Below, piece after piece: positions 1 to 64,000 of a DNA stretch of 64,000 bases. Both the position numbers and the translations under genes were made by a program. The stretch comes from Candidatus Bathyarchaeota archaeon. Its GTDB lineage: Archaea > Thermoproteota > Bathyarchaeia > Bathyarchaeales > Bathycorpusculaceae. How positions within the stretch are numbered: the stretch's first letter is position 1; every line of letters begins with the position of its first letter. The stretch is from contig CAWDYC010000007.1 of NCBI GenBank assembly GCA_963806535.1, forward strand, positions 64,001 through 128,000. The letters are read 5' to 3'. The notes below the pieces were generated by a model that worked only from the letters and a program-made list of their open reading frames with translations, was not told where the DNA came from and searched no databases.

Positions 1-2
1 CA

Positions 3-506
3 ACACCCACGTTTTTTGTTGTCACTTACCTTATGACGGAAGTTGGACTGACGTCGGTTGAAGCCGGTGGTGCATTCAGTATTTTTTTGATATCAATGAT
101 GCTTGGTGGTTATGTATGGGGGTTTATATCCGATCGTGTACCGAGAAAATATGTTGTATCGACTTGTTCCATTTTGTACGCAGTGTTACTTCTAGCCTTG
201 GTAGGCTTCGGGAAGGAAACAGAGGGTATCTATGTTATAATTGGTGCAATGGGCTTTGCAATAGGAATCCCTTCAGTGACGTTTGCAATGATTTCAGACT
301 ACTTCCCTTTAAAAGTTGTTGGAACCGCATCAGGATTAATAAATGCCATAAGCGGAGTAGGTTTCATATTGGGACCTTTAATCGCAGGAAATATAGCAAC
401 AACGACTGGAAGCTTTGTTCCAGCTTTCCAAGTAACTGCTGTAGTGGCAGTTGTGTTAGCAGTAGTATCATTAGCATTAAGACAACCAATATCTCACTCA
501 ACTTGA
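3..506 (+). CDS. MFS transporter, C-terminal part (5' truncated by window edge)
   Basis: Multiple TM helices, GFISDRVPRK (MFS motif A-like); frame open back to window start. Confidence 0.85.
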   Translation, partial: TPTFFVVTYLMTEVGLTSVEAGGAFSIFLISMMLGGYVWGFISDRVPRKYVVSTCSILYAVLLLALVGFGKETEGIYVIIGAMGFAIGIPSVTFAMISDYFPLKVVGTASGLINAISGVGFILGPLIAGNIATTTGSFVPAFQVTAVVAVVLAVVSLALRQPISHST

Positions 507-664
507 TAAGATGCACTGAAACAAACAAGGCATCAATCTGTTGCCAGTATTTCTTGTAGCAGTGCTAAATATGTCGCTTAAGCAAAATAGCTAGTTGAGA
601 CCTTCTTAACGTAAACTTTATTATGTTATCAAACCGTTTAAAACTCCAATCAAGGGAAAACGTC

Positions 665-1969
665 ATGACAAAAGTTTCAGAGCTCCAAAAAGGCAAGCCA
701 GAAGTTTACGAGACACGAGAAAATTGGCCACCCTACACTTACAGGGACTATCCGGGTATAGAACCAGAAACCTACAAAGCCTTCATGAACTTTTTAAATA
801 CTGAGAACACATCAGGCAGATTAATGGAACTCCAGCCTTGGATTTCTGTTTGCGATTCAAGATGTGCCTTCTGCTATTTCCCAACAACTGCCACAAGCAA
901 GGTAAAGATAGAACCTTACCTTGAACTGCTCAAAAAAGAATTGATGATGTACGCTAAAACCAAATATGTGAAGACGAGCATGTTTGATGAAATAGTTTTA
1001 GGCGGCGGAACACCAAGTGTCTTGGCTGCTGAGCAAATGATTGATTTAATCGACTTCTGTAAAGCAAACTTCAACATTAACAAGGAATATTTCATTAAAG
1101 TCACTGGTTCCTCAAAAACATTGGCGCTTCCAAAAATCGATAAACTGGCTAAGTATGGGGTTTATCAGATGGACATGGGCGCTCAAACCTTTGATGATAA
1201 ACTAAGAAAAAACCTATGCTTACCTGACAACGCTGCAGACGTAGAAAAAGCCATTCGGCATGCCCGAAAGCTCGACCTTTGTGTATGTGTGGATTTAATG
1301 TATAATCTTCCAGGGCAGACGATGGAAAGTTGGATCAGCACACTCAAGAAGGCAATTGAACTTGACGTCGAGATTGACGCTTACTCGTTACATGTCGATC
1401 CAGGCACCACGCTTGAAAAGATGATTAAGACAGGGGTCTCTCCTCCACCAGGTGATGCCGAATATGAAAAAGAAATGTACTTAACAGCTTACAAAATGTT
1501 GACTGGGGCTGGCTACAAGGCAGTAGGTCACGACCGTTACAGTCGCGTTGAATGGCATATGCGAGAGAACTGTTTAAACGGTTGGCCATGGGGCGGTATT
1601 TTAACAACTGGGGCAGGTTGCTTCATGGGGTATCTACAGCAGTTTTCATATTCTAACCTTGAAAACATAAACGATTACATGAACACCGTGAAAGATGGAA
1701 AACTGCCTATCAACAGGCTTTCTGAATCTACGACTGAAGACATGATGAGACGAACCATGACAAGGCTATATTTACGCCTGCCAGTCAGCAAAGAAGAGTT
1801 CATGCAAAAATTCGGAACCACACCCGAAAAAGTGTTTCCAAAGCAGCTTCAGAAACTAAAAGATAAAGGATTAATTGAAATCGACGAGAAAGAGGTTAGA
1901 TTAACCAAGTTGGGCGAAGTTTGGAAAGGCAATATCGCTTGGGAATTTGCACCTAACCAAGCAAAATAA
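665..1969 (+). CDS. Radical SAM protein, HemN/coproporphyrinogen III oxidase-like family
   Basis: CDSRCAFC cluster motif, GGGTPS, DLMYNLPGQT, HemN_C-like tail; ATG 665 preferred over 623. Confidence 0.85.
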   Translation: MTKVSELQKGKPEVYETRENWPPYTYRDYPGIEPETYKAFMNFLNTENTSGRLMELQPWISVCDSRCAFCYFPTTATSKVKIEPYLELLKKELMMYAKTKYVKTSMFDEIVLGGGTPSVLAAEQMIDLIDFCKANFNINKEYFIKVTGSSKTLALPKIDKLAKYGVYQMDMGAQTFDDKLRKNLCLPDNAADVEKAIRHARKLDLCVCVDLMYNLPGQTMESWISTLKKAIELDVEIDAYSLHVDPGTTLEKMIKTGVSPPPGDAEYEKEMYLTAYKMLTGAGYKAVGHDRYSRVEWHMRENCLNGWPWGGILTTGAGCFMGYLQQFSYSNLENINDYMNTVKDGKLPINRLSESTTEDMMRRTMTRLYLRLPVSKEEFMQKFGTTPEKVFPKQLQKLKDKGLIEIDEKEVRLTKLGEVWKGNIAWEFAPNQAK

Positions 1970-1990
1970 TTTTTTTGTTTTTTATTTAAA
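1969..1990 (+). terminator. T-rich archaeal terminator, probably bidirectional (A-tract follows) between convergent genes
   Basis: TTTTTTTGTTTTTTATTT directly after the stop codon. Confidence 0.5.
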
Positions 1991-2014
1991 CTAAAAAAGA
2001 AAAGAAAATGGGAT

Positions 2015-2698
2015 TTACTTGTGCCTCATCGGCTGTATACCATACCAGGTCATTACTTTTGCAAGAATTGGCACGATTACTCCTAAAGCAATGCTCGGAA
2101 TGAATGCTAACGTGAATCCGTACAAAAGAGAGCCAGCAGTAACAGCGCCATTTGATTCAAGCCAAAGGTTATGAGCCATAGTTCGTGCCGGTGAAAGTGA
2201 ATAATTGTAGTTCATGAATAGTTGAATTAATGCGGTAATTATTGCTGCTGTTAAGCCTGCACCAAGCATTCGTTTGAAATTTGATGAGCCATTGTTTAGT
2301 GCTCCTGCCATGTAGCCGATTACGACAGCGTTAACAAGGTAGAAAAGCATGCTTAGGTCGCCGAAGAAGTTGTAATTGACAGCTCCTGAGGAATATACTG
2401 CATAAACCGCGGTGAATTGACCCGCGTTTGCTAAGTAGTAGATGCCTCCCATGATAAAGCCTGCTGCACCACCTGCCCATTTATTCCAGAGTAAGCCCAG
2501 TACTAGTGGAATGCCTAGAACGATCATTTGAGCAAAGCCAGAGGTTAGAATAACAGCGATAACGTTTGATTCTCCGAATATATGTTGAGTTCCGCTTACG
2601 TTGACATAGACAGCCAAGAGAAAGATCAGTAATACAAGAATTAATGGTATGATTACGCCGTTGAATATGTCTGTCAGTTTAAATTTTTCTGTTTCCAA
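2015..2698 (-). CDS. Hypothetical integral membrane protein (about 6 TM, ECF S-component-like)
   Basis: Hydrophobic Gly-rich helices; lies downstream of the RnfD fusion. Confidence 0.7.
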   Translation of the reverse strand: METEKFKLTDIFNGVIIPLILVLLIFLLAVYVNVSGTQHIFGESNVIAVILTSGFAQMIVLGIPLVLGLLWNKWAGGAAGFIMGGIYYLANAGQFTAVYAVYSSGAVNYNFFGDLSMLFYLVNAVVIGYMAGALNNGSSNFKRMLGAGLTAAIITALIQLFMNYNYSLSPARTMAHNLWLESNGAVTAGSLLYGFTLAFIPSIALGVIVPILAKVMTWYGIQPMRHK

Positions 2699-2887
2699 TT
2701 TTTATCCCTTGACTTATTTACATAGTGGCAAGTTTATAAGCTTAATGCTTGAAAGCTATCGCAATAATTAGTCTAAGATTAAGAAATACTGGACTTAATT
2801 ATGCTCGCAAAAGAAATTTTTGAAATTCTTTACCCAACAAAAGTGGTCAACAAAAATAAAAAAAAGATTAGGGATTTATTTTTCAGT

Positions 2888-5044
2888 TTAAGCGTTTTCT
2901 TCTGCGCGTTTCTTTTTGAGAGTCGCCAACTTAGCTACTTCTTCTTTCTTTACTTCACCTTTAGCTAAGTCTAAGCCCTCGACCAGTTTTGCACCGACAT
3001 CTGACCGCACTATTACAGTTGAACGTCCATCTTCGCTGCCGACTGAGCCAACTGCTACATCAGCATATTTTGAAGCGAAATCAGGACAGCTTAAGCACCC
3101 TTTTTCTACAGCTGCGCCTAATTCTTTAACAGGTATTGAGTTTTCTTTTCCATCAATGACTACAATGAATTTGCCTTTGCGAATCTGAGTTTTTTCTGCT
3201 TTGTCTAGATCAACGTTTAGTAAGCGCTGTACTTCTGATTTGAGGTCTCTATAATTGAAGTCTTCGAAGCAGAACAAGCCTATCATTGTCAATTCTAGAT
3301 CTGGACAGTCACTTAGCATTTGCATCTGGATTCTTCGCGCTGCACGAATTTCGCATGGTGTACCAACAATCGCTATTTTTCGTTTACCTTTTGCAATCAA
3401 TTCGCCAAGCTTTGACATCATTCGCACTCTAACATATTTGGTGCCGCTAGCTTTGACGATGTCTTCGACGTTTTCAGCGACGTATGATTCAGCTAAGTAG
3501 CCTTGGCTTTTTCGAACTACGATTGCCGCATCAAACAAGCCTTTCTGCATACCTGAAACTAGTAATGCTGTAACCACTCCGCCGTCTTGTCCGTTATAGG
3601 AGCTTTTGGCTGAGAAAATTTCTTTGTAGACGCCTAAGTTTTCATCTTGTGTTCCGCTAAGGAATGTTTGCTCTATGACTTGTGCATCTTCTTCATTCAA
3701 TGGATAGTTGAGTATGTTGCTCTTCAGATCTATTCTTGCTGGGCAAACGTAATTGCAGCTTCCACATCCGGCGCAGAAGTCTGCGTCAAGTGCCATCAGT
3801 TCTTTTATGTTGTTTTTATCACGTGCCTGCTTAATCAATATTGGACTTAGTCTATTGCAACAGATACGCATACAAGCGCCACATCTAATGCAAGGGGTGG
3901 TTTTTACGTTTGTGAAGACTTTTCCTTTTGGTAACTTTGGTTCTTTTCCACCTTCAGCGGGTTTAAGTTTTCCTATTTTGTCAAGTTTAGGTACAGTTAG
4001 GTTCATGATGATTAATGCAACAAAGGAGGCTCCGAAGAACTGTAAGTAAGTCTGCATTAGTACGGTTATGATTGCTAAGCCGGTTCCGAAAATTGCTTGT
4101 CCTGTGTAGGTTAGAGGTGTGGTTGCAGGATCTGTTGCCATAAAGAACGCTAAGAATATTGAACTTCCGATGAACAACTCGAACAAAAGTCTAGTAGTGA
4201 GGTCTGAGTCACCATAAGCAAAAGCTAAGATCAGTGACATTACAGCGACAACTACAAGGTAGCTTACGGTTATTCTCCATTTAACGTATCTACGTGCTAT
4301 GGCGAAGAATGCTATACCAACTATGATTACTGCTATAGCTGAAGCACCGCCTGGCCAGCCGTGGAACTTATCTAAGAACATTGTCTGAAGCAAGTTGGTT
4401 GTGTCTGTAGTTGGTGCTTTGAGGTTAGCGTTAGCGAAGCAGTTGATTACATAAGAACCAAACCCTGGATATCCAGTACCTCCATTGCCATTTACGACAT
4501 TGACTAATCCAATAGGGCCTGATAGTGCAGGGACCTGAAGCACAGAGCTTTTTAGGTGATCTAATGCCAATAGCACTGTGCCAAGGAAAGGTATCATAAC
4601 AACGAATTTTGCAGCTGCAGCAGGATTAACGTATTTTCTTCCAGTGGTGCCGACAAGTTTTTTGAAAATCACTAAGCCAATTATCGAAATCAAAGCAACA
4701 TAGAGGAAACAGTCAGGTGCTTGTAAAGGAAGTACTTTATCCATGGCCATAGTAGGCATGCCGAGAGAGTAGGAGTCAGTGACAATTAATCCAAAAACAG
4801 CGGCAGACATGACATTAAGCGGGCTATCGGCGGTAACCTTGTACAATAAAGCATCAAGTCCAACGGCAAAACCTACAGCGATTATAGCATTGATACCTAA
4901 AGTAAGACCTAGATTCCAACCTGAAGGGGTTTTCTCAGCAGACCATATAATTGAGGTGATAACAGTGAGTGCGAGTAGCGCTATGAATGTGTAAATCATT
5001 AGTTTATCTTTAGTCATCGATGAATATTCTTTCGGTTTAGACAT
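2888..5044 (-). CDS. Fusion: RnfD/NqrB-like membrane domain + 2x[4Fe-4S] (RnfC C-terminal-like) + FrhB/F420-binding domain
   Basis: RnfD motifs GRKYVNPAAA and FFMATDPATTP; CIRCGACMRIC and CAGCGSCNYVCP; FrhB motifs QDGGVVTALL, VGTPCEI, IGLFC, GCLSCPDF..ADVAVGSVG. Confidence 0.85.
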   Translation of the reverse strand: MSKPKEYSSMTKDKLMIYTFIALLALTVITSIIWSAEKTPSGWNLGLTLGINAIIAVGFAVGLDALLYKVTADSPLNVMSAAVFGLIVTDSYSLGMPTMAMDKVLPLQAPDCFLYVALISIIGLVIFKKLVGTTGRKYVNPAAAAKFVVMIPFLGTVLLALDHLKSSVLQVPALSGPIGLVNVVNGNGGTGYPGFGSYVINCFANANLKAPTTDTTNLLQTMFLDKFHGWPGGASAIAVIIVGIAFFAIARRYVKWRITVSYLVVVAVMSLILAFAYGDSDLTTRLLFELFIGSSIFLAFFMATDPATTPLTYTGQAIFGTGLAIITVLMQTYLQFFGASFVALIIMNLTVPKLDKIGKLKPAEGGKEPKLPKGKVFTNVKTTPCIRCGACMRICCNRLSPILIKQARDKNNIKELMALDADFCAGCGSCNYVCPARIDLKSNILNYPLNEEDAQVIEQTFLSGTQDENLGVYKEIFSAKSSYNGQDGGVVTALLVSGMQKGLFDAAIVVRKSQGYLAESYVAENVEDIVKASGTKYVRVRMMSKLGELIAKGKRKIAIVGTPCEIRAARRIQMQMLSDCPDLELTMIGLFCFEDFNYRDLKSEVQRLLNVDLDKAEKTQIRKGKFIVVIDGKENSIPVKELGAAVEKGCLSCPDFASKYADVAVGSVGSEDGRSTVIVRSDVGAKLVEGLDLAKGEVKKEEVAKLATLKKKRAEENA

Positions 5045-5256
5045 TTTACAATCTCCTTAATTTCTGCCTTCAATTTAGGGCTAGTTGGTTTTATAAGACT
5101 TTCCCAAAACGTAATGGCAGTTCTATATTTAGTATAGAAGATATAGGAAATAGAAAAACTTTGACTCTTTTTACTTGTGATGTTAGAAAGCAAAATCTGA
5201 TAAGCAAAGCTAATACGGATAAACTGCCAAAGTCAATTTGTAAGTGAATCTTCAGC

Positions 5257-5712
5257 ATGACTAAGGCGAATAACGTTGAACTTGAAGGAACTACATTAAA
5301 CGTTTATTTACACGTGGTAAAAAAGGGCAAACCAGTAGGCCCAAGAGATGTCATGAAAGCTTTGAACCTAAGCAGCCCTAGCGTAGCCTACAGACACTTA
5401 CAGAAACTGGAAGACCTAAGCTATCTTCAAAAAAATGATTACGGCGAATACATAGCAAAAAACAAAGCACCCATAAGAGGTTACTTTTGGCTCGGTCGAC
5501 GTTTACTGCCGGTAATGTGGCGTTACTCCATTGTTTTCCTAGGCATTTTAATAGTAGAGAGTTATGTTCTTGCTGTGCATTTTCCAGTTGAGACTTATGA
5601 GTTTAAAGTTTTCTTTTTGCTGCTGATGCTCATTACCGGTTTAGCATTGATCATTTTTACAATTGAAGGATTTCTTCAAAACAAGCGTAAACGAAAAAGC
5701 ATAGATGAATAA
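5257..5712 (+). CDS. Membrane-anchored winged-HTH transcriptional regulator
   Basis: N-terminal wHTH (GPRDVMKALNLSSPSVAYRHLQKL) followed by two TM helices. Confidence 0.75.
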   Translation: MTKANNVELEGTTLNVYLHVVKKGKPVGPRDVMKALNLSSPSVAYRHLQKLEDLSYLQKNDYGEYIAKNKAPIRGYFWLGRRLLPVMWRYSIVFLGILIVESYVLAVHFPVETYEFKVFFLLLMLITGLALIIFTIEGFLQNKRKRKSIDE

Positions 5713-5833
5713 ACACCTATAAGACTGCAAATTTAGGTCTCCTAAGAAAAATAACAATTATATATTGAACCAAGCTTCCTCAGTTCACTAAGAAACAGAA
5801 AATCGGTTTCCAAGAGCAAGTTTTATATCGACT

Positions 5834-6979
5834 ATGCTAATTTACCTTGACAATGTGAATTCAATGAATAATTCAATGAATCCAATTACTGCCCCGTTAT
5901 TCATGGTTGTTTGGCGATGTACCCGCGGTTGTGTGGGCAGTTGCACATATTGTAGTTATATCAAAGAATATGCTAAAGACAAAGAACTAAACACTGAGCA
6001 AGCCAAACACATGGTTGATGAAATGGCAGAGTTCGGCTCACAATGGCTAGGAATCAGCGGCGGAGAACCCCTGATTCGACCTGACGTATGGGAAGTTATT
6101 GAATACGCAGAGAAAAAGCATGACATGAAAGTCAGCTTGATCACAAGCGGCTATGCATGGGACGAGAAACGCTTTGATTTATTGCGCAAATATGAAGTCC
6201 ACACTGCCATCAGCATTGATGGAGATAAAGAGTCAAATGACAAAATCAGGCGCAAGGGCGGCTATGACCAAGCCGTGCATGCAATGGAGAAACTTAGCAG
6301 CGTGGGCCTACTAGATTGCTTAGTTACAACCATGACTAAGTTTAATATTGACAAGATGGCTCATCCGGCTATGTTGGCGGAGAAATACAGTGCCCGCATG
6401 CTCGTTTACCATAACTTGGTTCCAGTTGGTAGAGCAGGAGAACATATGGAGGAAATAGCTCCATCACCAGAACAATACGAAACGGCATTCAACGAAATCT
6501 ATGATATCCAACGCAAACTCTACGGAAAAGTAAAAGTCAACGTCTACGCACCCTTCTACGCCCGTATCGTACGCCAAAAAAACCCAGTTGACTTCTGGCA
6601 ATGGTACAATGAAGGCTACCTCGGTAAATGTACCATCGGCGGCAACTACATTGGCATAACCGAAAACGGCGACTACCGAAGCTGCGGCTTCCACGAAGGC
6701 TACCGTATCGGCAACGTCAAAGACAAGAAACTGCGCACCGCATGGGATGAATTACAGAAGAGCGAACTGCACCTAAAGTTGCGCGACAAAAACAACCTCA
6801 AAGGCAGATGCGGAATTTGTGAGTACCGAGAAATCTGCGGCGGATGCCGAACACGCGCTGAATACTATACAGGCGACCTATTCGAATCAGATCCAGCATG
6901 CAATTACATACCTAAGGTGCTCCGCGAAGACCCCAAAATACTTGAAGAAATGCGCAAAACCGCGTGCAAAAAACAATAA
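5834..6979 (+). CDS. Radical SAM/SPASM domain protein (Ahb/NirJ/PqqE-like)
   Basis: CVGSCTYC motif, SGGEPL, SPASM CGICEYREICGGCR...DPAC; true start may be 5864 or 5876. Confidence 0.85.
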   Translation: MLIYLDNVNSMNNSMNPITAPLFMVVWRCTRGCVGSCTYCSYIKEYAKDKELNTEQAKHMVDEMAEFGSQWLGISGGEPLIRPDVWEVIEYAEKKHDMKVSLITSGYAWDEKRFDLLRKYEVHTAISIDGDKESNDKIRRKGGYDQAVHAMEKLSSVGLLDCLVTTMTKFNIDKMAHPAMLAEKYSARMLVYHNLVPVGRAGEHMEEIAPSPEQYETAFNEIYDIQRKLYGKVKVNVYAPFYARIVRQKNPVDFWQWYNEGYLGKCTIGGNYIGITENGDYRSCGFHEGYRIGNVKDKKLRTAWDELQKSELHLKLRDKNNLKGRCGICEYREICGGCRTRAEYYTGDLFESDPACNYIPKVLREDPKILEEMRKTACKKQ

Positions 6980-7042
6980 ACTCTTTTTTGTTTCCTTCAA
7001 TTTTATTTCTAATTATCTCGTAATCAATCAAAATTTTTAGTT

Positions 7043-9363
7043 TCAGGTTTGTGTTTGGTTAAAGTTATTCAGAATTTTGAAGATGTCATAACGGTCGTTT
7101 GAGTAGATTAGTTGCAGAAATTTGCAGCGAATCATGTTAGGATCAAGTTGGTTTTTGTCATAAACTATGAATTCAATGTTGTTTTCGGCAATGTAATTTT
7201 TGTAATCTCTTGAAGATACTGTAAATTGGTCAGGTTTGTAGTTAAAGAGGCTTTGCAGATTGTTTTGCTGCAGTGCCGGGAAACTGTTTTTGGTAAGAGT
7301 TAGAACTTGGTATTGCCGTGCAATTGTCTGGTTGGCGTTAATTTCGTTGAATTGATATTGGAATCTTACAGCATCTATCTGCCTGTTTGTCAAGGCACCG
7401 ACGTTTCCCCAGTCGGGTAAATCGGTGAAGTTAAAAGCATATGCAAGCTGATTTTTGTCGTCGTAGAGTCCTATGTAATTATCCGTTGAATCAGAGTTCG
7501 TAAAAGGTGCAACCGCCCATTCTTTTCCAACTGGACCACCAATAATTTTTGAAGGCAACGTCCCATGGATTAATCCAATTCATAAGTTGAGGTATCTGAG
7601 CTTTCTCAAAGTCAAATTGAAGATTAAAAGAAGTTGTCAAATACAGAATCACGTTGGATATGTCGCTTTGCAAGGGGTGTTACTGCCCAAGATATACCTA
7701 TCGCGTAACTGTCATTTTGAACAAGCATTGTTTGCGTTAAGTCTACATAATCGTTCGAGTATGTCAACGTTAAATTCTTTGGGTAGCTTTGGTCATTAAA
7801 AGAAATTTCTTTTTTCAAATCAGATAAAGGAAACGTGCAGTTTTTGCCGTTTTGTATAAAGGAAAGAAAATCTCCGTCACTTTTAGAAACTGATATTTGA
7901 TACCACACTTGATCTATCGAGACATAATTTTCGTCGGTAACTAAACCTTTAGCTTCGTAGGCTCTTATCAAGTTTTGCGGATCTTGGATTTCATAAGATA
8001 AACTCAAAACTGATTCCGCAATTTCTGTTCTTTGAACAGTCGGATCAGTTTGCGCAATTATGTTTTTTCCCGAAAAGGTTGAAAACCAAAAGCCCGGAAT
8101 TTCTGTGACGACGGCTGTGGCGTTACCCGGATAGTTTTGGCTTAGCCAGACTCCTGCATCACAGGCTTTTATGTCAGTTGTCGAGTAGTAAACGCTAGCT
8201 TCCATGATTTTTCCATACACTGTGTCTGAACGAAAAACAAGAGATAATGAGAACAAAATGATTATAGTAATAGTCAGGATTTTTAACCAATTTTTCCTAA
8301 AGATTTGTCTATTTTTGGAGTAAGATGCTTCGAATTTATCCATTATGAAGACAAGAGTAACCCCAGCAAAAATTGCCATCGGGGGCGTCAAGTAATAAAT
8401 GAACCACTGAAATGGCATAAAAAAACCAATCAGGTAAGATTCAGCAAAAAATAGAGGAACAAAAAAACTAAGCATCAAAATAAGATAAAAAATTGGTTTC
8501 TTCTTTTGTTTTAAAATGTAGTAGGAGAGGATTATTCCAGCTAAAGCAAAGAAGAAAATAAAGCCGAAATTTTCTATGAAAGAACTGAAATTTACGTATG
8601 GAATTTGGTAAGCGTAAGTTTTTATCTCAAAAAATACGTATTTTATTACTAAGTCAAGGTAACCTATCATCGCTTGAAAATAATAAAGGAAGAAAGCAAT
8701 TCCCCCGCCTAAAATAAGAGCTATTATAACTTTAAGGTATGAGCCTCTAGATTTTATTAACATGAAAAGGAGAACTGGAGGTAATATGAAAACGGCAAGG
8801 AAGGCAGCAAGCTGATGAGACAATACTAGGGAAAACGCAGCAAAAAAAGCCACCATAAGGTATCCAAAATGCTCTGCTGCTAAAGTAGAATAAAGTAAAA
8901 CTAAAAGCATAAACACCAGAGCAAGAACCGTGGTGTAACCGCCAAACGCATTTACCTCATACATAGGAACACACATCAACAACAAAACGGCCGCGACAGC
9001 GCCGACTTTTTTACTGAAAAATTTACTTGCAACTAGGTAAACGGAGAGGAAAAGAAGCCAATCAATTATCACCGCTAAAGCCTTTACCAAAAAAATTAGT
9101 TGCCCAATATTACTTGCGCCACTTAAAGAAATGAACATTGCAAGAACAAGTTCGTAAAGCGGAGGAGTCCAACCTAAGTTAACTAAAGGTATTTTTCCTG
9201 TTTCAAGGAAGATTTGGGCTTTCTTCAAATGCACGGAAGAGTCATTTCCTAAAACCACACCATTCATTGAAATAAAGGTAAAGAAAATGCTGAAAATTAG
9301 GACTGAGAAAACTATGATAAACAGGATTTCAATTTGTCGCTCTTTGGACAATTTACCCATCAA
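7043..9363 (-). pseudogene. Large multi-TM GT-C-like (membrane glycosyltransferase) protein, paralog of the upstream gene, broken by two +1 frameshifts (pseudogene or sequencing error)
   Basis: ORFs 7624-9363, 7491-7673 and 7043-7558 join after removing one base near 7675 and one near 7558; C-terminus parallels the paralog (NNIEFIVYD...IYSNDRYDIFKI vs NNVSYIVCR...VFINSEIAIFKV). Confidence 0.7.
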
Positions 9364-9371
9364 GGTTACAG

Positions 9372-11696
9372 CTAACTCCCCGCGATATTGATGTTCTCTT
9401 TAACCTTAAAGATGGCTATTTCACTGTTAATAAATACAAGGCTAAAGTTGGGGTCCTGCAGAAATTTTGGTTGGATTTCAATATTTCTGCAAACAATGTA
9501 AGATACATTGTTGGTTTGCATCGCAGTTCTGTAGTCAAACCATTCCTTAAAATCTACAGTTGCTTGGATTTTAGTGGAATTTAAGTTGGCAGCAATCACA
9601 GGGAGGAAATAGTTGTTTATGCTTTCGCTATTTTTGTAAATATCAGGGTTGTTATCGGCGGAGTAAGCACTTGCTAAAATTTGGATTTGACCGTATGAAA
9701 AGTTTTGGAATTGATATTCTAAATCGATTAAACGTGGATCTGCAACTTTTGTAGTCACATTTGGCTGATTAACGTTGAAAACTAATTGACCAAACGTTTT
9801 CACGCCTACATCTAATAAAGCAATTGTTTTTTTGTCATCGAATGGTATTTGCGTTCCCTTGCTTTGAACATCGATATTATTCCATAGCAAGGAGACGCCC
9901 GGAATAGTGCTTTCTATAGTTGAAGTCAAGTTAACGAAAAGCAATCCCTTGTAAACAGTTGTAAACTGTGTGTAATTAAAGAAATCGTTGCCTCTAGTAA
10001 CAATAATTGTCTTATGGTCATTGAAATTCTCAAAACTCATCCCTTCCACCGCGAGCTGATCCAAATAGACGGATTGAGGGATTCCGTTAATCGTGTACCT
10101 GATTTCGTTTTGACTACTGTCAAAAGTAAAAAATGAAAATGGGAAATAAGTCCAGTTGAGCGTGGCCAAAATTTCAGGATTATGTCTTGCTATATAGCCA
10201 CCATCTTCTCGAACCTGTACTAAATTGTTATCAATTAAGTAATCGGTGTCAAGGAGGTAACTGGCATTCTTTGCATATGGAAGCTCTCTTGCAAGGGTCA
10301 AATATTGAGGGTCAACAGCACTCAATGTTGGCCTCAGGGCAAATCCACCTAACCACCAGCCATAGAGTGCATCAGAAACAAATACGGATCCGGGTTGAGT
10401 ATTTTGTTTGATCCAATTAATCGCTTGGTAACCAGGATTATCCATAACTTGATAGAAACTTTGGTCTGTAGTGCCTTGCCAAGGAGTCATAAAAATTGGA
10501 AAGGAAAAGATGCATATGAGCACTATAACTACTATGAAAGAAGCATAGAGTGTTTTTTGGGTTATATGGCTTAAGACCTTATCTAGTGTTTTGTGTACGT
10601 TTTTTGTTGTTTTCTGAAGTTGACTCGTTAAAATATGGTAATTATTTATAATATGTGCTAAGAAAAAGGAACCTCGTTCCATGAACATGCCAATAAGTAG
10701 CATAACTGGTAAAACAAGGAAGTAAAGAAACCTATTGTAATCTACAATGAGCCCAAACAGGAATCCTTGAGTAAGCACAGTGGGAACAAGTAACCACATG
10801 AAAAGCAGTAACGCTGGAAGGGAAAGAAATCGACCTCTATATTCTTTTGACAAGAAGAAGAACAAGAACGTACAGGCGAAAAGCGGCAATATTAAGGTGA
10901 GAGGAAGCAGTCTTGTGGAAAGAATTGCTGAGTTAATTGCAGAGATATCAATGAACGAAGAGTTAGAACTCAAATAGGCTGGAACAGCGTTTACCAAAAA
11001 AGGCGAAACGAGAACAGCCCCAAGAACAAGCGGAAGTAGCCAATAGAATATATGTTTTCTTGAAGTGCCAAACGTTTTTGGAGAAATCATAGTCACTAAT
11101 ACTGTTGCAGCCGTTATGGCTACGAATACGGCCGCACTCAACGAGTGTGTGAGGTAAATTGAACCTACTAAAATAGAGGTTGAGACAAGAAAGGGTGTTA
11201 GCGTAAACCTATCTTTTTGCAAGTACAAGTAGAAAGCTACTGGAATTAAGAGCAGAGTAATTATGTTAGGGTAGCCTCCCCAAAGAAGTATTTCCATGTC
11301 GGGTCTAGAGATTGCAACTATGAAAGCTACTATAAAGGCACCCGATTCTGTCCAGCAGCTTTTTGTTATTAAGAAAGCGCCGAGAACGAGGAGGGAGGAA
11401 AACAAAGCTACAATAACAGTTTGCGCTATGTAACTAGGCATTCCAGTCATTATTATAATTCCTGCAGCGAAAATGTGGTATCCTGGAAAAGTCAAAGATA
11501 AGCCACCTCCCATCTGGTAATTATTCCATAAAAAATTAGTATTACCCGATTGAGTTATTGAATTAATGACGCTGTTATGTAAGCCTATGTCTGCGCCTGG
11601 TGGATAAGAAGTCCACAGCATTATAATCATTCGGTAGGCGAAGGCAAAAGCAAAAATCATAAGTAGTAAGATATGTTTTCTGGTCGCTTTGAACAT
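9372..11696 (-). CDS. Large multi-TM membrane protein, GT-C glycosyltransferase-like
   Basis: GADIGLH loop after TM1, many TM helices, soluble C-terminal domain (AINWIKQNT...YGWW). Confidence 0.7.
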   Translation of the reverse strand: MFKATRKHILLLMIFAFAFAYRMIIMLWTSYPPGADIGLHNSVINSITQSGNTNFLWNNYQMGGGLSLTFPGYHIFAAGIIIMTGMPSYIAQTVIVALFSSLLVLGAFLITKSCWTESGAFIVAFIVAISRPDMEILLWGGYPNIITLLLIPVAFYLYLQKDRFTLTPFLVSTSILVGSIYLTHSLSAAVFVAITAATVLVTMISPKTFGTSRKHIFYWLLPLVLGAVLVSPFLVNAVPAYLSSNSSFIDISAINSAILSTRLLPLTLILPLFACTFLFFFLSKEYRGRFLSLPALLLFMWLLVPTVLTQGFLFGLIVDYNRFLYFLVLPVMLLIGMFMERGSFFLAHIINNYHILTSQLQKTTKNVHKTLDKVLSHITQKTLYASFIVVIVLICIFSFPIFMTPWQGTTDQSFYQVMDNPGYQAINWIKQNTQPGSVFVSDALYGWWLGGFALRPTLSAVDPQYLTLARELPYAKNASYLLDTDYLIDNNLVQVREDGGYIARHNPEILATLNWTYFPFSFFTFDSSQNEIRYTINGIPQSVYLDQLAVEGMSFENFNDHKTIIVTRGNDFFNYTQFTTVYKGLLFVNLTSTIESTIPGVSLLWNNIDVQSKGTQIPFDDKKTIALLDVGVKTFGQLVFNVNQPNVTTKVADPRLIDLEYQFQNFSYGQIQILASAYSADNNPDIYKNSESINNYFLPVIAANLNSTKIQATVDFKEWFDYRTAMQTNNVSYIVCRNIEIQPKFLQDPNFSLVFINSEIAIFKVKENINIAGS

Positions 11697-11818
11697 TTGC
11701 TCCCCCGCCTTTCTCTTATTTTATGGTTTTAGGATTGATGAAATGTTGGTCAAACTTTAAATATGAAATTCGAGTATAAAAAGCCCAGAGTAACTAAAAA
11801 GGAAAACAAGGTGTTTAA

Positions 11819-12247
11819 ATGTCATGGCTTAAATCTATGATGGAAAAAGAGCCCCCAGAACCAGAAAATCCACTCGGCATCGTCGTAATCGGAAACATTG
11901 AACCCGACATGCATGACACAGCAAAAGAAGCAGTAAGAAGATCACTGAAACGCGCAGGTTTCAAGACAATTGACGTTGGAAAAAGCGTTGCTCCGCAAGT
12001 ATTTGTTGACAAAGCAAAAGAAAACAATGCAAATATTATCGCAATATCAGTTAACACAGTACCCGCAAAAAATAACCTTGCAAAACTCGACGAATTATTA
12101 AAAGCAGCTGGATTAAAAGGTAAAATAGCAATAATCATGGGTGGCGCTGCAGTCAAGAAAGAAGATGCTGACGCGATGGGCGCACTCTTTGGCAAAAACA
12201 AGGAAGAAGCTCCCGAGTTAGCAAAGAAAGCTCTTGGCAAGAAATAA
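11819..12247 (+). CDS. Cobalamin (B12)-binding corrinoid protein, single domain
   Basis: DMHDTAK (DxHxxG variant), IIAIS, MGGAAV; co-transcribed with mtrH. Confidence 0.85.
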   Translation: MSWLKSMMEKEPPEPENPLGIVVIGNIEPDMHDTAKEAVRRSLKRAGFKTIDVGKSVAPQVFVDKAKENNANIIAISVNTVPAKNNLAKLDELLKAAGLKGKIAIIMGGAAVKKEDADAMGALFGKNKEEAPELAKKALGKK

Positions 12248-12265
12248 TCCATCAGATGAGGAAAA

Positions 12266-13177
12266 ATGTCCTTTAAATTCAATACAAACCAAAATATCTA
12301 CACCATTGGAAGAGCGAAAGTCGGTGGTCAGCCAGGGGAATTACCAACCTTTTTGATTGGTTCCATCTTTTGGCTAGGTCAGAAAATGGTTACAGATGCT
12401 AACAAAGGTATCTTCGATGCCAAAGTTGCAGAACAAATAATCAATACGATGCAAACTCAAAGTGACATTACCGGTGTACAATTTGCTTTTGACATAGTTG
12501 GAACGACTGAATTAGCTTTTGAGAAATACATTGATTTCGTCTCAAAACACAGTGACGCACCATTGATGCTTGACGCAATGAGCCCAAAGACCCGTATGGC
12601 AGCAGCCGACATGGCAAAAAAGATGGGTCTTGCGGACAGGTGCCTCTACAACTCAGTTTACAAAGGCGTTACTGACGTAGAACTTGCAAAGCTCAAAGAA
12701 AGCGGAATTAAAATGTCAATAGTGCTTGCTGACGATCCGAAAGATACAACTCTCGAAGGCAAAATGAAAGTTATCCAAGAAGCATTAGCTTTAGCTGATA
12801 AAGCCGGAATCACAAAACCGCTAATTGACACAGCTATTCCCGCGTTTGCTCCAGACATGGGAACTGCAGTAAGAACCATACCAATCATGAAAGAAAAGTA
12901 TGGTCACCCAGTCGGCTTAGGCAGCGGAAACGTTGTAACAACAATGGGTTGGGTCAAAGCAAACGTTGCTAAAGAATTCCGCCCAGGATGCAGAACAGCA
13001 ACCAACGCAATAATGCAGGTAGCAGGCGCAAACTGGCTAATGATCGGTCCAGCAGAACAGGCAGAATGGATATTCCCAGCAGTCGCAGTAACAGACTCAT
13101 ACATTGCATCAGCAGCAGGCGACCTCGGCACAAGACCAGTTGAGGAATCACACCCGATATACAAGATGTTCATGTAA
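12266..13177 (+). CDS. mtrH: Tetrahydromethanopterin S-methyltransferase subunit H family (MtrH/MtgA-like)
   Basis: KVGGQPGELPTFLIGSIF N-terminal signature, PLIDTA, GANWLMIGP. Confidence 0.9.
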   Translation: MSFKFNTNQNIYTIGRAKVGGQPGELPTFLIGSIFWLGQKMVTDANKGIFDAKVAEQIINTMQTQSDITGVQFAFDIVGTTELAFEKYIDFVSKHSDAPLMLDAMSPKTRMAAADMAKKMGLADRCLYNSVYKGVTDVELAKLKESGIKMSIVLADDPKDTTLEGKMKVIQEALALADKAGITKPLIDTAIPAFAPDMGTAVRTIPIMKEKYGHPVGLGSGNVVTTMGWVKANVAKEFRPGCRTATNAIMQVAGANWLMIGPAEQAEWIFPAVAVTDSYIASAAGDLGTRPVEESHPIYKMFM

Positions 13178-13278
13178 AACTTTCCTTTTCTTTTTTATTA
13201 TTTAATTTTTGTGAAGGTTAAAAACTGAAACCTCTCCTATGGCTCGAAATAATTGTTATTTTCACAGTTCTAACATTA

Positions 13279-13605
13279 TTGTCGGCCATTCTAATACCGG
13301 GTAATTCAGTTCTTGTTGCTTTCCGATATTTTTTCAGCTTCATTTTTATCGCTTTTTTGCCTGGTTACTGCCTAGTAAACGTGCTTTTTCTCGGCAAGAA
13401 TAGGCTTGATTTTGTTGAAGAAATAGTTTTGTCAGTTGCCTTAAGCTTTGGTTTAACTGGATTAGATGGTTTATTTTTGGGATTATCGCCCATCGGCATT
13501 AATTTTACGTCAATAACAATTTCTCTCAGCGCCATTGTGTTGGTTCTTGCGTCAGTAGCTCTAATTAGAAAAAAACAAGTTGCAAAGATTAAGCAGGAAG
13601 TTTAG
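13279..13605 (+). CDS. DUF1616-like small membrane protein
   Basis: FLPGY...EEIVLSVALSFG motif; frame open to a possible CTG start at 13225. Confidence 0.7.
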   Translation: MSAILIPGNSVLVAFRYFFSFIFIAFLPGYCLVNVLFLGKNRLDFVEEIVLSVALSFGLTGLDGLFLGLSPIGINFTSITISLSAIVLVLASVALIRKKQVAKIKQEV

Positions 13606-13763
13606 AGACAACTTATAGAATCCTCGTTTCAGCGTCACAACTTTTTGTCGTCTTTCGATCATAAATGAAGCATATTTTTCAGGAAAAATCAAGTTCCAAC
13701 TTGTTAACTAAAAAATGAATAGAATAGTAGATAAAAGAAATTAATGATAAATGAAAAATTATG

Positions 13764-14669
13764 CTAAGCTTTTAGCATCTTTTCCCATCTGTCGAAAAGT
13801 TCCAGTACTTCGTCGCCGTTGTGGCCTTTCAGGAACTCTCGTGTTTCTTTGTCTGCAACTGCATTCTTTTGGAACTCCCGTATGTAGTCGGCTTTTTCTG
13901 CAAGGAATATTATGCCGTCGACGCCTTGTCTCGCAACGCGAGTGGCTACTGTCATTATTTGTTTTGTGGGTGCAACTGTATCCCATGTTTCGTTTGGACC
14001 CCGTACGTAGAAGTTTACGAATACAGGCTTTTTGAGGAAGCTTTTGTATCCTCTTGCAATGGTTTCCCAGTACCAGGGGGTTGGGTAAGCCTTGCTAAAC
14101 ATTGGGATCACGAAGTAGTCAGTGTATTGTGCCATGGCTTCAAAGTCGTAACCGAAACGTTCCTTGCCTAACAAAGGATCAGGAAGACAGTTGACGAAAA
14201 GAGGTTTGCCTGAGACTACTTCTTTAACTTCTGCTAGGAAGTCAGTTACTGTTTTTGCACGCCATGCGATCCAGCTTAAGCCGCTTTTGCTTTGTTGCTC
14301 TATGCATCTGGGGCAGGTGCAGAAGCCTTGGTCTGCGAAGTGTTGGCTGCTGATGCTTATGCCAGGGGTGGCTTTAGCGGATTCAGCGATGATTTTTAGG
14401 TTGTATTCTCTGGCTTCTGGATTTGTCATGCAGACGACATCCCAGCGGAGATTGTAGCGTTTGTTAGTGCGGAGTGCTGGGCCGAACGAGCTTGTGGAGA
14501 CCCAATCGGGGCGTTTTGCCGCCATGAAATTGTCGCCGAAGCATGCGATGTTAGTGTACATTTTTGGGTTGGGTTTTCCAACGATTCCTGATTCAGATTT
14601 TAAACGATAAAAGTTGTAATCAACGCCTTCAACAGGCTCTGGTTGATAGAGAAATACGCCGAATTTCAA
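13764..14669 (-). CDS. Conserved hypothetical TIM-barrel-like (GH-like) protein with FCxCPRC motif
   Basis: CFGD, VCMTNP, FCTCPRC, WRAKTVTDFL, PDP..KERFG; clear paralog at 16538-17422. Confidence 0.75.
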   Translation of the reverse strand: MKFGVFLYQPEPVEGVDYNFYRLKSESGIVGKPNPKMYTNIACFGDNFMAAKRPDWVSTSSFGPALRTNKRYNLRWDVVCMTNPEAREYNLKIIAESAKATPGISISSQHFADQGFCTCPRCIEQQSKSGLSWIAWRAKTVTDFLAEVKEVVSGKPLFVNCLPDPLLGKERFGYDFEAMAQYTDYFVIPMFSKAYPTPWYWETIARGYKSFLKKPVFVNFYVRGPNETWDTVAPTKQIMTVATRVARQGVDGIIFLAEKADYIREFQKNAVADKETREFLKGHNGDEVLELFDRWEKMLKA

Positions 14670-14980
14670 GTTTGATTCACCATTTATCTCTTGTTTTTAT
14701 AACCGAATAAAAGTGCAAGTTATTTAAGTCTTTTTGGAGAACTTACACTGCAGGATAAATGTAGAAAGTTGAACTGATCGATTTTCGATGTTAAAACATT
14801 GGTTTAAATTTGAAAAAACAGACTCTACTTCCATTCGCATCTATTCAAAAGCGGAAGAAGTGTGCTCCCCCGAGGTTTCTTCTTCTTTCTGAATTTTTAG
14901 AAGAAGTAGTTTTGATTGTTTGGGACGATGAAAACAGGTGATTTGTTTTCGGAAAAATGCAAGACTTAAGTTGCGAAAAT

Positions 14981-15128
14981 ACTTTTCTGTTCTTTTTTAT
15001 ACTTTTTTGTACTTTCCCATTCTTTTCTAACCTTTTCTGTACGTGACCTGCAAATATAGCAAGCCCCAAATCAAAAAAGCAACTCAAAACACAAAGAAAA
15101 AAATTGCACTAAAAAATCCGTCAATAAC
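14981..15128 (-). repeat. Dispersed non-coding element, copy A: 83-bp conserved head plus about six 10-bp A-tract units
   Basis: Reverse complement of 15046-15128 aligns with 21876-21957 (GTTATTGACGG...CTTTGTGTTTT.AGTTGCTTTT.TGA...TTTGCAGGT). Confidence 0.8.
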
Positions 15129-15196
15129 AAATACCTAACGCCAATAGCAAATCATTAGAGAGCGGAGAAAGCAAACCATCAGCTCATTCAAGCACG

Positions 15197-16249
15197 TTAA
15201 CGCTTGGAAAGAGATTCACTCACAATTCTGATTAAAACATGTTTTAGGTATGGCGGCAAATCAACCAAATTATATCCCTTCAGCTTTGAGCAGTCCAATT
15301 GAGCTATGGAAATACTTCCAAAACATTTGCTTGAGTCAGCTACCTCCCCAAGGTCGGGAGGCAACAGGTTCTTTTTGATGTCGTCATCCAGTTTTGCTGC
15401 TGTCAGCACATAAGGTAGAGCAAGCTGGTTATTTTTCAAAATTTCCGCTAAACCCTTTGCATCAACAGATAACCCCTCAATTTTTGACACCTCGGCGGCT
15501 AGTTTCTCGAGCGGCAGATGCCTCTCTCTGAGCCTATCTACAACTGTTCGACAAGCCCAAAATGGCTCTTGCTTGATTAAGGCTTCAGTAACCGCTTTTC
15601 TTGTGCAGGATCCGACAAGCTTTCCCAATTTTGATGCGGGTCCTCCGTAGCTGATTGTTTTACCTTTGTTTGTTGAAGCTATTGCTATGCTGTCGGTTAT
15701 TGATCCTGTGGCTGAGTCTCCAGTGTAGAGGCTTCTTACGTCAAGGTCTCTTAATGCTGCTGATTTTGCTTCAGTTGCGGTGATTACAGATGCTACCATG
15801 CAGCTTTCGGTAGGGTTTCCATCAATTAACACGATAACGTTAATGGTTCCGTGGATTTCTTGAACATCCATTTCTTCACCTGAGGATTCACCATGCTTGC
15901 AGCCTGCAGTTGCAACAACGCAGACTGAAAAATCATCAGTCCTTTTTATTACTAAACTGTAATTTTTAATTTTGGCAGCAGTAACCATTGCAAGATAGTC
16001 TTTCGAAAATCCTAGTTTTGCCGCCGATGAGGTGATTAGTTCAAGCGGGTCAAGGTGCAAGGAAAGGTCATTGTACCCTTCCGGCACGCCTACATTGAGG
16101 ACAGCTTTAATCTGTTTGTGCCCGCCATTATAAAACGCTGAACTTACAGTCATTAAAGCGTTATCACAAAATACGGCTAGCACGTTATCTTTTACGAAAA
16201 GTTTGGCGCCGCCAGCAAGGTTAAACTCTTCCACAGGCAAGTCACCCAC
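15197..16249 (-). CDS. cbiZ: Adenosylcobinamide amidohydrolase
   Basis: SSAFYNGG, MVTAA, VATAG, GTINV, TATEAK, ATGSITD motifs. Confidence 0.85.
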   Translation of the reverse strand: MGDLPVEEFNLAGGAKLFVKDNVLAVFCDNALMTVSSAFYNGGHKQIKAVLNVGVPEGYNDLSLHLDPLELITSSAAKLGFSKDYLAMVTAAKIKNYSLVIKRTDDFSVCVVATAGCKHGESSGEEMDVQEIHGTINVIVLIDGNPTESCMVASVITATEAKSAALRDLDVRSLYTGDSATGSITDSIAIASTNKGKTISYGGPASKLGKLVGSCTRKAVTEALIKQEPFWACRTVVDRLRERHLPLEKLAAEVSKIEGLSVDAKGLAEILKNNQLALPYVLTAAKLDDDIKKNLLPPDLGEVADSSKCFGSISIAQLDCSKLKGYNLVDLPPYLKHVLIRIVSESLSKR

Positions 16250-16257
16250 ACAAAAAA

Positions 16258-16479
16258 CTATTTTTTTGGTTGGTCTGAATTAACTGTAATCGCTTTGGTC
16301 GGGCATAAGTTTACGCATATGCCACACTTTGTACATTGCACGACATCGACAACTTGAGGTTTCCTATTTTTTCCCTCTTCCAGTGCGCCTTGTGGACAAA
16401 CACCAATACAAATCTGTCCTGTGCATGGAGAACATTTGGCGATGTCAATGAGAATAGCGGATTTCTGCTGCTTGCCCAT
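16258..16479 (-). CDS. 4Fe-4S ferredoxin
   Basis: CSPCTGQICIGVCP and CTKCGICVNLCP. Confidence 0.85.
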   Translation of the reverse strand: MGKQQKSAILIDIAKCSPCTGQICIGVCPQGALEEGKNRKPQVVDVVQCTKCGICVNLCPTKAITVNSDQPKK

Positions 16480-16537
16480 GAGAATCAACAATTAAATAAG
16501 CGCCAAGAATATATTGTTTGCGCGATGTGTCTTAACC

Positions 16538-17422
16538 ATGAAAATAGGCTTAGTCACCTACACCCCACAAAAAGTCGAAGGCTTTGACCCTCACGTTTAC
16601 TACTCCAAATGGGCAGACGGCCAAGCATTTCCAGCAGCCAAAGATATGCAAAACGACGTAACCGTATTCTGCGACGCAAAAGCAATACGAGAAGACCCAA
16701 ACATGGTTGCCCTCTCCAAAAATGGACCAGCTATTCGAAAGAACAGAAGAAACAATCTTGCTTTCGATTTCATTTGCCCCACGCATCCAAACTACCGAAC
16801 TAAAGTCTTTAACTATCTTGACAGCCTCAACAAAGAAAAAATCACGGGCGTAACACTGAACCTTTATCATTTTCCTGACCAAGAATTTTGTATATGCCCA
16901 AGATGCACCCAATTGTGGAAACAAAGCGGCTTGAACTGGACAGATTGGAGAGCCAAAACAGTAACAGAATTCCTAAAAGAAGCCAAAACACACACCAAAG
17001 GCACTTTTGCCGTTGAAATTTACCCTGACCCAGTACTATCCAAAGAAAGATTTGGTTTAGACCTAACTGCGATTTCTGAATTGGTTGATTACTTCCATGT
17101 ACCGCTTTCGTCAAGAGATTACTTGACAAATTACTGGGTTGATATGTTAACAAGAGATTTCGTTGCTTTGTTGAAGAAGCCTATTGTTGTTGAGTTAAGT
17201 GCTGAAATGCCAACTGAGGAGAAACTGGAGGCATTATTGAAAACAGTGGCATATGTTTCGAGACACAAGTTAGATGCAGTGTTGCTTTTAGTACATGATT
17301 CAGAGAATGCTAGGCAAGTTTGCCGTTTTGCCGTTAAGAACATTGACTTTCGAGAATGGCTTAGGAACTACAATTTTGATGAAATGAGCCTAATTGTTGA
17401 TCAGTGGGCTAAGATTTATTGA
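16538..17422 (+). CDS. Conserved hypothetical TIM-barrel-like protein, paralog of 13764-14669
   Basis: FICPTHP, FCICPRC, WRAKTVTEFL, PDPVLSKERFG. Confidence 0.75.
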   Translation: MKIGLVTYTPQKVEGFDPHVYYSKWADGQAFPAAKDMQNDVTVFCDAKAIREDPNMVALSKNGPAIRKNRRNNLAFDFICPTHPNYRTKVFNYLDSLNKEKITGVTLNLYHFPDQEFCICPRCTQLWKQSGLNWTDWRAKTVTEFLKEAKTHTKGTFAVEIYPDPVLSKERFGLDLTAISELVDYFHVPLSSRDYLTNYWVDMLTRDFVALLKKPIVVELSAEMPTEEKLEALLKTVAYVSRHKLDAVLLLVHDSENARQVCRFAVKNIDFREWLRNYNFDEMSLIVDQWAKIY

Positions 17423-18161
17423 GTTTTTTTCTGTATTCTTTAAGCCGTTGCATATCAATTTCTCGTGTTAGGATAGAGTCTTCAGGCGCGTCGGTTACTT
17501 CTCCAAGTATCCCCCATGGTGCAATAATTGCGCTTCGTCCTCCACGCATACTTGAACATACATTGCCGACTTTTAGCACAACCAATCCGTAATCTCGTGC
17601 GATCTGCTCAGTTAACGGGTGACCATTGACAGTTGGGTGAGTACCCATTGCTGCGACTGGAAGAGAAATTATCTCCGCGCCTAAATTAGCAATTTGTTTA
17701 ACAAGTTCAGGGTCAAACGTATCAGCACATACCAAAAGCCCGATTTTGCCGATTTCTGTGTTAATTACAAGTGGTTGTTTGCCTTTGGCTACCCCAGCTT
17801 TTATCTCAGCTTGGATAGGATTTATTTTTTTGTATTTAGCTAATAAGGAACCATTTCTCCATAGTGTGCTTGTGTTGTAGTATTTTCCGTTGTCTTCTTC
17901 AAGCACTGAACCACCGAGAAGATAGATATCGCCCAGCTCTTTTGAAATTGTTTCAAGAAAATCCAATGTCTTTTTGCATGTTTCTTGCGAGATTTTCCCT
18001 GCGTTGTTAAAGTCGCCCATGCAATTGGGAACTGTAAAGTATTCTGGAAGAGCAATTAGGCTTGGTTTTTCTTTAGCTGCTTTTTGGATTGCTGTTTTGG
18101 CTGCTTCTATGTTACTTTCTAGTGAATCCCGTATTTTCATGTGGAGTACGCATGTTTTCAA
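17409..18161 (-). CDS. Carbon-nitrogen hydrolase (nitrilase/amidase family)
   Basis: Glu-Lys-Cys triad context LPEY / YKKI / LLVCAD; GRSAIIAPWG. Confidence 0.9.
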   Translation of the reverse strand: MKTCVLHMKIRDSLESNIEAAKTAIQKAAKEKPSLIALPEYFTVPNCMGDFNNAGKISQETCKKTLDFLETISKELGDIYLLGGSVLEEDNGKYYNTSTLWRNGSLLAKYKKINPIQAEIKAGVAKGKQPLVINTEIGKIGLLVCADTFDPELVKQIANLGAEIISLPVAAMGTHPTVNGHPLTEQIARDYGLVVLKVGNVCSSMRGGRSAIIAPWGILGEVTDAPEDSILTREIDMQRLKEYRKKLNKS

Positions 18162-18370
18162 TTGTTAATCCTCTTTGATGATTGCGCTGGGTGTCTATTG
18201 ATTTTCGATTTTGCACTTTTAAATGTGCTGTTTTAGATATGCAATAACTCGATTGTTCAGTATTTTGCACACTTTCAACACATCTGTTTACTATTTTTTT
18301 GCTTTTGTTTGCATATGGAGAAACCTTAAATACTGGATGCATGACAAACAATGTATTGCGAGGGAAAGAA

Positions 18371-19354
18371 ATGACGCTAAATCCATCGGAATACACTAAA
18401 CTCTTGCCCCAAGTAAGAACCTTAGTAAATAAAGTTGTCAAGAAAAACATGGCTGATGGCTTCCTGTTTTCAGCTGGAACCGACACCCAAATAATCGCTT
18501 ATGAAGCTGTAAAATACAAACCTGATATCCCATGCCTAACATTAGCTTTCAAACATGGGAAACCAAAAGACACTGAATATGTCAAGAAAATGGTAGAACT
18601 CCTACATCTAAAGCAGGAAACCTATGAGTTCGGCAAAGAAGATGTATTCAAATTTTACCCGAAAGTTGTAGAAGCACTCAAAAAATTTGACCCCATGGAA
18701 ATAAGAAACAGCCTACCAGTTTACATTGGCTTAACTCTTTTAAAACCTAAGGGAATAAAAAGCGTGTTCACAGGCGATGCACTCGACGAACTATTTGGTT
18801 ATCCGTGGCAATTCCACCTAACTGAAGCAGAATTCGCTAAGAAACAAGAAGAAATGTGGGCGGAAATGGGCTTCTCCTCAGTCCCCATGGCAGAATCTCT
18901 AGGAATGACCATCAAGTCACCTTACAGAGACCCCGAATTCATGGAGTGGGCAATGAAACTACCAATCAAATACAAGATAAACATCTATAACGGCGTAAAA
19001 TACAGCAAATGGATACTACGCAAAGCATACGAAGACGTAATACCAAAAGACATCATTTGGAGACCAAAAGCACCACTTGAACAGGGAACGGGAACAGAGA
19101 CTCTCAGAACTTACTTCAACGACCTGGTTACCGACAAAGATTTCGCGGAGAAAAAGAAGACAATAAAGGCAGAAGACGACGTCGAGATTCAAGACAAAGA
19201 ACAATTACTCTACTACGAGCACTTCCGGAAGAAATTCGGCAAACCAAAAGACGTATTCCCAAAAGTTGAAGGCGCTATCCAATGTCCTAAGTGCAAAAGC
19301 TACATAAAAACCAAAATCCAGTTCTGCAAAACCTGCGGAGCCTACCCAATCTAA
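18371..19354 (+). CDS. Asparagine synthase C-terminal (ATP pyrophosphatase) domain protein with C-terminal Zn ribbon
   Basis: FSAGTDT PP-loop variant, TGDALDELFGY, KWILRKAY, WRPKAP; CPKC...CKTC tail; no glutaminase domain. Confidence 0.85.
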   Translation: MTLNPSEYTKLLPQVRTLVNKVVKKNMADGFLFSAGTDTQIIAYEAVKYKPDIPCLTLAFKHGKPKDTEYVKKMVELLHLKQETYEFGKEDVFKFYPKVVEALKKFDPMEIRNSLPVYIGLTLLKPKGIKSVFTGDALDELFGYPWQFHLTEAEFAKKQEEMWAEMGFSSVPMAESLGMTIKSPYRDPEFMEWAMKLPIKYKINIYNGVKYSKWILRKAYEDVIPKDIIWRPKAPLEQGTGTETLRTYFNDLVTDKDFAEKKKTIKAEDDVEIQDKEQLLYYEHFRKKFGKPKDVFPKVEGAIQCPKCKSYIKTKIQFCKTCGAYPI

Positions 19355-19456
19355 TCTTTCTTTTTATTTTTTTAAAATTAAACAAGTTGTAATTTTGGGA
19401 AAGACTTAATTCCTTATTATAATATCTGTTTGAAAAATAGTAAGAGGACTGTATAA

Positions 19457-20500
19457 TTGGCTAGTCTTTCACAATTGAAGTTTGCTATGTGGCTTTCGAT
19501 TTTCTTATCAGCCTTCATATTTGCCCTTCTTGTGTTTGCAATTGTTTTCTTCTTGCAACTGGATGTTTATGTGGGTTTAGCTGTTGCTTTGGGCGGTTCA
19601 GCACTCTTCATATTATTCCAGTATGCAGTGGGCCCAGCTATTGTTGCTGCAACAACCCATCTGCATTATCTTAAACCTGGCGAAAACCCGTGGCTTGAAA
19701 AAACAGTTAAAGAAATAGCTGACAAAAGCGGTTTACCCATGCCTAAATTAGCCACAGTTCCAAATAACACGCCTAACGCGTTTACTTTTGGCAGAGGTAC
19801 AAGCAGCGCCACCTTAGCTGTGCATGAAGGATTACTTAAGCAATTAAATGAAGACGAAGTTAAGGGTGTTATAGCTCACGAATTAGGCCATGTTAAACAT
19901 AAAGATTACATTGTTATGACTGTGCTCTCAGCCTTGCCCTTAATCGCATACTACGTTGCGCAGGTAACGTTGTATGCAGGTGCTTTCAGCGGTGGACGAA
20001 GAAACAGTAAAGACAATTCCGGGGCTGCATTGATTGCAATCGGTGTGATTGCTTTTGTAATATACATTTTAACGTTCCTCATTGTTATGAGACTGAGCCG
20101 ACTTCGAGAACACTATGCTGATGCTTACTCCGCTTATGTGACAGGGAACCCGCGAGAGCTTGAAAGTGCATTGGCAAAAATCACCTATGGCTTGTCCCTT
20201 TCACCTAAAGCCCCGGAAGGAGCAAGAGCATTCTACATTGAAGACCCAGCCGCGGCTAAACAAGAAGTGCAGCATATAATGGATCACAAAGATGAATATG
20301 ATTTAGACCACGACGGCGTGTTGGATGAACGTGAGTTGGAGCTAGCGATGGAGAAAGAATCCAAAAGCACCTGGGTTCAAATGAACAGTTTATTTGCCAC
20401 TCATCCACCCACGTTTAAACGCATTTTGCTTCTCAAAGAAATCGAGCAAGAAATGGACACAGGAAAGTACAGCAGCGACAAAGTCTACGCGCACGTCTAA
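19457..20500 (+). CDS. htpX: Zinc metalloprotease HtpX (M48 family)
   Basis: PNAF, HELGH, SRLREHYADA, FATHPP. Confidence 0.9.
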   Translation: MASLSQLKFAMWLSIFLSAFIFALLVFAIVFFLQLDVYVGLAVALGGSALFILFQYAVGPAIVAATTHLHYLKPGENPWLEKTVKEIADKSGLPMPKLATVPNNTPNAFTFGRGTSSATLAVHEGLLKQLNEDEVKGVIAHELGHVKHKDYIVMTVLSALPLIAYYVAQVTLYAGAFSGGRRNSKDNSGAALIAIGVIAFVIYILTFLIVMRLSRLREHYADAYSAYVTGNPRELESALAKITYGLSLSPKAPEGARAFYIEDPAAAKQEVQHIMDHKDEYDLDHDGVLDERELELAMEKESKSTWVQMNSLFATHPPTFKRILLLKEIEQEMDTGKYSSDKVYAHV

Positions 20501-20608
20501 GATAATAAATGCCCTATTTTTTTGGTTAAAACTCCTCTAAGCCATGCGAAGACTAATATCTTTGCGCTATCGATTTACTATAAAAAATAATCAGGAGAGA
20601 AACAAGAA

Positions 20609-20815
20609 ATGGTAAATTACTGTCCTGAATGCGGCGGAGAAATGCAATACATATCTTTGACAAAGCATTACGTCTGCAAAAGCTGCGGTTTATCCTGTAC
20701 CGGCCAAGAACTAAACGACTACAAAGACAAAAATAGACCAGGCGACGAAACCGAAGAAGAAGCAAAACAGAACCGCAAAAAAGAATACCTAAAATGGTAT
20801 CTTAGCAAAAAATAA
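20609..20815 (+). CDS. Small Zn-ribbon protein
   Basis: CPECGG...CKSCG; AGGAGA ribosome-binding site upstream. Confidence 0.75.
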   Translation: MVNYCPECGGEMQYISLTKHYVCKSCGLSCTGQELNDYKDKNRPGDETEEEAKQNRKKEYLKWYLSKK

Positions 20816-20978
20816 AAACTCTAAAACCGCCATTAAACCTTTTTGTTAGCTTTGACTCTAACTTAATTTTGAGTTTCCATCGATCTTAAACCATAACGAT
20901 ATGCTAGGAATAAGCAAACGGTATAAAAGAAAACAACCAATTTCTAATTTAGCTACATGTAAAACGATGCGAAGCGCA

Positions 20979-21812
20979 ATGTCTGTAGATATTGAAATAA
21001 TCTGTGTGGGCAACGAGCTGCTAATAGGCAAGATCCTGAACACAAATGCGTTTTGGCTATCCAAACAAGCCACGCAGCTTGGAGCAAACGTTAAGCGAAC
21101 AACGGTAATCCAAGACATCATTGAAGAAATTGGTAAATGCATCGTTGAAGCAATAGAGCGAAAACCACAGTTCATAATCACCACAGGTGGATTAGGGCCA
21201 ACTTTTGACGATAAAACGTTACAAGGCATAGCAAAAACATTAAACCGCAAATTACAAGTAAACCCAAAAGCATTGGCCATGATCAATCAAAAATGTATAG
21301 AATACGCGAAAAAACACCAATTATCAACAGAGATTGAGTTGACGGCGCCACGGGTTAAAATGGCAACCTTTCCAGAGGCCACAGAGGTCGTGAAAAACCC
21401 TGTTGGCACCGCGCCGGGGCTGCGAGTTGATGTAGATGGAACGGTTTTGTTTGCTTTGCCAGGCGTGCCTTCAGAAATGGAAGCTATTTTTATAGAAACA
21501 ATAGCGCCTATGATTAGACGAGCCGTCGGCGACAATGTTTTTTGTGAAAAAAGCATGTTCGTCGATAGCATGCCTGAATCCTATTTGGCGCCCCTAATCG
21601 ACCAAGCGATGGCTAACAATGAAGGCATCTACATAAAATCTCATGTATGCACAAAATCAAATCCAAATCCAGCCAAAAATAAGCCCCATATTGAAGTTCA
21701 CCTAACCATAAGAGCAAAGGAAGAAGAAAAGCCAGCTCAAAAGCTTTTGAAAGCCGCCGGGGAACTTGCAAGTTTAGTAGAGGCAAATGGCGGAAAAGTC
21801 AATATTGAATAA
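20979..21812 (+). CDS. cinA: CinA-family / molybdopterin-binding domain protein
   Basis: GNELLIGKILNTN, TTGGLGPTFDD, NPVGTAPG, LPGVPSEM; lacks the PncC domain. Confidence 0.8.
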   Translation: MSVDIEIICVGNELLIGKILNTNAFWLSKQATQLGANVKRTTVIQDIIEEIGKCIVEAIERKPQFIITTGGLGPTFDDKTLQGIAKTLNRKLQVNPKALAMINQKCIEYAKKHQLSTEIELTAPRVKMATFPEATEVVKNPVGTAPGLRVDVDGTVLFALPGVPSEMEAIFIETIAPMIRRAVGDNVFCEKSMFVDSMPESYLAPLIDQAMANNEGIYIKSHVCTKSNPNPAKNKPHIEVHLTIRAKEEEKPAQKLLKAAGELASLVEANGGKVNIE

Positions 21813-21875
21813 AACTTTGACTTAGTAAACTTGATTAAAAAAGTGCGTTTGATTAGTTTTTTCTGAATGGAAGGA

Positions 21876-22044
21876 GTTATTGACGGTTTTTGCTGCAGTT
21901 TTTGTTCTTTGTGTTTTAAGTTGCTTTTCTGAAATAAAGCTTAATTTCTTTGCAGGTTGAGTCAAAAAAAGTCTAAAAAAGTCAGAAAAAGTTAAAATTA
22001 GTCAATAAAAGTCAATAAAAGTCAAAATAAGTCAATAAAAGTCC
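21876..22044 (+). repeat. Dispersed non-coding element, copy B: 82-bp head plus 8 tandem 10-bp units (GTCAATAAAA consensus)
   Basis: 21961-22040 gtcaaaaaaa gtctaaaaaa gtcagaaaaa gttaaaatta gtcaataaaa gtcaataaaa gtcaaaataa gtcaataaaa; head homologous to 15046-15128. Confidence 0.85.
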
Positions 22045-22214
22045 TACTCTGACTCATTTCTTTCAGATACCTCTCTTTAAGTCCCGAAAAGACCCCTAAT
22101 ACATCAGCAAGCTCTAAAAACTGTTTCTGACCATTCGGCCTTAACTGAATTTAGAGCTAAAGAAAAATCAGGTTTAAATCTATCTTAAGAAAAGAAAAAT
22201 TAAAAAGGGAAAAA

Positions 22215-23390
22215 TTATGCTTTTTTGGCTTTTAGTGCTTGTTTAAGTATTTCTGCCTTGTCGGTTTTTTCCCAGCTAAATTCTGGTTCTTCCCTTCCGA
22301 AGTGGCCAAAAACCGCTGTTTTCTTGTAGATTGGTCTAAGCAGGTCAAGTTGTTCAATGATTGCTTTTGGTCTCATGTCAAAGTTCTTCTTAATGAGCTC
22401 AAGAATTTGCTCGTCTACCAATTTCCCAGTTTGGTAAGTATTGACTAGCACCGAAATAGGTTCAGCCACGCCGATTGCATATGAAATTTGTATTTCGCAT
22501 TGATCAGCTAACCCGGCTGCGACAACGTTTTTGGCGATGTATCTTGCCATGTAGCAGCCTGAACGGTCTACTTTTGATGGGTCTTTGCCGCTGAAACATC
22601 CGCCACCGTGGCTTCCAACTCCACCATATGTGTCAACAATGATTTTTCTGCCGGTTAAGCCTGAGTCTGCAAGTGTTCCGCCGATAACGAATCTGCCTGT
22701 ACCATTAATAACATATTTCACGTCTGGGCTCAGCATATCTGGTGGAATAACATATTTTATGACCTTTTCTATAATATCGTCCTTAAGTTTGGCGTCGTCG
22801 AGTGTTCCATTGTTTTGGGCAGCAATAACCACCGCAGTAACGCATTTTGGTTTGCCATTCTCATATTGTACTGTAACTTGAGATTTGCAGTCAGGACGCA
22901 GACAAGGAATAAGTTTAGTTTTTCTGCATTCAGCTAATCGTTTAACAAGTTTATGCGCCAGCATAATTGGTAGTGGCATAAGCTCTTTTGTCTCGTTGCT
23001 TGCGTAGCCAAAAACCATGCCTTGATCTCCGGCGCCTTGCTCGTGACCCGCGGTTTCGTTTACTCCCATTGCAATATCTGGAGACTGCGCGGTCAATGAA
23101 ACCAAAATGCCGCAGGTTTCCCAGTCCAAACCATCCTTCGCATTGTCAAACCCGATTTCTTTTAGGGTTTGGCGAACAATTTTTGGGATATCAATATAGG
23201 TGCAGGTGGTAATTTGACCAGTAATCATTACGGTTCCCTGCATAACGAGTGTTTCACAGTCAACTCGTGCTTTAGGGTCGTGGGTAAATATTGCGTCTAA
23301 AACGCTGTCGGATATTTGGTCTGATACTTTATCTGGGTGACCTTCACCGACTGATTCAGAAGTGAACAAATATTTTCCGTTTATTCTCAC
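22215..23390 (-). CDS. metK: S-adenosylmethionine synthetase, bacterial/eukaryotic type
   Basis: [35 protein letters not shown]; GTG start at 23390 preferred. Confidence 0.95.
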
Positions 23391-23551
23391 AGGAATCTTT
23401 CTCCATGCTTTAATGAATAAGAACATAAGTAACTTGGCGTTTTTCTTAAAAGTCTTTCTGAAAAACAAGCATCTAATTAACGAAGAACAATAGTTGAACT
23501 CAGGACAAAAACCATTTTAACCCGTTAAACACCCAGAAGAATGAGAAAGAA

Positions 23552-23929
23552 ATGAAAAAAATCATATTTACTGAAAAAGCGCCAAAACCTATAGGTCCTT
23601 ACAATCAAGCAGTATTAGTGGGAAAATTTCTATTTGTCTCAGGGCAGCTTGGAATTGATCCAAAGGAAGGAAAAATAGTTGCCAGCGACATCACATTGCA
23701 GACAAAGCAAGTTATGGAGAACATAAAAGCTATTTTGAAAGCTGCAGGGTTCAGTCTTAGAGACATCGTTCAATCAAACGTTTTTCTTTCTTCAATGGTT
23801 TTATTTGATGAGTTTAACAAAGAGTATGCCAGGTTTTTTGATGGAGAATTTCCGGCGCGGGCAACAGTTGGCGTGGAATTGAAGGGGAACGCGTTAATTG
23901 AGGTTTCAGTAGTTGCTTACAAAAAATAA
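23552..23929 (+). CDS. ridA: RidA family enamine/imine deaminase
   Basis: APKPIGPYNQAV, VSGQLG, FPARATV. Confidence 0.9.
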   Translation: MKKIIFTEKAPKPIGPYNQAVLVGKFLFVSGQLGIDPKEGKIVASDITLQTKQVMENIKAILKAAGFSLRDIVQSNVFLSSMVLFDEFNKEYARFFDGEFPARATVGVELKGNALIEVSVVAYKK

Positions 23930-24047
23930 GCCGTTTTTCATTGGCGCCTTTTTTCAAATTAATCAGAATGGCGGTACCCTAAACGTCACAAGCTGTTACT
24001 TCATCCATTCTTCGGCTGATGTTTCGTTGTTTTTATTTGGAATAACG

Positions 24048-25328
24048 TTACTTTTGGTTCCAATAAATATTGTATGCTGAAACGAAAGCAGTAAAGTCTT
24101 TAGAGTCTATTTTGCCGTCATGATTAAAGTCCGCCGCAGGATTAACATAGCCATTATTCCAATAAGAATTGTAAGCTCGCGAGAAGGCTATAAAGTCATT
24201 TCCGTCAACTCTAAAGTCGCCATTCAAGTCGCCTTTAGGAGTTACCCCGAGTGTTATTGGCGAAAAAGTGTTAGCCTGCCCCGATGAAGACTCAACATAG
24301 GCAGTAATCGTATAGTTTCCTATAGGCAAGTTTTCGCTGCCCAAAGAGCTGTTTATAATTATTGAGTTTCCGCTACCTAAAGTCTCCGTTCCATTGTATA
24401 TTAAGGTTGAAAAGTTTTTGGAAGTTGCAATCAAGTGAAATTGCGCGGTCTCTGAAGAGCTGCCCTTATTCTGCAATGAAATGCCTACGGGGAATGTAAA
24501 ACCGGACTCCACAAGAGATTGCTGCAGCATAATGTTAGTAACTGTAATGTTTGAAGGTGAAGAAGCAGTGGTAGCAGAATCAACAGGATTTATCAAAAAT
24601 ACAGGGTCAGCAAACCAACAATTGGCATTTGCTGATACATCACGCCCTTCAAACCAAGGAACCACAGAATCGATCTGAACAGAACTACATGAATAAGGTG
24701 CAAAGGGCAATGAATTAGACGAAATTGTAACATAATTATAATACGTAGTTGGAACTGTCAAATCCCAAGTTATCTGCGTCCAATCTTGACCCCAATGAAC
24801 ATAAGTTATTCCTCCCGTAAAACTGCTATAATCTTGTTCGATTTCTGCATTTTGCGGGTGCCCTGCTTGATGCCCCGCAGTATCAACAGTGGCTATTCCA
24901 TAACCCAAATTACTATGAATGTAAAAGTCTAAGCCTATTTCTGCTCCAGAATATTGACTGTTACTTGTGTAGGTTGCAGTTTTTATCCATGCCGAAAACA
25001 CAATATGGTCGCCTGGTTTAACGTTGAGCCAAGCTCCGTCAACCTCTCTTGTACCCCTAACATAGTCTGGTCCCGTCCGAATACTAACATCACCATTATG
25101 AAGAGTGCCATAATCAAGAGACGCATAAGAAGCAGCTGCACCATTCATATCAGGATAGAAGGCACTAATAGGTTCCAAATTTAGTGAAGAAGAGGGGGAA
25201 ACCGTAGTTGTACTATGAACAAGCAAAGTCAAGAACGGAAATAATGCCAAAACCACAAGAAACAACAAACAAAAAGATTTACGACTATTCTTAATTACGC
25301 ATCCCCTCATCCCGTAATCCTCAAACAT
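24048..25328 (-). CDS. Secreted protein: CBM-like beta-sandwich + CARDB-like domain + C-terminal dockerin
   Basis: Signal/TM segment; duplicated Ca-loops GDLNGDFRVDGND and ADFNHDGKIDSKD. Confidence 0.8.
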   Translation of the reverse strand: MFEDYGMRGCVIKNSRKSFCLLFLVVLALFPFLTLLVHSTTTVSPSSSLNLEPISAFYPDMNGAAASYASLDYGTLHNGDVSIRTGPDYVRGTREVDGAWLNVKPGDHIVFSAWIKTATYTSNSQYSGAEIGLDFYIHSNLGYGIATVDTAGHQAGHPQNAEIEQDYSSFTGGITYVHWGQDWTQITWDLTVPTTYYNYVTISSNSLPFAPYSCSSVQIDSVVPWFEGRDVSANANCWFADPVFLINPVDSATTASSPSNITVTNIMLQQSLVESGFTFPVGISLQNKGSSSETAQFHLIATSKNFSTLIYNGTETLGSGNSIIINSSLGSENLPIGNYTITAYVESSSGQANTFSPITLGVTPKGDLNGDFRVDGNDFIAFSRAYNSYWNNGYVNPAADFNHDGKIDSKDFTAFVSAYNIYWNQK

Positions 25329-25506
25329 AGCCTGAGGGCTTTCCTTTGATGCTAAGGCTAATTTGCTTTATCTACATAGAATATATGGAAAATAGGAGCC
25401 ACAATAGTTGGAAGATTTACTCGTTGAGATTTTTTGTTGTAATTAAATAGACCAAAGGTATTCTTTTCGGCAAATTATAAAAACCTTATAAGACTTAGTT
25501 AAAGCA

Positions 25507-26142
25507 GTGCAAAACATGGCTTCATCGCTAAAAAAGTTTATACAAGAAATCGCTGGAAAAAAAGCCCCAGGACCATCAACTACATTCACCGTATTCCATG
25601 TTTTCTATTCTTTAGAGCTAATGTCTCAGAAACCTATAGGCAGAAACAAATTAGCCAAGAAACTAAATGTTGGAGACGGAGCTGTACGCACAATAATAAG
25701 TAGGCTCAGAAATGCCCGTTTAATTGAAACCTCAAAAGAAGGATGCAGTTTAACAAAAAAAGGCGCAGATATTTGGAAGCAATTTGAGGAGATTTTTCCC
25801 AAACGCGTCGAAATCGTGAAATCTGAACTAAATCAATCTGATAATAATTTTGCTTTTCTAGTTAAAAACAGTGGACAAAAGGTACAATCTGGAATTGATC
25901 AACGAGACGCAGCTATAATTGCTGGCGCACGTAAGGCCCTAGTTATCGTTTTCAAAGAGGGGCATTTACGTATTGAATCAGTCAGCAATTGCATAGAGAA
26001 AGAATACCCAACGGCGGCAAACCAAATTCTTCAAGAATTAAGCCCTGAGGAAAACGATGTCATCATAGTTGCTGGCGCGGATTCAGCTTTTAAGGCTAAA
26101 CGTGGAGCTTTTGCAGCCAGCTGGTCACTTATTACCGCTTGA
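25507..26142 (+). CDS. wHTH regulator, DUF4443-like
   Basis: IGRNKLAKKLNVGDGAVRTII HTH; SGIDQRDAAIIAGA. Confidence 0.75.
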   Translation: MQNMASSLKKFIQEIAGKKAPGPSTTFTVFHVFYSLELMSQKPIGRNKLAKKLNVGDGAVRTIISRLRNARLIETSKEGCSLTKKGADIWKQFEEIFPKRVEIVKSELNQSDNNFAFLVKNSGQKVQSGIDQRDAAIIAGARKALVIVFKEGHLRIESVSNCIEKEYPTAANQILQELSPEENDVIIVAGADSAFKAKRGAFAASWSLITA

Positions 26143-26144
26143 GT

Positions 26145-26906
26145 TTATGTTGTGTATTTTTCGCCTTCGTTTAAAATCCGTTCAAGAGTCGTATTAATGT
26201 TGGTCATTCCCTCATTTGTTTTTGAAGAAAGAGGCATAAGCAAGAATTTCATACCGAGTTTATTTATCGCTTGCATCATATTACGGCTAAAAAGGCGTTT
26301 CGTACCTTCTAGTTTCTCTTCTATGGCGTCTTCAAGTGCTCTGGTGTTAGCTGACCAAGAAGCAATTGCCTGAACATCCTTTTTCGGTAACAAATCAGTT
26401 TTAGACAGCACATGAAGTTGGGGCTGGAAAAAACGGTTGAAAACAGCGGCTGAAAGAAACATGTTTGAGACATAGTTAAGTGGGTTAATTGAGAAGACTG
26501 CGTCAAAGAGGTAAATTAACGCCTTAGGCTCTTTTGTTAACTCGTTGACTATATACGGTCCGCTTGCTCTAAAGGCAAATAATTCCATTTGTCCAGGAGT
26601 ATCAACTAAAACAAAGTCAGCGTGAGCTTCCTCGATATCACGGGTTAAATTTTCAATTTCATCCGCAATTAAATCAGCGGCCATAATCAAAGCGCCATTC
26701 GGCCCCAAACCATACTTCTCCATTATATCGCCAACATCAACGTAATTGCGTACATCAACATCTGGAGAATATGGAAGTTTTAATGCTCCAGGATCCAAAT
26801 TGACCACAGCAACATCTTGTTTTGACATTTTCAGCCATTCACTAAACGCGGCTGTAAAAAGGGACTTACCAGAACCAGCTGTTCCAATAATAAACGTAAG
26901 AGGCAC
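26145..26906 (-). CDS. GPN-loop GTPase (ATP/GTP-binding protein)
   Basis: GTAGSGKS P-loop, NLDPG, GPNG, DTPGQMELF; start at GTG 26906 or ATG 26936. Confidence 0.9.
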   Translation of the reverse strand: MPLTFIIGTAGSGKSLFTAAFSEWLKMSKQDVAVVNLDPGALKLPYSPDVDVRNYVDVGDIMEKYGLGPNGALIMAADLIADEIENLTRDIEEAHADFVLVDTPGQMELFAFRASGPYIVNELTKEPKALIYLFDAVFSINPLNYVSNMFLSAAVFNRFFQPQLHVLSKTDLLPKKDVQAIASWSANTRALEDAIEEKLEGTKRLFSRNMMQAINKLGMKFLLMPLSSKTNEGMTNINTTLERILNEGEKYTT

Positions 26907-27074
26907 TTTAATATCTCCAACCAACGATTGAATCATTCTAAAAGTAATAACCTTTCTGTAATAATCCCTTTTATTGTAACTAGTTTTAGTTTTTAGACCT
27001 ATGATTAGCCAACGGAGGATGAGTGTTATGCAGAGTGTGTAGCTAAACCAAATGGGCTTGGGTGTAATCATTTT

Positions 27075-27195
27075 AAAACTAATTGCTCAGCGAATCTAAC
27101 GTTCAACAAGGTGGGATAAGATTGGGGATTATATGGGCTGTTAAACGTTGATTCGCTGAGGCATTCCATTTGATGGACTGTATTTCTCGGCAATA
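27075..27195 (-). ncRNA. Candidate small RNA unit 1 (long hairpin, CU-rich loop)
   Basis: Stem ctcagcgaatc/gattcgctgag extended by aacgtttaaca/tgttgaacgtt; promoter-like ATAG-N15-CTTAA at 27241-27218; ends and strand inferred. Confidence 0.45.
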
Positions 27196-27315
27196 GGACA
27201 TACTATCATGGCGATTCTTAAGAATTTCACAAATATTCTATAGATTAAAAAGTAAACTACATTGAATTAGTAGGTGAGATCATTATTCTGCAGAATTTCA
27301 TTTTTAACACTTAAG

Positions 27316-27472
27316 AAAAAAAAGTCGTATCTGCCTTGGCGGATCAACGATAACTAGGAGCGTGCATAGGAAACGGGGAGGAGTCATGGCAAAATAGGAG
27401 TGGCTCACACCTGTGTCAGCGTTGATTCGCCAAGGCTACTGGTCGAGTGGTGAGGTAGCCGCCTTATGGCTA
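27316..27472 (-). ncRNA. Candidate small RNA unit 2 (paralog of unit 1)
   Basis: 17-bp stem 27333-27349 / 27420-27436; promoter-like ATAG-N15-CTTAA at 27520-27497; T8 tract at 27323-27316. Confidence 0.5.
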
Positions 27473-27650
27473 AACTATTGAAGCGTAACCTAGAAATTAA
27501 GAGTTATACCAATAAACTATGTAGAAAATAGAAAACAATTTAATGTTTTATGGAGATAACCAATTTTTGGAAAAAGTATTGCTGAATTAAAATGGAAATC
27601 AAAATGCTTACCTATGAGAAATTAACTAATAACTTAGTGTAGTGCTTTGT

Positions 27651-27893
27651 TTATCTAAATGTTGCGCGTATCAATCGCTGGTAAATATAGATAAAGTAGA
27701 TTGCAGCGAAAGCTGTTAGTGTCACTTCAATTGTTAGGATTGATGGGCTTGACTCTACCGCTTTGAAATACCCTTGCATGAGGATGTCGGAAAAGACAAG
27801 GATTTGGAGGAAAATTGCACCGCCTAAACAGCTTAAGCCTAAACTGTGAATAACTAGGCTGATTCGATGATTTAGTTTTGGGTCGATAGTCAT
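27651..27893 (-). CDS. Small 2-TM membrane protein
   Basis: 80-aa ORF with two hydrophobic helices, downstream of pstB. Confidence 0.65.
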   Translation of the reverse strand: MTIDPKLNHRISLVIHSLGLSCLGGAIFLQILVFSDILMQGYFKAVESSPSILTIEVTLTAFAAIYFIYIYQRLIRATFR

Positions 27894-27990
27894 TGGTTAT
27901 CGGAATACTAGCAGTATCATATTAAGACTTAAGATTTATGAAGATAAAAGCTGAATTACAAATTAATTTGGAAAAAAAGAATGTTAGAGT

Positions 27991-28743
27991 CTACCCGAAC
28001 ATGCCCTTTATATAATTTGTAGTCAATTCACTTTCAGGCTTCTCGAAAAGAGTTTTGGTTTCATTGAACTCAATAAGCTCACCAACATACATAAAAGCTG
28101 TATAATCGGAAACCCTTAGCGCTTGCTGTAAGTTATGTGTAACTATTATAACAGTGTATTTTTCTTTAAGCTCTCCGACAAGGGATTCGATTCTTGAAGT
28201 AGCAGCTGGATCTAATGCGCTGCAGGGTTCATCCATCAGAATCAGTTCAGGTTCAGCAGCCAATGCGCGGGCTATGCACAGCCTTTGCTGTTGCCCACCT
28301 GAGAGACAAAAAGCGCTTTCATTCAATCGATCTTTTACTTCATCCCACAACCCAGCGCCTATAAGGCTATTTTCGACAATTTCCTTAAGTTTTTCTCCTT
28401 TCGCCGTGTTATGTATTCTAGGTCCAAAAGCTACATTTTCAAAAATTGATTTTGGGAATGGATTTGGTTTTTGAAAAACCATTCCAATTTTTCTCCTTAA
28501 GTCGTAAACATTACTATCGTCTCCATAAATATTTTGACCGCCAAAAATTATTTCGCCTGAGGTTTTGCAGCCAATAATAAAATCATTCATTCGATTAATT
28601 GACCGCAGAAGTGTTGATTTACCGCATCCTGAAGGACCCATTATAGCAGTTGTTGCATTTTCTCTTATTCCTATATCGACATCTTTCAGAACATGATTGT
28701 TTTTGAACCATAGATTGAATTTTTTTGTTTGGACTTTTCCCAA
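27991..28743 (-). CDS. pstB: Phosphate ABC transporter ATP-binding protein
   Basis: [45 protein letters not shown]; TTG start after GGAGG. Confidence 0.95.
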
Positions 28744-28983
28744 GTTTCCTCCTCCGGGTGACGAGTTGGCATTAACAAATGGTTTACCGTCCTTTCGTGT
28801 CTCAATTGGCTTCGATAACAATATTTGGTCTCCTTGGCATTTCTGCTGAAAATGTGAGCTCGTTTGGTTATATTGGTTTCCACAATAGGCATTATAGTAT
28901 ATATATTCTGTTTAGGCAACGAATTTATTATATAATTCATGAATAGGACACATACTTGCTAGCTTATTATGTGAGAAGGATCA

Positions 28984-30024
28984 ATGGTGTGGCAAACGAA
29001 ACAAGATGAAGAAACAAGAAAGGTCCAATTTACTGGCGGCTCAACTTATATTATTTCTCTTCCCAAAAGATGGATCTCTCAAAATCGAATAGAAAAAGGA
29101 AGCTTTATAAAATTACGTGAGGAAGAAGGCGGACTCTTAACAATTGTTCCACCAGGTTCATTAATTCATAACAAATTGGAAGAAGCAGTAATAAAAGTGT
29201 CTCTTGATGATGATTCCGAATCAATCACTCGAAAGATGGTGTCTGCCTATTTAGCAGGTTATGATTCAATTTACGTTAAAGCAGACAAACAGAATTTTTC
29301 AAATAAGCAAAGGCATGAAATGAAAAATTTTGTTCGACACATGCTTGTTGGAACCGAAATCGTAAGCGACACTTCCAATCAATTAATCTTGCAAGTTCTC
29401 TTAAGTTTTCCTGAATTGACCATTCAAAGCGCTTTAAGAAGAATGAGCATAATCACCAAATCGATGCACAATGACGCTGTAACGTGTATTACAACAAACG
29501 ATAAAGGACTTGCCAAAGAGGTCGTATCAACAGATAATGAGGTAGACAGATTCAATCTTTATGTAACTAGACTTTTGAAGACAGCCGTATACAGCCCACG
29601 ACTAATCAAAGAAATTGGGCTTCTAAACGGAGACGATTGTTTAGGATATCGCCTGGTAACAAAGTATGTTGAACGCACTGCTGACCATGCAGTGAGGATA
29701 GCAGAAAATGCATTGAACCTCAAGAGTACTCCAAATCATGAAATCACTCAAAGAATTGAAAAAATGAGCACAGCTGCCATAGAAATGTTTAGCAACGCAA
29801 TGGAATCGTTGTTTAGGCAAGACTACAAAGGCGCAGAAAAAATAATTCAAAGTCTCAAACAGCTTATAGACTTTGAAAAAGATGCCGTGTTGTTGTCTCA
29901 GTCAGATATAGAGCAAGATGCTATTTTGCGTTTGATTATTGAAAGCATAAAGAGAACCGCTGAATACGCGTGCGATATTTCGGAGATTGTTCTAAATTTG
30001 ACTATTGGTTCAATACTCGTGTGA
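28984..30024 (+). CDS. phoU: Archaeal phosphate uptake regulator (AbrB domain + 2x PhoU)
   Basis: RKVQFTGGSTYIISLPKRW AbrB domain; DNEVDR, ERTADHAVRIAE, RTAEYACDISE. Confidence 0.92.
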   Translation: MVWQTKQDEETRKVQFTGGSTYIISLPKRWISQNRIEKGSFIKLREEEGGLLTIVPPGSLIHNKLEEAVIKVSLDDDSESITRKMVSAYLAGYDSIYVKADKQNFSNKQRHEMKNFVRHMLVGTEIVSDTSNQLILQVLLSFPELTIQSALRRMSIITKSMHNDAVTCITTNDKGLAKEVVSTDNEVDRFNLYVTRLLKTAVYSPRLIKEIGLLNGDDCLGYRLVTKYVERTADHAVRIAENALNLKSTPNHEITQRIEKMSTAAIEMFSNAMESLFRQDYKGAEKIIQSLKQLIDFEKDAVLLSQSDIEQDAILRLIIESIKRTAEYACDISEIVLNLTIGSILV

Positions 30025-30030
30025 TATGAT

Positions 30031-30558
30031 ATGGCCGAAGAATTTCGCAGTTATTTTTCGGAGTTTAAGAAAAATTTCGTCACTAAGATTGAAAAGTATA
30101 CTTCCAATAGGGTGATAGTTACAGATGTATTATCGAAACTTGTTATGACATTTGGGGTAGTTCTAATTATTGGTGGACTTTACTTAATGCTTTTCAATTC
30201 AGGGACTTCTCCTGAATCTAGCATGTTAGCAGTATCCACCCTTGGTTGGATTCCGGGAATTCCTTTCAGTGTTGGCGACCTATCTCAGCGGGGAACATCA
30301 GTTGTTGGACTGGCTTCTTGGGTCATAGGCGTTGATCTTCTTTTAGTCGGATTGGGTTTCTGGGTAAGAAACAAATTAGCTCGTTTTATTGGCATGGCAA
30401 TATTTATGTTAGCAACAATTTTTCAATTTATAGGCTTCCTTTACGCTGGAATAATTGGCTCGCCCAGTTCGGCTGTTGGCTTTTGTGTGAACGGAGTCTT
30501 AGTATTTTTCTTATTCTCTAGATTTGATTTAGAAAAGAATCAGATAAAAAGTATTTAG
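30031..30558 (+). CDS. Hypothetical membrane protein (about 4 TM)
   Basis: Hydrophobic helices; 6 bp after phoU. Confidence 0.65.
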   Translation: MAEEFRSYFSEFKKNFVTKIEKYTSNRVIVTDVLSKLVMTFGVVLIIGGLYLMLFNSGTSPESSMLAVSTLGWIPGIPFSVGDLSQRGTSVVGLASWVIGVDLLLVGLGFWVRNKLARFIGMAIFMLATIFQFIGFLYAGIIGSPSSAVGFCVNGVLVFFLFSRFDLEKNQIKSI

Positions 30559-30755
30559 GTGTTAATCAGGGCTTAGATGTGACTGCAGTTTTGTTCGGTT
30601 AATTAATCAGGTTTTGTTATTTAGATTCTAGTCGGCGGGTCGAATCTTCCATAAAATCCCATGAACTGAAAACCATCGTGGAATTATGCGCTATTCAACG
30701 ACAGTAATAAGTCGGCTTTGATTTAGACTATATTCGAATTTCAAGTAAACAAAAA

Positions 30756-32729
30756 TTAACTCGGGCTATTGTAAGATATATAAGAGTTCATGAAAACAAT
30801 AAAATCCTTGGAGGTTATTTTTCCATCCTGATTAAAATCGGCTAAACCATTATAAACACTGAGATTTACTCGGTTAAAACCTACGTACGCTCCAGCAAAT
30901 GATATAAAGTCGTGACCATCAACTTTGAATTCACCGTTTAAATCACCTAAATATGTTATCTCCGCCATCTCTATTGTCGTATTCTTGGAATTAATGCTAG
31001 CTGTTATTGTGTAGTTTCCGACAGATAGGTTGCTCGTGTCTATTTGGGAAATAGCATTCGATGAATTATCGCTTATTACGACCGTATCGTTATACTCAAG
31101 TTTGTCGTTGGCGTAGATTTGAATCGTATTGGAGCCGTTTTGAACTGGTACGTTGATTGATAGCGGGAAACCTTTTTCAGTGTATGTATAATTAAGCGGT
31201 GATTCATGTTGACTATTGCCTGTATACATGTATATTCGATTTGTTGGTAATTGTCCAAGAAAATTTGCATCGACGACGGAATTCCAATCAGAAGCAAAAG
31301 TAACATTCCAAACGCCGATTTTGTTGAAGTAGAGGGATAGTGGCGTTGACCCATACAAGAAAGTTAGGTTGCCTGTTGCTGCTATCGGAATTAGGACGGA
31401 GTTTGAGCTAAAGTCTATTGCGGTAAGATCCTTATCAATTATATTGTAGTTGTATTCATAGTGAAGTTCTTCGAGAGGTACGGCCAGCTTAGCTGTTGTT
31501 TGTATTATTGCCAAATTAATCAGCAGATTTGCAGCAAGCGCTGTAGCTGAGTCGCTAGGAACTGCGTCTGAACGGATTCTGTATAGTCCAGTAGATTGAT
31601 CATAAAGCCCTGCTGAAGGGTCACTAAGCAAACTCCATGCTGGTATGTTCAGATTGCTTCCTGTTGTAATATTGTATGCTGCGCCGTTTAGCATTTCCTG
31701 AATTTTGTTTTGATCAGATGGGGGAAGCAAAGGATAAGTTGCGATTATTGATTGCCACGTCATTTGTGTGTTTTCAAGTCTTCTCTGTGAATTCGAGTCG
31801 GCATGTTGGACCACATAGTCGAGCCATTGGGGACTATTCCATAAGCTAGCTAAGTATCGGCTATGTATGTCTGTTAATAAGTTCTGTGTATTTGTAATAT
31901 TGGAATCATAGTTATACAACTTCCAAATTATTTGTTCAAAGCCGCCAGCTTCACATTCATAGAGCCCGTTAGCGGAAGTATATCCGTAGTACGCTCCGTT
32001 CCAATAATGCGCATTTTCGAAATTCCACAGGTCAACTGACCGATTTAATGCTTGAGAGATGCCAAACCTGTAAAACTCCAAATATCCATCAAGAGATTGA
32101 CCAGTTTCATCGTAATACCTTCCTGTGTAGGGTGACGCTGTGTTATCCCCGCGAATCCAAAGTGGTGGCGTTCCATAACTTGCCTGACTATATTTAACGG
32201 CAGTGTCATAGCTATTGTAAGCCAAAGTTATATTCCATTTAGATAAGTCATATTGATATTTGGCTGCCCAATAATATCCATATATCAAATACCTATCATA
32301 AACACAAAAGCATTGCAAACCTTGCAAATCATAAAATTCAGCTGGCAAATCATTAGCCATCAAAGACGCAGCATCAAGGGCACGTTCTATAGTTGTTTGG
32401 TTTGCCAAATTGTATTTGTCAACCACAGCATACCAATACATTATTGAATTCCAATCTGAACTAGGTAAAGCGTCAATCATAGTTTGAAATTCTTGTGGCG
32501 TTACCGTCCCTATGCTCAGGCCCATATATGCGGTATCTAAGTCTTTAGTAAAATTAGTGTTGCTGACAAGATTCTTTATCGTGTTAGCTAATGTAGGATT
32601 ACTGACGGAATCACCAAGGGTGGGTGTAATTGATATCATACTGGTGAGAAATACAATTATCAAACCTACTACTAGGATTTTCCTGTAATTTAATCTTTCA
32701 GCTTTAAAAATGCCTGGAATATGAGACAA
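30756..32729 (-). CDS. Secreted helical (possible alpha/alpha-barrel GH-like) protein with C-terminal dockerin
   Basis: Signal peptide; Tyr/Trp-rich core (RYYDE, YECEAG); GDLNGEFKVDGHD and ADFNQDGKITSKD. Confidence 0.75.
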   Translation of the reverse strand: MSHIPGIFKAERLNYRKILVVGLIIVFLTSMISITPTLGDSVSNPTLANTIKNLVSNTNFTKDLDTAYMGLSIGTVTPQEFQTMIDALPSSDWNSIMYWYAVVDKYNLANQTTIERALDAASLMANDLPAEFYDLQGLQCFCVYDRYLIYGYYWAAKYQYDLSKWNITLAYNSYDTAVKYSQASYGTPPLWIRGDNTASPYTGRYYDETGQSLDGYLEFYRFGISQALNRSVDLWNFENAHYWNGAYYGYTSANGLYECEAGGFEQIIWKLYNYDSNITNTQNLLTDIHSRYLASLWNSPQWLDYVVQHADSNSQRRLENTQMTWQSIIATYPLLPPSDQNKIQEMLNGAAYNITTGSNLNIPAWSLLSDPSAGLYDQSTGLYRIRSDAVPSDSATALAANLLINLAIIQTTAKLAVPLEELHYEYNYNIIDKDLTAIDFSSNSVLIPIAATGNLTFLYGSTPLSLYFNKIGVWNVTFASDWNSVVDANFLGQLPTNRIYMYTGNSQHESPLNYTYTEKGFPLSINVPVQNGSNTIQIYANDKLEYNDTVVISDNSSNAISQIDTSNLSVGNYTITASINSKNTTIEMAEITYLGDLNGEFKVDGHDFISFAGAYVGFNRVNLSVYNGLADFNQDGKITSKDFIVFMNSYISYNSPS

Positions 32730-32741
32730 AGAAGCAATCCT

Positions 32742-35700
32742 CTAAGTCCCAGTCCCGTTTGTGCTCCAGTAGGTATTCCATCCATCTATGAAAAGCGCAA
32801 TATCCTGGGAGTTTATCTTACCGTCGCCATTGAGATCGCAAATTGGATTAACTGTTCCGTTATTGTAGTAATGAATGTAAGCGTCAAATATGATAACGGC
32901 GTCGTCAAAGCCGACTGAACCATCATGATTGAAATCGATTGTTGGAATCATTGGATTTAAGTTGCTGTTGACTGTGAGTTGAGCATTACCTGTTATTCCG
33001 TTAGATGTTGCAGTCACTGTCCAAATGCCGGAGTTTGACGCGGTGTATGCGTTTCCTGTCCAACTGCCACCGGCTGACAGGTTTGCAAGCCAGTTCACGT
33101 TGTTGGTTATATCCCATGTATTACCATTTAAATCTGAAGCATTCGCAGTAAATGATTGACTTGTTCCTGCTTCAATGGTTGAAGAAGTGGGAGTAATAGA
33201 AATTGTGTGTATTTGTCCGTGAGTAACTGTTAAAAAGGCGAGATCCGACAAACCGTTAAGAGAAGCAGTAATTGTCCATGTTCCTGCTTTGGCAGAGGTG
33301 TAAATGTTGCTGGACCAAGATCCTCCTGCGTTTGGATCAACGGTCCAAACAATAGTTGGTGTGATATCCCATGAGTTGCCAAATGAATCTGTTGCAAGAG
33401 CGGTTAATGACTGAGTAGAACCTGATTCAAATGATTGTGTTTTTGGCAATACGGAAATGCTGCTTGCTGAAGCGTGACCTACAATTACTGGAGCGATTGC
33501 TAATAATCCACCGACCATAGCGGTAATTGTCCATGTTCCAACTTTGGCGGCTGTATATGTATTAGCGTTCCATGAGCCTGCAGCGCCTTGGCTTGAGCTC
33601 CAACTTGCAGAATTAGAAACATCCCAAGTGTTACCATAACTGTCAGTTGCTGAAGCGGAGTAAACTTCGTTTGATCCTGCCATAAGCGTAATATTATATG
33701 GAGCAACTTGAATACTCGTTGCTGTTCCATGGTTTACCGTCAAATAAACGGATTTTGATATATTGTTGAATGTTCCAGTGATGTTCCAGACGCCTGAAAA
33801 TTCTGAAGTATATACATTTCCTAATAGAGTTCCACCGGCGCTTGAATCGATAGCCCAAATAGTTGAGCTAGTAACATCCCATGTATTGCCATTGGCGTCG
33901 CTTGCGGTGGCAGTGAAAGCTTGGGAAGAACCGGCAATAACAGATCCCGAGGAAGATCCTACTGTTATGCTTACTTCAGAACTGTGATTTACGATTACTG
34001 AGGTACTGCTTGATAATCCTGAATAAGTTCCTGTTACAGTCCAATCTCCTGCTGTATAGGAAGTGTATATATTGTTGCTCCATGTGCCAGATGCACCTGT
34101 ATCAATAGACCAACTTGTTGAGCTTGTTACGTCCCAGGTGTTTCCGCTTGAGTCAGAAGCTTTGGCAATAAAAGCTTGATTAAAACCAGCTATAATGATT
34201 GTTGAATCTGGACTTATAGTAAGGCTAATTGGAGATCCGTGATTAATTGCTACTGAAGCTGAATCTGACAAACTTCCTAAGGTAGCAGTAACTTGATAGT
34301 TGCCGGCATTTGCAGAATTATAGATGTTATTATTCCATGTGCCGTCAGCTCCAGAACTTATTGCCCAGTTTACTGAACCGCTTATATCCCATGAATTTTG
34401 ATAATTATCTGAGGCTAAAGCGGTGTATGATTCGGCAGATCCAGCAGTTATTGTTGCTGTTTTCGGCGATATAGTTAAGCCTGTTGCTTGTGCGTGATCC
34501 ACGGTTAAATAAGCGTAATCAGTGCAACCTAAATAAAGCCCTGAAACAGTCCAGCTTCCTGATGTTGAAGATGTATATTGATTAGCATTCCAATAGCCTC
34601 CTGCATTTTGTGATATTGACCATTGCGTTAAAGTGGTAACTGGCCACTGGTTACTGTAGATATCCGACGCTAGGGCTGAGTATACTTGATTGTTGCCAGC
34701 CACGATTTCGTTGTGATTTGGGCTTATTGCTAAGCTGACTGGTGATGCATGAGTTACTGTTAGCTGAGCTGTATCAGACAAACCTAAGCTTATGGCGGTA
34801 GCGTACCAAGTTCCTGCTATGGCAGAACTATATACATCATCTGACAAAGAACCACCTGCTTGTGAATCAATAAAAAATGTTGCCGAAGCTGTTGAGTCCC
34901 AACTATTTCCGTAAGAATCAAATGCTGTCGTGGTAAAAGTTTGTTGTGAACCAGCAACTATGTTGGGTGTTTTTGGGTCAACTTGAATGTGCGTTGCAAT
35001 TCCATGAATTATGCTTAGAGAAGCGGTGTCGGAGTAGCTCCCACATGTACCAGAAATAATCCATGTGCCTACTTTGCCACCATTATAAGTATTGCCGTTC
35101 CATGTTCCACCAGCTCCAGAATCTATTGTAAAAACAGTCGAGCTGGTAACATCCCATGTATTGCCAAAGCTATCACCTGCTAAAGCTGCAAAAGTATTTG
35201 GTGAACCAGCAGACAAACTGGATATTTTTGGAGATAACGTTAGGCTGGTTTGTGAACCATGAGTTATCGTTAAAGAGGCTGTTCCAGACAAGCTTGAGTA
35301 TTGACCTGTAATAATCCAGGTTCCGGCTTTAGCTGATGAATATATATTTCCGCTCCATGAACCGCCAGCGCTTGAATCAACACCCCAACTTGTTGAATCC
35401 GTAATGCTCCACGAATTTCCGTAATTATCTATTGCATTGCTTGCGAAAGTTATTGATGATCCCGCTGTAGCCAAATTTGTGTTTGTAAGCACAACAATTC
35501 TTGCCGGTAATGCATGGTTAACAGTTAGTGAGGAGGTATCTGATCTTCCTAAATACGTAGCAGTTACGGTAAAAATGCCCGCTTTGCTAGAAATGTACTG
35601 ATTTCCTATCCAGGTACCATCTGCACCAGAACTAATACTCCAAGTAATTAGACTCGTAACATCCCAAATATTACCGTAAACATCAGCCGCCAGAACCGTA

Positions 35701-36977
35701 AAAGTTCTGGAGTCGCCAGCGGTTAGAGTTGCTGTTTTAGGAGAAATTGATAAACTGGAAATAGGACCGTAATCAACGCTTATTGATGCTGTGTCAGAGC
35801 ATCCACCGATTGAAGCTGTGACGGCCCATGTGCCATATTTAGCTGACTTGTAAGTATGGCCATTCCAAGATCCTTCAGCGCCAGAACTAATACTCCATTT
35901 GGCAGCACTAGAGACATCCCAACTATTACCATAAGCATCAGAAGCCGTGGCCGTAAAAGTCAAACTCTGTCCAGCAATTTCAGCCGAGTTTTTTGGGGAA
36001 ATTAATATGCTAGCTGCCGCGGCAGGCGTAACTGTTAGTGAGGCTGTGTCTGAAAAAGTGCCTAATGAAGCTGTTATAGTCCATGTGTTAGCTTTCGCCG
36101 AAGTATAAGTATTACCGTTCCAGGATCCACCAGCACCAGAACTAATACGCCAGGTAATTAGACTGGTAACATCCCAATTGTTGCCATAACTGTCAAATGC
36201 ATTAACTGTAAAAGATTTCGAAGCACCAGCTGTCAAAGTTGCTGTTTTAGGAGATATTACTATACTGGTTGTCAAACCATGGTTTACTGTCAAAGAAGCT
36301 GAGTCAGTAAAACCTAAATAGGTGCCTGTTACCGTCCAAGTTCCAGTTTGAGAAGAGGTATAAACGTTTGCTGACCAGGAGCCCCCGGCACCAGTTGTTA
36401 TGCTCCAACTTGAGATTGTTGATACATCCCACGAGTTGCCATAGTAGTCTTTCGCTGTAGCTGTGTAGGCTTGATTACTACGTGTGTTTACAGTCGCTGT
36501 TTTTGGAGCTATTTGGATTTGTGTCGCAGATGCATGATTAACCGAGATTGAACTTGTTGTCGCAGAAACTGCTCCATCGGTTACAGTAATGGTTTGCGAG
36601 CCTGAAGTCACCAAGTTAAATCCACAGAAAGTATGAGCCCCTTTATCGTGACCGGGAGTAAAATGGTATTCGCACTGAGCTGAGTAAGGCAGAGTCGCCT
36701 TAGAATCGGTCGATAAGAAGTAGACATATCCGTTATAATTAGTTACAATTTTCCCGTTAGCGTTATAGGCCGTTATTGTTATGCAGCCGAAGCTTTTTCC
36801 GGCGACGACTGAAGCAGGAAAACCTGTTATTGTAAAGTGGTCAGGAGTGTGTTTAGCCTCGCTGTTAAGTACTTGTGGTTTAGAGACCATAATTTCTGAA
36901 CTGCCGATACTTGAAATCAATATTATGAGCGTCAGCGCAATAGCCAGCGCTACATTTCCAATAGCAAGCCTTCTCAT
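32742..36977 (-). CDS. Large secreted Ig-repeat protein (14 x 85 aa) with C-terminal dockerin
   Basis: Repeat motif SPK..AG..FTA.A.D.YGN.WDVT...W...GAGGSW.GN.Y; DFNHDGSVGFDD and DLNGDGKINSQD. Confidence 0.9.
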   Translation of the reverse strand: MRRLAIGNVALAIALTLIILISSIGSSEIMVSKPQVLNSEAKHTPDHFTITGFPASVVAGKSFGCITITAYNANGKIVTNYNGYVYFLSTDSKATLPYSAQCEYHFTPGHDKGAHTFCGFNLVTSGSQTITVTDGAVSATTSSISVNHASATQIQIAPKTATVNTRSNQAYTATAKDYYGNSWDVSTISSWSITTGAGGSWSANVYTSSQTGTWTVTGTYLGFTDSASLTVNHGLTTSIVISPKTATLTAGASKSFTVNAFDSYGNNWDVTSLITWRISSGAGGSWNGNTYTSAKANTWTITASLGTFSDTASLTVTPAAAASILISPKNSAEIAGQSLTFTATASDAYGNSWDVSSAAKWSISSGAEGSWNGHTYKSAKYGTWAVTASIGGCSDTASISVDYGPISSLSISPKTATLTAGDSRTFTVLAADVYGNIWDVTSLITWSISSGADGTWIGNQYISSKAGIFTVTATYLGRSDTSSLTVNHALPARIVVLTNTNLATAGSSITFASNAIDNYGNSWSITDSTSWGVDSSAGGSWSGNIYSSAKAGTWIITGQYSSLSGTASLTITHGSQTSLTLSPKISSLSAGSPNTFAALAGDSFGNTWDVTSSTVFTIDSGAGGTWNGNTYNGGKVGTWIISGTCGSYSDTASLSIIHGIATHIQVDPKTPNIVAGSQQTFTTTAFDSYGNSWDSTASATFFIDSQAGGSLSDDVYSSAIAGTWYATAISLGLSDTAQLTVTHASPVSLAISPNHNEIVAGNNQVYSALASDIYSNQWPVTTLTQWSISQNAGGYWNANQYTSSTSGSWTVSGLYLGCTDYAYLTVDHAQATGLTISPKTATITAGSAESYTALASDNYQNSWDISGSVNWAISSGADGTWNNNIYNSANAGNYQVTATLGSLSDSASVAINHGSPISLTISPDSTIIIAGFNQAFIAKASDSSGNTWDVTSSTSWSIDTGASGTWSNNIYTSYTAGDWTVTGTYSGLSSSTSVIVNHSSEVSITVGSSSGSVIAGSSQAFTATASDANGNTWDVTSSTIWAIDSSAGGTLLGNVYTSEFSGVWNITGTFNNISKSVYLTVNHGTATSIQVAPYNITLMAGSNEVYSASATDSYGNTWDVSNSASWSSSQGAAGSWNANTYTAAKVGTWTITAMVGGLLAIAPVIVGHASASSISVLPKTQSFESGSTQSLTALATDSFGNSWDITPTIVWTVDPNAGGSWSSNIYTSAKAGTWTITASLNGLSDLAFLTVTHGQIHTISITPTSSTIEAGTSQSFTANASDLNGNTWDITNNVNWLANLSAGGSWTGNAYTASNSGIWTVTATSNGITGNAQLTVNSNLNPMIPTIDFNHDGSVGFDDAVIIFDAYIHYYNNGTVNPICDLNGDGKINSQDIALFIDGWNTYWSTNGTGT
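32965..36540 (-). repeat. Intragenic 255-bp tandem repeat, 14 diverged copies
   Basis: WDV codons (acatccca) recur at 255-bp spacing, e.g. near 36424, 36169, 35914, 35659; boundaries approximate. Confidence 0.85.
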
Positions 36978-37121
36978 GTTTAGCCTTTCTCCAAGCAAGT
37001 TGGCTGGTGAACAATCTATTTACCACTTCTCCAAATAGAATCAATAGAGCTAAAGCTAATTTATTTATCAATAGATTTTCATTAGACAATTGAAAAAAAT
37101 ATGTTTATTGAATCTTGTTTA

Positions 37122-38498
37122 TTAAGGAAGTATTTGGAAGTTAACAATTGTTTCTGGGGCTAATGCGGTTTGATTTGAGTTTAACAAACAGATATATAAT
37201 GTCGCTTGACCAGTGAAAGCGGTCGAGGGGACAGAAAGAGTTAGATCAACTACGGTAAAGTTTTGCATTTGCAAAGTGTTTGTAAACCTATAAGAGCCTA
37301 TAGGGGTATTTGCTTGGTCAAATACAGTTATGTCTAGTTCAGAAGTTGGAGCGGAAAACAATCCATTATTTATTGTCAATTCGATTGGAAAAGCTTCTGA
37401 TCTGTGAACGCTTGAAGGGATTTGAATGTTCTCAACGTTACTCAAATAGTTAAAAGAAAAAGTTGTTGAATTACTCACGGTTCCTTGGGCAATACTTAAA
37501 GAAGCAGTTATTGACCAAGTGCCAAATACAATTTGAGTTGCATTGGGGTCTGGTGAAGGTAACCCATATTCAATTTGCGCAATACCACTTTGGTTTGTTG
37601 GAGCAACTTGAGTGGCTATCACGGAACCGTTTGTATTCTGAATTGAAAATAAAACGCTCTGATTGGAAAAGACTTGATTTTGATAGGTTACTAACGCGTA
37701 TATTTTAATCAGGTCTCGGGGGCCATACGTTGCCATCGATCCAGCGGCGGGTATACCTCCTTTGTTTTTGAAAACAGTTATTGTTGCATTTTGTAGCGGA
37801 GTTGAGTTGGGCGTTGGAGAAGGTGATGTACTGGGAGAAGGAGTTGGTGTGCTTTGAGATGTTGATGAAATAGTAACTGTTGCACTATTACAGGCAACGC
37901 TTAGCCCATTATCAGTAGGATTTTGGGCTTCACTGTAATTTGCATATACGCTAGCGTCTCCAATTGTTATAGGGCTAGTTCCAAAGTTTGTAATATTAAA
38001 TGTCAATGTTGATATTACTCCTGACGAAGCACGAGCTACTGCGTCTGTTTGAATAGCTTCCGTCAAGCCACCCATAATTGATCCCCCTAAGTTATCCCAG
38101 AGCGATTTTGTGTTGCCTAGGAATGCTACAGGGCCATTCTTCGTATTATTGGCTAGAAATGGTCCTTCTTGGACTTGTATAAGCTGTATTACGCTTGAAT
38201 TCCAGGTTACTGTAGGTATAGTCCAGCTCCAAATGCTTGGCACGTTATCGATTCTAACATCGATTTTGAAAGTGGTGTTAATTGGGGTAGGATTGGAACC
38301 AATTGTTATTTGCGAATTATTCGTGGTTCCTGAAAGAACTGCACTCATAGAAGTGGGAGGAGAACTAGCTAAACTTGAGCTTACTATCGTAAATATCGTT
38401 AAGGCGAGTGATATTGTCATTAGCGACACGATTAGTTTCTTAGCCAGCTTCATTTTGCATGTTTTCCTCAATAGTTTTAAGGGATAAGTTATTTTCAA
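37122..38498 (-). CDS. Secreted cohesin-domain protein (1 cohesin + P/T linker + Ig-like C-terminal domains)
   Basis: WSW...WN..VIQL..VQEGPFL...DN.GG.I.GGL.EA...GVISTLTF; TPTPSPS linker. Confidence 0.75.
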   Translation of the reverse strand: MKITYPLKLLRKTCKMKLAKKLIVSLMTISLALTIFTIVSSSLASSPPTSMSAVLSGTTNNSQITIGSNPTPINTTFKIDVRIDNVPSIWSWTIPTVTWNSSVIQLIQVQEGPFLANNTKNGPVAFLGNTKSLWDNLGGSIMGGLTEAIQTDAVARASSGVISTLTFNITNFGTSPITIGDASVYANYSEAQNPTDNGLSVACNSATVTISSTSQSTPTPSPSTSPSPTPNSTPLQNATITVFKNKGGIPAAGSMATYGPRDLIKIYALVTYQNQVFSNQSVLFSIQNTNGSVIATQVAPTNQSGIAQIEYGLPSPDPNATQIVFGTWSITASLSIAQGTVSNSTTFSFNYLSNVENIQIPSSVHRSEAFPIELTINNGLFSAPTSELDITVFDQANTPIGSYRFTNTLQMQNFTVVDLTLSVPSTAFTGQATLYICLLNSNQTALAPETIVNFQILP

Positions 38499-40606
38499 GT
38501 TTTTATCTGGAAGTTAGAAGTTGATTCTGGACATAATGGCACTCCTCCGGCTGTGGGGAGATTTGTCATAACATTGACCCGAGTTGTCGCTGTTCCCACG
38601 AAAGCCCATGAAGGTATTGTTACAGTTATTGTAGAGCTTACTAATCCTCCCGAACCTGAATTAATCGTTGTTTTAGCAAAAGCCACAGGAACTTCTTGAT
38701 CATCACAAATGGTAACAGTTAGCAGTGCAGACATGTTGGCGGTTGCCTGAAGATTAATCGTTATTTGTATGGACTGTGATCTCTGCACACTGGCCGGTGT
38801 TTGAATTCCAGTGATACTTATTATGTTAATTAGGTAGTTGAATTTGAAATGTAGTGTATCTGTAACCACTACTTGTGAAATGTCAACTGACGCCACAATT
38901 GACCAATTTCCAAATAGAGATTGTTGATTAGTGTCTGGCCATGGAAGTCGGAATTCCCAATTTGCATATCCGGTTGCATTTGACAATGCTGAAGTCAGAC
39001 TAACAACTGTACCATTTGGATCCATGACGTCAAAGGCCACCAGTTTACCGACAACGGGGGCATTATTGTAAGTAACAAGGGCATATACTTTTACAAGCTC
39101 TTGAGGACCATAAGGACCGCTGTCAACATTTTGTCCTACTCCGCCTTTGTCAGTAAAAACATCAATTGATGCATTTTGAAGAGTACTTGATGGCACTATT
39201 TGTATCCAAGCATTTGTTGTTGAGGTATTGGAGTAGCTTGACGAGGGAACTGATTTTAAATCAGGGGCAGTAACGATCAAAGTTATTTTAAGGGTTGTTG
39301 GAGCTGATACAATAAAAGAAACGGCTTTACCGCTGTAGGATCCAAACAGTGACATGTTAGAATATTGTACTAACCAAGCATAATTTGTAATGTCACAGGT
39401 CATTCCGTCCCAACCAGCAGTTGAAGCACTTCCATCTAAAAGGATAGGGGCACCTACGGAAAAGGTGGTTCCGTTTGCGGGATTGAAATTAGCCACTGGA
39501 TTGGTTGGATTCGTTGGAGTAGGAGTTGGTGTAGGAGATGAGGAAGGAGTTGGCGTAGGAGTTGGGCTTCCTGAGGGTAAAACTGAAATTAATGCGCTAT
39601 TGCAGGTTGCACTGCTGCCAATGTCGCTGCTGCTCGAGTATACTGTAAAGCTGCTAATTGTCAGTGGGGTTGTTCCGTAACCTGTTACGTTAAATGTTAA
39701 CGTTGCAAGTACCCCCGCGGTGCCAACCGCGTGTACATTAGATCTAAGTGCTTCACTTAAGCCTCCCAAAATTGAACCGCCAGTATTGTCCCACAATTGA
39801 GAACTATCTCCTATGAAAGATGTCCCACCTCCCGTGCCAAGAAACGGTCCTTCTGAAACGCTTGTTAACTGAAGGATTGAAGCATTCCAATTTACGTTAT
39901 CCAATGTCCAACCCCAAAGATTAGCAACATTATCGACTCTAACATCAATGGATATAGAGGAGCCCATTGGATCGGGACTGGGACCTACCGTAATGCTTAG
40001 AGTGCTCGTAGTTCCCGATTTAACAGCACTTGCAACGGCACTCGAAGCAGCGCTGAAAGCCATAGTTGGTTCCGAATAACTGAAAGCAGCGTTTGCTACT
40101 GTTGCAGGTATCAGAGGATTGGAAGGTCCGGAGCCTTGGATTGGTGCGAGCAATTGAACATTAGTTAGTGTTAGCTGGGTTGATCCAAAATTAATTATTT
40201 GGAAGAGAAAGATAGCCAAGTCGCCGGAACCTGAAACATTGCCTTGATTTGTTAGAATGTCGTTTATATTTTGAATTACACCTGCGCTGTTGTCTATTGG
40301 AGAGGAGGTAACTGACGTTTGTCCAGCGGTTCTAAGAAAAGAGCCTTCACTTGAATTCATTAATTGAAGAACCGAAGGATCCCATGATAAACCTAAACTC
40401 CAACCACAAAGACCATTTACGTTGGAAACATAAGCCGTCACAGCAAAGGTTGCCCCTATTCCAAACGATTGACCAGAAATTACCGGCGGATCTAAACTAA
40501 CAGAGGTAGATTCAGAGCCATAAATGCCTCTTGAGAAAAGTAATAACGAAGTAAAGATGATTGCGACAACGAACGCGCAAGTTATTTTTTTAGTTTTAAT
40601 TTTCAA
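38495..40606 (-). CDS. Scaffoldin-like protein: 2 cohesins + PT linker + PKD-like + Ig-like domains
   Basis: Two GW...WDP/WN..L.L..SEG.FL modules; (PT)n linker; LDGSAS PKD-like motif. Confidence 0.78.
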   Translation of the reverse strand: MKIKTKKITCAFVVAIIFTSLLLFSRGIYGSESTSVSLDPPVISGQSFGIGATFAVTAYVSNVNGLCGWSLGLSWDPSVLQLMNSSEGSFLRTAGQTSVTSSPIDNSAGVIQNINDILTNQGNVSGSGDLAIFLFQIINFGSTQLTLTNVQLLAPIQGSGPSNPLIPATVANAAFSYSEPTMAFSAASSAVASAVKSGTTSTLSITVGPSPDPMGSSISIDVRVDNVANLWGWTLDNVNWNASILQLTSVSEGPFLGTGGGTSFIGDSSQLWDNTGGSILGGLSEALRSNVHAVGTAGVLATLTFNVTGYGTTPLTISSFTVYSSSSDIGSSATCNSALISVLPSGSPTPTPTPSSSPTPTPTPTNPTNPVANFNPANGTTFSVGAPILLDGSASTAGWDGMTCDITNYAWLVQYSNMSLFGSYSGKAVSFIVSAPTTLKITLIVTAPDLKSVPSSSYSNTSTTNAWIQIVPSSTLQNASIDVFTDKGGVGQNVDSGPYGPQELVKVYALVTYNNAPVVGKLVAFDVMDPNGTVVSLTSALSNATGYANWEFRLPWPDTNQQSLFGNWSIVASVDISQVVVTDTLHFKFNYLINIISITGIQTPASVQRSQSIQITINLQATANMSALLTVTICDDQEVPVAFAKTTINSGSGGLVSSTITVTIPSWAFVGTATTRVNVMTNLPTAGGVPLCPESTSNFQIKT

Positions 40607-40797
40607 TATCCCCTTTTCCTCATTTGAATGATAATCGACCTAGGTTTAAGTCGATTCTTCCTTCCCTTGGTTTTAAGAAGACACATTGAGCCTTTTCTAT
40701 CTTTATTAAATAAACTATAGAGAAATCAATAGTTGGATTTCCAATAAATATATCAACCAATCATTAAGAAATAATGTTGTTAGGTGAAAGTTGGTTC

Positions 40798-41412
40798 TTA
40801 AGGTATTACATTTACTATGGTAACCTGGCCGTTTACTGGCGTGCAATTGATATTTTGGTGAATGCCAGATTCGGCATTGGAGTTCGATTGAATTTCCATG
40901 GGATTGTATAAAATTACTGCTGAAGTTCCGCTTACTGGGTTCGGACCATTTATAGTGATTGGCGACGTTCCTGCTGCGATTACTGTGAATTTTAAGGTCA
41001 CAAGTACGCCACTGCCTTGAGCAGTCTTATTTTCATTTATTGCAGCCATAGTATTAATCAGATCCCCCCGGTAAGTTTCAGGTACACCATTAGTTGATAT
41101 AAAGAAAGTTGGTCCACCAGATTTTAGGAATGGACCTTCCGAAACTTGAGTTAGATTTAGAACTTGGGGGTTATAAGTTAGATTGTCAAGTTCCCAGCCC
41201 CAAAGGTTTTTAACATCAGTAATATTGAGGGTAACTTGGATCGTTTGTCCAATTTTTGCATTTTGAACTGTCGTAGATACAGGATCAACGCTAACCGTTG
41301 GTATTGTTTGTGATTGGACTGCGCCTGTAGATGACGAAAAGTAGACAAATGCAACGGCGGCGACTATAATTAGAAGGATTACTATTGTTGCAGTGATAAT
41401 TTTCTTATTCAT
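40798..41412 (-). CDS. N-terminally membrane-anchored single cohesin protein
   Basis: N-terminal TM; LWGWE..YNPQVLNLTQVSEGPFL...GSGVLVTLKF. Confidence 0.75.
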   Translation of the reverse strand: MNKKIITATIVILLIIVAAVAFVYFSSSTGAVQSQTIPTVSVDPVSTTVQNAKIGQTIQVTLNITDVKNLWGWELDNLTYNPQVLNLTQVSEGPFLKSGGPTFFISTNGVPETYRGDLINTMAAINENKTAQGSGVLVTLKFTVIAAGTSPITINGPNPVSGTSAVILYNPMEIQSNSNAESGIHQNINCTPVNGQVTIVNVIP

Positions 41413-41591
41413 AATTGTTCATGCTCTTCCTATTTGTTGTTTTTAAGATTAAGTTAGAAGATTATTTAGCCTGTTGATATTATTTTATATATAATATAGA
41501 CTCTTTAATCGTGGAAGGTTAATGCAGATTAAGATCGATTAGCCATAGAAAAAGGCCATTCAAGAAAATATTGGTTCTGAGGGTAAAAAAA

Positions 41592-42467
41592 CTACAAAAA
41601 AGATACCGGTTCTCTTACCGTTTTCCTCTTTATTTGGAATGCCAAAGCTGCTATCAATGGAATTACTAAGAGTGGCACTATTATCCAGGTTGAAAGTTCC
41701 GGTGTGGTTGGTGTTGGGCTGCTAGTTGGTTGGGATGAACTGGACTGGGTCGGATGAGTGTTCTGTGTAACAGTGGATGTTGGGCTCGATTGTGCAGTAT
41801 TTTGGGGGGTGGCGGTGGCAGTTGGGCTTGAAAAAGGAGAATTGTCAGTAATGGTGACTGTGGCACTATTGCACTTTACATTTATTGGATTGCTAAGATC
41901 GTTATCACTCGCATAAACGGTGGCACCTCCAATAGTTATTTGACAATTGCCTGAGCCGACAACTGTGAAAATCAACGTTGATACGATACCTGAAAAATCA
42001 TGAGATTGTCCGGCAACATTCATTGATTCTGCAAGTCCGCCATTTAACACTCCGTTGACATTATCCCACAATTGAGGTGAGTTGCCAATCATGTAAGCTG
42101 AATATTGAGTGTTGCTCAATAAGAACGGGCCTTCAGTAACTTGGGTCAGATTCACTACTGCTGGATTCCATGTTACAGTGGATATGGTCCAAGCCCAAAT
42201 ATTTGTGACGTTTTCAATCTTTATGTCTATGCTGACATTGGTACCTAGAGCTACTGAACCTAGGGAAATTTGGGACGTGTACTGCGTACCAGATTGCACC
42301 ACACTAAAGACAGCATTTGAAAGAGGGCTTGATGTTGCCATAGGGATAATCTGCTGATTAGTGCCAGCCATCGCAGTCTCACTGAATAACAATCTTGATT
42401 CTGACATTATAGCTAGAAGAAATAGACAGATAAGAAATACAGAGATTATTGTTTTTCTTTTATTCAA
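41592..42467 (-). CDS. Cohesin protein with S/T linker and PEF-CTERM-like anchor
   Basis: WNPAVVNLTQVTEGPFL; C-terminus TPELSTWIIVPLLVIPLIAALAFQIKRK. Confidence 0.78.
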   Translation of the reverse strand: MNKRKTIISVFLICLFLLAIMSESRLLFSETAMAGTNQQIIPMATSSPLSNAVFSVVQSGTQYTSQISLGSVALGTNVSIDIKIENVTNIWAWTISTVTWNPAVVNLTQVTEGPFLLSNTQYSAYMIGNSPQLWDNVNGVLNGGLAESMNVAGQSHDFSGIVSTLIFTVVGSGNCQITIGGATVYASDNDLSNPINVKCNSATVTITDNSPFSSPTATATPQNTAQSSPTSTVTQNTHPTQSSSSQPTSSPTPTTPELSTWIIVPLLVIPLIAALAFQIKRKTVREPVSFL

Positions 42468-42622
42468 TTTTGTTCCCTTCTTTGTTGGATTTCGTTATTA
42501 GCCATGGATTATATGGCTTCACGGTTAGTCAAGCTGGATGCAAGAAAGCCTATTGTATGTTGAGTTTGTAATTTCTATAGATAGCAATAGTTTTCGTTTA
42601 AGATATTTAGAAAGAAAAGAAG

Positions 42623-43747
42623 TTATGTACTTTTTCTTAGCCAGAAAAATGATCCGCCTAGTACTAGTATAGTGAGGATCACAACAATAGCAAGTACTTC
42701 TGGAGGAAGACTGGTTGACCCATTTTGATTCGGGTTATTGCTTGGACTAGAGGTTGGTGAAGCGGTCTCAATGGGAGTTGTTGAAGGATTTGAGCTTGAA
42801 GTAGGAGCAGTTGTCGTATCAGGTGTTGGGGATGGCGACGCATCAGCGCTGGGTATCACTGTTACAACGTGTACGCAACTGCTATTGCCAATTGAATCCT
42901 GCACTGTCAACGTAACATTAAAAGTTCCGGGATTGTTGAAGGTATAGTTGGCAATAATGCCCGTGAGATTTTTTGGTGTGCCATCTGTAAAAGTCCATGT
43001 GTAATTAGTGTTTGTTCCACTTGAAACGGATTGAGAAGCATTAAAGACTGCTTGAGCGCCTTGAACAATTGTTTCGTCTCTACCGGCATTTGCTGTTGGC
43101 GGTCCCGGAATGATAATGGATATTATAGCGGTTGATTGAGGAGAGACTGGAGTTATTATTGGATGATCTGCTCCTGTTTGAACACTCACTGGATTTGGTC
43201 CCAAAAGCTGCTCTACTTCGATAGTAACAGGAGTTGAGGTCGTCTGTCTTGTGGCTTGAAACTGCAGAGTTGCAAGGACTCCGCTCCCACTTGCTGATTG
43301 GTCCATAGTATCGTTACTTGAAGTACATGCGGCTTGTATCTCTATTCCCTGAAAACTGTCTGAGTGGTAATATGGGTCTGAGAAGTTGTAAGGATTTGTG
43401 CTGTAAAGAAATAGGTCTGAATCAACTTGGTTTTTGAGGAAACTTCCTTCACTGGCACCGGTGAAAGTTACATATCGGCTATCCCAAGAAACATTCATAA
43501 CCCATCCCCAAAGATTTTGAACATTATTAATCTTTATGTCTTCGCTGAAAGCTTGCCCTTGCTGTGTTGCATTAAAGCTCAATGGATCTAAGGAAATGGT
43601 AGTCCCCGAAGTTTGAGCTTTCACAATCTGCCCAAATGGAATTACAACAAAAACAAATGTACTAACTAGCAAAGAAATGAAAAATAGGGTAATAAGTCTA
43701 GTATGCCCAGAATTGTATGTATGCAGCTGTAAATTTGATAAAGTCAC
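42623..43747 (-). CDS. Cohesin + PKD protein with C-terminal TM anchor
   Basis: LWGW..VSWD..ASEGSFL; PTANAG..FNASQS..YTWTF..PGTFNVTLTVQD; C-terminal TM followed by RK. Confidence 0.8.
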   Translation of the reverse strand: MTLSNLQLHTYNSGHTRLITLFFISLLVSTFVFVVIPFGQIVKAQTSGTTISLDPLSFNATQQGQAFSEDIKINNVQNLWGWVMNVSWDSRYVTFTGASEGSFLKNQVDSDLFLYSTNPYNFSDPYYHSDSFQGIEIQAACTSSNDTMDQSASGSGVLATLQFQATRQTTSTPVTIEVEQLLGPNPVSVQTGADHPIITPVSPQSTAIISIIIPGPPTANAGRDETIVQGAQAVFNASQSVSSGTNTNYTWTFTDGTPKNLTGIIANYTFNNPGTFNVTLTVQDSIGNSSCVHVVTVIPSADASPSPTPDTTTAPTSSSNPSTTPIETASPTSSPSNNPNQNGSTSLPPEVLAIVVILTILVLGGSFFWLRKST

Positions 43748-44678
43748 TACCAGTTACCTTCCCGTCATTGTTGATATCGCAAAGGTGATTAAAAGGTTGA
43801 TTTTGGTAATACATTATGTAAGCGTTACAGAAGACAATTAGATCTGTACCGTCAACTTTGCTGTCACCGTTGAAGTCACCCACTAATAAAGCGCTAAATG
43901 ATGTGCTATTTACGGTTCTGAAACCACCAAATGGTGAGGACGCGTATACTAGATATGCGCCATTTTGTGAGGCCTTTGGAAGTCTAAAAGTCATGCTGTA
44001 AGCGCCTGAATTTCCGTTGTTGCTCGGTGCAGGACCAGTGCTTGCATGCCCACCAGTAATAGTGAATTGAAATGATTGTTCTTGAGCCATAGGTAGTCCA
44101 TTATTTTGTGGAAAGTCATCATACACGTCTACATAACAATATGCAGTTCCAGCATGCGCCGATAAAGGAATATTTATTGGCAAAGTTGATGTTTGAGCTG
44201 CACTAGCGCCAAGAGAAAGCGTATTGGTTAATGGGACACCTAGAGGCACTCCATTGCCATCGTATACGCTATATGCAAGGACCAAATTTTCGTGGGAGTG
44301 TGCATCTTGATCTTGCACAGTTATTGTAGCATATCCACTATTTCCATTCGCAATAGTATTAACGGGATTTTTGCCAAGATCAGAAAAATATGCAGACGTG
44401 ATTTTGGTTGGCATGCTGAAATCTTGCACATTCCCTGTTTGAATGGTTCTTAGGATTAGCGGGGTTCCATCGGGGTTTTGTATTTGGAGTCCAATGAAAG
44501 CGTCCGATGAACTTATTCCGTTCGCTTGTAATGTTCCGCTCAGAGTTATTTGATCATAGTAATTGTATGACTGTTTATCGGTTGTAATTGTGAGATTATT
44601 TGTTTGTGCTCTAACTACTATTACGCTTGACATTATTAATATAAAAAGAAAAGGAAGGATGAGAGTTTTTGTTTTCAT
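43698..44678 (-). CDS. Secreted Ig/MG2-like domain protein with C-terminal dockerin
   Basis: Signal peptide, TDKQSY; GDFNGDSKVDGTD and CDINNDGKVTGSD. Confidence 0.8.
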   Translation of the reverse strand: MKTKTLILPFLFILIMSSVIVVRAQTNNLTITTDKQSYNYYDQITLSGTLQANGISSSDAFIGLQIQNPDGTPLILRTIQTGNVQDFSMPTKITSAYFSDLGKNPVNTIANGNSGYATITVQDQDAHSHENLVLAYSVYDGNGVPLGVPLTNTLSLGASAAQTSTLPINIPLSAHAGTAYCYVDVYDDFPQNNGLPMAQEQSFQFTITGGHASTGPAPSNNGNSGAYSMTFRLPKASQNGAYLVYASSPFGGFRTVNSTSFSALLVGDFNGDSKVDGTDLIVFCNAYIMYYQNQPFNHLCDINNDGKVTGSDFIKFTAAYIQFWAY

Positions 44679-44700
44679 TTTCTATCACTCAAACTTATTT

Positions 44701-46929
44701 TTAATGTGTTGCGGATGCTTCGATGGCTAATGTGGCTGATTGCTGTGGGCTGAATGGTAATCCAAGGTTTTGTGGCAAGTCGCTATATATGTTAACATTG
44801 AGTGTTGCTGGTCCTACGAATGCCCATGTTGGAATTTGCAAAGTAATGCTATAGGTTGCAGTGTTTGTGCTTCCGGCTATGCCGCTGGTGGCTCCATTAA
44901 TTGATTCTACCATGAAGTATTTTTGGACTGGTACATTGTTTGCGTCCATAATTGTTGCGCCGATATAGAACGTCATGTTGCTCCAGTTTGAATTAGTGAC
45001 TGTTACATTTGCATTTACTGTGTTGCCTGTTGTACTGTAGCGATTGAACATTGGTCCGTATAATGCACTCATGTTGCCGTCACTGTTTGTGATTACTACG
45101 GGTTTCAGTTCTAATAGGTACCCATAGTAGAAGGCGCATGAGTCATTGTATGTTTTTTCCGAAACGTCGACTGATGATGTTATGTTAACGGTGCCAAAGT
45201 AACTTGTTGGATTGCTGTCTTGCCATGGAAGTCTGTACGAAGCTGTAGCGATTCCGTTTGTGTCGGTTTGACCTGTAGCATAATCGATGTATTGACCTTG
45301 GAGATATACGTTGAATGTTACTGTTTTGTTGACAACTGGTGCACCATTGTAGGTTACTTGGGCAGTTATGTTAACTTGTTGCTGTGGACCGAATGAGTTT
45401 GCACTCATGTTCCAGCCTTGTCCGCCGTTTTGTGTCCAAATGTCTAATTGTCCGCCTGTGTAGGGTACAAGTACTTGGATATTTAATGTTGCTACGCTTG
45501 TGCTAGTGTAGGTGGGTGCTGATTGTCCATCGACATCAGGTGCAGTAACTGTTAAGACAGCTGTTATGTTTCCTGTCATAGATCCCACTTGTGCAGGTGT
45601 AAGGTCTACCTGTTGTGAATTGGCAACGGTTAAGACGGTTCCGTTTACAAGTGTAATACTCCATGCTGAGGTCATTATTGGATCGGTCTCTCCTGGAGGA
45701 ACTGTGTCGTGACCTGCTACGGAAGTGATTGCGCTTAAGCTGATTGGAACGTTGTAGTATGTTTTGGCAATACCGTTACCGAATGGGCTGTTAAGTACAG
45801 TGATTTTTGCTTGAGGTCCTGCTGCGGATAATGGGGCCCATGTGTAAGTTGCACCATTTAGGTTTACTGGACTGATTGTGTTGTGTGGATAGTTGGAATC
45901 TAGTAGAGTTGGACTTCCTGCAACTAAGTTGATAGAGGCGTTTCCAAAGCTTATTACAGTGAAGCTGAGAACTGCTAGGTTGCCTGATGATGCACTTGGG
46001 TGAGTGTAGGTTTTTAGAGCATCTACGATTTGGCCTTCAACTACGCCGTTTGTGTTGTCAATGTTGCCGGCAAGGAACCATGTGGTGTTAGTTACGCCTG
46101 AGTTTAGGAATGAGCCTTCAGTAATGCTGGTTAGTTGAAGCACTGTTGGAGTCCATGTTAGGCCTACGTTCCATGACCAAACGTTTGGTGCGCTTGAGAT
46201 GTTCATGTCAACATTGAAGGTTGTACCGACTGGGTTGACGTTTGAGGGTACGGTTATGGCTGGATTTGAGGTTCCGCTTGCCCACAGGTTGATAGCTGTG
46301 ACAGGGGCTGCAACTGAGACAGATGCACTATTGCATTGTGCGGCTGTTCCTGCGTCGCTGCTGGTTGAATATAGTGTCATGCCGCTAATAGTTATTGGAC
46401 TATTACCGTAACCGACAACTATAAAGGTCAATTGTACAAGAATGCCTGAAGAATTGGTGTTTACGAAAGAGCCTTTGAGAGCTTCACTGAAGCCACCGTT
46501 GAGGGTTCCAGCAACGTTGTCAATTAAGCTTGGGTCGTCGCCGATGAAGTTAGTTCCTGATTTTGCTGGATAGGCTGTGTTGTTACCTAGCCAACTTTGG
46601 CCGTTAATGCTTGTCTGTGTTGAGGCGCCTTGTGAAAGACTTGTCATGTTGAGGACTGCGGGATTCCAAGATAGAGTTGCTAATGAATATCCCCATACGT
46701 TCGCTGCATTGTCGATTCTAACGTCGATAGATATAGTTGTACCGATTGGGTTCGGGCTAGAAGGTATGCTAATGCTATTCACATTAGTAGTACCTGTTTG
46801 CACTGCACTTATTGCGCCAGTGGAAGCTACTGCTCCAACTGTGCCTAGTGCGGCGAGCATGGGCGCTAGCATAAAAATAACTAGCGCGAATGCTATGATG
46901 GATTTTCTGTTATTGCGGTTTAGATTCAT
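44701..46929 (-). CDS. Scaffoldin-like protein: 2 cohesins + PKD-like + Ig-like domains (paralog of 38495-40606)
   Basis: Two WNPAVL/WTPTVL...EGSFL-type modules; DIWTQNGGQG..FGPQQ..VTYNGAPV..YRLPW domain. Confidence 0.78.
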   Translation of the reverse strand: MNLNRNNRKSIIAFALVIFMLAPMLAALGTVGAVASTGAISAVQTGTTNVNSISIPSSPNPIGTTISIDVRIDNAANVWGYSLATLSWNPAVLNMTSLSQGASTQTSINGQSWLGNNTAYPAKSGTNFIGDDPSLIDNVAGTLNGGFSEALKGSFVNTNSSGILVQLTFIVVGYGNSPITISGMTLYSTSSDAGTAAQCNSASVSVAAPVTAINLWASGTSNPAITVPSNVNPVGTTFNVDMNISSAPNVWSWNVGLTWTPTVLQLTSITEGSFLNSGVTNTTWFLAGNIDNTNGVVEGQIVDALKTYTHPSASSGNLAVLSFTVISFGNASINLVAGSPTLLDSNYPHNTISPVNLNGATYTWAPLSAAGPQAKITVLNSPFGNGIAKTYYNVPISLSAITSVAGHDTVPPGETDPIMTSAWSITLVNGTVLTVANSQQVDLTPAQVGSMTGNITAVLTVTAPDVDGQSAPTYTSTSVATLNIQVLVPYTGGQLDIWTQNGGQGWNMSANSFGPQQQVNITAQVTYNGAPVVNKTVTFNVYLQGQYIDYATGQTDTNGIATASYRLPWQDSNPTSYFGTVNITSSVDVSEKTYNDSCAFYYGYLLELKPVVITNSDGNMSALYGPMFNRYSTTGNTVNANVTVTNSNWSNMTFYIGATIMDANNVPVQKYFMVESINGATSGIAGSTNTATYSITLQIPTWAFVGPATLNVNIYSDLPQNLGLPFSPQQSATLAIEASATH

Positions 46930-46966
46930 TTTTGGTTTTCTCCTTTCATGTTTTCAGTTTGAATGT

Positions 46967-48436
46967 TTAGTGGGTTGGGTTGTAGTTTGTGAAGTAATAG
47001 ATGTAAGCTCCGCTCCATTGGATGAAGTCTGTTCCGTCAACCTTTCCGTTGGCATTAATGTCTGCCATTGGGTTGTAGACTGCTCCGCTGCTAAGGTAAT
47101 AGTGGATATATGCATCGCAGAAGTAAATGAAGTCTGTACCAGTAACTTTGCCGTCAGGAATATGTTGAGTTTGACCTGAGAGTGGTGTGTATGCAGCGAG
47201 GTTTGAGTCAATTGGGGTTCCTCCGCTTAAGTCTGCGCGGCTCATTTCGATGTAGTTTTGGTCATTTACGAAGTCGCTTGCTCCGCCATTGGTTGTGTTG
47301 TACATCTTCATGTATGCAATCCAAACGCCTGCTTCAAGAGTTGGTCCTGTTTTTGGAATTTGGTTTGGTATTACTTCCCATAGCCATCTCCATGCCTGGT
47401 ATTGGCCTGTTGCTGCTACACCTTTTATTCCAGAATAACCGTAGATTACATCAGCTTTTGTTGGTTGAACTGCTGGTCCCCATGTGAAGCCATTTGTACC
47501 CCATGAGCTGTTGTATTGGAAGGTTGATTGGGGTAGATGAGCAACATTGAATGCGATGTTTATCTGGTTCATGCTGAATGATAAGGCATATCCTAGTGAT
47601 ATGAAACCGATACAGTCGGATAATGAACCGATGTTGCCAGCCTGAACTGTGTCTTTAATATTGATGTTTTCGGTGCATGGAATGTATGATGCTGTTTTAG
47701 TAGGGTCGTAACCAGTGACAATGCCTGCTGAGTTCTTCAGGAGGAAGCTGTTTTGGTTTGGAGCTCCAAAGTAGTTGTTGAAGCAGTCTGCTGTTCCGGA
47801 TGTTGGGTCTCTCATTGCACGGCTAATTGGTTCTGATAATGCCGCTGTAGGAACGCCTGCGGTTGATAAGCCCCAGAAAGTGAAGAAGTCATTCCAAGTG
47901 CTAAATGTAGATGCTGTTTGGCCGAGTTCATTTTTTGGAGTGGCTGCAAAGATACTGCATACTTGCAATGTTGTCAGGTTCTGTGGGAACCAAGAAGCCA
48001 TATCAGGGCTAATGACAATAGAGACACTGTCAATTGCTACAGCCCATGTTTGCATGTTAACCATGTTTGCATCGCCGTATTCAGCGGAAGTGCTTTGTGG
48101 AGGTCTGGACATTTCGCCGATATCAGCTGAGCTGTTTGACAAGTTTGGAATTGCTGTTCCGCTACCGAGTCCCTCGAGAGAAATTGGGGAAGTAATATTA
48201 TTAGCGCCCCAAGAAGGATTCCCGCCGTTGAGATTATTCCACCAACTCGGGAATGAGCTTGCTTCTTCCGCCGCAATTGGCAGAACGGTGCTTGAGCCTT
48301 TAATTGTCAATGTAGCTGGATTAACTAAGTGTCCGCCATCAAATGTAGTGGTTGCGCTTGCTAAAGTTGCCGCTGCAGAAACTGCCATCATAACTATTAA
48401 TGCTAGGCATACTAAATACTTAATATTTTTATTCAA
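46967..48436 (-). CDS. pstS: Phosphate-binding protein PstS with C-terminal dockerin
   Basis: IKGSSTVLP, GSGTAI, DIGEMSR, VAIDSV, RDPTSGT, IGFISLGY; PDGKVTGTDF and ADINANGKVDGTDF. Confidence 0.88.
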   Translation of the reverse strand: MNKNIKYLVCLALIVMMAVSAAATLASATTTFDGGHLVNPATLTIKGSSTVLPIAAEEASSFPSWWNNLNGGNPSWGANNITSPISLEGLGSGTAIPNLSNSSADIGEMSRPPQSTSAEYGDANMVNMQTWAVAIDSVSIVISPDMASWFPQNLTTLQVCSIFAATPKNELGQTASTFSTWNDFFTFWGLSTAGVPTAALSEPISRAMRDPTSGTADCFNNYFGAPNQNSFLLKNSAGIVTGYDPTKTASYIPCTENINIKDTVQAGNIGSLSDCIGFISLGYALSFSMNQINIAFNVAHLPQSTFQYNSSWGTNGFTWGPAVQPTKADVIYGYSGIKGVAATGQYQAWRWLWEVIPNQIPKTGPTLEAGVWIAYMKMYNTTNGGASDFVNDQNYIEMSRADLSGGTPIDSNLAAYTPLSGQTQHIPDGKVTGTDFIYFCDAYIHYYLSSGAVYNPMADINANGKVDGTDFIQWSGAYIYYFTNYNPTH

Positions 48437-48673
48437 TTTAGTTTTCTCCTTTCATTATCATGTGAACGATAAGTCGTTCAAAGTGAATATTGAAGCGGAG
48501 ACAATATCTAGCTTCCCGATGTAGTTTACGTTAGACAATTTAGCCTATAGGTTTTAGAAAGCCCTATGGAGAAAACATTACTCATCTACACTTACTATTA
48601 AGAATAAATAGAAAAGCGTTATCTTAGCTGCACTCACCTTTTGCGATTAGTTTGCGAGGAGAATAAGGGCTTT

Positions 48674-49561
48674 ATGAACACCAAAGTGTTTAAGGAAAAC
48701 TTGATTAAAGCCTTATTGTTTTTCTGTGCAATCTCCTCAATTGGCATAGTTTTTTTCATAATTTTCTTTTTGCTAAATAGCGGATACCCAGCAGTTATTC
48801 AGTGGTTTAGCCATGGATTTAATAGCATCCAAGGTTGCTATATTATTGAACTTACATACGACTCGCTATATCTTGCTCTGGGGGGAACATTATTAGCTAT
48901 TATTATTGGACTTCCTTGCGCAATTTATCTTGCAGAGTTCGCAGATAACAGATTAAGAAATATTGTAAAGCCTGCTCTAGAAGTACTTAATGGTTTTCCT
49001 TCAATTGTCATTGGAATAATAGGGTTTACAGTTTTATGCCTTAATTTGCCAAGTTTCGGATTTAGAGCTAGTTACAGCACTTTGGTTGGCTGGATTGTTC
49101 TCGGAATAATGTCATTGCCAGTAATAACAAGTGTTTCGGAAGATTCCTTAAGAGCTGTCCCTGATGAAATGAGAGAAGCCTCACTTGGACTGGGCGCCAC
49201 TAGGTGGCAAACAACCACTCAAGTATTGCTGTCAAGCGCATCGCCAGGAATCATTACAGCAATAGTATTAGGGTTTGCAAGCGCAATTGGAGAGACTATG
49301 GCAGTAATTTGGGTTATTGGCGGAGCTATGCCTCCACCACTTACACTAAATCCTTTAGTTCGAACTTACTCTATTACAGCTTGGATAGCGAACGTAGCAA
49401 CGGGGGATACATTCCAACCTGGCACTATTCTGTATCAACAGGTATTCGGTGCCGGAGTCATTCTTTTCGGAATTAACGCGTTTGTAGTTCTAGCTATTAG
49501 AAGGATATCATCAAGCAGATCTAAAACGAACTTGGGCATTGCGGAGAAATCTAAGAAATGA
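48674..49561 (+). CDS. pstC: Phosphate ABC transporter permease PstC
   Basis: AIYLAEF, GFPSIVIG, SEDSLRAVP..REASLGLGATRWQT, AIGETMAV. Confidence 0.92.
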   Translation: MNTKVFKENLIKALLFFCAISSIGIVFFIIFFLLNSGYPAVIQWFSHGFNSIQGCYIIELTYDSLYLALGGTLLAIIIGLPCAIYLAEFADNRLRNIVKPALEVLNGFPSIVIGIIGFTVLCLNLPSFGFRASYSTLVGWIVLGIMSLPVITSVSEDSLRAVPDEMREASLGLGATRWQTTTQVLLSSASPGIITAIVLGFASAIGETMAVIWVIGGAMPPPLTLNPLVRTYSITAWIANVATGDTFQPGTILYQQVFGAGVILFGINAFVVLAIRRISSSRSKTNLGIAEKSKK

Positions 49562-50973
49562 TTCTAAATCCGCAATTAAGAATTTCAAAGATTTCAAAAT
49601 ATTTAAAGAAAAGAGAAAAACCTTGTTTGATTAACGGATCTCTATTATTTGCGGCAGGCATAATTGTAACTATACCTGGGTTTGTTCACCTTTTCAACAG
49701 CTTACTAATTGATGGGTTTGCTCTAGCAACTTTCGATAAATTAATGGCTGATACTGCGGCTTCAGTACTCTTGATATTGCCAGCTCTAATAGTGTTTTCA
49801 ACAGGATACCTACTCTTGGAAGCCCAGTCTTTGGGTTGGAAACTTTCTATTGCAACTTGTCTAGTCGCCGTATTGTTAGGTGGCTTTGGTTTCTTGAGCG
49901 TTGAATTAGCGTTTATAATTGGAGTCTTAAGTGGCTTGGCAGCTGCGATGGAAATTAGATATCGGAAAAATAGAAATGATCAAAAAGATTCAGCGTTAAT
50001 AACAGAAAACGTTGTGAAATTAGGTCTAGCGTTGTCTGGGGCAATTTGCATAGTAACTCTTGCCGGCATGATTATTTATTTAGCTGTAAGAGGTTCATTG
50101 TTTTTCTCATGGAATTTTTTTGCTGGGCAAGATTTCGGTATGACTTACGCAGCAAAAGTTATTTCAGGTAAGGTGCCTGGCGGTTCGCTAAATTCAATTG
50201 GTGGATTCCTGCCGTACGCATTGGGTTCTTTACTCTTAGCGGGTCTTTGCGAATTGATAGCATTACCGATCGGTATTGGAGGAGCAATATACCTAGCTGA
50301 ATACGCTGGAAAAAATAGATTGACGTCTACAGTGCGTTACTTCATAGAAACGCTTGCGGGAATCCCCTCTATTGTCGTTGCGTTAGTAGGAGCTACCGTC
50401 TTTGTTGTTCTGTTTCAATGGGGTTATTGTGCTTGGGCAGCGGCTATATCATTATCTTTTATGATTTTGCCTTGGAATATTCGAATAGCAGAAGAAGCGA
50501 TTAGGTCAGTGCCAGCCGCATATAGGGAAGCTTCTTTTGCCTTAGGGGCTACAAAATGGCAGACTACGAGCAAGGCTGTGTTATTCGCCGCCTCACCTGG
50601 AATAATAACAGGCGTTCTCTTGGGTTTTGGTGAAGCCCTTGGTGAGACAATTGTTATTGCATTGACCGCCGGTTATGTGCCTATTTCCAATTTGAACGAG
50701 TACGGTCAGCCGATAATTCAAGGATGGACGGTTTTGCCGTCTGTAGCACATCTTTTTTCAACGCACACCACGATTACAACCCTTCCGATTTTTATTTGGC
50801 AAGCGCCAAAACTTTTGACTTTTGGTACGGGAGCCAGCGGCACAAGCTTGTCTTTCATGCAGTATGGATTAGCGTTGGCAGCTGGTTTTTATCTGGTAAT
50901 GATATACCTTGTAATCTGTGCTATTGCTCTTGTTGCGAGAAACTATTTAAGAAAAAGAATCCTAGGAAAGTAA
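49558..50973 (+). CDS. pstA: Phosphate ABC transporter permease PstA with N-terminal TM extension
   Basis: AIYLAEY, LAGIPSIV, EEAIRSVP..REASFALGATKWQT, LGET. Confidence 0.9.
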   Translation: MILNPQLRISKISKYLKKREKPCLINGSLLFAAGIIVTIPGFVHLFNSLLIDGFALATFDKLMADTAASVLLILPALIVFSTGYLLLEAQSLGWKLSIATCLVAVLLGGFGFLSVELAFIIGVLSGLAAAMEIRYRKNRNDQKDSALITENVVKLGLALSGAICIVTLAGMIIYLAVRGSLFFSWNFFAGQDFGMTYAAKVISGKVPGGSLNSIGGFLPYALGSLLLAGLCELIALPIGIGGAIYLAEYAGKNRLTSTVRYFIETLAGIPSIVVALVGATVFVVLFQWGYCAWAAAISLSFMILPWNIRIAEEAIRSVPAAYREASFALGATKWQTTSKAVLFAASPGIITGVLLGFGEALGETIVIALTAGYVPISNLNEYGQPIIQGWTVLPSVAHLFSTHTTITTLPIFIWQAPKLLTFGTGASGTSLSFMQYGLALAAGFYLVMIYLVICAIALVARNYLRKRILGK

Positions 50974-50977
50974 AAAC

Positions 50978-52450
50978 ATGAAACATCATAAAAGATCTTT
51001 TGCCAAGTTTATTGGAATAATAATGGTAGTCCTATTCTTAGTCTTACCATATACAATTCAATTTACTCATGCCCAAGCCAGTGGAAACGACAAATGGGCA
51101 TTAAACTTCCAAATTATGAATGCACAAAACGCCACTTCCACAACTTTCGCGCCTTTTGATGAAATCAAATTTAGCGCAAATGTAACCTATTCCAACGCCT
51201 CACAACCAGACATACTTGTAACCTTCAAGGTGCAAGGACCTACTGAATCACAAAACCCAATAAATATCACCCGAATAGCAACAACAAGCTCAAGTGGCGA
51301 AGCCGAATGTTCGTTCTTCTTACCAATAATGAACCAAAACAATAATTCAGTAACTGGGACTTGGCAAACCACCGCAACCATACGAACAAGCAACGGCACC
51401 ATTCAACAGAATCAGGATTTCACCACTCAATGGAAGCTGGAAATTAAGTCAATTAGCATAAAAAATTCTCAGAATCAAAACCAATCAATCTTTTACCCAG
51501 GAAATACCTGCGGTTTGCTGCTGGAATTGAAAAACAATGGACCATCACAAACGGCAAACATAACCCTTACCATGCAAGATTCAACAGGCAAGGTAATCAA
51601 CCAGACACAAATTGAAAATACTCAAGTGGAAACAACAACCACCAATTCAACACAAATCCAAAGCAGCATCCAAATACCTAACTCAGCGCTGACAGGTGAA
51701 TCTACAATTACAGGTGCAATTTACGCTGGAAACTACAATTATTCAATGTTGCCAGCAGGCGAAAATAAAACAGCATACTTTACAATTACTGGCAATATTG
51801 CACCTTCAACGACTGCTATTCCGACTCCCTCACCGACAGTGGAAAACGCGATGGGTCTATTCTCGTGGCTTCTAGTTGCAACAGGGCTATTTACATTCAC
51901 AGCATTATTTATGTTCTTGAAACGAAAAACCATTCCTGGAATTAACACTCAAATTCCAATAACTCCAGCGCCAACATCCAACCAAATCACAACAACCCTA
52001 CCGCCCCAACTATTAGAGCAACAACCGACTGGACAAACCGCATTGCTAGTTACACCAACAGCCAAAGTAGCCTCCGAAAAAACAGTCAATGCAACGCTGC
52101 CAATATCATTACCTAGCATTTATGAGACTCTAAATATGCCAACTTCAGAATCAACAAATCCTCAAGAACAAAAACAAATAATAATCAACCAGCTAACCAA
52201 AATTTCCAGCGCCAGCCAAAGAGTTCAAGCACTAGAATCTGCACTTAAAATAGAAAGAGAACAGCTCAGCAAAGAAATAGCAACTCTTACCAAAACACTT
52301 GAGGAACAAGAAAGAGCGGTCAAAAACTACTTCGACACAATAAAAGAAGAAATAGCAAAGCTAAACTCTAACCCAAACAGCGATAAGGAAGAAAATGCGC
52401 CTTCACAAAATAGGGTAAATCAACAACTTAAGAAAGATGGCGAGAATTAA
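50978..52450 (+). CDS. Single-pass surface protein: Ig-like ectodomains, TM, P/T/Q linker, cytoplasmic coiled coil
   Basis: Signal peptide; FAPFDE..ANVTY domain shared with the scaffoldins; TM followed by KRK; heptad-rich C-terminus. Confidence 0.75.
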   Translation: MKHHKRSFAKFIGIIMVVLFLVLPYTIQFTHAQASGNDKWALNFQIMNAQNATSTTFAPFDEIKFSANVTYSNASQPDILVTFKVQGPTESQNPINITRIATTSSSGEAECSFFLPIMNQNNNSVTGTWQTTATIRTSNGTIQQNQDFTTQWKLEIKSISIKNSQNQNQSIFYPGNTCGLLLELKNNGPSQTANITLTMQDSTGKVINQTQIENTQVETTTTNSTQIQSSIQIPNSALTGESTITGAIYAGNYNYSMLPAGENKTAYFTITGNIAPSTTAIPTPSPTVENAMGLFSWLLVATGLFTFTALFMFLKRKTIPGINTQIPITPAPTSNQITTTLPPQLLEQQPTGQTALLVTPTAKVASEKTVNATLPISLPSIYETLNMPTSESTNPQEQKQIIINQLTKISSASQRVQALESALKIEREQLSKEIATLTKTLEEQERAVKNYFDTIKEEIAKLNSNPNSDKEENAPSQNRVNQQLKKDGEN

Positions 52451-53224
52451 TTTATTTCAATTTCACATCTTTTTAATCCAAAATTAGCCTCTCAAAATCA
52501 CGCATCTTTATTTTAATAATATTTGGACAAACTGCTTAAGAAACTTATTCATAATCAACGTTTTAAATAAAAATGAGGAAAAGGGGCCATTACCAAAAAC
52601 AAAATTAATTTAGTGAAATGGCATTTTTCCTCATTTGCCTTCTCCAATTTCTCCAGTTGACAACTAAGCGAGCAATCGCTATTTGATACTTGTCAATATA
52701 GAAAATGAAATACAAATAGTCTTTGCGAAATCTATTTAGTGATTAGAATTCTAAAACCTAAATTAATATTAAAAAAAAATAATCAATCCAATTTCAAGTT
52801 ACGGCAATGTAGTATCTGTATAACTTATGTCTTTAAGACTTATTTGCGATGTTCTTTCCTCAAAATTGAGGCTAACCATAATTATGTCCAATTCATTGCC
52901 CTGTTCCAATTGCATACCGAATTAGATAAACCAAAAGAATTTCAAGAGCGCAGGATGAGAGACCACAAAAACGTACTTAGCGAAGTAAAATTCAGAGATC
53001 TAAGAAAGTGAAAAAGTGGAGAAAGTGCTTTCTCAGTTTACACTTTCTCGCCGAAGCAAGTGGCAGCAGAGAAAATGCTAAACAAGAAAGTCTTATGAAT
53101 GAATTTGCATTAATTTTATCTTTTTCAACTAAATAGTTTGCAAAAAAACTATAGCGCATCATTTTCTATGGCGAAAGGTGCTTTATATGTACATCTCCCC
53201 TGTGCAAACAGGAGAAAGGTGAAA

Positions 53225-55331
53225 ATGAAGAAAACAGGAAAGGTAATGGGAATTATAATAGTAATGTTGATCGCGTTTTTTAGTGCATCATTCATTGCTA
53301 CATCAAACGCCTCAGGAACAAGTCAAGTCACCATATACAATGGAGCAAATCAAGGCTCAATAGACTACAAAGTTGACAATGTACAATATTCAACACAGCA
53401 AACATTTACTTGGACACAAGGAAGCACACACACAATACAAGGAATCCAAACAACTATCGGAAACCAACTACAACTTTCACCAGCAGGAGACTTTTATGTA
53501 GATGGCAGCTATATTTATACTAACGTCTTAACATATACAGTTCCAACACATGATGGTTCAGTCTTCATAGATTCATCAACAAAATACGGAATTACTTTTA
53601 ACACCAACGGAATTGGATCAGTTACACCATCAGGATTCGGATGGTATGACCAAAGTTCAATAGACGCTGTTGCAACCCCAACAAATCCTAGCCAAGTCTT
53701 CACAGGATGGACATTTGATCCAACTTTTGAAATTGACGACCCTTTGAATCCAGCGCAGACTGTTTACATTAATGGATACGGAACAGTAACTGCAAACTTC
53801 TATCAACCACCTGCATTAACAAGTACAATAACAATAACGAATCACGCTGGAACAGGAAGTACAAACTACAAAGTTGACAATATACAATATTCAACGCCAC
53901 AAATATTCACATGGGAGCAAGGAAGCATTCACACTATTACTGGAGTCACAACTATAAACGGTCAAGAAAGATATGTTCCAACTTCAATAGACAGTGGAAT
54001 AACACAACCCACTACATATGTAACAGATCCATGCACTTACACTGTCCCAACATATGATGAACACATTTGGATAGCACCTACCACACAATACGCAGTAAAC
54101 TTTAACGTAAATGGACTTGGCACAGTAACCCCTTCAGGACAAAACTGGATTAATCCATGGGCAAACATCACGATTTCCGCCACACCAGCAGTTGGTCAAA
54201 GATTTACAGGTTGGACAGCTACAAGTGACTATGGAGACGTCTACTTCCTTGATGCATCTGCAGCATCAACAAATGTCTCAATAGGCGATCTTAACACAGT
54301 TATCACAGCGAACTTTGCACCAATGCCCACAAGTCAAATTACAATAAATAATAACCAAGTAACTTATCAAATTGATGGGAGCAACTATTACTCTTCAAAC
54401 GGTCAAGTCTTTAATTGGATTCAAGGAAGCACACACACAATAACAACATCTGAGAGCATTTTCGGTTTAACTATGAAATACACACCTACGGGATTTATTT
54501 CTCCAAGCATAGGCTCTGTAAGCGGAAATACTTTAACCTACACAGTTCCGACAACAAATGAAGCTGTAAATATTGCATCTAATGTAAGCTACTGGGTAAC
54601 TGTAAATGCCAACACAAGTGGTTCAGTATCTCCGTCAGGTTCAACATGGTATTCAAATGAGCAACGAGTTCCTATAACTGCAACTCCAAACACTGGTTAC
54701 ACAATTCGTGAATTGGGTAATAACACCAGATGACGACACAACAATTGACAGCTTAACATCTGCTTCTACAACTGCCACTATGGGCGGCCCATGTACAATA
54801 ACAGCTAATTTTGCCCAGGTTCCGTCAACACCAGTTCAAATTACTAATGTTCAAATTCCATCAATTGCAACTCAAACAGGCTTTATGATGCCAATAAATG
54901 TCACTCTAAATAATCCAGATTCAGTATCTGAAACCGCAAATGTTCAAATAAATGCTAACGGAACATCTGTGTTCAGCGACACAATTACATTAAGTGCAAC
55001 ACAAACCGAAACAGTCCCATGCTACTTTAACGCAAGCGTATTAAGCATAGGAAATTACACCTGGATAGCAACTATAACCACCACAAGTCTGTCAGGTACA
55101 CCATCAACATCAACAACTGGACAAATGGCAGTGACTTATTTAGGCGACATCAATGGAGACTTCAAAGTTGACGGCAAAGATTTTATTGCTTTTTGCGGCG
55201 CATATGTTCAATATTGGCAAGTCGGCGGTTCGCACCAAGTTGATCCTGCATCAGACTTCAATCATGACGGCAAAATAGACGGCACTGATTTTATCGCTTT
55301 CAACAGTGCATATGTCAGTTATTGGGAGTAA
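53225..55331 (+). CDS. Secreted repeat protein (InlB-B/Flg_new-like repeats) + CARDB-like domain + dockerin; one +1 frameshift near 54702
   Basis: Three modules ending G.V.PSG..W....ATP....F..W....ANF; removing one A restores GYTFVNWVI; GDINGDFKVDGKD and SDFNHDGKIDGTD. Confidence 0.78.
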
Positions 55332-55634
55332 CAAACATTATTTAAGAAAAAGTTATACAATACGACTTTTTTTAAGATTTTGACACAAGAGGATTTTTTC
55401 GGCTAATCCGCAAATTATTCTCGTTACAAGAAACAAAATTATTCTACAATAGAATTTATCAATATTGTTCTCATTTAAAAATCTTATTTCTTTTAAATTG
55501 AAAAACGCGAACAATAAACAAAGAAGTTAAAATGTACCCTGAGAGATAACATTTTCTATATAGTTACTAGAAATTACTAAGGTATCTCTTAATTGGCGCG
55601 CCATAATAAGATTATTTGAGGGAGCTAAAAGCAA

Positions 55635-55829
55635 ATGAACAAAACCATTGAATCAATAACTTTCTTGTGTCCTGAATGTGAAGAGACCTTCGAATTTGAC
55701 CTTGTCGGAGAACACGAGTTTGTGCCATGTCCAATGTGTGGAACCGAATTTACCACTGTGAAAAAAGGCCAAAAGTTGCTGCTTGAATGCTTTGAATTCA
55801 ATTTGACTGAAAACGCGCCCGTGGCCTAA
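55635..55829 (+). CDS. Small Zn-ribbon protein (LysW-like fold)
   Basis: CPECEETFE...CPMCGTEF. Confidence 0.75.
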   Translation: MNKTIESITFLCPECEETFEFDLVGEHEFVPCPMCGTEFTTVKKGQKLLLECFEFNLTENAPVA

Positions 55830-55845
55830 GATGAGGTGAAAATGG

Positions 55846-56001
55846 TTGAAAGTTAAATGTGTGGGTTGCGAAAGAAAATTTGAAGTGCTTCCTGAAATCT
55901 TCGGTAACTACGATATAATATTCTGTCCAGTCTGCGGATTAGACCATCAAGTAATCAAAAAAACAAGCCGAGTTATAATTAAATCAATCCAGTGTGCATA
56001 A
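55846..56001 (+). CDS. Small Zn-ribbon protein, 51 aa (absent from the ORF track)
   Basis: GAGGTGA ribosome-binding site + TTG; MKVKCVGCERKFEVLPEIFGNYDIIFCPVCGLDHQVIKKTSRVIIKSIQCA. Confidence 0.7.
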   Translation: MKVKCVGCERKFEVLPEIFGNYDIIFCPVCGLDHQVIKKTSRVIIKSIQCA

Positions 56002-56111
56002 AAAAAAGCACACACCAACACTTCTTTAGATTTCTCAAATGTGCTTGTATAGAGACTTGATTTAGAAATAAAATAGCAAATTATTAATTTCAACAGGTTT
56101 ACTTTGATTTT

Positions 56112-56651
56112 ATGAAAGAAATAGAAGCAAAGATTCTAGAAATCAACAGATCAAAGGTTGAGGAGACTCTCAAAAGTCTGGGTGCCGAAAAGATTTTCGA
56201 CGGAGACATCCAAACATTCTTCTTTGACTCAAAAGATGGCGTCATAATTAAAGCGAAAGATGTGTTACGGTTAAGAAAAGAGCAGAATCAAATTGAATTA
56301 ACATATAAAAAAGTTCGTTTCACCCAAACGGCCAAAGTAGCCGAAGAATATTCAGTTGAGGTCTCAAACTTTGATACGATGAAGAAAATCCTTGAGAACT
56401 TGGGGTTAAATGTCATCGAAAAGATGGAGAAACATAGAATTAGTTACAAGCTCGACAAATCCCGTTTTGACATCGACTGTTACCTTGGCGATTATAGTTA
56501 TATTCCTGAGTTTTTAGAAATAGAAGCAGAAGATAAAGATTTAATTCAAAAATATGCTGCACTTTTGGGTTTTAAGGCTTCTGATTGTTTGCCTTGGTCA
56601 ACGAATGATGTTGTTCAATATTATTCCTCAAAGAAAGAAAAAAATGTTTAA
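56112..56651 (+). CDS. cyaB: CYTH/class IV adenylate cyclase-like triphosphate tunnel metalloenzyme
   Basis: EIEAK (ExExK), LRLR, LTYK, FLEIE. Confidence 0.85.
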   Translation: MKEIEAKILEINRSKVEETLKSLGAEKIFDGDIQTFFFDSKDGVIIKAKDVLRLRKEQNQIELTYKKVRFTQTAKVAEEYSVEVSNFDTMKKILENLGLNVIEKMEKHRISYKLDKSRFDIDCYLGDYSYIPEFLEIEAEDKDLIQKYAALLGFKASDCLPWSTNDVVQYYSSKKEKNV

Positions 56652-56671
56652 GGGTTATTTAGAGGCTCTTT

Positions 56672-57274
56672 TTACGCAGGTTTTTGAGACGAATCGGTAC
56701 TGGTGTGAGTAGAACTTGGGCTAGAGATAGGTTCTGTTGGCTTTGGAGGAATCGTTGACTTTGCAGAGGTAGGCTTAACTGGAGCTTTGACTTTCGTTGG
56801 AGCAACAGATTTTTTTTCTGTTTTTGCAGCCTTAGAGGAGACAACTGGTGAGGACTTTGCTTTAGCAGTTGGGATTTTTTTGATCTTAACAAGTTTCTTC
56901 TTTGGGGCATTCCATGAAGGAGCCTTTTCATGTTCTTGTACGTATTTGTCTAATAGTTCTTTTTGCATTGTTTTTGGTTTATCACAGGACATCCAGGTAA
57001 TGGCTGTTTTTTCAATGTAGCCGTCGCTTAACAAAGATTCGCTGATTTTCTTTGTGTTTTTTCCGCCATAGCCAGCCAAGTATCCTCCCAAAATCCGTCT
57101 AGCAAGCCTCTTGGATCGACCAATGTACAATATGTCTGATGCGGCTTTTCCAGTAAGAGAGGTATCTATTATAGCGAAAACGTTGCCGCTATTAGAGGGC
57201 AAGCTTGAGAATGAAATAGTTTTCAATGAACATGGTTGAGAGAAACCAATTTCTTTTAATGTTAAAGAATTCAC
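56672..57274 (-). CDS. GIY-YIG-like domain protein with Lys/Ala/Pro/Ser-rich basic tail
   Basis: GNVFAI...LYIGRSKRLARRI...PSWN followed by a low-complexity tail. Confidence 0.65.
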   Translation of the reverse strand: MNSLTLKEIGFSQPCSLKTISFSSLPSNSGNVFAIIDTSLTGKAASDILYIGRSKRLARRILGGYLAGYGGKNTKKISESLLSDGYIEKTAITWMSCDKPKTMQKELLDKYVQEHEKAPSWNAPKKKLVKIKKIPTAKAKSSPVVSSKAAKTEKKSVAPTKVKAPVKPTSAKSTIPPKPTEPISSPSSTHTSTDSSQKPA

Positions 57275-57691
57275 GTTAAATCACACTTCCTTTTTTGTTT
57301 TTATAGAATCTTGTGTATCCTAAAATCTTTGAGTAAAATATAACTCTTACTATAACATCTTTTATCAAATTAAATATATATTACTATATATGTCTATATA
57401 ATCTATTTTGGAAGCACTTAACCCTCCATCTGTTTCTTAAATAATGCGGAGAAAAGAAAAAAATGACAGCCAAAAAAATTCTGTTATTTGAATACGAGAA
57501 TTATGCTTGCCGAAAACCAAAAACGGTGGATATCAACGAACTCTCAGGGAAGCGCCGTCGCTGAGCTTAAAACCGAAGCTTCTGAGAAGAAAATATCTTT
57601 ACAGATTAACTGATAAAGAGGTAAAACTAATTATTTCTGCTAGATGATGAGTCTAGCGGAAACCTTGCAAAAACACTGGATGAAATAGGTT

Positions 57692-59826
57692 ATGTCGGAG
57701 AAAAAAAATGATTCTAATGTCAATATTGACTTAAACGATAAAAAACTCTTAGATAACCCAAACTTTTTCATAAACAGGGAGCTTAGTTGGATCAGATTTA
57801 ATGCACGCGTTCTGGAGGAAGCTCGTGATCGTTGGCATCCTTTGTTAGAAAGAGTAAAATTCACTGCGATCTGTGGAAGCAATCTCGACGAGTTTTTCAT
57901 GACACGAATTCCCCGACTTATGAAAAAAATCAAAGCAGGCTCTAATGAGAAATCAAAGGACGGGATGACCGCAATAGAACAGATTGAAGCCACAAGAGAA
58001 GAAATTATTCCACTTATCATTAAACACGCAGATTGCTGGAGAAACGAACTTCTTCCTGCTCTTGCCAAGGAGAAAATTTTTATTTGGAAATTTAGCGAAC
58101 TAGGTACAAAAGATAAGGAAAATTTGCGCAATTTCTTAAAACAAAGTATTCTTCCGCTAATCAAAACTCCCCGCGAAGGCTTTGATGGTGGAGTATTAGA
58201 GAATTTACACATTACACTTTATATAACTGGCTTTGCTAATCCCGATTCTTTTTTTTGGTTGACGTTCCAAGTGAAAAGTTTGGAAGGCTCATAAGAATTC
58301 CAAAAAGCTCCAGCCAGCTAACTCTAGAAGGAGAGGCAAGCGTACACTATAACTACGTCTTCTTGGAAGATTTGATGGAAAGTAATCTACAATTATTTTT
58401 CCCAAATGAAAACAATCTATCTTGCTGTAAATTTAGATTAACGCGAAATGGAGAAATTAACATTCTGATGGATGAGTCTGCTGATTTTCTTGGTTCTGTT
58501 AAAAAAGGGCTTTCCGCTCGAAAAGCTGGGTTTCCAAGTAGATTAGAGTTCGAACGTAAAGTGCCTGAACTAGTTAGAGAAAAGGTAGCTGCAGCTTTGG
58601 GACTGCCTGAATATTTAACATACGAGTTTGATGGGCCACTAGGTTTTGTAGACCTTTGGCAACTACTCAAAATAAACCGTCCGGAACTCAAAGATAAAAG
58701 CTTCTTACCCTGCTTTTCGCCTCTTTTGTCACCTGAAAAAGGCATGCTAAAAACTATTGCCAAACAAGACTTTGTCTTGTATCACCCTTATGACAGTTTT
58801 GAAGTGATAATCGACCTGCTTAAAGAAGCAGCAAAGGACCCGAGCGTTTTGGAAATTTGCATCACAATGTACCGAATGGATCATAATTCACCCGTTGTGG
58901 AGGCATTGATTGAAGCTGCCGAAAAAGGCAAAAAGGTTACAGCAATAGTTGAGTTGAAAGCAAAATTCGACGAAGAAAACAATATCATATTAGTCTCAAA
59001 ACTAAGACAAGGCGGAGTAAACACCGTTTATAATTTTCCCAATTTTAAAGTACACGCGAAACTATGCTTAATCGTTAAAAAAGAAGGAGAACAAATTCTT
59101 AGATATAGTCACATTGGGTCAGGAAACTATAACGCAGTAACAGCAAAAATATACGGCGACATAGGCTACTTAACAGCAAATCCGGAAGTAGGAGCAGAAC
59201 TTGAAGAACTTTTTGGCATCATAATTAATGGACTGCAAGAAAAAGAATTTACACATTTGCTGGTAGCCCCAAAAACGCTGAAAAAGGAAATCCTCAAACG
59301 AATAGATAAAGAAATATATTTTCACCAGCAAACGGGCAATGGCTATTTGGCATTTAAATTAAACAATTTAGAGGAGACAGAAATTATTCAAGCCCTTTAC
59401 AAGGCATCCAGGGCTGGAATCAAAATCGACCTCAACGTCCGAGGACTATGCTGTTTAAGACCAGGAATAAAAGGGATAAGTGACAACATTTCCGTGATAT
59501 CTATAGTAGGGCGTTTTCTTGAGCATGCAAGGATTTATTATTTCCGAGACGAAGCAAACCCTGAAGTACTTATCGGCAGTTCAGATATGATGTTTAGAAA
59601 CCTAAACGAAAGAATTGAAGTTCTAATGTCAGTTCCTGATCCACACCTCAAAAGAGCAATCTTGGAAAATATGCTTAAAATCCATCTTTTGGACAACGTT
59701 AAAGCAAGAAAGCTTTTGCCAGACGGAACTTACGTTAGAGTTACACCAAAAGAAGGAGAAAAAACTATTAATTCCCAAGCTTGGCTCATCCAAAATAGAG
59801 GTGTATGGAATGAACGTTCCAATTAA
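57692..59826 (+). CDS. ppk1: Polyphosphate kinase 1, frameshifted at the T8 tract 58249-58256
   Basis: NRELSWIRFNARVLEEA, SNLDEFF, HPYDSF, VELKAKFDE, KVHAK, GRFLEHARI. Confidence 0.9.
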
Positions 59827-62143
59827 TCCCCAAAGGTGCCAAGTTAACCCAAGTTATTGCAAATTCGGCTCTGAAACAATCCTGAAGCTTCTGGATGTAT
59901 TTGAAAATCAGATATACGGTGTTATAGAAAACAAGGATTCTGAATGTGTCCACAAGACACGTGTCGCCTCTCGCAGAGTTAGAGCTGCATTACCAGTTTT
60001 CAGATTCTGTTTTCCTAGAAAAGACTACAAAAAATGGAAAAGTGAAATAAAAAACATTACTCGCCTGTTAGCTGACTCAAGAGATCTTGATGTACAAATT
60101 GCGTTCGTGCAACAATACATCGAAAAAATAGGTTCTTTAATTGAGAAAGCAAGCCTCGACATATTACTTCAGAATCACAAAAACCGGAGAAACAATATTC
60201 AACCAAAACTTGTTTATGGAATAAGGAAATTGAAAGAATCGTACACTTTGGAAGAAATTAAAATGCTTTGCCATCAATCTATTTCTATAAGATCGATGGC
60301 AACTTTTGACAAGACAATAATTTTGGAAAAAGCACGATGGAACATAGCATGTGGATTACGGAATTTTCTGGACATGGAAGAATATGTGAATAAAGAAAAC
60401 GAGAAGCAAAAACATCATGAAATGAGAATATATGCAAAAAAACTCCGCTATACAATGGAAATCTTTGCGCCAATGTACAAAAACGCACTCACAAATGAAA
60501 TCGACACTATAAAAAAGTTTCAAGATACCTTGGGGGAAATGCATGATTGCGATGTCTGGATAGACTACATACCAAAATTTATTGAGGAAGCCAAAACTAA
60601 TCCTACAATAATAAACGCTGGAACCATCGCAGACTTAGAACAGGCTTTATCAAACTTTATAATTTTAATAAAAGACGAAAGGAAAAAACATTACACTCAG
60701 TTTGTACATCTTTGGGAAGAAAATCAAAAAGAGAACTTTTTCCCCCAATTAATTGCAGCAACAAACACAGAATTAATTCAAGCTGAGGAGAAAACCATGA
60801 AAATTATAACTAATTCTAATGCTAAAATTGCGGTTTTATCCGATATCCACGCTAACATTAATGCTTTAGAAAGAGTAGTTCGCGATGCCGAAGAACACGG
60901 CGCAAGTCTATTAGTAAATGCTGGAGACTCAATCGGTTTTGGGCCTTGCCCGAATGAAGTTGTCAAATTGCTATGTGAAAAAAATGTTTTGAGCATTTTG
61001 GGAAATTACGATGTCGAGGTTATTGAGGGCAAGATCAAAGATAAGGGCCAAAAAAACCTTGCATTTCAATTTGCTAAAAAAGAGCTATCAAAATCATGCA
61101 AAAATTATCTTAACTCTTTTCCTAGGGAACGACGCATGGAAGTTGCAGGCAAAAAACTGCTAATAACTCATGGAAGTCCCGAATCTATAGAAGAGCACAT
61201 TTACTGTAATACTCCAGTTGAAAGGCTAAAAGCTATAGCAGAAACTGCGAAAGCAGACGTAATTATTTTGGGCCATACTCATGAGCAATTCTGGAGGCAA
61301 GTAAACGGAGTCTCGTTTGTTAACCCCGGAAGCGTAGGAAGACCTGGAGATGGAAACCCTCAGGCTGCTTACGCAATATTAAGCTTCGATCCCTTCAAAG
61401 TTGACTTAATTCGGATAGACTATGATGTGACAGCTGCCGCAGATGCTCTTAGAAAAAAAGAGTTACCTCAAAGCTTCGCCCAGATGCTACTCCAGGGTGT
61501 GACCCTAGATATAGTAAACAAAGAAGACGAAAAGAAAAAAGAAGCATTAATCCAAAATTACAAGGAAACGGTTAATAGTTGTCGGGATTTCGCACTCAAA
61601 TATTGGAAAGACGCAGAGCATAGCTCACAGGTTACTCAACTGTCTTTACGCTTCTTTGATTGCTTAGCTATCTTACACAAGTTGGGTAATCGTGAGAGGT
61701 GTTGGCTTGAATGCGCTTCAATCCTTCACGATATCGGCTTGTCCAAAGGCAGGGGAGGACACAATAAAGAAACTGCCAAGCTAATCCTTAACGATACACA
61801 ATTACCATTTAGTTCACAAGAAAGACAAATTGTGGCAAGCATCGCTCGGTACCACCGGAAAGGATTGCCTAAACGAAATCATTACAACCTTGCCGGTTTG
61901 GATCGGGTATCCATCAACCAAATAAAAGTTTTGGCAAGCTTCCTCCGCGTAGCAGATGGTTTAGATTACACACATCAATCAATTGTAAAAAGATTAAACA
62001 TCAAAGAGGACACAGATTGCGTTATTGCCGAATACGAATCAGGGAATAAATCAATATTAGAAGAGCAGGCTTTTAATAAGAAAAAGGATTTGTTTGAAAA
62101 GGTCTTCGCAAGAACGTTGGTGCTCCTATGGAAACAACCATAA
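59810..62143 (+). CDS. CHAD + metallophosphoesterase + HD (Ppx C-terminal-like) fusion protein
   Basis: VHKTRVASRR, RDLDV, HEMRIYAKKLRY, LGEMHD; SDIHAN, GNYD, HGSP, GHTH, NPGSVG; LHDIG, ARYHRK, LRVADGLD. Confidence 0.88.
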   Translation: MNVPINPQRCQVNPSYCKFGSETILKLLDVFENQIYGVIENKDSECVHKTRVASRRVRAALPVFRFCFPRKDYKKWKSEIKNITRLLADSRDLDVQIAFVQQYIEKIGSLIEKASLDILLQNHKNRRNNIQPKLVYGIRKLKESYTLEEIKMLCHQSISIRSMATFDKTIILEKARWNIACGLRNFLDMEEYVNKENEKQKHHEMRIYAKKLRYTMEIFAPMYKNALTNEIDTIKKFQDTLGEMHDCDVWIDYIPKFIEEAKTNPTIINAGTIADLEQALSNFIILIKDERKKHYTQFVHLWEENQKENFFPQLIAATNTELIQAEEKTMKIITNSNAKIAVLSDIHANINALERVVRDAEEHGASLLVNAGDSIGFGPCPNEVVKLLCEKNVLSILGNYDVEVIEGKIKDKGQKNLAFQFAKKELSKSCKNYLNSFPRERRMEVAGKKLLITHGSPESIEEHIYCNTPVERLKAIAETAKADVIILGHTHEQFWRQVNGVSFVNPGSVGRPGDGNPQAAYAILSFDPFKVDLIRIDYDVTAAADALRKKELPQSFAQMLLQGVTLDIVNKEDEKKKEALIQNYKETVNSCRDFALKYWKDAEHSSQVTQLSLRFFDCLAILHKLGNRERCWLECASILHDIGLSKGRGGHNKETAKLILNDTQLPFSSQERQIVASIARYHRKGLPKRNHYNLAGLDRVSINQIKVLASFLRVADGLDYTHQSIVKRLNIKEDTDCVIAEYESGNKSILEEQAFNKKKDLFEKVFARTLVLLWKQP

Positions 62144-63714
62144 TAAAAAACAATTATCGCATGGTAGGTTTTGTAGACATCGGTACGAACGCAATACGTC
62201 TATTAGTTGTTAGAATGAACCCTAACTTCTCTTATACAATCGTCAGTCAGGAAAAAGAAGTAATTAGACTCGGCGAACAAGAATTTAAAGACCATATTCT
62301 TAAACCAGATGCAATGGAACGTGCTATCTTCGTATGCGGAAAATTCCTTGAACTTGCTAAAACATATGGAGCGACAGAGATAATTGCCGTTGGAACTTCA
62401 GCTATTCGAGAGGCAAGAAACCAAACTGAATTCCTCCAAAAACTGTACAGCGAAACAGGACTCAAAGTTAATGTGATTAGTGGAGAAGAAGAAGCAAGAC
62501 TAATCTGCTTAGGTGTTTCGAGCGGGATAGATATCGGTGAAGAAAAAGTTGTTTTTGTGGATTTAGGTGGCGGTAGTACTGAAATATGCATCGGCAACCA
62601 GTTTGATTGTTTTTACGTGGCCAGCCTCAAGTTAGGAGCAATCAGGCTTACAGCACAATTTATTGGTGAAGGTTGGACTCGACCAATAGACTTCAACATT
62701 TACTTGCAGATTAAGAAGTATGCAGCCAGCAAAATGAGAGCAGCAAAAGGGAAAGTCCAAGAGCATGGTGTTAGACTAGCCTGGGGATCTTCAGGCACAG
62801 TCATAAACTTGGCAGAAATTGCAAACAAATTATTCAAGAAGAATGGAAATGGAAACGGCGGCCTCACACTTTCAAGAAAAAATCTAAAAAAATTGGCGCC
62901 TATTCTTTGCTCATTGTCGCTCGAAGAAAGAAAAAAATTGCCTGCTATAAACCCTGATCGCGCAGACATTTTAATCGCTGGATCGGCCATATTGGACGCA
63001 CTTATGGAGGAGTTAGGCATCGAAGAAATCAAAATTAGCCATAGAGAACTGCGAGATGGACTTCTTGTTGACTATCTTTCAAATTTTGAAGGTTTTCGAG
63101 AACTTCAAAAGACTCCAATGAGAAATAGGAGTGTTTTACATTTAGGCAGATCATGCAACTTTGACGAGAAACATTCAGAAGCTGTAGCCTCATTGGCGCT
63201 CCAACTTTTTGATAGCGCAAAACAAATTGGTCTTCACAATTTAGGTATTAACGAAAGAGAACTCTTGAAATATTCCTCAACATTACATGACGTCGGGGAT
63301 TTTCTTTCTTTTAACAATCATCATCTCCATTCGCACTACATCATCTGCAATGCTGAACTTCTTGGTTTTGATCCACATGAAATTCAAATAATGGCAAACA
63401 TTGCTCGTTTTCATAGGAAGAAATTACCTTCAAAAAAAGCCCTGAAGGCGTCAGGAATGGAGGAAAAAATCAAGGAGTGCGTTGCCATTCTTTCAACATT
63501 CTTAAGATTTGCAGAAAAACTTGACCGAAGCCACAGCGGACTGGTAAAAAAGGTTGAGTTTATCAGAGAGAGCAAAGACCGGATTTTGCTTGAATTCTAT
63601 TCAGACTCAGATTGCAGTTTCGAGGAATGGAGTGTTATCCAAAATAAGCAGGCATTCTACGAAGCTTTCGGCAAGCAACTAGACGTGCACTGTGAAGTTA
63701 CACCCAGCTCATAA
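62128..63714 (+). CDS. ppx: Exopolyphosphatase Ppx/GppA family with HD domain
   Basis: DIGTNAIRL, TSAIREARN, ISGEEEARL, DLGGGSTE, RADIL, LRDG, LHDVG. Confidence 0.93.
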   Translation: METTIIKNNYRMVGFVDIGTNAIRLLVVRMNPNFSYTIVSQEKEVIRLGEQEFKDHILKPDAMERAIFVCGKFLELAKTYGATEIIAVGTSAIREARNQTEFLQKLYSETGLKVNVISGEEEARLICLGVSSGIDIGEEKVVFVDLGGGSTEICIGNQFDCFYVASLKLGAIRLTAQFIGEGWTRPIDFNIYLQIKKYAASKMRAAKGKVQEHGVRLAWGSSGTVINLAEIANKLFKKNGNGNGGLTLSRKNLKKLAPILCSLSLEERKKLPAINPDRADILIAGSAILDALMEELGIEEIKISHRELRDGLLVDYLSNFEGFRELQKTPMRNRSVLHLGRSCNFDEKHSEAVASLALQLFDSAKQIGLHNLGINERELLKYSSTLHDVGDFLSFNNHHLHSHYIICNAELLGFDPHEIQIMANIARFHRKKLPSKKALKASGMEEKIKECVAILSTFLRFAEKLDRSHSGLVKKVEFIRESKDRILLEFYSDSDCSFEEWSVIQNKQAFYEAFGKQLDVHCEVTPSS

Positions 63715-63719
63715 TGCAT

Positions 63720-64000
63720 TTATTCTTTTTCCAGCTCCGCCTTTGCTTTCTCCAAACTGTCACATTGCTCTTTGCTTAAAACAGGATATTTTAGATTAAG
63801 TTTGTCTATTTGTGACACAATTATTTCAGAGATCAGTGAATGAGAAACCCATTTTTTGTCAGCAGGAATAATATACCATGGTGCCCATTCGGTAGTTGTA
63901 TTATTTAGCACATCTTCATACGCTTGCATATAGTCATCCCATTTTGACCGTTCAGAGAGATCAGTAAGCGAAAATTTCCATTCTTTATCAGGAGTTTCTA
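63720..64000 (-). CDS. ppk2: Polyphosphate kinase 2 family protein, C-terminal part (truncated by window edge)
   Basis: WKFSLTDLSERSKWDDYMQAYEDVL..T....APWYIIPADKKW. Confidence 0.9.
   Translation of the reverse strand, partial: ETPDKEWKFSLTDLSERSKWDDYMQAYEDVLNNTTTEWAPWYIIPADKKWVSHSLISEIIVSQIDKLNLKYPVLSKEQCDSLEKAKAELEKE

Follow-up and report, generated by a model that had tools for sequence, protein, structure and literature searches.

In the Rnf complex, the [4Fe-4S] clusters of RnfC bridge the riboflavin of RnfD to the FMN of RnfC, as a review of these systems describes (PMC12174285). In the RnfD of C. tetanomorphum the riboflavin is flanked by Asn124 and Asp248, the latter of which was proposed by Vitt et al. 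as a Na+ site (PMC9588780). The same paper gives 11.7 A, in structure 7zc6, for the distance between this site and the distal cluster. Partial NQR/RNF-like systems from Actinobacteria and CPR bacteria were described by Meheust et al. in 2021 (PMC8238504); in that account they possess an NqrF-type domain for NAD binding (PF00175), and an adjoining ApbE or FMN-binding gene is what defines them. Another precedent is EetB, a FAD-binding, ECF-S-like protein reported from a locus for membrane electron transfer (PMC9973259). For the Bathyarchaeia, statements in the papers that treat them range from "no Rnf" to scattered RnfC/RnfD matches and orphan FrhB (PMC7886697, PMC9534799).

Here we describe a gene from a Candidatus Bathyarchaeota archaeon in which an RnfD-like membrane domain, an RnfC-type ferredoxin domain and an FrhB-type module are joined. 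"The window" denotes the whole stretch of DNA that was analysed, 64,000 nucleotides of contig CAWDYC010000007.1 (positions 64,001 to 128,000; assembly GCA_963806535.1). Literature searches found no published description of an RnfD-RnfC-FrhB fusion. The host is an archaeon of soil and peat.

Architecture and conservation of the fusion

The fusion gene (2888..5044, minus strand, ATG start) encodes 718 amino acids. Residues 1-357 (3974..5044, minus strand) form an RnfD/NqrB-like membrane domain of ten helices, which matches the Pfam family PF03116 (NQR2_RnfD_RnfE) over residues 3-357 at 120.4 bits (cut-off 27.7). A Lys-rich linker (358-379) precedes an RnfC-type ferredoxin domain, residues 380-445 (3710..3907, minus strand), whose two CxxCxxCxxxC motifs start at residues 385 and 424; Pfam families for 4Fe-4S diclusters match residues 380-442, and residues 378-443 resemble the C-terminal part of rnfC (NCBIfam TIGR01945 positions 358-423, E 1.6e-11). 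Residues 464-718 (2891..3655, minus strand) are an FrhB/Fsr-N-type FAD/[4Fe-4S] module, in which Pfam places FrhB_FdhB_N (482-544, 55.8 bits) and FrhB_FdhB_C (555-699, 123.5 bits). The ORF call and these matches bear out the preliminary description of this DNA, which had read an RnfD-like domain, an RnfC-type dicluster and a full FrhB-like domain from a single open reading frame. In an AF2 model of the fusion (pLDDT 83, pTM 0.82), the membrane part retrieved RnfD (9eri_D, 2e-9) and NqrB in Foldseek searches, and the FrhB part retrieved F420 enzymes (8riu_B, 1e-18; Fsr, 7np8; Frh). The score of the protein against NCBIfam rnfD (TIGR01946), 81.6 bits, is below the cut-off of 207.05.

A database search returned 1183 relatives of the fusion at E<=0.001. 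The best 120 of these 1183, at 52-94% identity, have a Pfam set identical to that of the fusion; 116 are 676-759 aa long and four shorter entries measure 500-631 aa. Across 70 aligned sequences more than 150 columns are invariant, all cluster cysteines included. Because the best 120 of the 1183 relatives share its length and architecture, the fusion is not an assembly artefact, and misassembly, a possibility raised at the outset, can be set aside. Short contigs of one DNA run, possibly from the window's own sample, cross the junction at 3900-4050 with one difference; they are short unitigs, and the gene is spanned by no single piece. One organism label among the relatives listed reads "Hodarchaeota". 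The window's genome also encodes a short RnfD-Fer4 paralogue (53% identity).

Three versions of one locus

The genes for RnfA/E, RnfG and ApbE were absent where we searched. The window's genome (2.95 Mb in 12 contigs, 91.75% complete) gave no match to PF02508 (RnfA/E), PF04205 (FMN_bind of RnfG) or PF02424 (ApbE), with control genomes positive, and PF02508 was found in none of five congeners that are 95-99% complete, two of them as single contigs. The suggestion that a complete canonical Rnf might exist in this genome, leaving the present copy degenerate, fails on these data.

Within two families of one Bathyarchaeia order, this locus occurs in three versions. The first consists of rnfD and a separate, complete rnfC (the NADH type); the second is an RnfD-like domain joined to a ferredoxin domain (the bare ferredoxin-domain type); and the third, represented by the present window, adds FrhB to the ferredoxin domain (the F420 type). 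In all six congener cases examined, an RnfD-only gene at the same locus is followed directly by a complete RnfC (RnfC_N + Complex1_51K + 2x[4Fe-4S]). RnfC_N (PF13375) and the NuoF-like FMN/NADH domain (PF01512) are both found in this separate RnfC and had no match in the fusion, and the ferredoxin domain of the fusion is 43% identical to the C-terminus of the congeners' RnfC. FrhB therefore stands at the place of the NADH module. The earlier proposal that F420(H2) replaces NAD(H) is thus upheld as far as the position of the module is concerned, and F420 itself is its probable substrate on the grounds given below. A more distant protein of 1131 aa combines an RnfD-like domain and a ferredoxin domain with a molybdopterin oxidoreductase; different input modules are therefore found on a common membrane domain. 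Near the RnfD-molybdopterin fusions (loci L098 and L099) we found no homologue of TM227, the membrane protein described in the next section. We conclude that a lineage-specific "RnfCD-only" module exists in three interchangeable versions, of which the fusion is one.

Several observations bear on the substrate of the FrhB module. Its cysteines C564, C592, C650 and C653 are invariant in the 70 sequences and are likely to be cluster ligands. The FrhB part is 31-35% identical to FrhB, Fsr and the F420-reducing CODH component, and the fusion falls below every NCBIfam equivalog cut-off (frhB, TIGR03289, 156 vs 331.5; FpoF, NF040616, 142.6 vs 475). The window's genome encodes CofE (260 bits), CofD (185 bits) and CofC, which adjoins a luciferase-like gene and a NuoE/NuoF/FrhB operon; CofH was not found in it. 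The presence of CofC, CofD and CofE indicates that F420 is in use in the host organism and, together with the homology of the module, points to F420 as the probable substrate of the fusion.

The membrane domain, its partner and possible functions

The RnfD-like domain has lost the covalent-FMN site. DGMTGAT of A. vinelandii RnfD aligns to NGGTGYP in the fusion, with Pro in place of the threonine that carries FMN. A scan for the flavinylation motifs [ST]GA[TS] and D..[ST].A[TS] found none in the entire 718-aa protein, extending an earlier remark that the RnfD part lacks an [S/T]GAT FMN-attachment motif; RsxD and RsxG controls were positive, and within the family the motif is sporadic (4/82 ORFs). 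When the fusion is aligned with C. tetanomorphum RnfD, its N140 and D305 fall on Asn124 and Asp248 of the riboflavin site, and both are invariant among 15 and among 70 aligned sequences. A non-covalent flavin may occupy this riboflavin-type site. The outer-side RnfD residue Glu185 aligns to Gly233 of the fusion. With the FMN threonine changed to Pro and Glu185 to Gly, there is therefore no known onward electron route from the riboflavin site.

The gene after the fusion, noted previously as an unknown 6-TM gene, encodes TM227 (2015..2698, minus strand, TTG start), a 227-aa membrane protein whose model does consist of six long helices. The spacer between the two genes (2699..2887, minus strand) begins with an oligo-T run right after the fusion stop codon and contains, some 45 nt ahead of the TM227 start codon, the TATA-like sequence TTATAAA; we regard these as a putative terminator and a putative promoter, and the oligo-T run suggests separate transcripts. 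Rfam gave no match in positions 1-8000 of the window, spacer included. TM227 lies directly downstream of the RnfD-like gene in 60 of 80 loci and, in a search of 401 genomes, was present in 75 of the 76 that are RnfD-like-positive. It contains no Cys, has the conserved motifs PLxLGLxWNxWAGGAxGF, GYxAGAL and FKRM, and matches no Pfam or NCBIfam family. The best 120 relatives listed likewise carry no Pfam domain, their organism labels are all Bathyarchaeota/Bathyarchaeia, and where the source gives a name it is "hypothetical protein" only. A 230-aa protein near the C6 paralogue was considered as a further relative and rejected on comparison.

The predicted fold of TM227 may resemble that of ECF S components. 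These occupy all of the top 11 VIA-align rows, from ThiT at Z 9.9 down to Z 7.2, with two RibU chains at Z 7.7 and 7.6, values which, being below 13 for helical bundles, may reflect a mere common arrangement. The first named Atlas cluster, based on language-model features, is also an ECF S component (score 0.88); Foldseek E values were 0.037 or weaker. No EcfT or EcfA was found among the locus genes scanned. A complex prediction with fusion residues 1-450 and TM227 scored 0.00 and carries no weight either way.

On a slight balance of probability, we take the fusion to be not a canonical Rnf pump but a dehydrogenase that is anchored in the membrane, assembled from the RnfD and RnfC half of the complex and probably dependent on F420H2. 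F420H2 would reduce the FAD of the FrhB module by hydride transfer, and single electrons would then travel via the FrhB [4Fe-4S] cluster to the two RnfC-type clusters and from these to a non-covalent flavin bound by the RnfD-like domain, at the riboflavin-type site in its cytoplasmic half. An acceptor within the membrane or on its far side would receive the electrons from this flavin, probably with the participation of TM227, which is co-inherited and ECF-S-like. Menaquinone from the futalosine pathway was considered as the acceptor and rejected, there being no PF02621 (MqnA/MqnD) in the window's genome. Heme was considered as a replacement cofactor, an idea that arose from AhbD-like and HemW/HutW-like neighbours, the conserved outer-side residues H163 and H228, and the presence of an ahbABCD operon at another place in the genome. 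AhbB, found in 42 of 401 genomes of the class, occurs in 17 of 103 genomes of family f1 and 0 of 18 of family f5, with 24 in families that have no RnfD-like gene; most module carriers therefore lack the heme pathway, and heme was rejected.

A bolder possibility, which we think unlikely, is that the membrane part is a flavinylation-free transmembrane conduit, leading from the inner flavin of the RnfD-like domain to a non-covalent flavin or similar cofactor held by TM227 at the outer face. TM227 would then replace the covalently flavinylated RnfG/FMN-binding proteins of bacteria. If this were true, electrons from F420H2, or from NADH or formate-type donors in the relatives, could be discharged outside the cell, for example onto the humic quinones of peat and soil, or could be taken up in the reverse direction, and the module would correspond in Archaea to the NQR/RNF-like and flavin-based extracellular electron-transfer systems of bacteria.

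Alternatively, and in line with a second suggestion of the preliminary description, the redox state set by F420H2 might open or drive the passage of ions through a redox-gated or redox-driven cation channel or transporter, with no net electron export. The cytoplasmic cation/riboflavin site is retained in the RnfD-like domain, D305 being aligned to the residue proposed by Vitt et al. to bind Na+ (PMC9588780); the RnfD/NqrB fold is described as related to urea and ammonium channels (PMC12174285), and weak Foldseek rows for the fusion include urea transporters and AmtB (E about 0.01-0.03). We nonetheless consider this reading quite improbable. A wire of three clusters with a flavoprotein is a heavy input for gating alone, the outer-side site residues are lost (Glu185 to Gly233), and swappable NADH, F420 and molybdopterin input modules look like those of a dehydrogenase with a real electron sink.

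The neighbouring genes raise the question of whether the module serves other enzymes of the locus. A HemN-family (class C) radical SAM protein (623..1969, plus strand) shares the locus and the lineage distribution of the module. Divergent from the fusion gene is a gene for a 151-aa protein (5257..5712, plus strand; present in 27/80 loci), which matches a winged helix weakly at its N-terminus, is hydrophobic in its C-terminal half and is probably a membrane-tethered regulator. It is followed by an AhbD/NirJ-like radical SAM/SPASM protein (5834..6979, plus strand), a paralogue and not the genome's ahbD. Among 80 related loci, HemN-like genes occur in 60, AhbD-like genes in 69 and B12-dependent radical SAM genes in 43; radical SAM genes are still nearby in the rearranged distant loci L078 and L089, and HemN-like orthologues are almost restricted to the two families that carry the module. 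The fusion might thus be a membrane reductase feeding low-potential electrons to these co-inherited enzymes (HemN-like, AhbD-like SPASM and B12-dependent BchE-like), whose substrate may itself be bound to the membrane, a proposal to which we assign the same low probability as to ion passage. However, F420H2 and NADH are too weak for radical SAM clusters without energy coupling, the genes lie on different strands, and the C6 paralogue in the window's genome has no radical SAM neighbours. Synteny inside one order is perhaps inherited and not functional; the joint occurrence of TM227, HemN-like and RnfD-like genes does not extend beyond two related families and could thus be due to shared descent.

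Still less probable, in our view, is a role in the handling of a cofactor or vitamin, with TM227 as an S-component-like binder of flavin, corrinoid or a similar ligand that the RnfD-like protein reduces or conducts during uptake or export. The possible structural likeness of TM227 to S components would fit, as would the precedent of EetB, the CbiZ gene in the window and the CobD/CbiB or CobQ-like genes near distant loci. Against this, the Z values may reflect common helical arrangement alone, TM227 has no sequence-family match in a locus without ECF T or A genes, and nothing points to any particular ligand. Finally, a frame-split RnfD-only copy without rnfC in the same genome (L007 8630-9034 + 9021-9758) might recall a lost complex, but it is scarcely credible that the fusion locus is a decaying Rnf remnant or an assembly chimera, a reading already contradicted by the conserved architecture and invariant cysteines and, for a chimera, opposed by the contigs that cross the junction.

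Comparison with known systems

By VIA-align and language-model features, TM227 may have a six-helix fold similar to that of ECF S components, the flavin-binding RibU and EetB included, and it differs from them in sequence-family membership and in the absence of ECF T and A genes nearby. The fusion itself resembles the partial systems of Meheust et al. (PMC8238504), in which an NqrB/RnfD-like N-terminal membrane domain is also joined to a cytosolic electron-donor domain and which likewise have just one of the two paths across the membrane, an arrangement from which those authors infer unidirectional electron flow. Unlike those bacterial systems, the fusion has an RnfC-type dicluster and FrhB in place of PF00175, lacks ApbE, FMN_bind and the flavinylation motif, and belongs to an archaeon.

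With FrhB, FpoF of the Fpo complex and the N-terminal half of Fsr (7np8, 7npa), the fusion shares the FrhB_N and FrhB_C domains, the conserved cysteines and the principle of an input module attached to another redox machine. Here, however, the module sits on an RnfD-like membrane domain, and not on complex-I-type subunits, a hydrogenase or a sulfite reductase. The locus identifies the orphan RnfC, RnfD and FrhB matches of the Bathyarchaeia as parts of one conserved membrane module whose cytoplasmic donor part is swapped among NADH, F420H2 and none. It offers a specific and testable candidate for how the F420 pool may be connected to the membrane in archaea that abound in peat and soil, and bears on energy conservation and redox-carrier balance in the Bathyarchaeia.

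The RnfC-RnfD interface of the Rnf complex (9eri, 7zc6, 8ahx) agrees with the fusion in its membrane fold and its C-terminal 2x[4Fe-4S] domain, and the Asn and Asp of its riboflavin site are kept in the fusion. The two differ in that the present system has no RnfA, RnfE, RnfG or ApbE, that the covalent-FMN threonine is lost, that the ferredoxin domain continues the RnfD chain at its C-terminus, and that FrhB takes the place of the NuoF-like NADH module. The locus thus shows that the half of Rnf made up of RnfD and RnfC is able to occur apart from the pumping half and in the absence of covalent flavins, which bears on the evolution of Rnf and Nqr.

Architecture of the fusion protein

The 718-aa fusion protein is encoded in one open frame on the minus strand (window 2888-5044). 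Pfam places an RnfD/NqrB family membrane domain at residues 3-357 (120 bits), 4Fe-4S dicluster families at 380-442 and both FrhB domains at 482-699. Among NCBIfam models, the C-terminal part of RnfC matches residues 378-443 (E 1.6e-11), and FrhB, FpoF and related models are nearest to the C-terminal third, all of them under their cut-offs. The motif CxxCxxCxxxC occurs twice. The single frame and the two sets of families thus confirm the join of an RnfD-like domain, an RnfC-type dicluster and FrhB proposed in the preliminary description. An AF2 model of the protein is confident (pLDDT 83, pTM 0.82); Foldseek matched its membrane part to RnfD (9eri_D, 2e-9) and NqrB, and its C-terminal part to F420 enzymes, namely the F420-reducing CODH component 8riu_B (1e-18), Fsr and Frh.

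Misassembly had been raised as an explanation of the fusion, and conservation of the architecture argues against it. A search of 5.8 billion proteins returned 1183 relatives at E<=0.001, and the best 120 of these share 52-94% identity and a Pfam set identical to that of the fusion; 116 of the 120 are 676-759 aa long, and the remaining four are shorter, at 500-631 aa. The organism label of these 120, where a source gives one, is nearly always Bathyarchaeota. Over 150 columns, those of all cluster cysteines among them, are invariant in an alignment of 70 of these relatives. The fusion is no artefact.

The membrane domain has kept some flavin sites and lost others. The flavinylation motif of A. 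vinelandii RnfD, DGMTGAT, lies opposite NGGTGYP in a phmmer alignment, so that the FMN-bearing threonine is a proline in the fusion; DGISQAT of E. coli RsxD lies opposite an unconserved stretch of the fusion family (MAFFT alignment). An ApbE-motif regex that recovered the known RsxD and RsxG sites as controls had no match in the window protein, as the preliminary description had claimed, and scattered matches in 4 of 82 family ORFs. The riboflavin-site residues Asn124 and Asp248 of C. tetanomorphum RnfD, as given in the accessible text of Vitt et al., align with N140, part of an NPAA stretch, and D305, part of MATDPATTP; neither varies in either of the two conservation alignments, of 15 and 70 sequences. 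The outer-site Glu185 of RnfD is aligned with Gly233. According to the available part of a 2025 review (PMC12174285), in which the words F420, fusion and Bathyarchae do not occur, two RnfC clusters link the RnfD riboflavin with the RnfC FMN. With N140, D305 and the RnfC-type clusters retained and the FMN threonine and Glu185 changed, the fusion preserves the cytoplasmic side of the electron path between RnfD and RnfC and has lost the outer side with its covalent flavin.

Exchange of the cytoplasmic arm

The possibility of a complete canonical Rnf in the same genome was not borne out: the RnfA/E family, FMN_bind (RnfG) and ApbE had no match in the assembly (2.95 Mb, 12 contigs, 91.75% complete), and control genomes gave matches. 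Two further RnfD-like genes are present. One, on contig 6 (L008 7118-8434), encodes a 438-aa RnfD-ferredoxin protein without FrhB that is 53% identical over residues 1-446; it has no TM227 neighbor and is followed by a protein with a CxxCxxCC domain and by small unknown ORFs. The other, an RnfD-only gene on contig 7 outside the window, is split between two overlapping frames (L007 8630-9034 and 9021-9758) with no adjoining rnfC; it is probably the module's NADH-type version in a state of decay.

RnfD-like genes occur in 76 of 401 sampled genomes of the class: in the genome that holds the window, and in 63 of 103 and 12 of 18 genomes of two families of one Bathyarchaeia order. When 251 genomes were sampled across the phylum, these families gave 8 of 11 and 2 of 3, the own genome matched again, and the 236 others gave none. 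The open frames fall into three size classes, ~720 aa, ~455 aa and ~375-410 aa. In two loci of the last class (L093 and L094) the next gene is a complete RnfC, with RnfC_N, a NuoF-like FMN domain and a dicluster, and an RnfC directly after RnfD was also recognized by position in genomes G102, G094, G381 and G127, making six of six cases examined. No RnfA/E was found in five congeners with this arrangement, whose genomes are 95-99% complete and in two cases consist of a single contig, indicating that the lineage has an RnfCD-only module. The fusion's dicluster domain and the C-terminus of a congener's RnfC share 43% identity. By this comparison, FrhB has taken the place of the NADH-binding part of the RnfCD-only module in the window's version, with the whole arm fused to RnfD. 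The earlier proposal that F420(H2) replaces NAD(H) therefore holds as to the place that FrhB occupies; that F420 is the substrate is what we infer from sequence.

Other arms occur on the same membrane domain. A second search, of 1.84 billion cluster representatives, yielded only 35 proteins at E<=1e-30; the search also gave a 1131-aa relative (35% identity) that joins an RnfD-like domain to a ferredoxin domain and a molybdopterin oxidoreductase. In metagenome contig L099 (4826-11989) a gene of this type (~1130 aa) is followed by NuoE, NuoF, NuoG-N-like and FMN_bind genes, and the set would form a membrane-anchored formate-dehydrogenase-like enzyme. Protein P0276, of ~1130 aa, also carries the three domains. 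A membrane domain shared by interchangeable cytoplasmic inputs is the hallmark of a dehydrogenase.

Among solved structures, the closest relatives of the FrhB module all belong to F420 enzymes (29-35% identity; the chlorophyll reductase HCAR shares 19%). Searches of the genome gave CofE (260 bits), CofD (185 bits) and CofC, and no CofH. Outside the window, at ~236-242 kb of contig 7 (L009 8182-13957), cofC adjoins a luciferase-family (Mer-like) gene and a NuoE-NuoF-FrhB operon, whose third gene encodes a 491-aa protein with 2Fe-2S, 4Fe-4S and FrhB domains. We infer that the fusion is most likely an F420H2 dehydrogenase, which would pass electrons into an RnfD-type flavin site.

TM227 and the neighboring genes

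The gene after the fusion had been noted as uncharacterized, and its product, TM227 (227 aa; window 2015-2698, minus strand, 189 nt downstream), indeed has no Pfam or NCBIfam match. Of 80 related loci, 60 have a homologue as the next downstream gene in the same orientation. These are 15 of the 18 loci whose long form is uninterrupted and 45 of the remaining 62; among those 62, L043 and L071 hold long forms that are cut or interrupted, judging by their tblastn span. The TM227 profile matches 77 of the 401 class genomes, among them 75 of the 76 that are RnfD-like-positive, with RnfD-like alone in one and TM227 alone in two; the genomes are kin, so these counts are no independent statistic. The locus is a real, conserved and lineage-restricted membrane redox module.

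At E<=0.001 the family of TM227 comprises 1660 proteins; the best 120 have no Pfam domain, and those with names are called "hypothetical protein". TM227 lacks cysteine and contains the invariant motif PLxLGLxWNxWAGGAxGF. When its model (pLDDT 75) was searched against representative structures, the top 11 rows were ECF S components, with Z values of 9.9 for ThiT, 9.4 for PanT, 8.0 for BtuM, 7.9 for BioY, and 7.7 and 7.6 for RibU. Foldseek matches were weak (best E 0.037), and by language-model features the first neighbor with a name belongs to the ECF S components (score 0.88). The modeled likeness is a lead, not proof. The accessible text of PMC9973259 describes EetB of Listeria as FAD-binding, ECF-S-like and encoded in a membrane electron-transfer locus.

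The 80 loci also keep genes for a HemN-family radical SAM protein (60), an AhbD/NirJ-like SPASM radical SAM protein (69), a B12-radical SAM protein (43) and a small probable regulator whose C-terminal half is hydrophobic (27). Orthologues of the HemN-like protein are found in the same two families (66 of 103 and 12 of 18 genomes), with one weak match elsewhere (32% identity). Whether these genes point to heme as the RnfD-like domain's new cofactor was tested, and the idea was rejected because AhbB, found in 42 of 401 class genomes, is missing in most module carriers and present in module-free families. A complete ahbA-ahbB-ahbC-ahbD operon for siroheme-dependent heme b synthesis lies outside the window on contig 4 (~175.9-179.2 kb; L092 9889-13188), with AhbB above its cut-off (163.6 bits) and AhbA, AhbC and AhbD scoring 138, 555 and 409 against cut-offs of 140, 650 and 500.

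Elsewhere in the window, two large multi-pass membrane proteins of 579 and 774 aa without a Pfam match (7624-11696, minus) have relatives in 37-38 of the 80 loci each. A small B12-binding corrinoid protein is directly followed by MtrH (11819-13177, plus), a pairing discussed for Bathyarchaeia in the available part of PMC7886697, and a CbiZ (cobinamide amidohydrolase) gene is nearby (15197-16249, minus). Dockerin- and cohesin-domain proteins (24048-25328, 40798-41412 and 43698-44678, minus) lie amid very large secreted proteins, the longest of 1418 aa, that carry Ig-like and PKD domains (30756-48436); the dockerin/cohesin set hints at an archaeal surface assembly resembling a cellulosome. Polyphosphate kinase occupies two overlapping plus-strand ORFs (57692-58294, PP_kinase_N; 58255-59826, the rest), which may reflect a frameshift or sequencing error, and is followed by a CHAD-metallophosphatase-Ppx fusion and a Ppx/GppA gene (59801-63714).

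Comparison with described systems

Our literature searches turned up neither the fusion nor an RnfCD-only module. The accessible portions of two papers on Bathyarchaeia report only scattered RnfB/C/D matches (PMC9534799) and an orphan FrhB with no Rnf (PMC7886697). The module is of interest for the bioenergetics of archaea and for how Rnf and Nqr have evolved. The nearest concept is the "NQR/RNF-like" partial system, in which, by the available text of Meheust et al. 2021 (PMC8238504), a membrane domain like NqrB/RnfD is joined to a NAD-binding domain of the NqrF type; such systems are accompanied by ApbE and an extracytosolic FMN-binding protein, and their authors read them as carrying unidirectional electron flow. 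So far as that text describes them, they resemble the window's module in the fusion of an RnfD/NqrB-like membrane domain to a cytoplasmic donor domain. The window's module departs from them in donor module and dicluster bridge, in lacking any flavinylation machinery and in having an archaeon as host.

Follow-up and report, generated by a model that had tools for sequence, protein, structure and literature searches.

Among known systems close to the island described here are the bacterial cellulosomes, exemplified by Acetivibrio/Clostridium thermocellum, with CipA and the SdbA and OlpB anchors, and by A. cellulolyticus, with ScaB. The island resembles them in that secreted proteins with a duplicated-calcium-loop dockerin are found next to cohesin proteins, which have one or two modules each and in some cases a cell anchor. 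Its cohesin profile is closest to ScaB and SdbA, and its dockerin profile is closest to cellulosomal dockerins. In contrast to bacterial cellulosomes, the island has no recognised glycoside hydrolase family among its cargo, an ABC-transporter binding protein as its conserved passenger, at most two cohesins per protein and anchors made of C-terminal membrane helices instead of SLH domains or sortase, and its genes lie within an archaeal pst operon. A non-cellulosomal archaeal cohesin from Archaeoglobus fulgidus has been solved (2xdh). To our knowledge, the cohesin-dockerin pair of that organism has neither an assigned function nor a link to a transporter, whereas for the Bathyarchaeia island both a defined passenger and a surrounding operon can be named. 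In archaea and Gram-positive bacteria, whose cells lack a closed periplasm, membrane-tethered binding proteins stay near their permease by means of a lipid anchor or a helix and linker. The island would serve the same end, but its tether would be non-covalent and modular.

In the ANME genomics of Chadwick et al. (2022, PLoS Biol, PMC9012536), ABC substrate-binding proteins bearing dockerins are reported. In the S4 Data, residues 284-339 of an ANME-2a protein form a type I dockerin, placed after a PstS domain (TIGR02136, 252.9 bits). This record belongs to a domain table without locus analysis; the article's section on dockerins makes no mention of PstS, and neither there nor in the conclusions passage is operon linkage to cohesins described. 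The PstS-dockerin fusion as such has a precedent in ANME. The Bathyarchaeia fusion differs from the ANME one in constituting a PstS subfamily of its own, diverged and with its first loop degenerate, and in residing in a pst operon with cohesin partners, with conserved synteny and promoter.

The window analysed is a 64,000-nt stretch (forward-strand positions 64,001-128,000) of contig CAWDYC010000007.1 (GCA_963806535.1), from an uncultured Candidatus Bathyarchaeota archaeon (Bathyarchaeia) of soil or peat with a genome of 2.95 Mb. The original prediction of ten co-oriented cohesin/dockerin genes between pstB/phoU and pstC/pstA was borne out: all ten, from 30756 to 48436, lie on the minus strand, and in this genome pstB and phoU stand 17 kb away from pstCA. 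The polyphosphate genes expected next door are present at 56112-64000, namely CYTH (56112-56651, plus strand), ppk1, divided between two frames (57692-58294 and 58255-59826, plus), a CHAD-metallophosphoesterase-HD gene (59801-62143, plus), ppx (62128-63714, plus) and ppk2 (63795 to beyond the window end, minus). Six of the eight dockerins and eight of the ten intact cohesin modules of the genome are located inside the island. Since the whole 2.95-Mb genome has only two more dockerins, two more cohesins and one broken cohesin outside the window, the clustering is not due to chance.

The six predicted dockerins are all present, although a frameshift near 54700-54735 interrupts the gene at 53225. 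When the complete genome was scanned in six frames with Pfam, Dockerin_1 matched six times, and five of these matches fall in the window. In the protein search, set against a cut-off of 22.9 bits, five proteins scored 30.3 (24048-25328), 28.8 (43698-44678), 25.0 (54708-55331), 20.7 (32742-36998; 33.5 with neighbours in frame) and 20.1 bits (30756-32729). The sixth module, at the C-terminus of 46967-48436, was missed by Dockerin_1 in both the protein search and the six-frame scan. It was recovered by tblastn, in which residues 427-483 showed 51% identity to the 43698 dockerin (E 1.6e-11) and 47% to the 54708 dockerin (E 7.9e-11), and by NCBIfam dockerin_GC at 26.9 bits, below its cut-off of 29. 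The alignment shows that its second calcium loop is intact (DINANGKVDGTD) and its first loop is missing. A profile built from the eight dockerins of the genome matched solved dockerins at the top (4fl4 at 7.6e-8, 2yik, 2y3n), followed by generic EF-hands.

The eight cohesin-like modules predicted in six proteins were likewise confirmed. Their pairwise identity is 20-50%, and their profile matched 17 solved chains, every one a cohesin, with ScaB (3l8q, 1.3e-13) at the top and the A. fulgidus cohesin among them (E 0.0062). The six-frame scan with Pfam Cohesin matched five of the eight, three of them above the 24.1-bit cut-off; at E<=1, 7 of 10 modules were found. All six carriers are secreted proteins encoded on the minus strand. 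Two are predicted to be membrane-anchored by a Ser/Thr/Pro linker and a C-terminal transmembrane helix: 41592-42467, with a signal peptide and a type A cohesin (41847-42317), and 42623-43747, with a PKD domain (PKD_4, 65.3 bits) and a type B cohesin (43112-43600; Cohesin 18.2 bits). C-terminal hydrophobic helices also occur in type B homologues from other loci, and 7 of the 17 related loci contain a homologue of the 42623 protein, taken as the best match to its cohesin that also ends in such a helix. The short protein 40798-41412 combines a strongly hydrophobic N-terminus with a type B cohesin (40813-41298; 31.9 bits), and several of its homologues in other loci have a C-terminal membrane helix. 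The remaining three are soluble and share an MG2/CARDB-like module with the dockerin protein at 43698 and the membrane protein at 50978. The secreted 37122-38498 has a type A cohesin (37866-38351) and the module as a C-terminal two-domain unit. In the secreted 38495-40606, a type B (40076-40507) and a type A cohesin (39578-40033) are followed by a Pro/Thr linker and the module (Cohesin 24.8 bits), and in 44701-46929 a type A (46309-46812) and a type B cohesin (45835-46296) precede it (Cohesin 32 bits). In this genome and in most relatives, the last gene is the immediate downstream neighbour of pstS-dockerin.

The protein encoded at 46967-48436 (minus strand) has a signal peptide, no membrane anchor, and the dockerin (46970-47173) at its end. 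Both PBP_like_2 and TIGR02136 match it, and the AlphaFold (AF2) model (pLDDT 87.5, pTM 0.86) retrieved phosphate-binding proteins in all of the best 47 Foldseek rows, with 4jwo at the top (E 2.4e-13). By sequence and predicted fold, the protein, which the original prediction listed simply among the six dockerin carriers, is the PstS-type binding protein of the island's own operon. A C-terminal dockerin is present in 86 of 87 homologue clusters. The family is small, with 65 representatives at E<=1e-30 among 1.84 billion proteins, and patchy: the protein turned up in 4 of the 24 members of the genus that were sampled and in 3 of 200 other genomes from the family.

The importer genes surround the block. 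The ATPase gene pstB (27991-28821, minus) matched TIGR00972 at 381 bits (cut-off 343.2). It is followed on the plus strand by a candidate regulator that joins PhoU domains to an AbrB/MazE-like DNA-binding domain (28984-30024; PhoU 80.1, MazE_antitoxin 37.9 bits) and by a small membrane protein in which a hydrophobicity scan picks out four segments (30031-30558). Homologues of both occur in the compact locus L029, where that of the small membrane protein adjoins pstB (phmmer 1e-23) and matches DUF7144 at 22 bits, below cut-off. On the other side, the permease genes pstC (48641-49561, plus) and pstA (49558-50973, plus; with an extra hydrophobic N-terminal extension of ~150 aa) are followed by 50978-52450 (plus), a type I membrane protein with a signal peptide, MG2/CARDB-like ectodomain, Pro/Thr linker, transmembrane helix (residues 294-312) and cytoplasmic coiled-coil tail. 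A complete canonical pstSCAB-phoU operon lies elsewhere in the genome, on another contig (C4), and encodes a PstS that lacks a dockerin and is attached through an N-terminal membrane helix and a long Pro/Thr linker.

The synteny search proposed with the original prediction revealed the same linkage in relatives. In 17 related loci, pstC/pstA were found within 1 kb of pstS-dockerin in 14 and somewhere in the locus in all 17; for a cohesin ORF, the numbers were 14 and 15. Homologues of 50978 follow pstA in 15 loci, and those of 43698 occur in 12. The order in L029 is phoU, pstA, pstC / pstS-dockerin, cohesin-dockerin, cohesin-PKD-TM, small membrane protein, pstB.

The PstS-like protein ends in a dockerin and is encoded beside cohesin genes, so this nutrient-capture protein is probably retained at the cell surface through connectors of the cellulosome type. 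We favour, with fair confidence, an accessory phosphate-uptake island in which a cohesin-dockerin joint, and not a covalent membrane tether, keeps the PstS of a second, divergent Pst importer at the surface. As the canonical PstS is tethered by a helix and Pro/Thr linker, we read the dockerin as a replacement tether onto membrane-anchored cohesins. The PstS dockerin would plug into a cohesin, most likely one of type B, since this is the only kind in the minimal loci L017 and L029. Many PstS copies would thereby be kept on flexible stalks close to PstCA. The soluble cohesin proteins, the 43698 protein and the 50978 protein could extend the array through their shared MG2/CARDB-like module, and the neighbouring polyphosphate enzymes would buffer the imported phosphate. 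With such a tether, one anchor could serve several binding proteins, and these could be exchanged for other cargo.

The scaffold would also carry an Ig-repeat adhesin and CBM-like, (alpha/alpha)6-toroid and InlB-repeat proteins, which may attach the cell to particulate organic matter. The 426-aa protein at 24048-25328 (minus) has a signal peptide (its N-terminus is hydrophobic), a jelly-roll-like N-terminal domain, an Ig-like domain and dockerin (24051-24254); for the N-terminal domain there is only a CBM_4_9/DUF4627 lead (atlas scores 0.90-0.91). The 657-aa protein at 30756-32729 (minus) comprises a signal peptide, an (alpha/alpha)6 toroid (~residues 47-406), two beta domains and a dockerin (30759-30962); its AF2 model (pLDDT 86.4) gave cellobiose 2-epimerase 4z4l as the top Foldseek match (E 3.6e-4), then GH76, GH15 and GH127 folds. 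The giant 1418-aa protein at 32742-36998 (minus) has repeated Ig-like domains (Big_15, Big_3) and a terminal dockerin (32745-32948). At 43698-44678 (minus), kept between cohesin genes in relatives, the MG2/CARDB-like module is joined to a dockerin (43701-43904). The gene at 53225-55331 (plus) encodes InlB-type B repeats (Flg_new_2, 62.8 bits), an Ig-like domain and a dockerin (55125-55328); the frame change cuts a B-repeat unit and leaves the dockerin in the second frame (54708-55331). Part of the cargo may bind or process polysaccharide. Since this other cargo looks carbohydrate-related, the scaffold is probably multi-purpose, and phosphate capture may not be its sole or main role.

Carried further, this would make the block a general, broadly cellulosome-like surface scaffold for adhesion or glycan processing with PstS-dockerin as just one passenger, and the variation of type A cohesins and most cargo from locus to locus agrees with that. 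We regard it as unlikely: the core conserved across loci consists of pstS-dockerin, cohesin genes, pstCA and 50978 and not of glycan-like cargo, no 30756 homologue was found within 10 kb of pstS-dockerin in the 17 loci, and L017 and L029 have cohesins and PstS-dockerin without toroid, CBM-like, Ig-repeat or InlB-type cargo. No cargo protein matched a glycoside hydrolase family in Pfam or NCBIfam. The original prediction of a PhoU-controlled surface scaffold for phosphate or organophosphate capture rather than cellulose breakdown thus holds in part. The link to uptake is supported by the fold, the fusion and the synteny; the organophosphate part is not, as no phosphatase was found among the cargo (Pfam, NCBIfam), and the exclusion of a polysaccharide role is weakened by the toroid and the CBM_4_9-like lead.

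The PstS-like protein scored 57 bits with TIGR02136, far below the cut-off of 206.6, and has insertions that bring it to 489 aa; PstC (TIGR02138, 186.1 bits; cut-off 196.45) and PstA (TIGR00974, 183.8 bits; cut-off 193.45) fall just under theirs. A genuine, dockerin-tethered importer could therefore take up something other than orthophosphate, for example a different tetrahedral oxyanion or a phosphorus compound (phosphite, a phosphonate, pyrophosphate or arsenate), and a canonical operon is already in place. This seems improbable to us, because the motifs GSST, GSG, MSRP and R-D-x-T-S-G-T, which we take to form the PstS phosphate site, show almost no variation or none across 38 homologues, the closest structures are orthophosphate binders, the PstB match is equivalog-level, and polyphosphate genes adjoin in 8 of the 17 loci. 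That the C-terminal module, missed by Pfam and lacking its first calcium loop family-wide, has become a calcium-binding or stabilising tail or binds another surface partner, with cohesin proximity reflecting shared island ancestry, is very doubtful, given that dockerin residues are among the near-invariant columns of the family and conserved as strongly as the binding-protein core, that a cohesin gene comes directly next in 14 of 17 loci, and that PstS, dockerin and two cohesins form a single open frame in L032.

Frameshifts break two genes of the island (ppk1 and the InlB-dockerin gene), and the pstS-like gene is fragmented in several relatives (L025, L027, L030, L031, L032 and L033); both may reflect decay or assembly error. 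A divergent control region (48437-48640) separates pstS-dockerin from pstC. It holds conserved blocks, with 10-mers shared by as many as 12 of 13 other loci, compared with at most 6 in 20 shuffles. The conserved boxes were found nowhere else near phosphate genes, which lends no support to the predicted PhoU control. The spacing between two of them is 33 nt in each of 13 loci, and a palindrome/hairpin of 6 pairs precedes the Shine-Dalgarno sequence and TTG start.

The binding protein encoded in the pst operon of the window (46967–48436, 489 aa) carries a dockerin, and we refer to it as PstS-dockerin. It has a signal peptide and no further hydrophobic segment. The protein matches PBP_like_2, and it scored 57.0 bits with NCBIfam TIGR02136 (ptsS_2; cut-off 206.6) over profile positions 1–181 of 295. 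Judged from its sequence, it belongs to a diverged, PstS-like subfamily and is not a canonical PstS member. An AlphaFold model built with 38 homologues reached a pLDDT of 87.5 and a pTM of 0.86. When this model was compared with solved structures in Foldseek, all matches listed down to rank 47 were phosphate-binding proteins (PstS, PhoX or DING-type). The best match was 4jwo (E 2.4e-13), and the listed target TM-scores were 0.46 to 0.76. The predicted structure is a type II periplasmic-binding fold, and phosphate binders come closest to it. The segments GSST (47–50), GSG (91–93), MSRP (109–112), and R209-D210-x-T-S213-G214-T215 either do not vary among the 38 homologues or are at least 90% conserved. 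The anion site of E. coli PstS includes an N-terminal loop rich in Ser and Thr, the Ser of G-S-G, and the Arg and Ser-Gly-Thr of R-x-x-x-S-G-T. Judging from one HMMER alignment, the conserved segments of PstS-dockerin may correspond to these anion-binding loops.

PstC, PstA, and PstB are encoded together with the binding protein and would form a Pst importer with it. PstB scored 381 bits, over its cut-off, and PstC (186.1 vs. 196.45) and PstA (183.8 vs. 193.45) remained just under theirs. At its N-terminus, PstA (49558–50973) is extended by an extra ~150 aa that include several hydrophobic segments. A complete canonical operon (phoU / pstS pstC pstA pstB phoU) is located on another contig of the source genome, C4. 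In the PstS encoded there, a membrane helix at the N-terminus is combined with a long Pro/Thr linker, and a dockerin is absent. Because the canonical protein is tethered by helix and linker, the dockerin of the window paralogue stands where a tether is needed.

The source genome (2.95 Mb, 12 contigs) is 91.75% complete. Archaeal marker genes in the window include those for MtrH, a corrinoid protein, FrhB-type domains, a GPN-loop GTPase, and AbrB-PhoU fusions, and the relatives of PstS-dockerin are labelled Candidatus Bathyarchaeota or Bathyarchaeia in public records. All ten genes from 30756 to 48436 are on the minus strand, in agreement with the co-oriented block described in the original prediction. 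Its pst and polyphosphate flanks were also recovered: pstB, AbrB-PhoU, pstC, pstA, CYTH, ppk1, a CHAD protein, and ppx, with ppk2 crossing the window end. The ppk1 gene (57692–59826) is split into two overlapping frames, with PP_kinase_N in 57692–58294 and the middle and C-terminal domains in 58255–59826; in relatives it is a single ORF of ~720 aa.

Dockerins were searched for with Pfam Dockerin_1 (PF00404), whose gathering cut-off is 22.9 bits. Three of the six window dockerins reached it in protein scans, all at C-termini: those of 24048–25328 (30.3 bits), 43698–44678 (28.8 bits), and 54708–55331 (25.0 bits). Two more C-terminal dockerins were just below, namely those of 32742–36998 (20.7 bits; 33.5 with neighbours in the six-frame scan) and 30756–32729 (20.1 bits; 23.5 in the six-frame scan). 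The six-frame scan of the whole genome returned six dockerins, five of them inside the window. A canonical dockerin comprises two tandem 12-residue Ca loops (D-x-N/D-x-D-G ... D), each with a helix after it, and two tandem Ca-binding loops are present in the dockerins of 24048, 30756, 32742, 43698, and 54708 (genes are named by their start). For the C-terminus of PstS-dockerin, Pfam gave no Dockerin_1 match, and NCBIfam dockerin_GC scored 26.9 bits, below its cut-off of 29. In tblastn, residues 427–483 of this protein aligned with the dockerins of 43698 (51% identity, E 1.6e-11), 54708 (47%, 7.9e-11), and 30756 (42%, 6.5e-7), and with a protein from contig C3 (46%, 1.2e-9). In the alignment, the module (46970–47173) keeps both helices and an intact second Ca loop, DINANGKVDGTD. 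Its first loop is replaced by QTQHIP-DGKVTGTD, likewise in the family examples shown and in the family consensus, so that it has one loop only. These comparisons point to a divergent, non-canonical dockerin that is homologous to the others. A profile of the eight dockerins of the genome ranked solved cellulosomal dockerins first (4fl4 at 7.6e-8, 2yik, 2y3n, 6kg9), and generic EF-hand proteins came after them. The predicted number of six dockerins was thus supported by Pfam for five and by tblastn and alignment for the sixth, but the gene at 53225 proved to be broken. A frame change near 54700–54735 cuts its third InlB-type repeat and leaves the pieces 53225–54733 and 54708–55331, with the Ig-like domain and the dockerin continuing in the latter. 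This frameshift could be gene decay or an assembly error.

Eight cohesin-like modules in six proteins had also been proposed, and both Pfam Cohesin and a profile comparison with solved chains argue that they are cohesins. A six-frame scan with Pfam PF00963 matched five of the eight modules, three above the 24.1-bit cut-off and two below. At E ≤ 1, 7 of the 10 modules of the genome matched the family. The modules missed by Pfam are up to 48–50% identical to the matched ones, with the exception of the first module of 38495 (38495a; about 30%). The profile of the ten modules gave 17 matches among solved chains, all of them cohesins; the best was ScaB (3l8q, 1.3e-13), and SdbA and A. fulgidus 2xdh were also present. 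Pairwise identity of the eight window modules is 20–50%. Type A modules (37122, 38495b, 41592, 44701a) form a tighter group, 39–50% identical, and type B modules (38495a, 40798, 42623, 44701b) a looser one at about 30%, where a and b denote the first and second module of a protein.

Among the cohesin proteins, 41592 and 42623 have C-terminal membrane helices that follow Ser/Thr/Pro-rich linkers, and 40798 has a very hydrophobic N-terminus. A truncated anchor downstream of 40798 was considered and rejected, since no remnant of a membrane helix was seen there and the close homologues of 40798 in two related loci (L023 and L027) are equally short. Neither an anchor nor a dockerin is present in 37122, 38495, and 44701. 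These three proteins have in common a C-terminal two-domain module with weak MG2 matches. The same module forms the N-terminus of the dockerin protein 43698 and the ectodomain of 50978, a type I membrane protein whose cytoplasmic tail is a coiled coil and whose gene lies directly after pstA. We infer from these sequences that the MG2-like module would join the products of 37122, 38495, 44701, 43698, and 50978 into an array.

To follow the fusion in relatives, 7,999 candidates were scored and 87 homologue clusters (E ≤ 1e-5) were obtained, one of which is the window's own protein. A dockerin was found at most 15 residues from the C-terminus in 86 of the 87, as called by a custom dockerin HMM that includes the dockerin of the window PstS. 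A search of 1.84 billion representatives with the family profile returned 65 proteins at E ≤ 1e-30, 132 at E ≤ 1e-10, and 834 at E ≤ 1e-3, and by these counts the subfamily appears to be small. A scan of species-representative genomes yielded 17 related loci from 16 contigs. The pstC/pstA genes are present inside every locus and at most 1 kb from the pstS-like gene in 14; a cohesin ORF occurs inside 15 loci and within the same distance in 14. The predicted link between cohesin/dockerin genes and pst genes therefore holds in relatives. Homologues of 50978 and 43698 were found in 15 and 12 of the 17 loci, respectively, and polyphosphate genes in 8. The usual order is 50978 <- pstA <- pstC / pstS-dockerin -> two-cohesin protein -> 43698-like dockerin protein -> anchored cohesins. 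Locus L029 is compact, with the order phoU, pstA, pstC / pstS-dockerin, cohesin-dockerin adaptor, cohesin-PKD protein with a C-terminal helix, small membrane protein, pstB. In another locus (L032:5687-8254), a PstS-like domain, a dockerin, and two cohesins are joined in one 856-aa open frame, and the frame has the same length in the sampled genome G004. Because loci L017, L029, and L031 hold cohesins of type B only, we expect a type B cohesin to be the partner of the PstS dockerin. A complex prediction for the 44701 cohesins (residues 36–372) and the PstS dockerin (residues 412–489), run without controls, gave no support (score 0.01, mark 0.32), an outcome that counts neither for nor against binding.

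Of 24 sampled genomes of the genus, 4 contained PstS-dockerin, and of 200 other genomes of the family, 3 did so (E ≤ 1e-30). This patchy distribution fits an accessory island. Two of the 17 loci bear bacterial labels, 'Limnocylindrales' (L022) and 'Acidoferrum' (L029). Spread of the island into bacteria was rejected, as the neighbouring genes on both contigs look archaeal. They encode an acetyl-CoA decarbonylase/synthase gamma subunit, an ADP-forming acetyl-CoA synthetase, a geranylgeranyl reductase, an IdsA-like prenyl synthase, and an AF0577-type radical SAM protein; MetK and AsnB-like genes are present as in the window. Both are probably archaeal contigs mis-binned in bacterial bins, so they provide no evidence of transfer to bacteria.

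The 204-bp region between the divergent pstS and pstC genes (48437–48640) is unusually conserved, while the proteins are just 40–55% identical. When one mismatch is allowed, its 10-mers are found again in as many as 12 of 13 other loci, and 20 shuffles gave no more than 6. The alignment of this region revealed a block, GCTTTTCTATTTAT, and two boxes, TAGRCTAAATT and AAGCTAGATAT. The boxes are 33 nt apart in 13 of 13 loci, as measured at the best-match position, and the copies in L022 are weak, with 2–3 mismatches. A palindrome or hairpin, TGAACGA-N4-TCGTTCA, lies just before the Shine-Dalgarno sequence GAAAGGAGAAA, and the start codon is TTG. Four of the six pairs of the hairpin have at least one two-sided change. 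In the genome, the strict box pattern matched 60 times singly, where about 99 matches were expected, and never as a pair. At one mismatch the copies are scattered; with up to one mismatch allowed, none was found before the canonical pst operon, pstB/phoU or ppk1. The palindrome GAACG-N5-7-CGTTC was found 3 times vs. 4.9 expected. A phosphate regulon sharing the boxes did not emerge from these genome searches, and control by phosphate or PhoU, as originally predicted, would be a candidate mechanism suggested by gene content.

The dockerin cargo is variable. It comprises a 1418-aa Ig-repeat protein, a protein with a possible CBM_4_9-like domain, the frameshifted InlB-repeat protein, and 30756. 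The model of 30756 (pLDDT 86.4) contains an (alpha/alpha)6 toroid that shows weak similarity to cellobiose 2-epimerases, mannose isomerase, and GH76, GH15, and GH127 enzymes; its best structural match had an E of 3.6e-4, and six were at E ≤ 1e-3. In a protein atlas, the core of 30756 scored 0.78 at best, which is an uninformative level, and the N-terminus of 24048 scored 0.90–0.91 to CBM_4_9/DUF4627, which we treat as a lead only. No phosphatase was found among the cargo with Pfam and NCBIfam. The island and cellulosomes are alike in their parts, cohesins and dockerins. Cellulosomes, however, combine dockerin-borne glycoside hydrolases with a many-cohesin scaffoldin that bears a CBM, and both features were tested for and not found here: no glycoside hydrolase family in Pfam or NCBIfam matched the cargo, no CBM was found on the cohesin proteins, and these hold two cohesins at most. 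Exclusion of polysaccharide functions found no support in these analyses, and neither did PhoU control or the capture of organophosphates.

In ANME archaea, dockerin-containing proteins are commonly ABC-transporter binding proteins (NikA/OppA, TroA), and S4 Data of the same work include one ANME-2a protein in which a type I dockerin comes after a PstS domain (Chadwick et al. 2022, PMC9012536). The dockerin/cohesin section and the conclusions passage of that paper describe no operon linkage to cohesins, in contrast to the linkage seen in the island. Titles and abstract openings returned by a literature search contained no account of a PstS-dockerin operon or of a pst operon with built-in cohesin partners; of the printed sources found, PMC9012536 is the nearest precedent. 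There is a strong case on comparative grounds that the cohesin-dockerin set is tied to phosphate uptake, with a dockerin-tethered PstS-like protein at its core. A more tentative proposal, which we hold to be possible and rather short of probable, is that cohesin-dockerin joints are a general exchangeable tether for ABC binding proteins in envelope-poor microbes, the island being a dedicated 'phosphate antenna'. Membrane-anchored and lattice-forming cohesin proteins would display many PstS molecules above the PstCA permease, with particle-binding cargo alongside. With its own conserved promoter as the switch, the antenna would feed a polyphosphate store.

To our knowledge, non-cellulosomal cohesins and dockerins, above all those of archaea, were described decades ago, but no function has been assigned to them. 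If the antenna reading is true, the archaeal ones gain a concrete physiological role, nutrient capture. The passenger fold is known, the likely partners and the importer are encoded nearby, and the arrangement recurs in relatives; therefore, the function is directly testable with a few recombinant modules, and the island gives archaeal cohesin-dockerin pairs a concrete, checkable job. Confirmation would establish non-covalent docking as a third tether for ABC binding proteins, besides lipid anchors and membrane helices, and would point to a strategy for phosphate scavenging in peat/soil archaea. It would also provide protein-assembly engineering with a new orthogonal pair, namely the divergent one-loop dockerin and its cohesin.

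An HMM made from the window modules detected, in the rest of the genome, two C3 proteins, each with a cohesin and a dockerin, and one broken C4 cohesin. The first C3 protein (L014:5709-8333, i.e., G000:C3:153711-156338), encoded outside the island, is secreted and, in a single chain of 874 aa, combines a PQQ-type beta-propeller and an Ig-like domain with a cohesin and a dockerin. The second (L015:5971-9093, i.e., G000:C3:220973-224107; 1040 aa) consists of a PKD-like region, a PstS-dockerin-like stretch, and a type A cohesin. The middle stretch is 52% identical to residues 363–488 of PstS-dockerin, its dockerin being of the PstS type with one loop, and the protein resembles a chimera that arose from a PstS-dockerin-cohesin fusion. 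The C4 cohesin-like gene (G000:C4:526474-527125) is broken into two adjacent frames. Elsewhere in the window, 2888–5044 encodes an unusual fusion of an RnfD/NqrB-type membrane domain, 4Fe-4S ferredoxin domains, and FrhB/FdhB N- and C-terminal domains. The S-adenosylmethionine synthetase encoded at 22215–23468 has S-AdoMet_synt N, M, and C domains and is thus a MetK-type enzyme, not one of the type usual in archaea; the same gene is present on the L022 contig.

Follow-up and report, generated by a model that had tools for sequence, protein, structure and literature searches.

Two putative minus-strand non-coding RNA genes with matching promoters in a Bathycorpusculum-type genome (Bathyarchaeia)

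The locus and its features

The window, the whole stretch of 64,000 nucleotides that was analysed, covers positions 64001-128000 of contig C7 in a Bathycorpusculum-type genome (Bathycorpusculaceae, Bathyarchaeales, Bathyarchaeia). The source genome has a size of 2.95 Mb in 12 contigs, is 91.75% complete and has a G+C content of 39.8%. Soils, peat, sediments and termite guts are rich in Bathyarchaeia, and we know of no genetically tractable member. Genes of archaeal type within the window include those for a GPN-loop GTPase (PF03029), an AbrB-PhoU fusion, PstB and dockerin proteins. Two inverted repeats, here termed U1 (27084-27162) and U2 (27333-27436), lie in the order pstB-orf80-U2-U1-GPN, with pstB-orf80 directly upstream of both and the AbrB-PhoU gene nearby. 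The features of the locus, in window coordinates, are as follows.

26145-26939, minus strand: gene for a GPN-loop GTPase (Pfam PF03029; the match begins 17 residues past the ATG at 26939)
27001-27071, no strand: not a feature; upstream region of the GPN-loop GTPase gene
27075-27191, minus strand: U1 RNA, ~117 nt, with predicted ends; start at the G of GCCGAG at ~27191; leader hairpin at 27166-27176
27162-27084, minus strand: U1 stem of 24 bp with one bulged base; C-rich loop at 27137-27110; T4 run at 27078-27075
27230-27216, minus strand: U1 core promoter, consisting of BRE-like GTGAAAT (27230-27224) and the TATA box TCTTAAGA (27223-27216); resembles the SRP RNA and tRNA promoters of the genome
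27237-27244, minus strand: U1 upstream palindrome TCTATAGA, TATA-like; belongs to a 29-nt block that U1 orthologues conserve
27320-27471, minus strand: U2 RNA, ~151 nt, with predicted start at ~27470; 5' hairpin; T8 run at 27327-27320
27436-27333, minus strand: U2 basal stem, enclosing an inner stem and a C/U-rich apical loop
27496-27510, minus strand: U2 core promoter, BRE-like GTATAAC and TATA CTCTTAAT, from the sequence and alignment A4
27517-27524, minus strand: U2 upstream TATA-like element CTACATAG (CTAAATAG in orthologues), from the sequence and the orthologue alignment

A preliminary description of this DNA had proposed paralogous structured RNA genes with matching promoters; two such genes are upheld, backed by covariation in both stems. 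The 17-mer CGTTGATTCGCYRAGGC, common to both units, matches three times in the window against 0.25 expected, and none of 100 shuffles reaches three. The CA/TG difference between the 5' arms is answered by CGCTGAG versus CGCCAAG in the 3' arms, as had been described, and the element ATAG-N15-CTTAA was found again upstream of both units (27216-27241 and 27495-27520); over the 2.95 Mb of the genome its stricter form occurs only at these two sites, and its loose form has 11 matches. The small hairpin ahead of each stem (U1, 27166-27176; U2, UAGCC...GGCUA at ~27455-27471) and the T8 run after U2 (A8 on the plus strand, 27320-27327) were likewise confirmed. The third stem that had been placed at 27001-27071 did not hold up: it folds no better than shuffled sequence (z +0.52 and +0.06; 137 and 100 of 200 shuffles equal or better).

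Covariation, strand and RNA class

For U1, 29 sequences were aligned (A2) and a covariance model (R1) was built; for U2, 16 sequences were aligned (A4), yielding model R2. In the U1 stem 93% of the alignment cells pair, a share that drops to 27-44% if the partner column is slid. Both sides have changed in 9 of the 24 pairs; 0-1 of 500 shuffles match these values, the shuffle controls ignoring relatedness and so overstating significance, which makes the slid columns the fairer comparison. In U2 91.6% of the cells pair (27-42% when slid), and 12 of 27 pairs, with 30 cells, are changed on both sides. The architecture of U2 comprises a 12-pair basal helix, two short helices and an inner helix of 6 bp; support for its 5' hairpin is weak, since 81% of the cells pair and a single pair is compensated. 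The single bulge of the U1 helix lies on the 3' arm, and its position is kept while the base varies. The basal helix is conserved in sequence, GGCGRAUC being paired with GAUYCGCC across U1, U2, a further type C and the hairpins of other genera, unlike the rest of the RNA, which diverges across the subfamilies. Beyond this helix and the bulge on the 3' side, both RNAs have a second helix, and U2 has a third. Pairing of the leader GCCGAG with CUCGGC of the 5' arm showed no covariation, the leader being unchanged in those sequences (7 of 29) where CUCAGC stands instead. An internal hairpin in the U1 loop (UUGG-AUUC-CCAA) was rejected, as it is lost in many orthologues. U1 is not coding: a frame free of stops is present in only 13 of 42 distinct sequences, and their lengths are spread evenly over the three classes modulo 3. 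A 41-codon open reading frame across U1 (27068-27193) was also discarded, since it is not conserved.

Read on the minus strand, cells with G-U stand to cells with A-C as 79:21 in U1 and 56:15 in U2. R1 scores U1 at 92.4 bits on the minus and 42.6 bits on the plus strand, and R2 scores U2 at 120.9 and 32 bits, respectively. Folding of U1 against shuffles gave z -7.6 on the minus and z -3.4 on the plus strand, and U2 likewise folds better than its shuffles on either strand. The strand, earlier described as uncertain, is assigned to minus because of the G-U excess, the promoter geometry and the T-runs. What stands of the earlier doubt concerns the window's own U2, which has one A-C mismatch in its basal helix (a G-U pair if read on the plus strand) and a stabler fold on the plus strand (-51.4 versus -37.4 kcal/mol; z -4.1 versus z -3.2). 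This fold, together with SD+ATG-like strings in the plus-strand loops of the window, would suit a functional plus strand carrying G-rich hairpin RNAs or mini-ORFs behind a Shine-Dalgarno (SD) sequence, such as GGAGGAGUC-AUG-GCA-AAA-UAG. Such a reading is hardly credible, for it would turn many G-U pairs into A-C mismatches, place the conserved block downstream of the hairpin and leave the hairpin without a following T-run; the mini-ORFs are not conserved in orthologues, and both covariance models score lower on that strand. Judged by sequence comparison, U1 and U2 are very probably minus-strand genes for real non-coding RNAs.

A covariance-model search of the 64-kb window against Rfam 15 gave no match at the gathering thresholds; between 26800 and 27800 four matches were obtained at E<=10, with 11.9-22.8 bits against thresholds of 40-86 bits. 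Known classes were considered in turn, SRP RNA on account of the ftsY gene ~500 nt away from most U1 genes. The canonical archaeal SRP (7S) RNA of the genome is located at C4:359408-359723 (145 bits), and neither U1 nor U2 matches RF01857; since a normal SRP RNA is present elsewhere, U1 is not an SRP RNA. Archaeal box H/ACA RNAs combine a lower stem of ~9-10 bp and a two-sided pseudouridylation pocket with an upper stem that bears a K-turn or K-loop; ACA follows immediately 3' of the stem. The U1 stem is continuous over 24 bp with its single bulge, CAAUU stands 3' of it, and no Rfam H/ACA model matches, so a box H/ACA guide was rejected. Archaeal box C/D RNAs carry a C box (RUGAUGA) near the 5' end, a D box (CUGA) near the 3' end and a K-turn. 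A box C/D guide was also rejected: the CUGA of U1 is inside the paired 3' arm, the leader has no RUGAUGA, and there is no Rfam match. No paper on non-coding RNAs of Bathyarchaeia was found in a search that had most subscription journals outside its reach. U1 and U2 constitute an RNA family absent from Rfam and from the literature searched, of a familiar kind but with an unusually well-defined private promoter.

Gene model, distribution and genomic context

The conserved promoter consensus consists of the palindrome TCTATAGA, a spacer of 13 bp and the BRE/TATA sequence GTGAAAY-TCTTAAGA. Both TCTATAGA, a perfect palindrome, and TCTTAAGA read the same on either strand. With two or fewer mismatches the promoter block TAGAYTATTKGTGNAAYTCTTAA is present in 55 of 120 genomes of the genus, in 1-3 copies each, and a reversed control pattern gave 1 match. 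The block occurs only beside these RNAs, in that all listed sites compared with the R1 and R2 matches coincide with them. Its 3' half, GTGAAAC-TCTTAAGA, has the same form as the promoters of the SRP RNA (GCGAAAG-ACTTAAAG) and of the tRNA genes (RAAAG followed by YTTTAAAT or CTCTATAT) in the same genome. The TATA centre of the SRP RNA promoter is 28.5 nt before the first base of the RNA. At the 25 U1 loci with both elements locatable, the distance from the TATA centre to the G of GCCGAG is 28.5 nt in 14 and 27.5-30.5 nt in 21; for U2 of the window, read by eye, the TATA centre is 27.5-28.5 nt from AGCC at 27471/27470. Because this spacing equals that of the SRP RNA, the starts were put at ~27191 for U1 and ~27470 for U2. 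Transcription from GCCGAG, ~28 nt past the TATA centre, would give predicted products of ~117 and ~151 nt. A T-run of at least four within 25 nt 3' of the stem was found at 21 of 28 loci and is missing at the other 7; the runs are short (T4-T5). A second TATA-like element, CTCTATATTTT, stands just ahead of GCCGAG, and at some loci more TATA-like boxes occur upstream; given these, other start sites are possible. If GCCGAG is the start, the T-rich CTCTATATTTT would be an AT-rich promoter-proximal element.

The upstream palindrome is a putative regulator site or a second TBP site. It was also considered as the promoter of a divergent 125-aa open reading frame; this was rejected, the frame having its own TATA-like box ~170 nt away, and TCTATAGA is kept even where the divergent gene is absent. 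Among gene-specific extended promoters of the group this is one of the clearest, and a start site can be predicted for it.

By blastn, 10 of 24 genomes of the genus, and none of 16 from other families, were found to contain U1-like DNA. Within the genus, R1 located U1 in 58 of 120 genomes (none in the remaining 62), and in 39 of the 73 with at least 90% completeness and at most 5% contamination. U2 was found in 15 of 120 by blastn, and with R2 in 16 of 120 at more than 100 bits and in 21 of 120 at E<=0.001. As R1 scores U2 at 10-15 bits only, U2 is treated as a separate subfamily. Across 151 genomes from 70 genera, chosen to sample the family evenly, R1 matches were confined to the genus itself and one weak match in genus g37. 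R2 gave weaker, hairpin-only matches in genera g26 and g45, plus a single one in another family. Three or four genera besides Bathycorpusculum thus have diverged hairpins, among them g26, g37 and g45. These distant hairpins are of the same kind, with GCUUUGGCGGRUCAACGUUAAAC, an inner GACGCG stem and a C-rich loop; their upstream motif, CAGTCACAAGTTTATTTATAG, differs. Type C (GGCUUCCGCGGAUCGACG...) and a fourth type, L111, have the g1 promoter or the basal helix in common. A weak R1 match at C11:158266 (21.6 bits) was dismissed, having neither a convincing hairpin nor a promoter block.

The 2.95-Mb genome itself has two copies, and across the 120 genomes of the genus there are 1-3 per genome. 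A pattern scan of metagenome contigs returned at least 119 stretches, and of the 80 loci inspected only 4 contain true family members, with 5 copies in the sense orientation. The family members are all on contigs longer than 1.3 kb and are uninformative on transcript ends. Three U1-type copies were seen within 2.3 kb on one metagenome contig.

Archaeal origins of replication have clusters of repeated boxes around an AT-rich stretch. It is conceivable in principle that the units act as DNA, as protein-binding cruciforms, origin-like elements or the ends of a mobile element (MITE); inverted repeats are by definition conserved as DNA, the unit has moved among loci (ftsY, pst and others), and the three neighbouring metagenome copies fit as well. 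This explanation is very improbable, as RNA, unlike DNA, is expected to show such an excess of G-U over A-C (~4 to 1), the promoter and the T-run are consistently oriented, and the locus has no repeated-box cluster around an AT-rich stretch. The many genomic copies that the preliminary description had associated with a MITE are likewise lacking, the copy number being as low as stated above.

In 20 of the 30 U1 loci examined, ftsY (encoding an SRP54-type GTPase) ends ~500-700 nt upstream on the same strand. At 19 of the 30 the divergent 125-aa open reading frame, which belongs to no known family, separates ftsY from the RNA, and U1 is followed by a small convergent open reading frame (19/30) and an AHSA1-like gene (15/30). 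In the genome of the window the ftsY locus lacks the RNA and retains the divergent frame, and U1 is found instead with U2 between pstB-orf80 and the GTPase gene. The order pstB-orf80-U2-U1-GPN is common only to G257 and G250, where the neighbouring proteins are 89-96% identical. U1 and U2 are apart in G016, G223, G268 and G276. The U2 loci vary, and the only neighbour that recurs is a flavodoxin-like gene, at 6 of the 16.

Loops, targets and possible function

The apical loop comprises 28-50 unpaired nucleotides and is C-rich, with the motifs UCCCC and UUGCC(C)AU. Conserved unpaired parts are AUCCCCRA, (UUGGA)UUCCCMAAUCU and UUGCCCAU in U1, and CUUGCCAUGAMAUC and UCCCC in U2. The canonical anti-SD sequence CCUCC is not a conserved loop motif; three CUCCU motifs are present in the U2 loop of the window. 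Part of the host's genes use SD sequences, AGGAG and GGTGA peaking at positions -15 to -10, and the 3' end of the host 16S rRNA is GGATCACCTCCT / GGAUCACCUCCU. The loops had been described as the reverse complement of SD+ATG-like strings and taken to pair with translation starts. The strings do occur on the plus strand of the window and are not kept in orthologous loops, so that the quoted complements are specific to this genome. With C-rich loops in a host that uses SD sequences, the RNAs could nonetheless pair with translation starts and G-rich leader regions.

A conserved mRNA target was not found in the genome scan with loop motifs, at the AHSA1 site or in the pstB transcript. Matches of UUGCC(C)AU to AUGGGCAA or AUGGCAA at gene starts numbered 31-46 in the genome per 9-mer, and those opening frames of at least 40 codons showed no pattern. 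Many U1 loops are complementary to GGCTGGAAAGAGTGGTATTGGAATCC, a site in the neighbouring AHSA1 gene; this site was set aside, as it encodes a conserved Trp-rich peptide and shows no covariation with the loop. The pstB(-orf80) mRNA pairs with the unpaired parts of U1 and U2 no better than random segments of the genome do (rank 93-137 of 150).

The last result bears on the role that had been proposed for both RNAs, namely that of phosphate-responsive sRNAs of the pst locus whose SD+ATG-complementary loops would block translation starts. The position directly downstream of pstB-orf80, the nearby AbrB-PhoU gene and the three CUCCU motifs would agree with this role, and an archaeal precedent exists in sRNA132 of Haloferax, which is reported to control pst operons (PMC6560208). 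A phosphate-specific function is quite improbable all the same: the pst neighbourhood is confined to the genome of the window and its close relatives G257 and G250, most U1 loci examined lie near ftsY, pairing with pstB mRNA is at background, and the SD+ATG complements are absent from orthologous loops.

The overall model slightly favoured here is that of two separately transcribed minus-strand non-coding RNA genes, representing two subfamilies of one undescribed superfamily of the Bathycorpusculaceae, with a proposed action in trans. The genomes of the genus without a match (62/120) and the loci without a T-run (7/28) weigh against it. As to the mode of action, it is suggested tentatively that the RNAs may be trans base-pairing regulators. 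The rigid stem would display the C-rich loop, the loop would pair with G-rich stretches of mRNAs, for example SD regions, in the manner of the anti-RBS loops of sRNA154 and sRNA41, and a dedicated regulator acting at the upstream palindrome would switch all the paralogues jointly.

The conservation of the basal-helix sequence across subfamilies would fit recognition by a protein at least as well as pairing with mRNA. Doubtful, but to be taken seriously, is therefore a protein-complex RNA or decoy in which a protein binds the basal helix and the bulge and the loop binds or titrates a second protein, in the style of CsrB/RsmZ or 6S RNA, with no gene-specific pairing to mRNA. It would account for the shared GGCGRAUC/GAUYCGCC helix, for a 3'-side bulge kept in position with a variable base, for the repeated short C-rich motifs of the loops, and for the negative outcome of the search for a conserved mRNA target. 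It is weakened by the finding that no candidate protein is linked to the RNAs, the neighbours varying by locus; the 125-aa open reading frame has a promoter to itself and, in the genome of the window, is retained at an ftsY locus that lacks the RNA. To our knowledge no archaeal poly-C-binding regulator has been described. A further reading starts from the U1 loop motif UGGAUUCCC and, in one species, GAUCACC, both of which resemble GGAUCACCUCC. The superfamily might then be the RNA core of an undescribed archaeal particle with a protein-clamped basal helix and a loop mimicking the 16S 3' tail, acting as a global translation brake of the Bathycorpusculaceae that a regulator would switch on via the TCTATAGA-N13-TCTTAAGA box common to all paralogues. 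This is speculative and rather unlikely; were it true, the loop would sequester mRNAs led by an SD, or else a factor with affinity for the 16S tail.

The locus gives a well-defined, covariation-backed RNA superfamily that could be used for RNA databases, for the annotation of more than 60 genomes and for tracking in existing metatranscriptomes. Among bacterial RNAs, the RsaE/RoxS type of Firmicutes pairs unpaired C-rich loop motifs with G-rich SD regions, is distributed genus- or family-wide, and has a dedicated regulator site in its promoter. These are bacterial sRNAs with sigma-70 promoters and rho-independent terminators. U1 and U2 share the C-rich loops with this type, which is much shorter and unrelated in sequence, and do not match the Rfam models of such families. 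Qrr, PrrF1/2 and RsmX/Y/Z are paralogous sRNA genes, sometimes in tandem, with the same upstream box, their regulators being LuxO, Fur and GacA. Like these, U1 and U2 are paralogues sharing a box (TCTATAGA-N13-TCTTAAGA); they differ in being archaeal and in having a box without a known binder. Should the shared box be a regulator site, a small RNA regulon would be defined by it. In Haloferax volcanii, the intergenic sRNA132 controls phosphate ABC transporter operons and is reported to pair with the 3' UTR of its pst operon (PMC6560208). U1 and U2 are unlike sRNA132 as characterized there, in that their complementarity to pstB is at background and the pst neighbourhood is not conserved. The Methanosarcina mazei sRNA154 and sRNA41 are stand-alone intergenic genes whose stem-loops mask ribosome binding sites in trans with anti-RBS loops; experimental targets and nitrogen-dependent expression are given for them in a review (PMC5867862). 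Compared with that account, U1 and U2 have no similarity to them in sequence or structure, conserve UCCCC and UUGCC(C)AU in their loops in place of CCUCC, and have a basal helix conserved in sequence. In common with sRNA154 and sRNA41 as presented there, U1 and U2 are, by prediction, archaeal stand-alone genes with stable stem-loops.

Hairpin RNA genes: clustering and upstream signals

The family of predicted hairpin RNAs to which U1, a minus-strand gene of the window, belongs is capable of tandem expansion, since three U1-type genes are clustered inside ~2.3 kb of a single metagenome contig of 5494 bp (loci L195/L196), two of them ~250 nt apart. One reading frame was noted over U1 in the window, and one further promoter element was noted at related loci:

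27068-27193, minus strand: 41-codon ORF with a TTG start, spanning the entire U1 RNA
L112 1399-1423 and orthologues: extra TATA box TTCTTTATAAAATATAG

The ORF was rejected as a real gene and is regarded as a chance frame, because the frame is not conserved in the orthologues. The extra TATA box is canonical and lies ~28 nt upstream of the promoter-block palindrome TCTATAGA at several of the loci near ftsY; a second, upstream start giving a longer RNA is possible at these loci.

Promoter-block matches in other genomes

The archaeal promoter block and a hairpin of the family also occur side by side on contigs assigned to bacterial MAGs, namely L045 and L082 (MAG titled Acidoferrum), L047 (Limnocylindrales), and L080 (Dormibacteraeota). 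The sequences of L082 and L045 are identical to those of L016 and L020, loci of a genome from the genus of the window. These block-bearing contigs are probably misbinned Bathyarchaeia DNA. L102, another match of the pattern scans, has a motif similar to the block (ATAGAATATTGGTGCAATTCGTAA); behind it, a G+C-rich unit of ~115 nt (GGGGATTCCCGTGCATAAGCGTTCTTCAC...) is repeated in tandem, with two or more copies. The units have no relation to the hairpin RNAs, and the motif may be a chance pattern match.

RNase P RNA and SRP RNA

With RF00373, the model for archaeal RNase P RNA (cut-off 84), the 92% complete genome of the window gave no more than a 22-bit match, at positions 153724-153912 of its contig C9. 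The SRP RNA of the same genome scored 145 bits. Either the gene for RNase P RNA falls in a part of the genome that was not assembled, or the RNA is unusually diverged.

Protein-coding genes in the window

The following protein-coding genes were identified, the last three encoding large secreted proteins with a common C-terminal segment:

22215-23468, minus strand: S-adenosylmethionine synthetase, with all three Pfam S-AdoMet_synt domains (PF00438, PF02772, PF02773)
24048-25328, minus strand: large secreted protein
30756-32729, minus strand: large secreted protein
32742-36998, minus strand: large secreted protein

In a Pfam scan that covered the 24048-25328 product alone of the three, its C-terminal segment was identified as a dockerin (PF00404). 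One of the secreted proteins, of 1418 aa, is made up of many Ig-like repeats. These proteins suggest that this archaeon has a surface system resembling a cellulosome. The domains of the S-adenosylmethionine synthetase are presumably those of the bacterial and eukaryotic MetK type, not of the archaeal type.

Follow-up and report, generated by a model that had tools for sequence, protein, structure and literature searches.

To our knowledge, the role of cohesin-dockerin pairs outside cellulosomes, especially in archaea, has been an open question ever since these modules were first noticed, and it is poorly understood how archaeal substrate-binding proteins (SBPs) with no anchor remain close to their permeases. 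In Sulfolobus, sugar-binding proteins whose signal peptides are of the pilin-like class III, with a K/R-G/A cleavage motif, are assembled into a 'bindosome' at the cell surface without a lipid anchor. ABC substrate-binding proteins of the NikA/OppA and TroA types that bear dockerins have been described in ANME archaea (Chadwick et al. 2022, PLoS Biol, PMC9012536). The S4 Data of that paper also contain an ANME-2a protein of 356 residues, in which residues 2-279 match the PstS model TIGR02136 with 252.9 bits and residues 284-339 are a type I dockerin (cd14256).

The protein described here, PstS-DOC, is encoded in a stretch of 64,000 nucleotides (the window) from an uncultured soil archaeon of the Bathyarchaeia. 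It has the architecture of the archaeal SBP-dockerin class: a dockerin comes after the ABC substrate-binding domain, and cohesins are encoded in the genome. The combination of a periplasmic-binding protein (PBP) and a dockerin, to which an earlier note on this DNA had drawn attention, is real, but it is not unprecedented given the ANME proteins in PMC9012536. The features of the locus are listed in Table 1.

Table 1. Features of the pstS-DOC locus, in window positions
Feature	Positions	Strand	Description
pstS-DOC	46967..48436	(-)	489-aa secreted PstS-like phosphate-binding protein (predicted) with C-terminal dockerin-derived module
Sec-type signal peptide, residues 1-29	48350..48436	(-)	n-region MNKNIK, h-region, A-S-A; cleavage predicted
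Type II periplasmic-binding-protein domain, PstS type, residues ~36-395	47252..48331	(-)	From Pfam PF12849, Foldseek and motif alignment
Loop 1, N-terminal half, residues 401-405	47222..47236	(-)	A-D-L-S-G; D402 in 72/80, G405 in 80/80
Loop 1 insertion, residues 406-427	47156..47221	(-)	L413, Q422 and P427 invariant
Loop 1, C-terminal half, and helix 1, residues 428-447	47096..47155	(-)	D-G-K-V-T-G-T-D; D435 in 80/80
Loop 2 (second, canonical Ca loop) and helix 2, residues 459-485	46982..47062	(-)	D-I-N-A-N-G-K-V-D-G-T-D
742-aa secreted protein	44701..46929	(-)	Two cohesins (47-198, 219-352), Ig-like domains at the C-terminus; 37 bp from pstS
326-aa secreted beta-sandwich protein	43698..44678	(-)	Canonical dockerin, Pfam 28.8 bits, over GA
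374-aa anchor	42623..43747	(-)	Cohesin (50-193), PKD, S/T/P-rich linker, C-terminal TM with basic end
291-aa protein	41592..42467	(-)	Cohesin (59-197), P/T/S-rich linker, C-terminal TM
204-aa protein	40798..41412	(-)	N-terminal hydrophobic segment and cohesin, Pfam 31.9 bits, over GA
Two more secreted cohesin proteins	37122..40606	(-)	703 aa (two modules) and 458 aa (one); MG2-like Ig domains
pstC-like permease	48641..49561	(+)	Divergent from pstS-DOC; TIGR02138 186.1 bits, cut-off 196.45
pstA-like permease	49558..50973	(+)	TIGR00974 183.8 bits, cut-off 193.45, residues 158-463
Conserved 490-aa single-pass membrane protein	50978..52450	(+)	After pstA; signal, beta-sandwich, TM, coiled-coil tail; matches no known family
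pstB ATPase	27991..28821	(-)	TIGR00972 381 bits, cut-off 343.2; 18 kb from pstS-DOC
Probable phosphate regulator	28984..30024	(+)	AbrB/MazE-type DNA-binding domain and PhoU domains

Structure of the PstS-DOC protein

The pstS-DOC gene starts with a TTG codon, with GGAG located about 10 nt 5' of it. A non-ATG start and the same MNK..K n-region are also found in several homologues. The basic n-region is followed by a hydrophobic core, the A-S-A motif, and then TTTF, and the family consensus for the end of the signal is A/V-H/x-A. In the structural model, residues 3-22 form a helix and the pLDDT is below 50 for residues 25-30. No lipobox ([LVI][ASTVI][GAS]C) is present in any of 77 family N-termini. 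A search of 19-residue stretches with a hydropathy threshold finds no transmembrane (TM) segment after residue 60 in 80 relatives, where the mean hydropathy reaches at most 1.84 in the family and 1.35 in PstS-DOC. The signal is probably removed, so that PstS-DOC itself would carry neither a lipid nor a TM anchor. The earlier note had described a cleavable-looking signal with no lipobox and no C-terminal TM segment, and this description holds for the family, cleavage being a prediction from the motif.

The signal is followed by a PBP domain. Pfam PBP_like_2 (PF12849) matches residues 42-244 with 35.7 bits (GA 27). The NCBIfam PstS model TIGR02136 gives 57 bits, in an alignment confined to the N-terminal half of the protein; this is far under the cut-off of 206.6, and PstS-DOC thus belongs to a divergent PstS lineage. 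As the scores for PstS, PstC and PstA are all under the NCBIfam equivalog cut-offs, phosphate is given here as the predicted substrate. The full-length model has a mean pLDDT of 91.5 and a pTM of 0.88. Among the listed Foldseek matches in the PDB, those ranked 1-48 are phosphate-binding proteins (for example 4jwo, with E 1.9e-14 and a target-normalised TM of 0.70), and rank 49 is one LysR-type effector domain. Across 80 sequences there is no variation, or almost none, at G47-S48(-S49-T50), G91-S92-G93, D105, S110(-R111) and (R209..)S213-G214-T215. These residues align with the motifs G-S-x, D-I-x-x-x-S-R and R-x-x-x-SGT in phosphate-binding proteins of solved structure (1twy/4jwo), in agreement with the earlier claim that all PstS motifs are present. 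From these motifs, PstS-DOC would be expected to bind phosphate.

The last ~94 residues of PstS-DOC are homologous to the Pfam-positive dockerins of the same genome. An hhalign comparison of PstS tails with 25 neighbouring dockerins, 22 of which match Pfam Dockerin_1 (PF00404), gives a probability of 99.7% and an E value of 1.8e-26. An HMM of the tail recovers all six Pfam-positive dockerin ORFs of the genome (E 1e-10 to 1e-16). The PstS-DOC tail has 19.6-20 bits for PF00404 (cut-off 22.9) and 26.9 bits for NCBIfam NF041540 dockerin_GC (cut-off 29), and just six of 15 family tails attain an E value of 0.01 with Pfam Dockerin_1. A sequence search of the PDB with the tail profile gives 17 matches with E ≤1 and none with E ≤0.01; four are EF-hand proteins and 13 are cellulosomal dockerin chains, a likeness that is suggestive only.

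The first Ca loop of this dockerin is interrupted by an insertion in all 80 relatives. In a MAFFT alignment, ADLSG(G) is aligned to GDLNG of the genome's other dockerins, and DGKVTGTD follows after a gap of 22 residues. The spacing from G405 to P427 is 21 residues in 55 of the 80 relatives (range 21-33), and none of the 25 canonical neighbouring dockerins has the insertion. A dockerin with its first loop split had been proposed from the sequence of PstS-DOC, and the alignments confirm it, even though the curated Pfam and NCBIfam cut-offs are missed. The Asn at position 3 of loop 1 is gone in 80/80 relatives, replaced by A, T or S, and position 5 is Asp in 42/80. Loop 2 is canonical in PstS-DOC and in 57/80 relatives, and Ser replaces Asp at its position 12 in a subclade (21/80). 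Since loop 1 is split and degenerate and a subclade shows this loss in loop 2, Ca-dependent cohesin binding may be altered or lost.

In the model of the whole protein the tail has helices at residues 433-447 and 468-485 and pLDDT values of 88-97. Folded alone, from 15 sequences, it has a pLDDT of 55.8, too poor for a fold search, and the Foldseek matches of the full model all reflect mainly its PBP part. Confident modelling only within the whole protein would fit a tail that is packed onto the binding domain.

Transport genes and cohesin neighbours

The pstA-like permease has an N-terminal extension of ~150 residues with extra TM segments. The pstB gene of the window is the probable partner of this Pst system. 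The genome also has a canonical set, pstSCAB-phoU (contig 4:228709-233425), and its PstS has an N-terminal TM segment followed by a Pro/Thr linker of ~60 residues.

On the other side, pstS-DOC and the genes that follow it are separated by gaps of 37 and 22 bp and then overlap by 50 nt. The gene had been described as divergent from pstCA and as heading a tightly packed run with scaffold genes; these distances and the cohesins downstream bear this out. The window has five of the six Pfam cohesin matches and five of the six Pfam dockerin matches of the 2.9-Mb genome. It contains eight cohesin modules in six proteins, three of which are TM-anchored, and no protein has more than two. With one more on contig 3, the cohesin modules are about as numerous as the dockerin proteins, of which there are eight. 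The 742-aa two-cohesin protein has neither a TM segment nor a dockerin of its own. The conserved TM segment at the C-terminus (LPP..WLRKRT) matches no known sorting signal in NCBIfam. A complex prediction for the cohesin of the 374-aa anchor (45-200) and the PstS tail (396-489) gave a score of 0.02 and a mark of 0.32; it covers one of nine cohesins and speaks neither for nor against docking.

The other seven dockerin proteins have only Ig-like, PKD and propeller domains in Pfam, or nothing. A 'phosphate-scavenging cellulosome' with dockerin-tagged phosphatases was considered and, on account of this Pfam content, is rejected for now. For the dockerin protein of the operon, Atlas gives leads to MG2-, CARDB- and SlaA-like surface proteins, with scores all ≤0.90, to be read as leads only.

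The order of pstS-dockerin, cohesin and pstCA genes is kept in Bathyarchaeia relatives at 32-52% identity. Among 20 PstS-like genes from 17 related loci, pstC/pstA are divergent upstream in 15, the first downstream gene has a cohesin in 13, and a cohesin is found within 5 kb downstream in 15. There is no cohesin gene in this range for several pstS-DOC genes, three of which are intact (L005, L007 and the first copy in L013). The orthologue group of the 374-aa anchor, with its C-terminal TM segment and linker, is present in every cluster, including two minimal ones. As this universally kept cohesin group is TM-anchored with a linker, the binding protein would stay near the membrane. A search with the anchor alignment matched 46 of 61 genomes, mostly over the PKD part, and this tally is therefore not counted for cohesins. 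Dockerin identity is 49.6% within the same genome (n=6) versus 36.9% between genomes (n=30).

The PstS-like domain is also found in fusions in which a PBP, or a remnant of it, is followed by a dockerin and cohesins. One, of 1040 aa, is encoded on contig 3 of the same genome, and others are found elsewhere (P0091, P0126 and P0147). The extended dockerin module of the PstS-tail type directly precedes the cohesins in these proteins. Their phosphate motifs are decayed, whereas those of the stand-alone PstS-DOC family are invariant.

Possible modes of surface attachment

PstS-DOC is most readily explained, and with fair likelihood, as a binding protein that docks on a cohesin and serves a second, accessory Pst importer. 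This importer would consist of PstS-DOC, PstC and PstA from the cluster, with PstB and the PhoU-domain regulator encoded 18 kb away. After export by Sec and probable removal of the signal peptide, the dockerin-derived module of PstS-DOC would plug into the cohesin of a protein encoded directly downstream. The likeliest partners would be the membrane-anchored ones, with the arrangement cohesin-PKD-linker-TM, cohesin-linker-TM or TM-cohesin, and docking would hold the phosphate-loaded protein within reach of PstCA. This would be a two-piece counterpart of the N-terminal TM segment and Pro/Thr linker that tether the canonical PstS of the genome. With a tail of the dockerin type and genes for membrane-anchored cohesins adjoining, PstS-DOC is probably clipped to the cell surface; docking is best supported because of the homology of the tail, the clustering of cohesins and dockerins in the window, the conserved gene order, and the three membrane-anchored cohesin proteins. 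The earlier note had proposed docking onto cohesins at the surface, possibly in many copies and away from the permease. The docking is the best-supported reading of the sequences. The second part is not supported, as there are at most two cohesins per protein, the numbers of cohesins and dockerins are about equal, and the ever-present cohesin is TM-anchored.

Several observations argue that the tail still binds cohesins: the linkage to cohesins is kept in 15/20 related genes, within a genome the tail and the remaining dockerins co-vary, the same extended module stands directly before cohesins in the fusions, and loop 2 is canonical in PstS-DOC and 57/80 relatives. It is thus unlikely that the tail has become a structural domain for Ca binding or packing, derived from a dockerin but with no cohesin binding, and that PstS-DOC is free in the pseudo-periplasm or otherwise held. 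Such a domain would be consistent with the state of loop 1 and the Ca ligands lost in a subclade, the lack of a linker from the binding domain to the tail, the confident model of the tail only in the whole protein, an insertion conserved to the same degree as the fold core (with Q422 and P427 invariant), and the related genes with no cohesin within 5 kb downstream. The N-terminal hydrophobic segment could also be an uncleaved signal anchor, so that a membrane-bound PstS-DOC anchors the scaffold and recruits soluble two-cohesin proteins to the transporter. The h-region is long (~17-20 residues, with the modelled helix), the genome's canonical PstS is held by an N-terminal TM segment, and the adjoining 742-aa protein would be a suitable recruit, with two cohesins and neither a TM segment nor a dockerin. 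This arrangement is nevertheless quite improbable, as the A-x-A-type motif is kept family-wide at the end of the h-region, the first strand of the binding domain follows it after only ~10-20 residues, compared to the ~60-residue linker of the TM-anchored paralogue, and the operon conserves TM-anchored cohesin proteins.

There is very little likelihood that the PstS-like domain serves chiefly to build a surface lattice of cohesins and dockerins, in a structural or phosphate-sensing role, with transport secondary or lost: the stand-alone family keeps its phosphate motifs invariant while those of the fusions have decayed, and the divergent pairing with pstCA is conserved. The fusions in this genome and elsewhere would suit a lattice, as would the Pfam domains of the other dockerin cargos, which are just Ig-like, beta-sandwich or propeller, and the Atlas leads to surface proteins at their scores of ≤0.90.

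The cohesin-docked importer can be extended to a more specific and doubtful model. A Bathyarchaeia lineage would have a phosphate importer of a dedicated and heritable 'plug-in' type. A PstS whose dockerin has been re-engineered would dock in a fixed orientation on TM-anchored cohesins, in a defined surface assembly with about one socket per plug, the loop 1 insertion would clamp the dockerin rigidly to the binding domain, and the PstS-like domain would also have been co-opted as a structural unit in the PBP-dockerin-cohesin fusion scaffolds. If this model is true, it would be the first archaeal cohesin-dockerin system with a function that a conserved operon reveals and that one ligand is enough to test. 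The locus is a compact, conserved test case, with one binding protein (predicted ligand phosphate), one permease pair and a few candidate cohesin anchors, and the TM-tethered paralogous PstS of the same genome is a possible internal control. Moreover, the split-loop dockerin is a natural variant that can reveal what part of its first Ca site a dockerin can do without.

Comparison with known systems

In the Sulfolobus bindosome, as predicted for PstS-DOC, archaeal binding proteins are held at the surface in an assembly with no lipid anchor. The mechanism is different, however, and the class III K/R-G/A motif is absent by eye from the N-termini of the PstS-DOC family.

The tail of PstS-DOC resembles the cellulosomal type I dockerins (PF00404/PF00963; 1ohz, 2ccl) in having two tandem Ca-loop/helix repeats. 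The second repeat fits the canonical D-x-N-x-N-G-x-V-D-x-x-D pattern, and beta-sandwich cohesin partners are encoded nearby, as with cellulosomes. The matches to the 13 cellulosomal dockerin chains are weak (E 0.09-0.7), none being significant alone. Unlike these dockerins, the tail has a loop 1 that is split by 21-33 residues, helices rich in aromatic residues (AYIxYY), and no flexible linker to its cargo. The cargo is a transport receptor in PstS-DOC and an enzyme in cellulosomes, and the poly-cohesin scaffoldin of cellulosomes has no counterpart here, where a protein has two cohesins at most.

The ANME proteins (PMC9012536) and PstS-DOC are both archaeal SBPs with a C-terminal dockerin, from genomes that encode cohesins. 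The ANME-2a PstS in the S4 Data scores above the cut-off of the PstS model and its dockerin is uninterrupted, whereas PstS-DOC is divergent (57 versus 206.6 bits) and has the loop 1 insertion. An operon that joins an SBP, TM-anchored cohesins and a permease is present for PstS-DOC, and none is given in the ANME description in that paper. A search of the literature on dockerins with PstS or SBPs, and on the cohesins and dockerins of Bathyarchaeota, found no description of the PstS-DOC family among the papers listed. Relative to the SBP-dockerin proteins already known from ANME archaea (PMC9012536), the split loop of the dockerin, the conservation of the operon and the fusions of PBP, dockerin and cohesin are new; PstS-DOC adds to a published pattern and opens no new one.

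Canonical PstS (the E. coli type and the contig 4 copy) and PstS-DOC share the type II fold, the phosphate motifs and the pairing with PstC/PstA/PstB. The canonical protein of contig 4 has its N-terminal TM segment and Pro/Thr linker and is encoded in one operon with pstB and phoU. In PstS-DOC, by comparison, the signal looks cleavable and the tail is of the dockerin type; its gene has cohesin genes as neighbours, with pstB at a distance.

A divergent PstS-like protein with a dockerin-derived tail

The pstS-DOC reading frame is genuine and encodes a PstS-like protein with a C-terminal dockerin-derived module (the tail, residues ~396-489). Its start codon is TTG, with a GGAG ~10 nt upstream. 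An alternative 474-aa version from the gene caller starts at Met16 and misses the basic n-region, which is kept in the relatives.

The binding domain scores above the gathering score of Pfam PBP_like_2 (35.7 bits, against 27). Its score with the NCBIfam PstS model is far below the cut-off (57 bits, against 206.6), and PstS-DOC therefore represents a divergent PstS lineage. AlphaFold2 modelling from 80 sequences gives high confidence (mean pLDDT 91.5, pTM 0.88). A Foldseek search of the PDB with this model finds phosphate-binding proteins at ranks 1-48 among the matches listed, with 4jwo at the top (E 1.9e-14), followed by 8ods, 4omb, 1ixi and the E. coli PstSCAB cryo-EM entry 9k3x. The GSST, GSG, D..GEMSR and R...SGT.D motifs show little or no variation across 80 relatives, and the phosphate motifs line up with the matching motifs of solved proteins, for example 1twy.

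The tail is not a dockerin member by curated thresholds, as it scores 19.6-20 bits alone with Pfam dockerin (cut-off 22.9) and the protein scores 26.9 with NCBIfam dockerin_GC (cut-off 29). Pfam finds no dockerin at E 0.01 in the whole protein. Nonetheless, its homology to dockerins is clear at the sequence level. An hhalign comparison of 15 PstS tails with 25 neighbouring dockerins, 22 of which match PF00404 (best 2.4e-12), gives a probability of 99.7% and an E value of 1.8e-26. Moreover, the six dockerin ORFs that Pfam recognises in this genome are all retrieved by the tail HMM (E 1e-10 to 1e-16).

The earlier note described a dockerin whose first loop is split by an insertion, and this insertion is confirmed. 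MAFFT aligns A-D-L-S-G of the tail with G-D-L-N-G of the genome's seven other dockerin modules and opens a 22-residue gap (residues 406-427); the hhalign match begins at D-G-K-V, past the insertion. In the 80 relatives, the first half of the loop reads D (72/80), hydrophobic, A/T/S, G (80/80); past the insertion follow P (80/80), D (42/80), G (72/80), x, V (76/80), x, x, x, D (80/80). The insertion between them has 21-33 residues (21 in 55 relatives) and is strongly conserved, with Leu413, Gln422 and Pro427 invariant. The equivalent D-to-V stretch is 8 residues long in all 25 canonical dockerins. In PstS-DOC itself the second loop is canonical (D-I-N-A-N-G-K-V-D-G-T-D); one subclade of relatives has Ser at position 12 (21/80).

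Gene neighbourhood and distribution

Downstream of pstS, an iteratively built cohesin HMM detects eight modules, spread over six proteins. The genome has a size of 2.9 Mb, and the window, contig 7:64001-128000, holds five of its six Pfam dockerin matches and five of its six Pfam cohesin matches. A ~31 kb segment has the look of a single accessory island for surface assembly. Among orthologues of the cohesin-PKD protein, the C-terminal anchor is strikingly conserved (LPP.VLAILV..TI.V..GS..WLRKRT) and looks like a sorting signal, with no match to the NCBIfam sorting-domain models.

Features of the pstS-DOC locus and of related dockerin and cohesin loci (window positions unless a locus, L, or contig is named; runs are numbered downstream from pstS)
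Feature	Position (strand)	Length	Content	Spacing
pstS-DOC	46967..48436(-)	489 aa	binding domain, tail	
Run 1		742 aa	two cohesins	gap 37 bp
Run 2		326 aa	beta-sandwich, canonical dockerin	gap 22 bp
Run 3	42623-43747(-)	374 aa	cohesin, PKD, linker, C-terminal TM	50-nt overlap with preceding gene
Run 4		291 aa	cohesin, linker, C-terminal TM	
Run 5		204 aa	N-terminal TM, cohesin	
Run 6			two further cohesin proteins	
PstA-like permease	49558-50973(+)		~150-residue N-terminal extension, three or four extra hydrophobic segments	
Single-pass membrane protein	50978-52450(+)	490 aa	signal, beta-sandwich ectodomain (weak MG2 match), one TM near residue 300, coiled-coil Gln/Glu-rich cytoplasmic tail	
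Candidate island	24048-55331	~31 kb	nearly all cohesin/dockerin genes of the genome, interleaved with pstB, PhoU-domain regulator, pstS/C/A	
Own-genome fusion	L001:5971-9093(-) = contig 3:220973-224107	1040 aa	PKD-like region, decayed PstS-like remnant, extended dockerin with loop-1 insertion, cohesin, C-terminal domain	
Single ORF of a related locus	L018:5744-8257(+)	837 aa	binding domain, dockerin, two cohesins	
Own-genome dockerin protein	L002:3712-6339(-) (contig 3:153711-156338)	876 aa	PQQ-like beta-propeller, Ig-like	

The PstC and PstA genes, both slightly below NCBIfam cut-offs, are divergent from pstS-DOC. A true pstB (381 bits, against 343.2) is located 18 kb away within the window, as is a divergent AbrB-PhoU gene. 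Contig 4 carries a canonical regulator-pstSCAB-phoU cluster, which makes the pstS-DOC locus a second Pst system of accessory kind. The N-terminal extension of the PstA-like permease is retained in related permeases, which are 425-469 aa long. The conserved gene for the single-pass membrane protein occupies the expected pstB place 3' of pstA, and most related loci have an equivalent of 470-620 aa there.

A word-indexed search finds 87 relatives of PstS-DOC, nearly all full length, the one named being from Bathyarchaeia. Scanning 1.84 billion representatives in full with an HMM gives 62 clusters at E <= 1e-30; 26 of its best 150 matches cover both binding domain and tail, and the tail HMM detects the tail in 12 of 13 representatives examined. 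The family is patchy: of 301 genomes sampled from the class, 3 have it, and within the genus it was found in 1 of 14 other genomes.

Seventeen loci were taken from species-representative genomes, 15 titled Bathyarchaeia or Bathyarchaeota and two titled bacterial MAGs. They hold 20 PstS-like genes, a count that includes two overlapping loci of a single contig and one gene truncated at a locus end; 14 are intact, 13 of these with the tail. A cohesin is encoded by the first gene downstream in 13 of the 20 and within 5 kb downstream in 15, and pstC/pstA are divergent upstream in 15. The cohesin-PKD-TM anchors fall into one orthologue group, kept even in both minimal clusters. Dockerin identity is 49.6% within genomes and 36.9% between them, from a small number of comparisons among related genomes. 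In five loci (L012, L016, L017, the second copy of L018, and L019) the PstS-like gene is broken into two ORFs and the cohesin genes are intact; either frameshifts from sequencing or genuine decay of the binding protein may explain this.

Docking and alternative readings

On the sequence evidence, PstS-DOC is probably exported, freed of its signal peptide and docked on a cohesin by its tail, capturing phosphate for PstCA/PstB. The lipobox pattern is found in none of 77 relatives with a complete N-terminus, and no relative has a TM-like stretch beyond residue 60. The tail would bind non-covalently to a cohesin of the downstream-encoded proteins, most plausibly one of those that are TM-anchored. 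Docked PstS-DOC would be a two-piece counterpart of the tether in the contig 4 paralogue, where a TM helix is followed by a ~60-residue Pro/Thr linker. The proposal in the earlier note that PstS is held at the surface by cohesins is partly supported, by the tail homology and the cohesin neighbours, although the curated dockerin thresholds are missed. Its suggestion of many copies away from the permease finds no support: no protein carries more than two cohesins, cohesin modules are about as numerous as dockerin proteins, and it is the membrane-anchored cohesin that is conserved.

The tail could instead be a structural, non-docking element, which we consider unlikely. The split first loop is consistent with such a role, as is packing of the tail onto the binding domain, which the model suggests because the tail is confident only within the full-length protein (pLDDT 88-97, against 55.8 modelled alone); the conserved cohesin linkage and the canonical second loop argue for docking. 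It is less probable still that the N-terminus remains as an uncleaved anchor and the scaffold is recruited by PstS. A hydrophobic core lies between MNKNIK and A-S-A, and we infer that the signal peptide is cleaved. That the PstS-like domain serves mainly as a structural element appears quite improbable: the domain has decayed in the 1040-aa fusion, with GSST, GSG and DRPP..EW motifs still recognisable, and the phosphate motifs are maintained in the PstS-DOC relatives.

Fusion proteins and known systems

The layout of the 1040-aa fusion, whose C-terminal domain has no Pfam match, recurs in two database proteins: in P0091 the binding domain and tail are followed by two cohesins, and in P0126 a remnant and the tail by three. 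The 837-aa ORF, in which pstS-DOC is joined to the downstream scaffold gene, adjoins a second, fragmented pstS copy; it may be a genuine fusion or the product of a frameshift in the assembly. The 876-aa protein is the only other dockerin protein outside the island, and it also has a cohesin-region match with the cohesin-PKD-TM profile.

A literature search found no description of this family of divergent PstS proteins or of the split-loop dockerin they carry, nor of the conserved operon of pstS-DOC and cohesin with divergent pstCA, or of binding-domain-dockerin-cohesin fusions. The PstS-DOC cluster is a clean, testable case and introduces no new principle. In the S4 Data of Chadwick et al. 2022 (PMC9012536), an ANME-2a protein matches TIGR02136 PstS (252.9 bits) and carries a type I dockerin after it; the architecture of PstS plus dockerin is therefore already recorded, as a table entry only.
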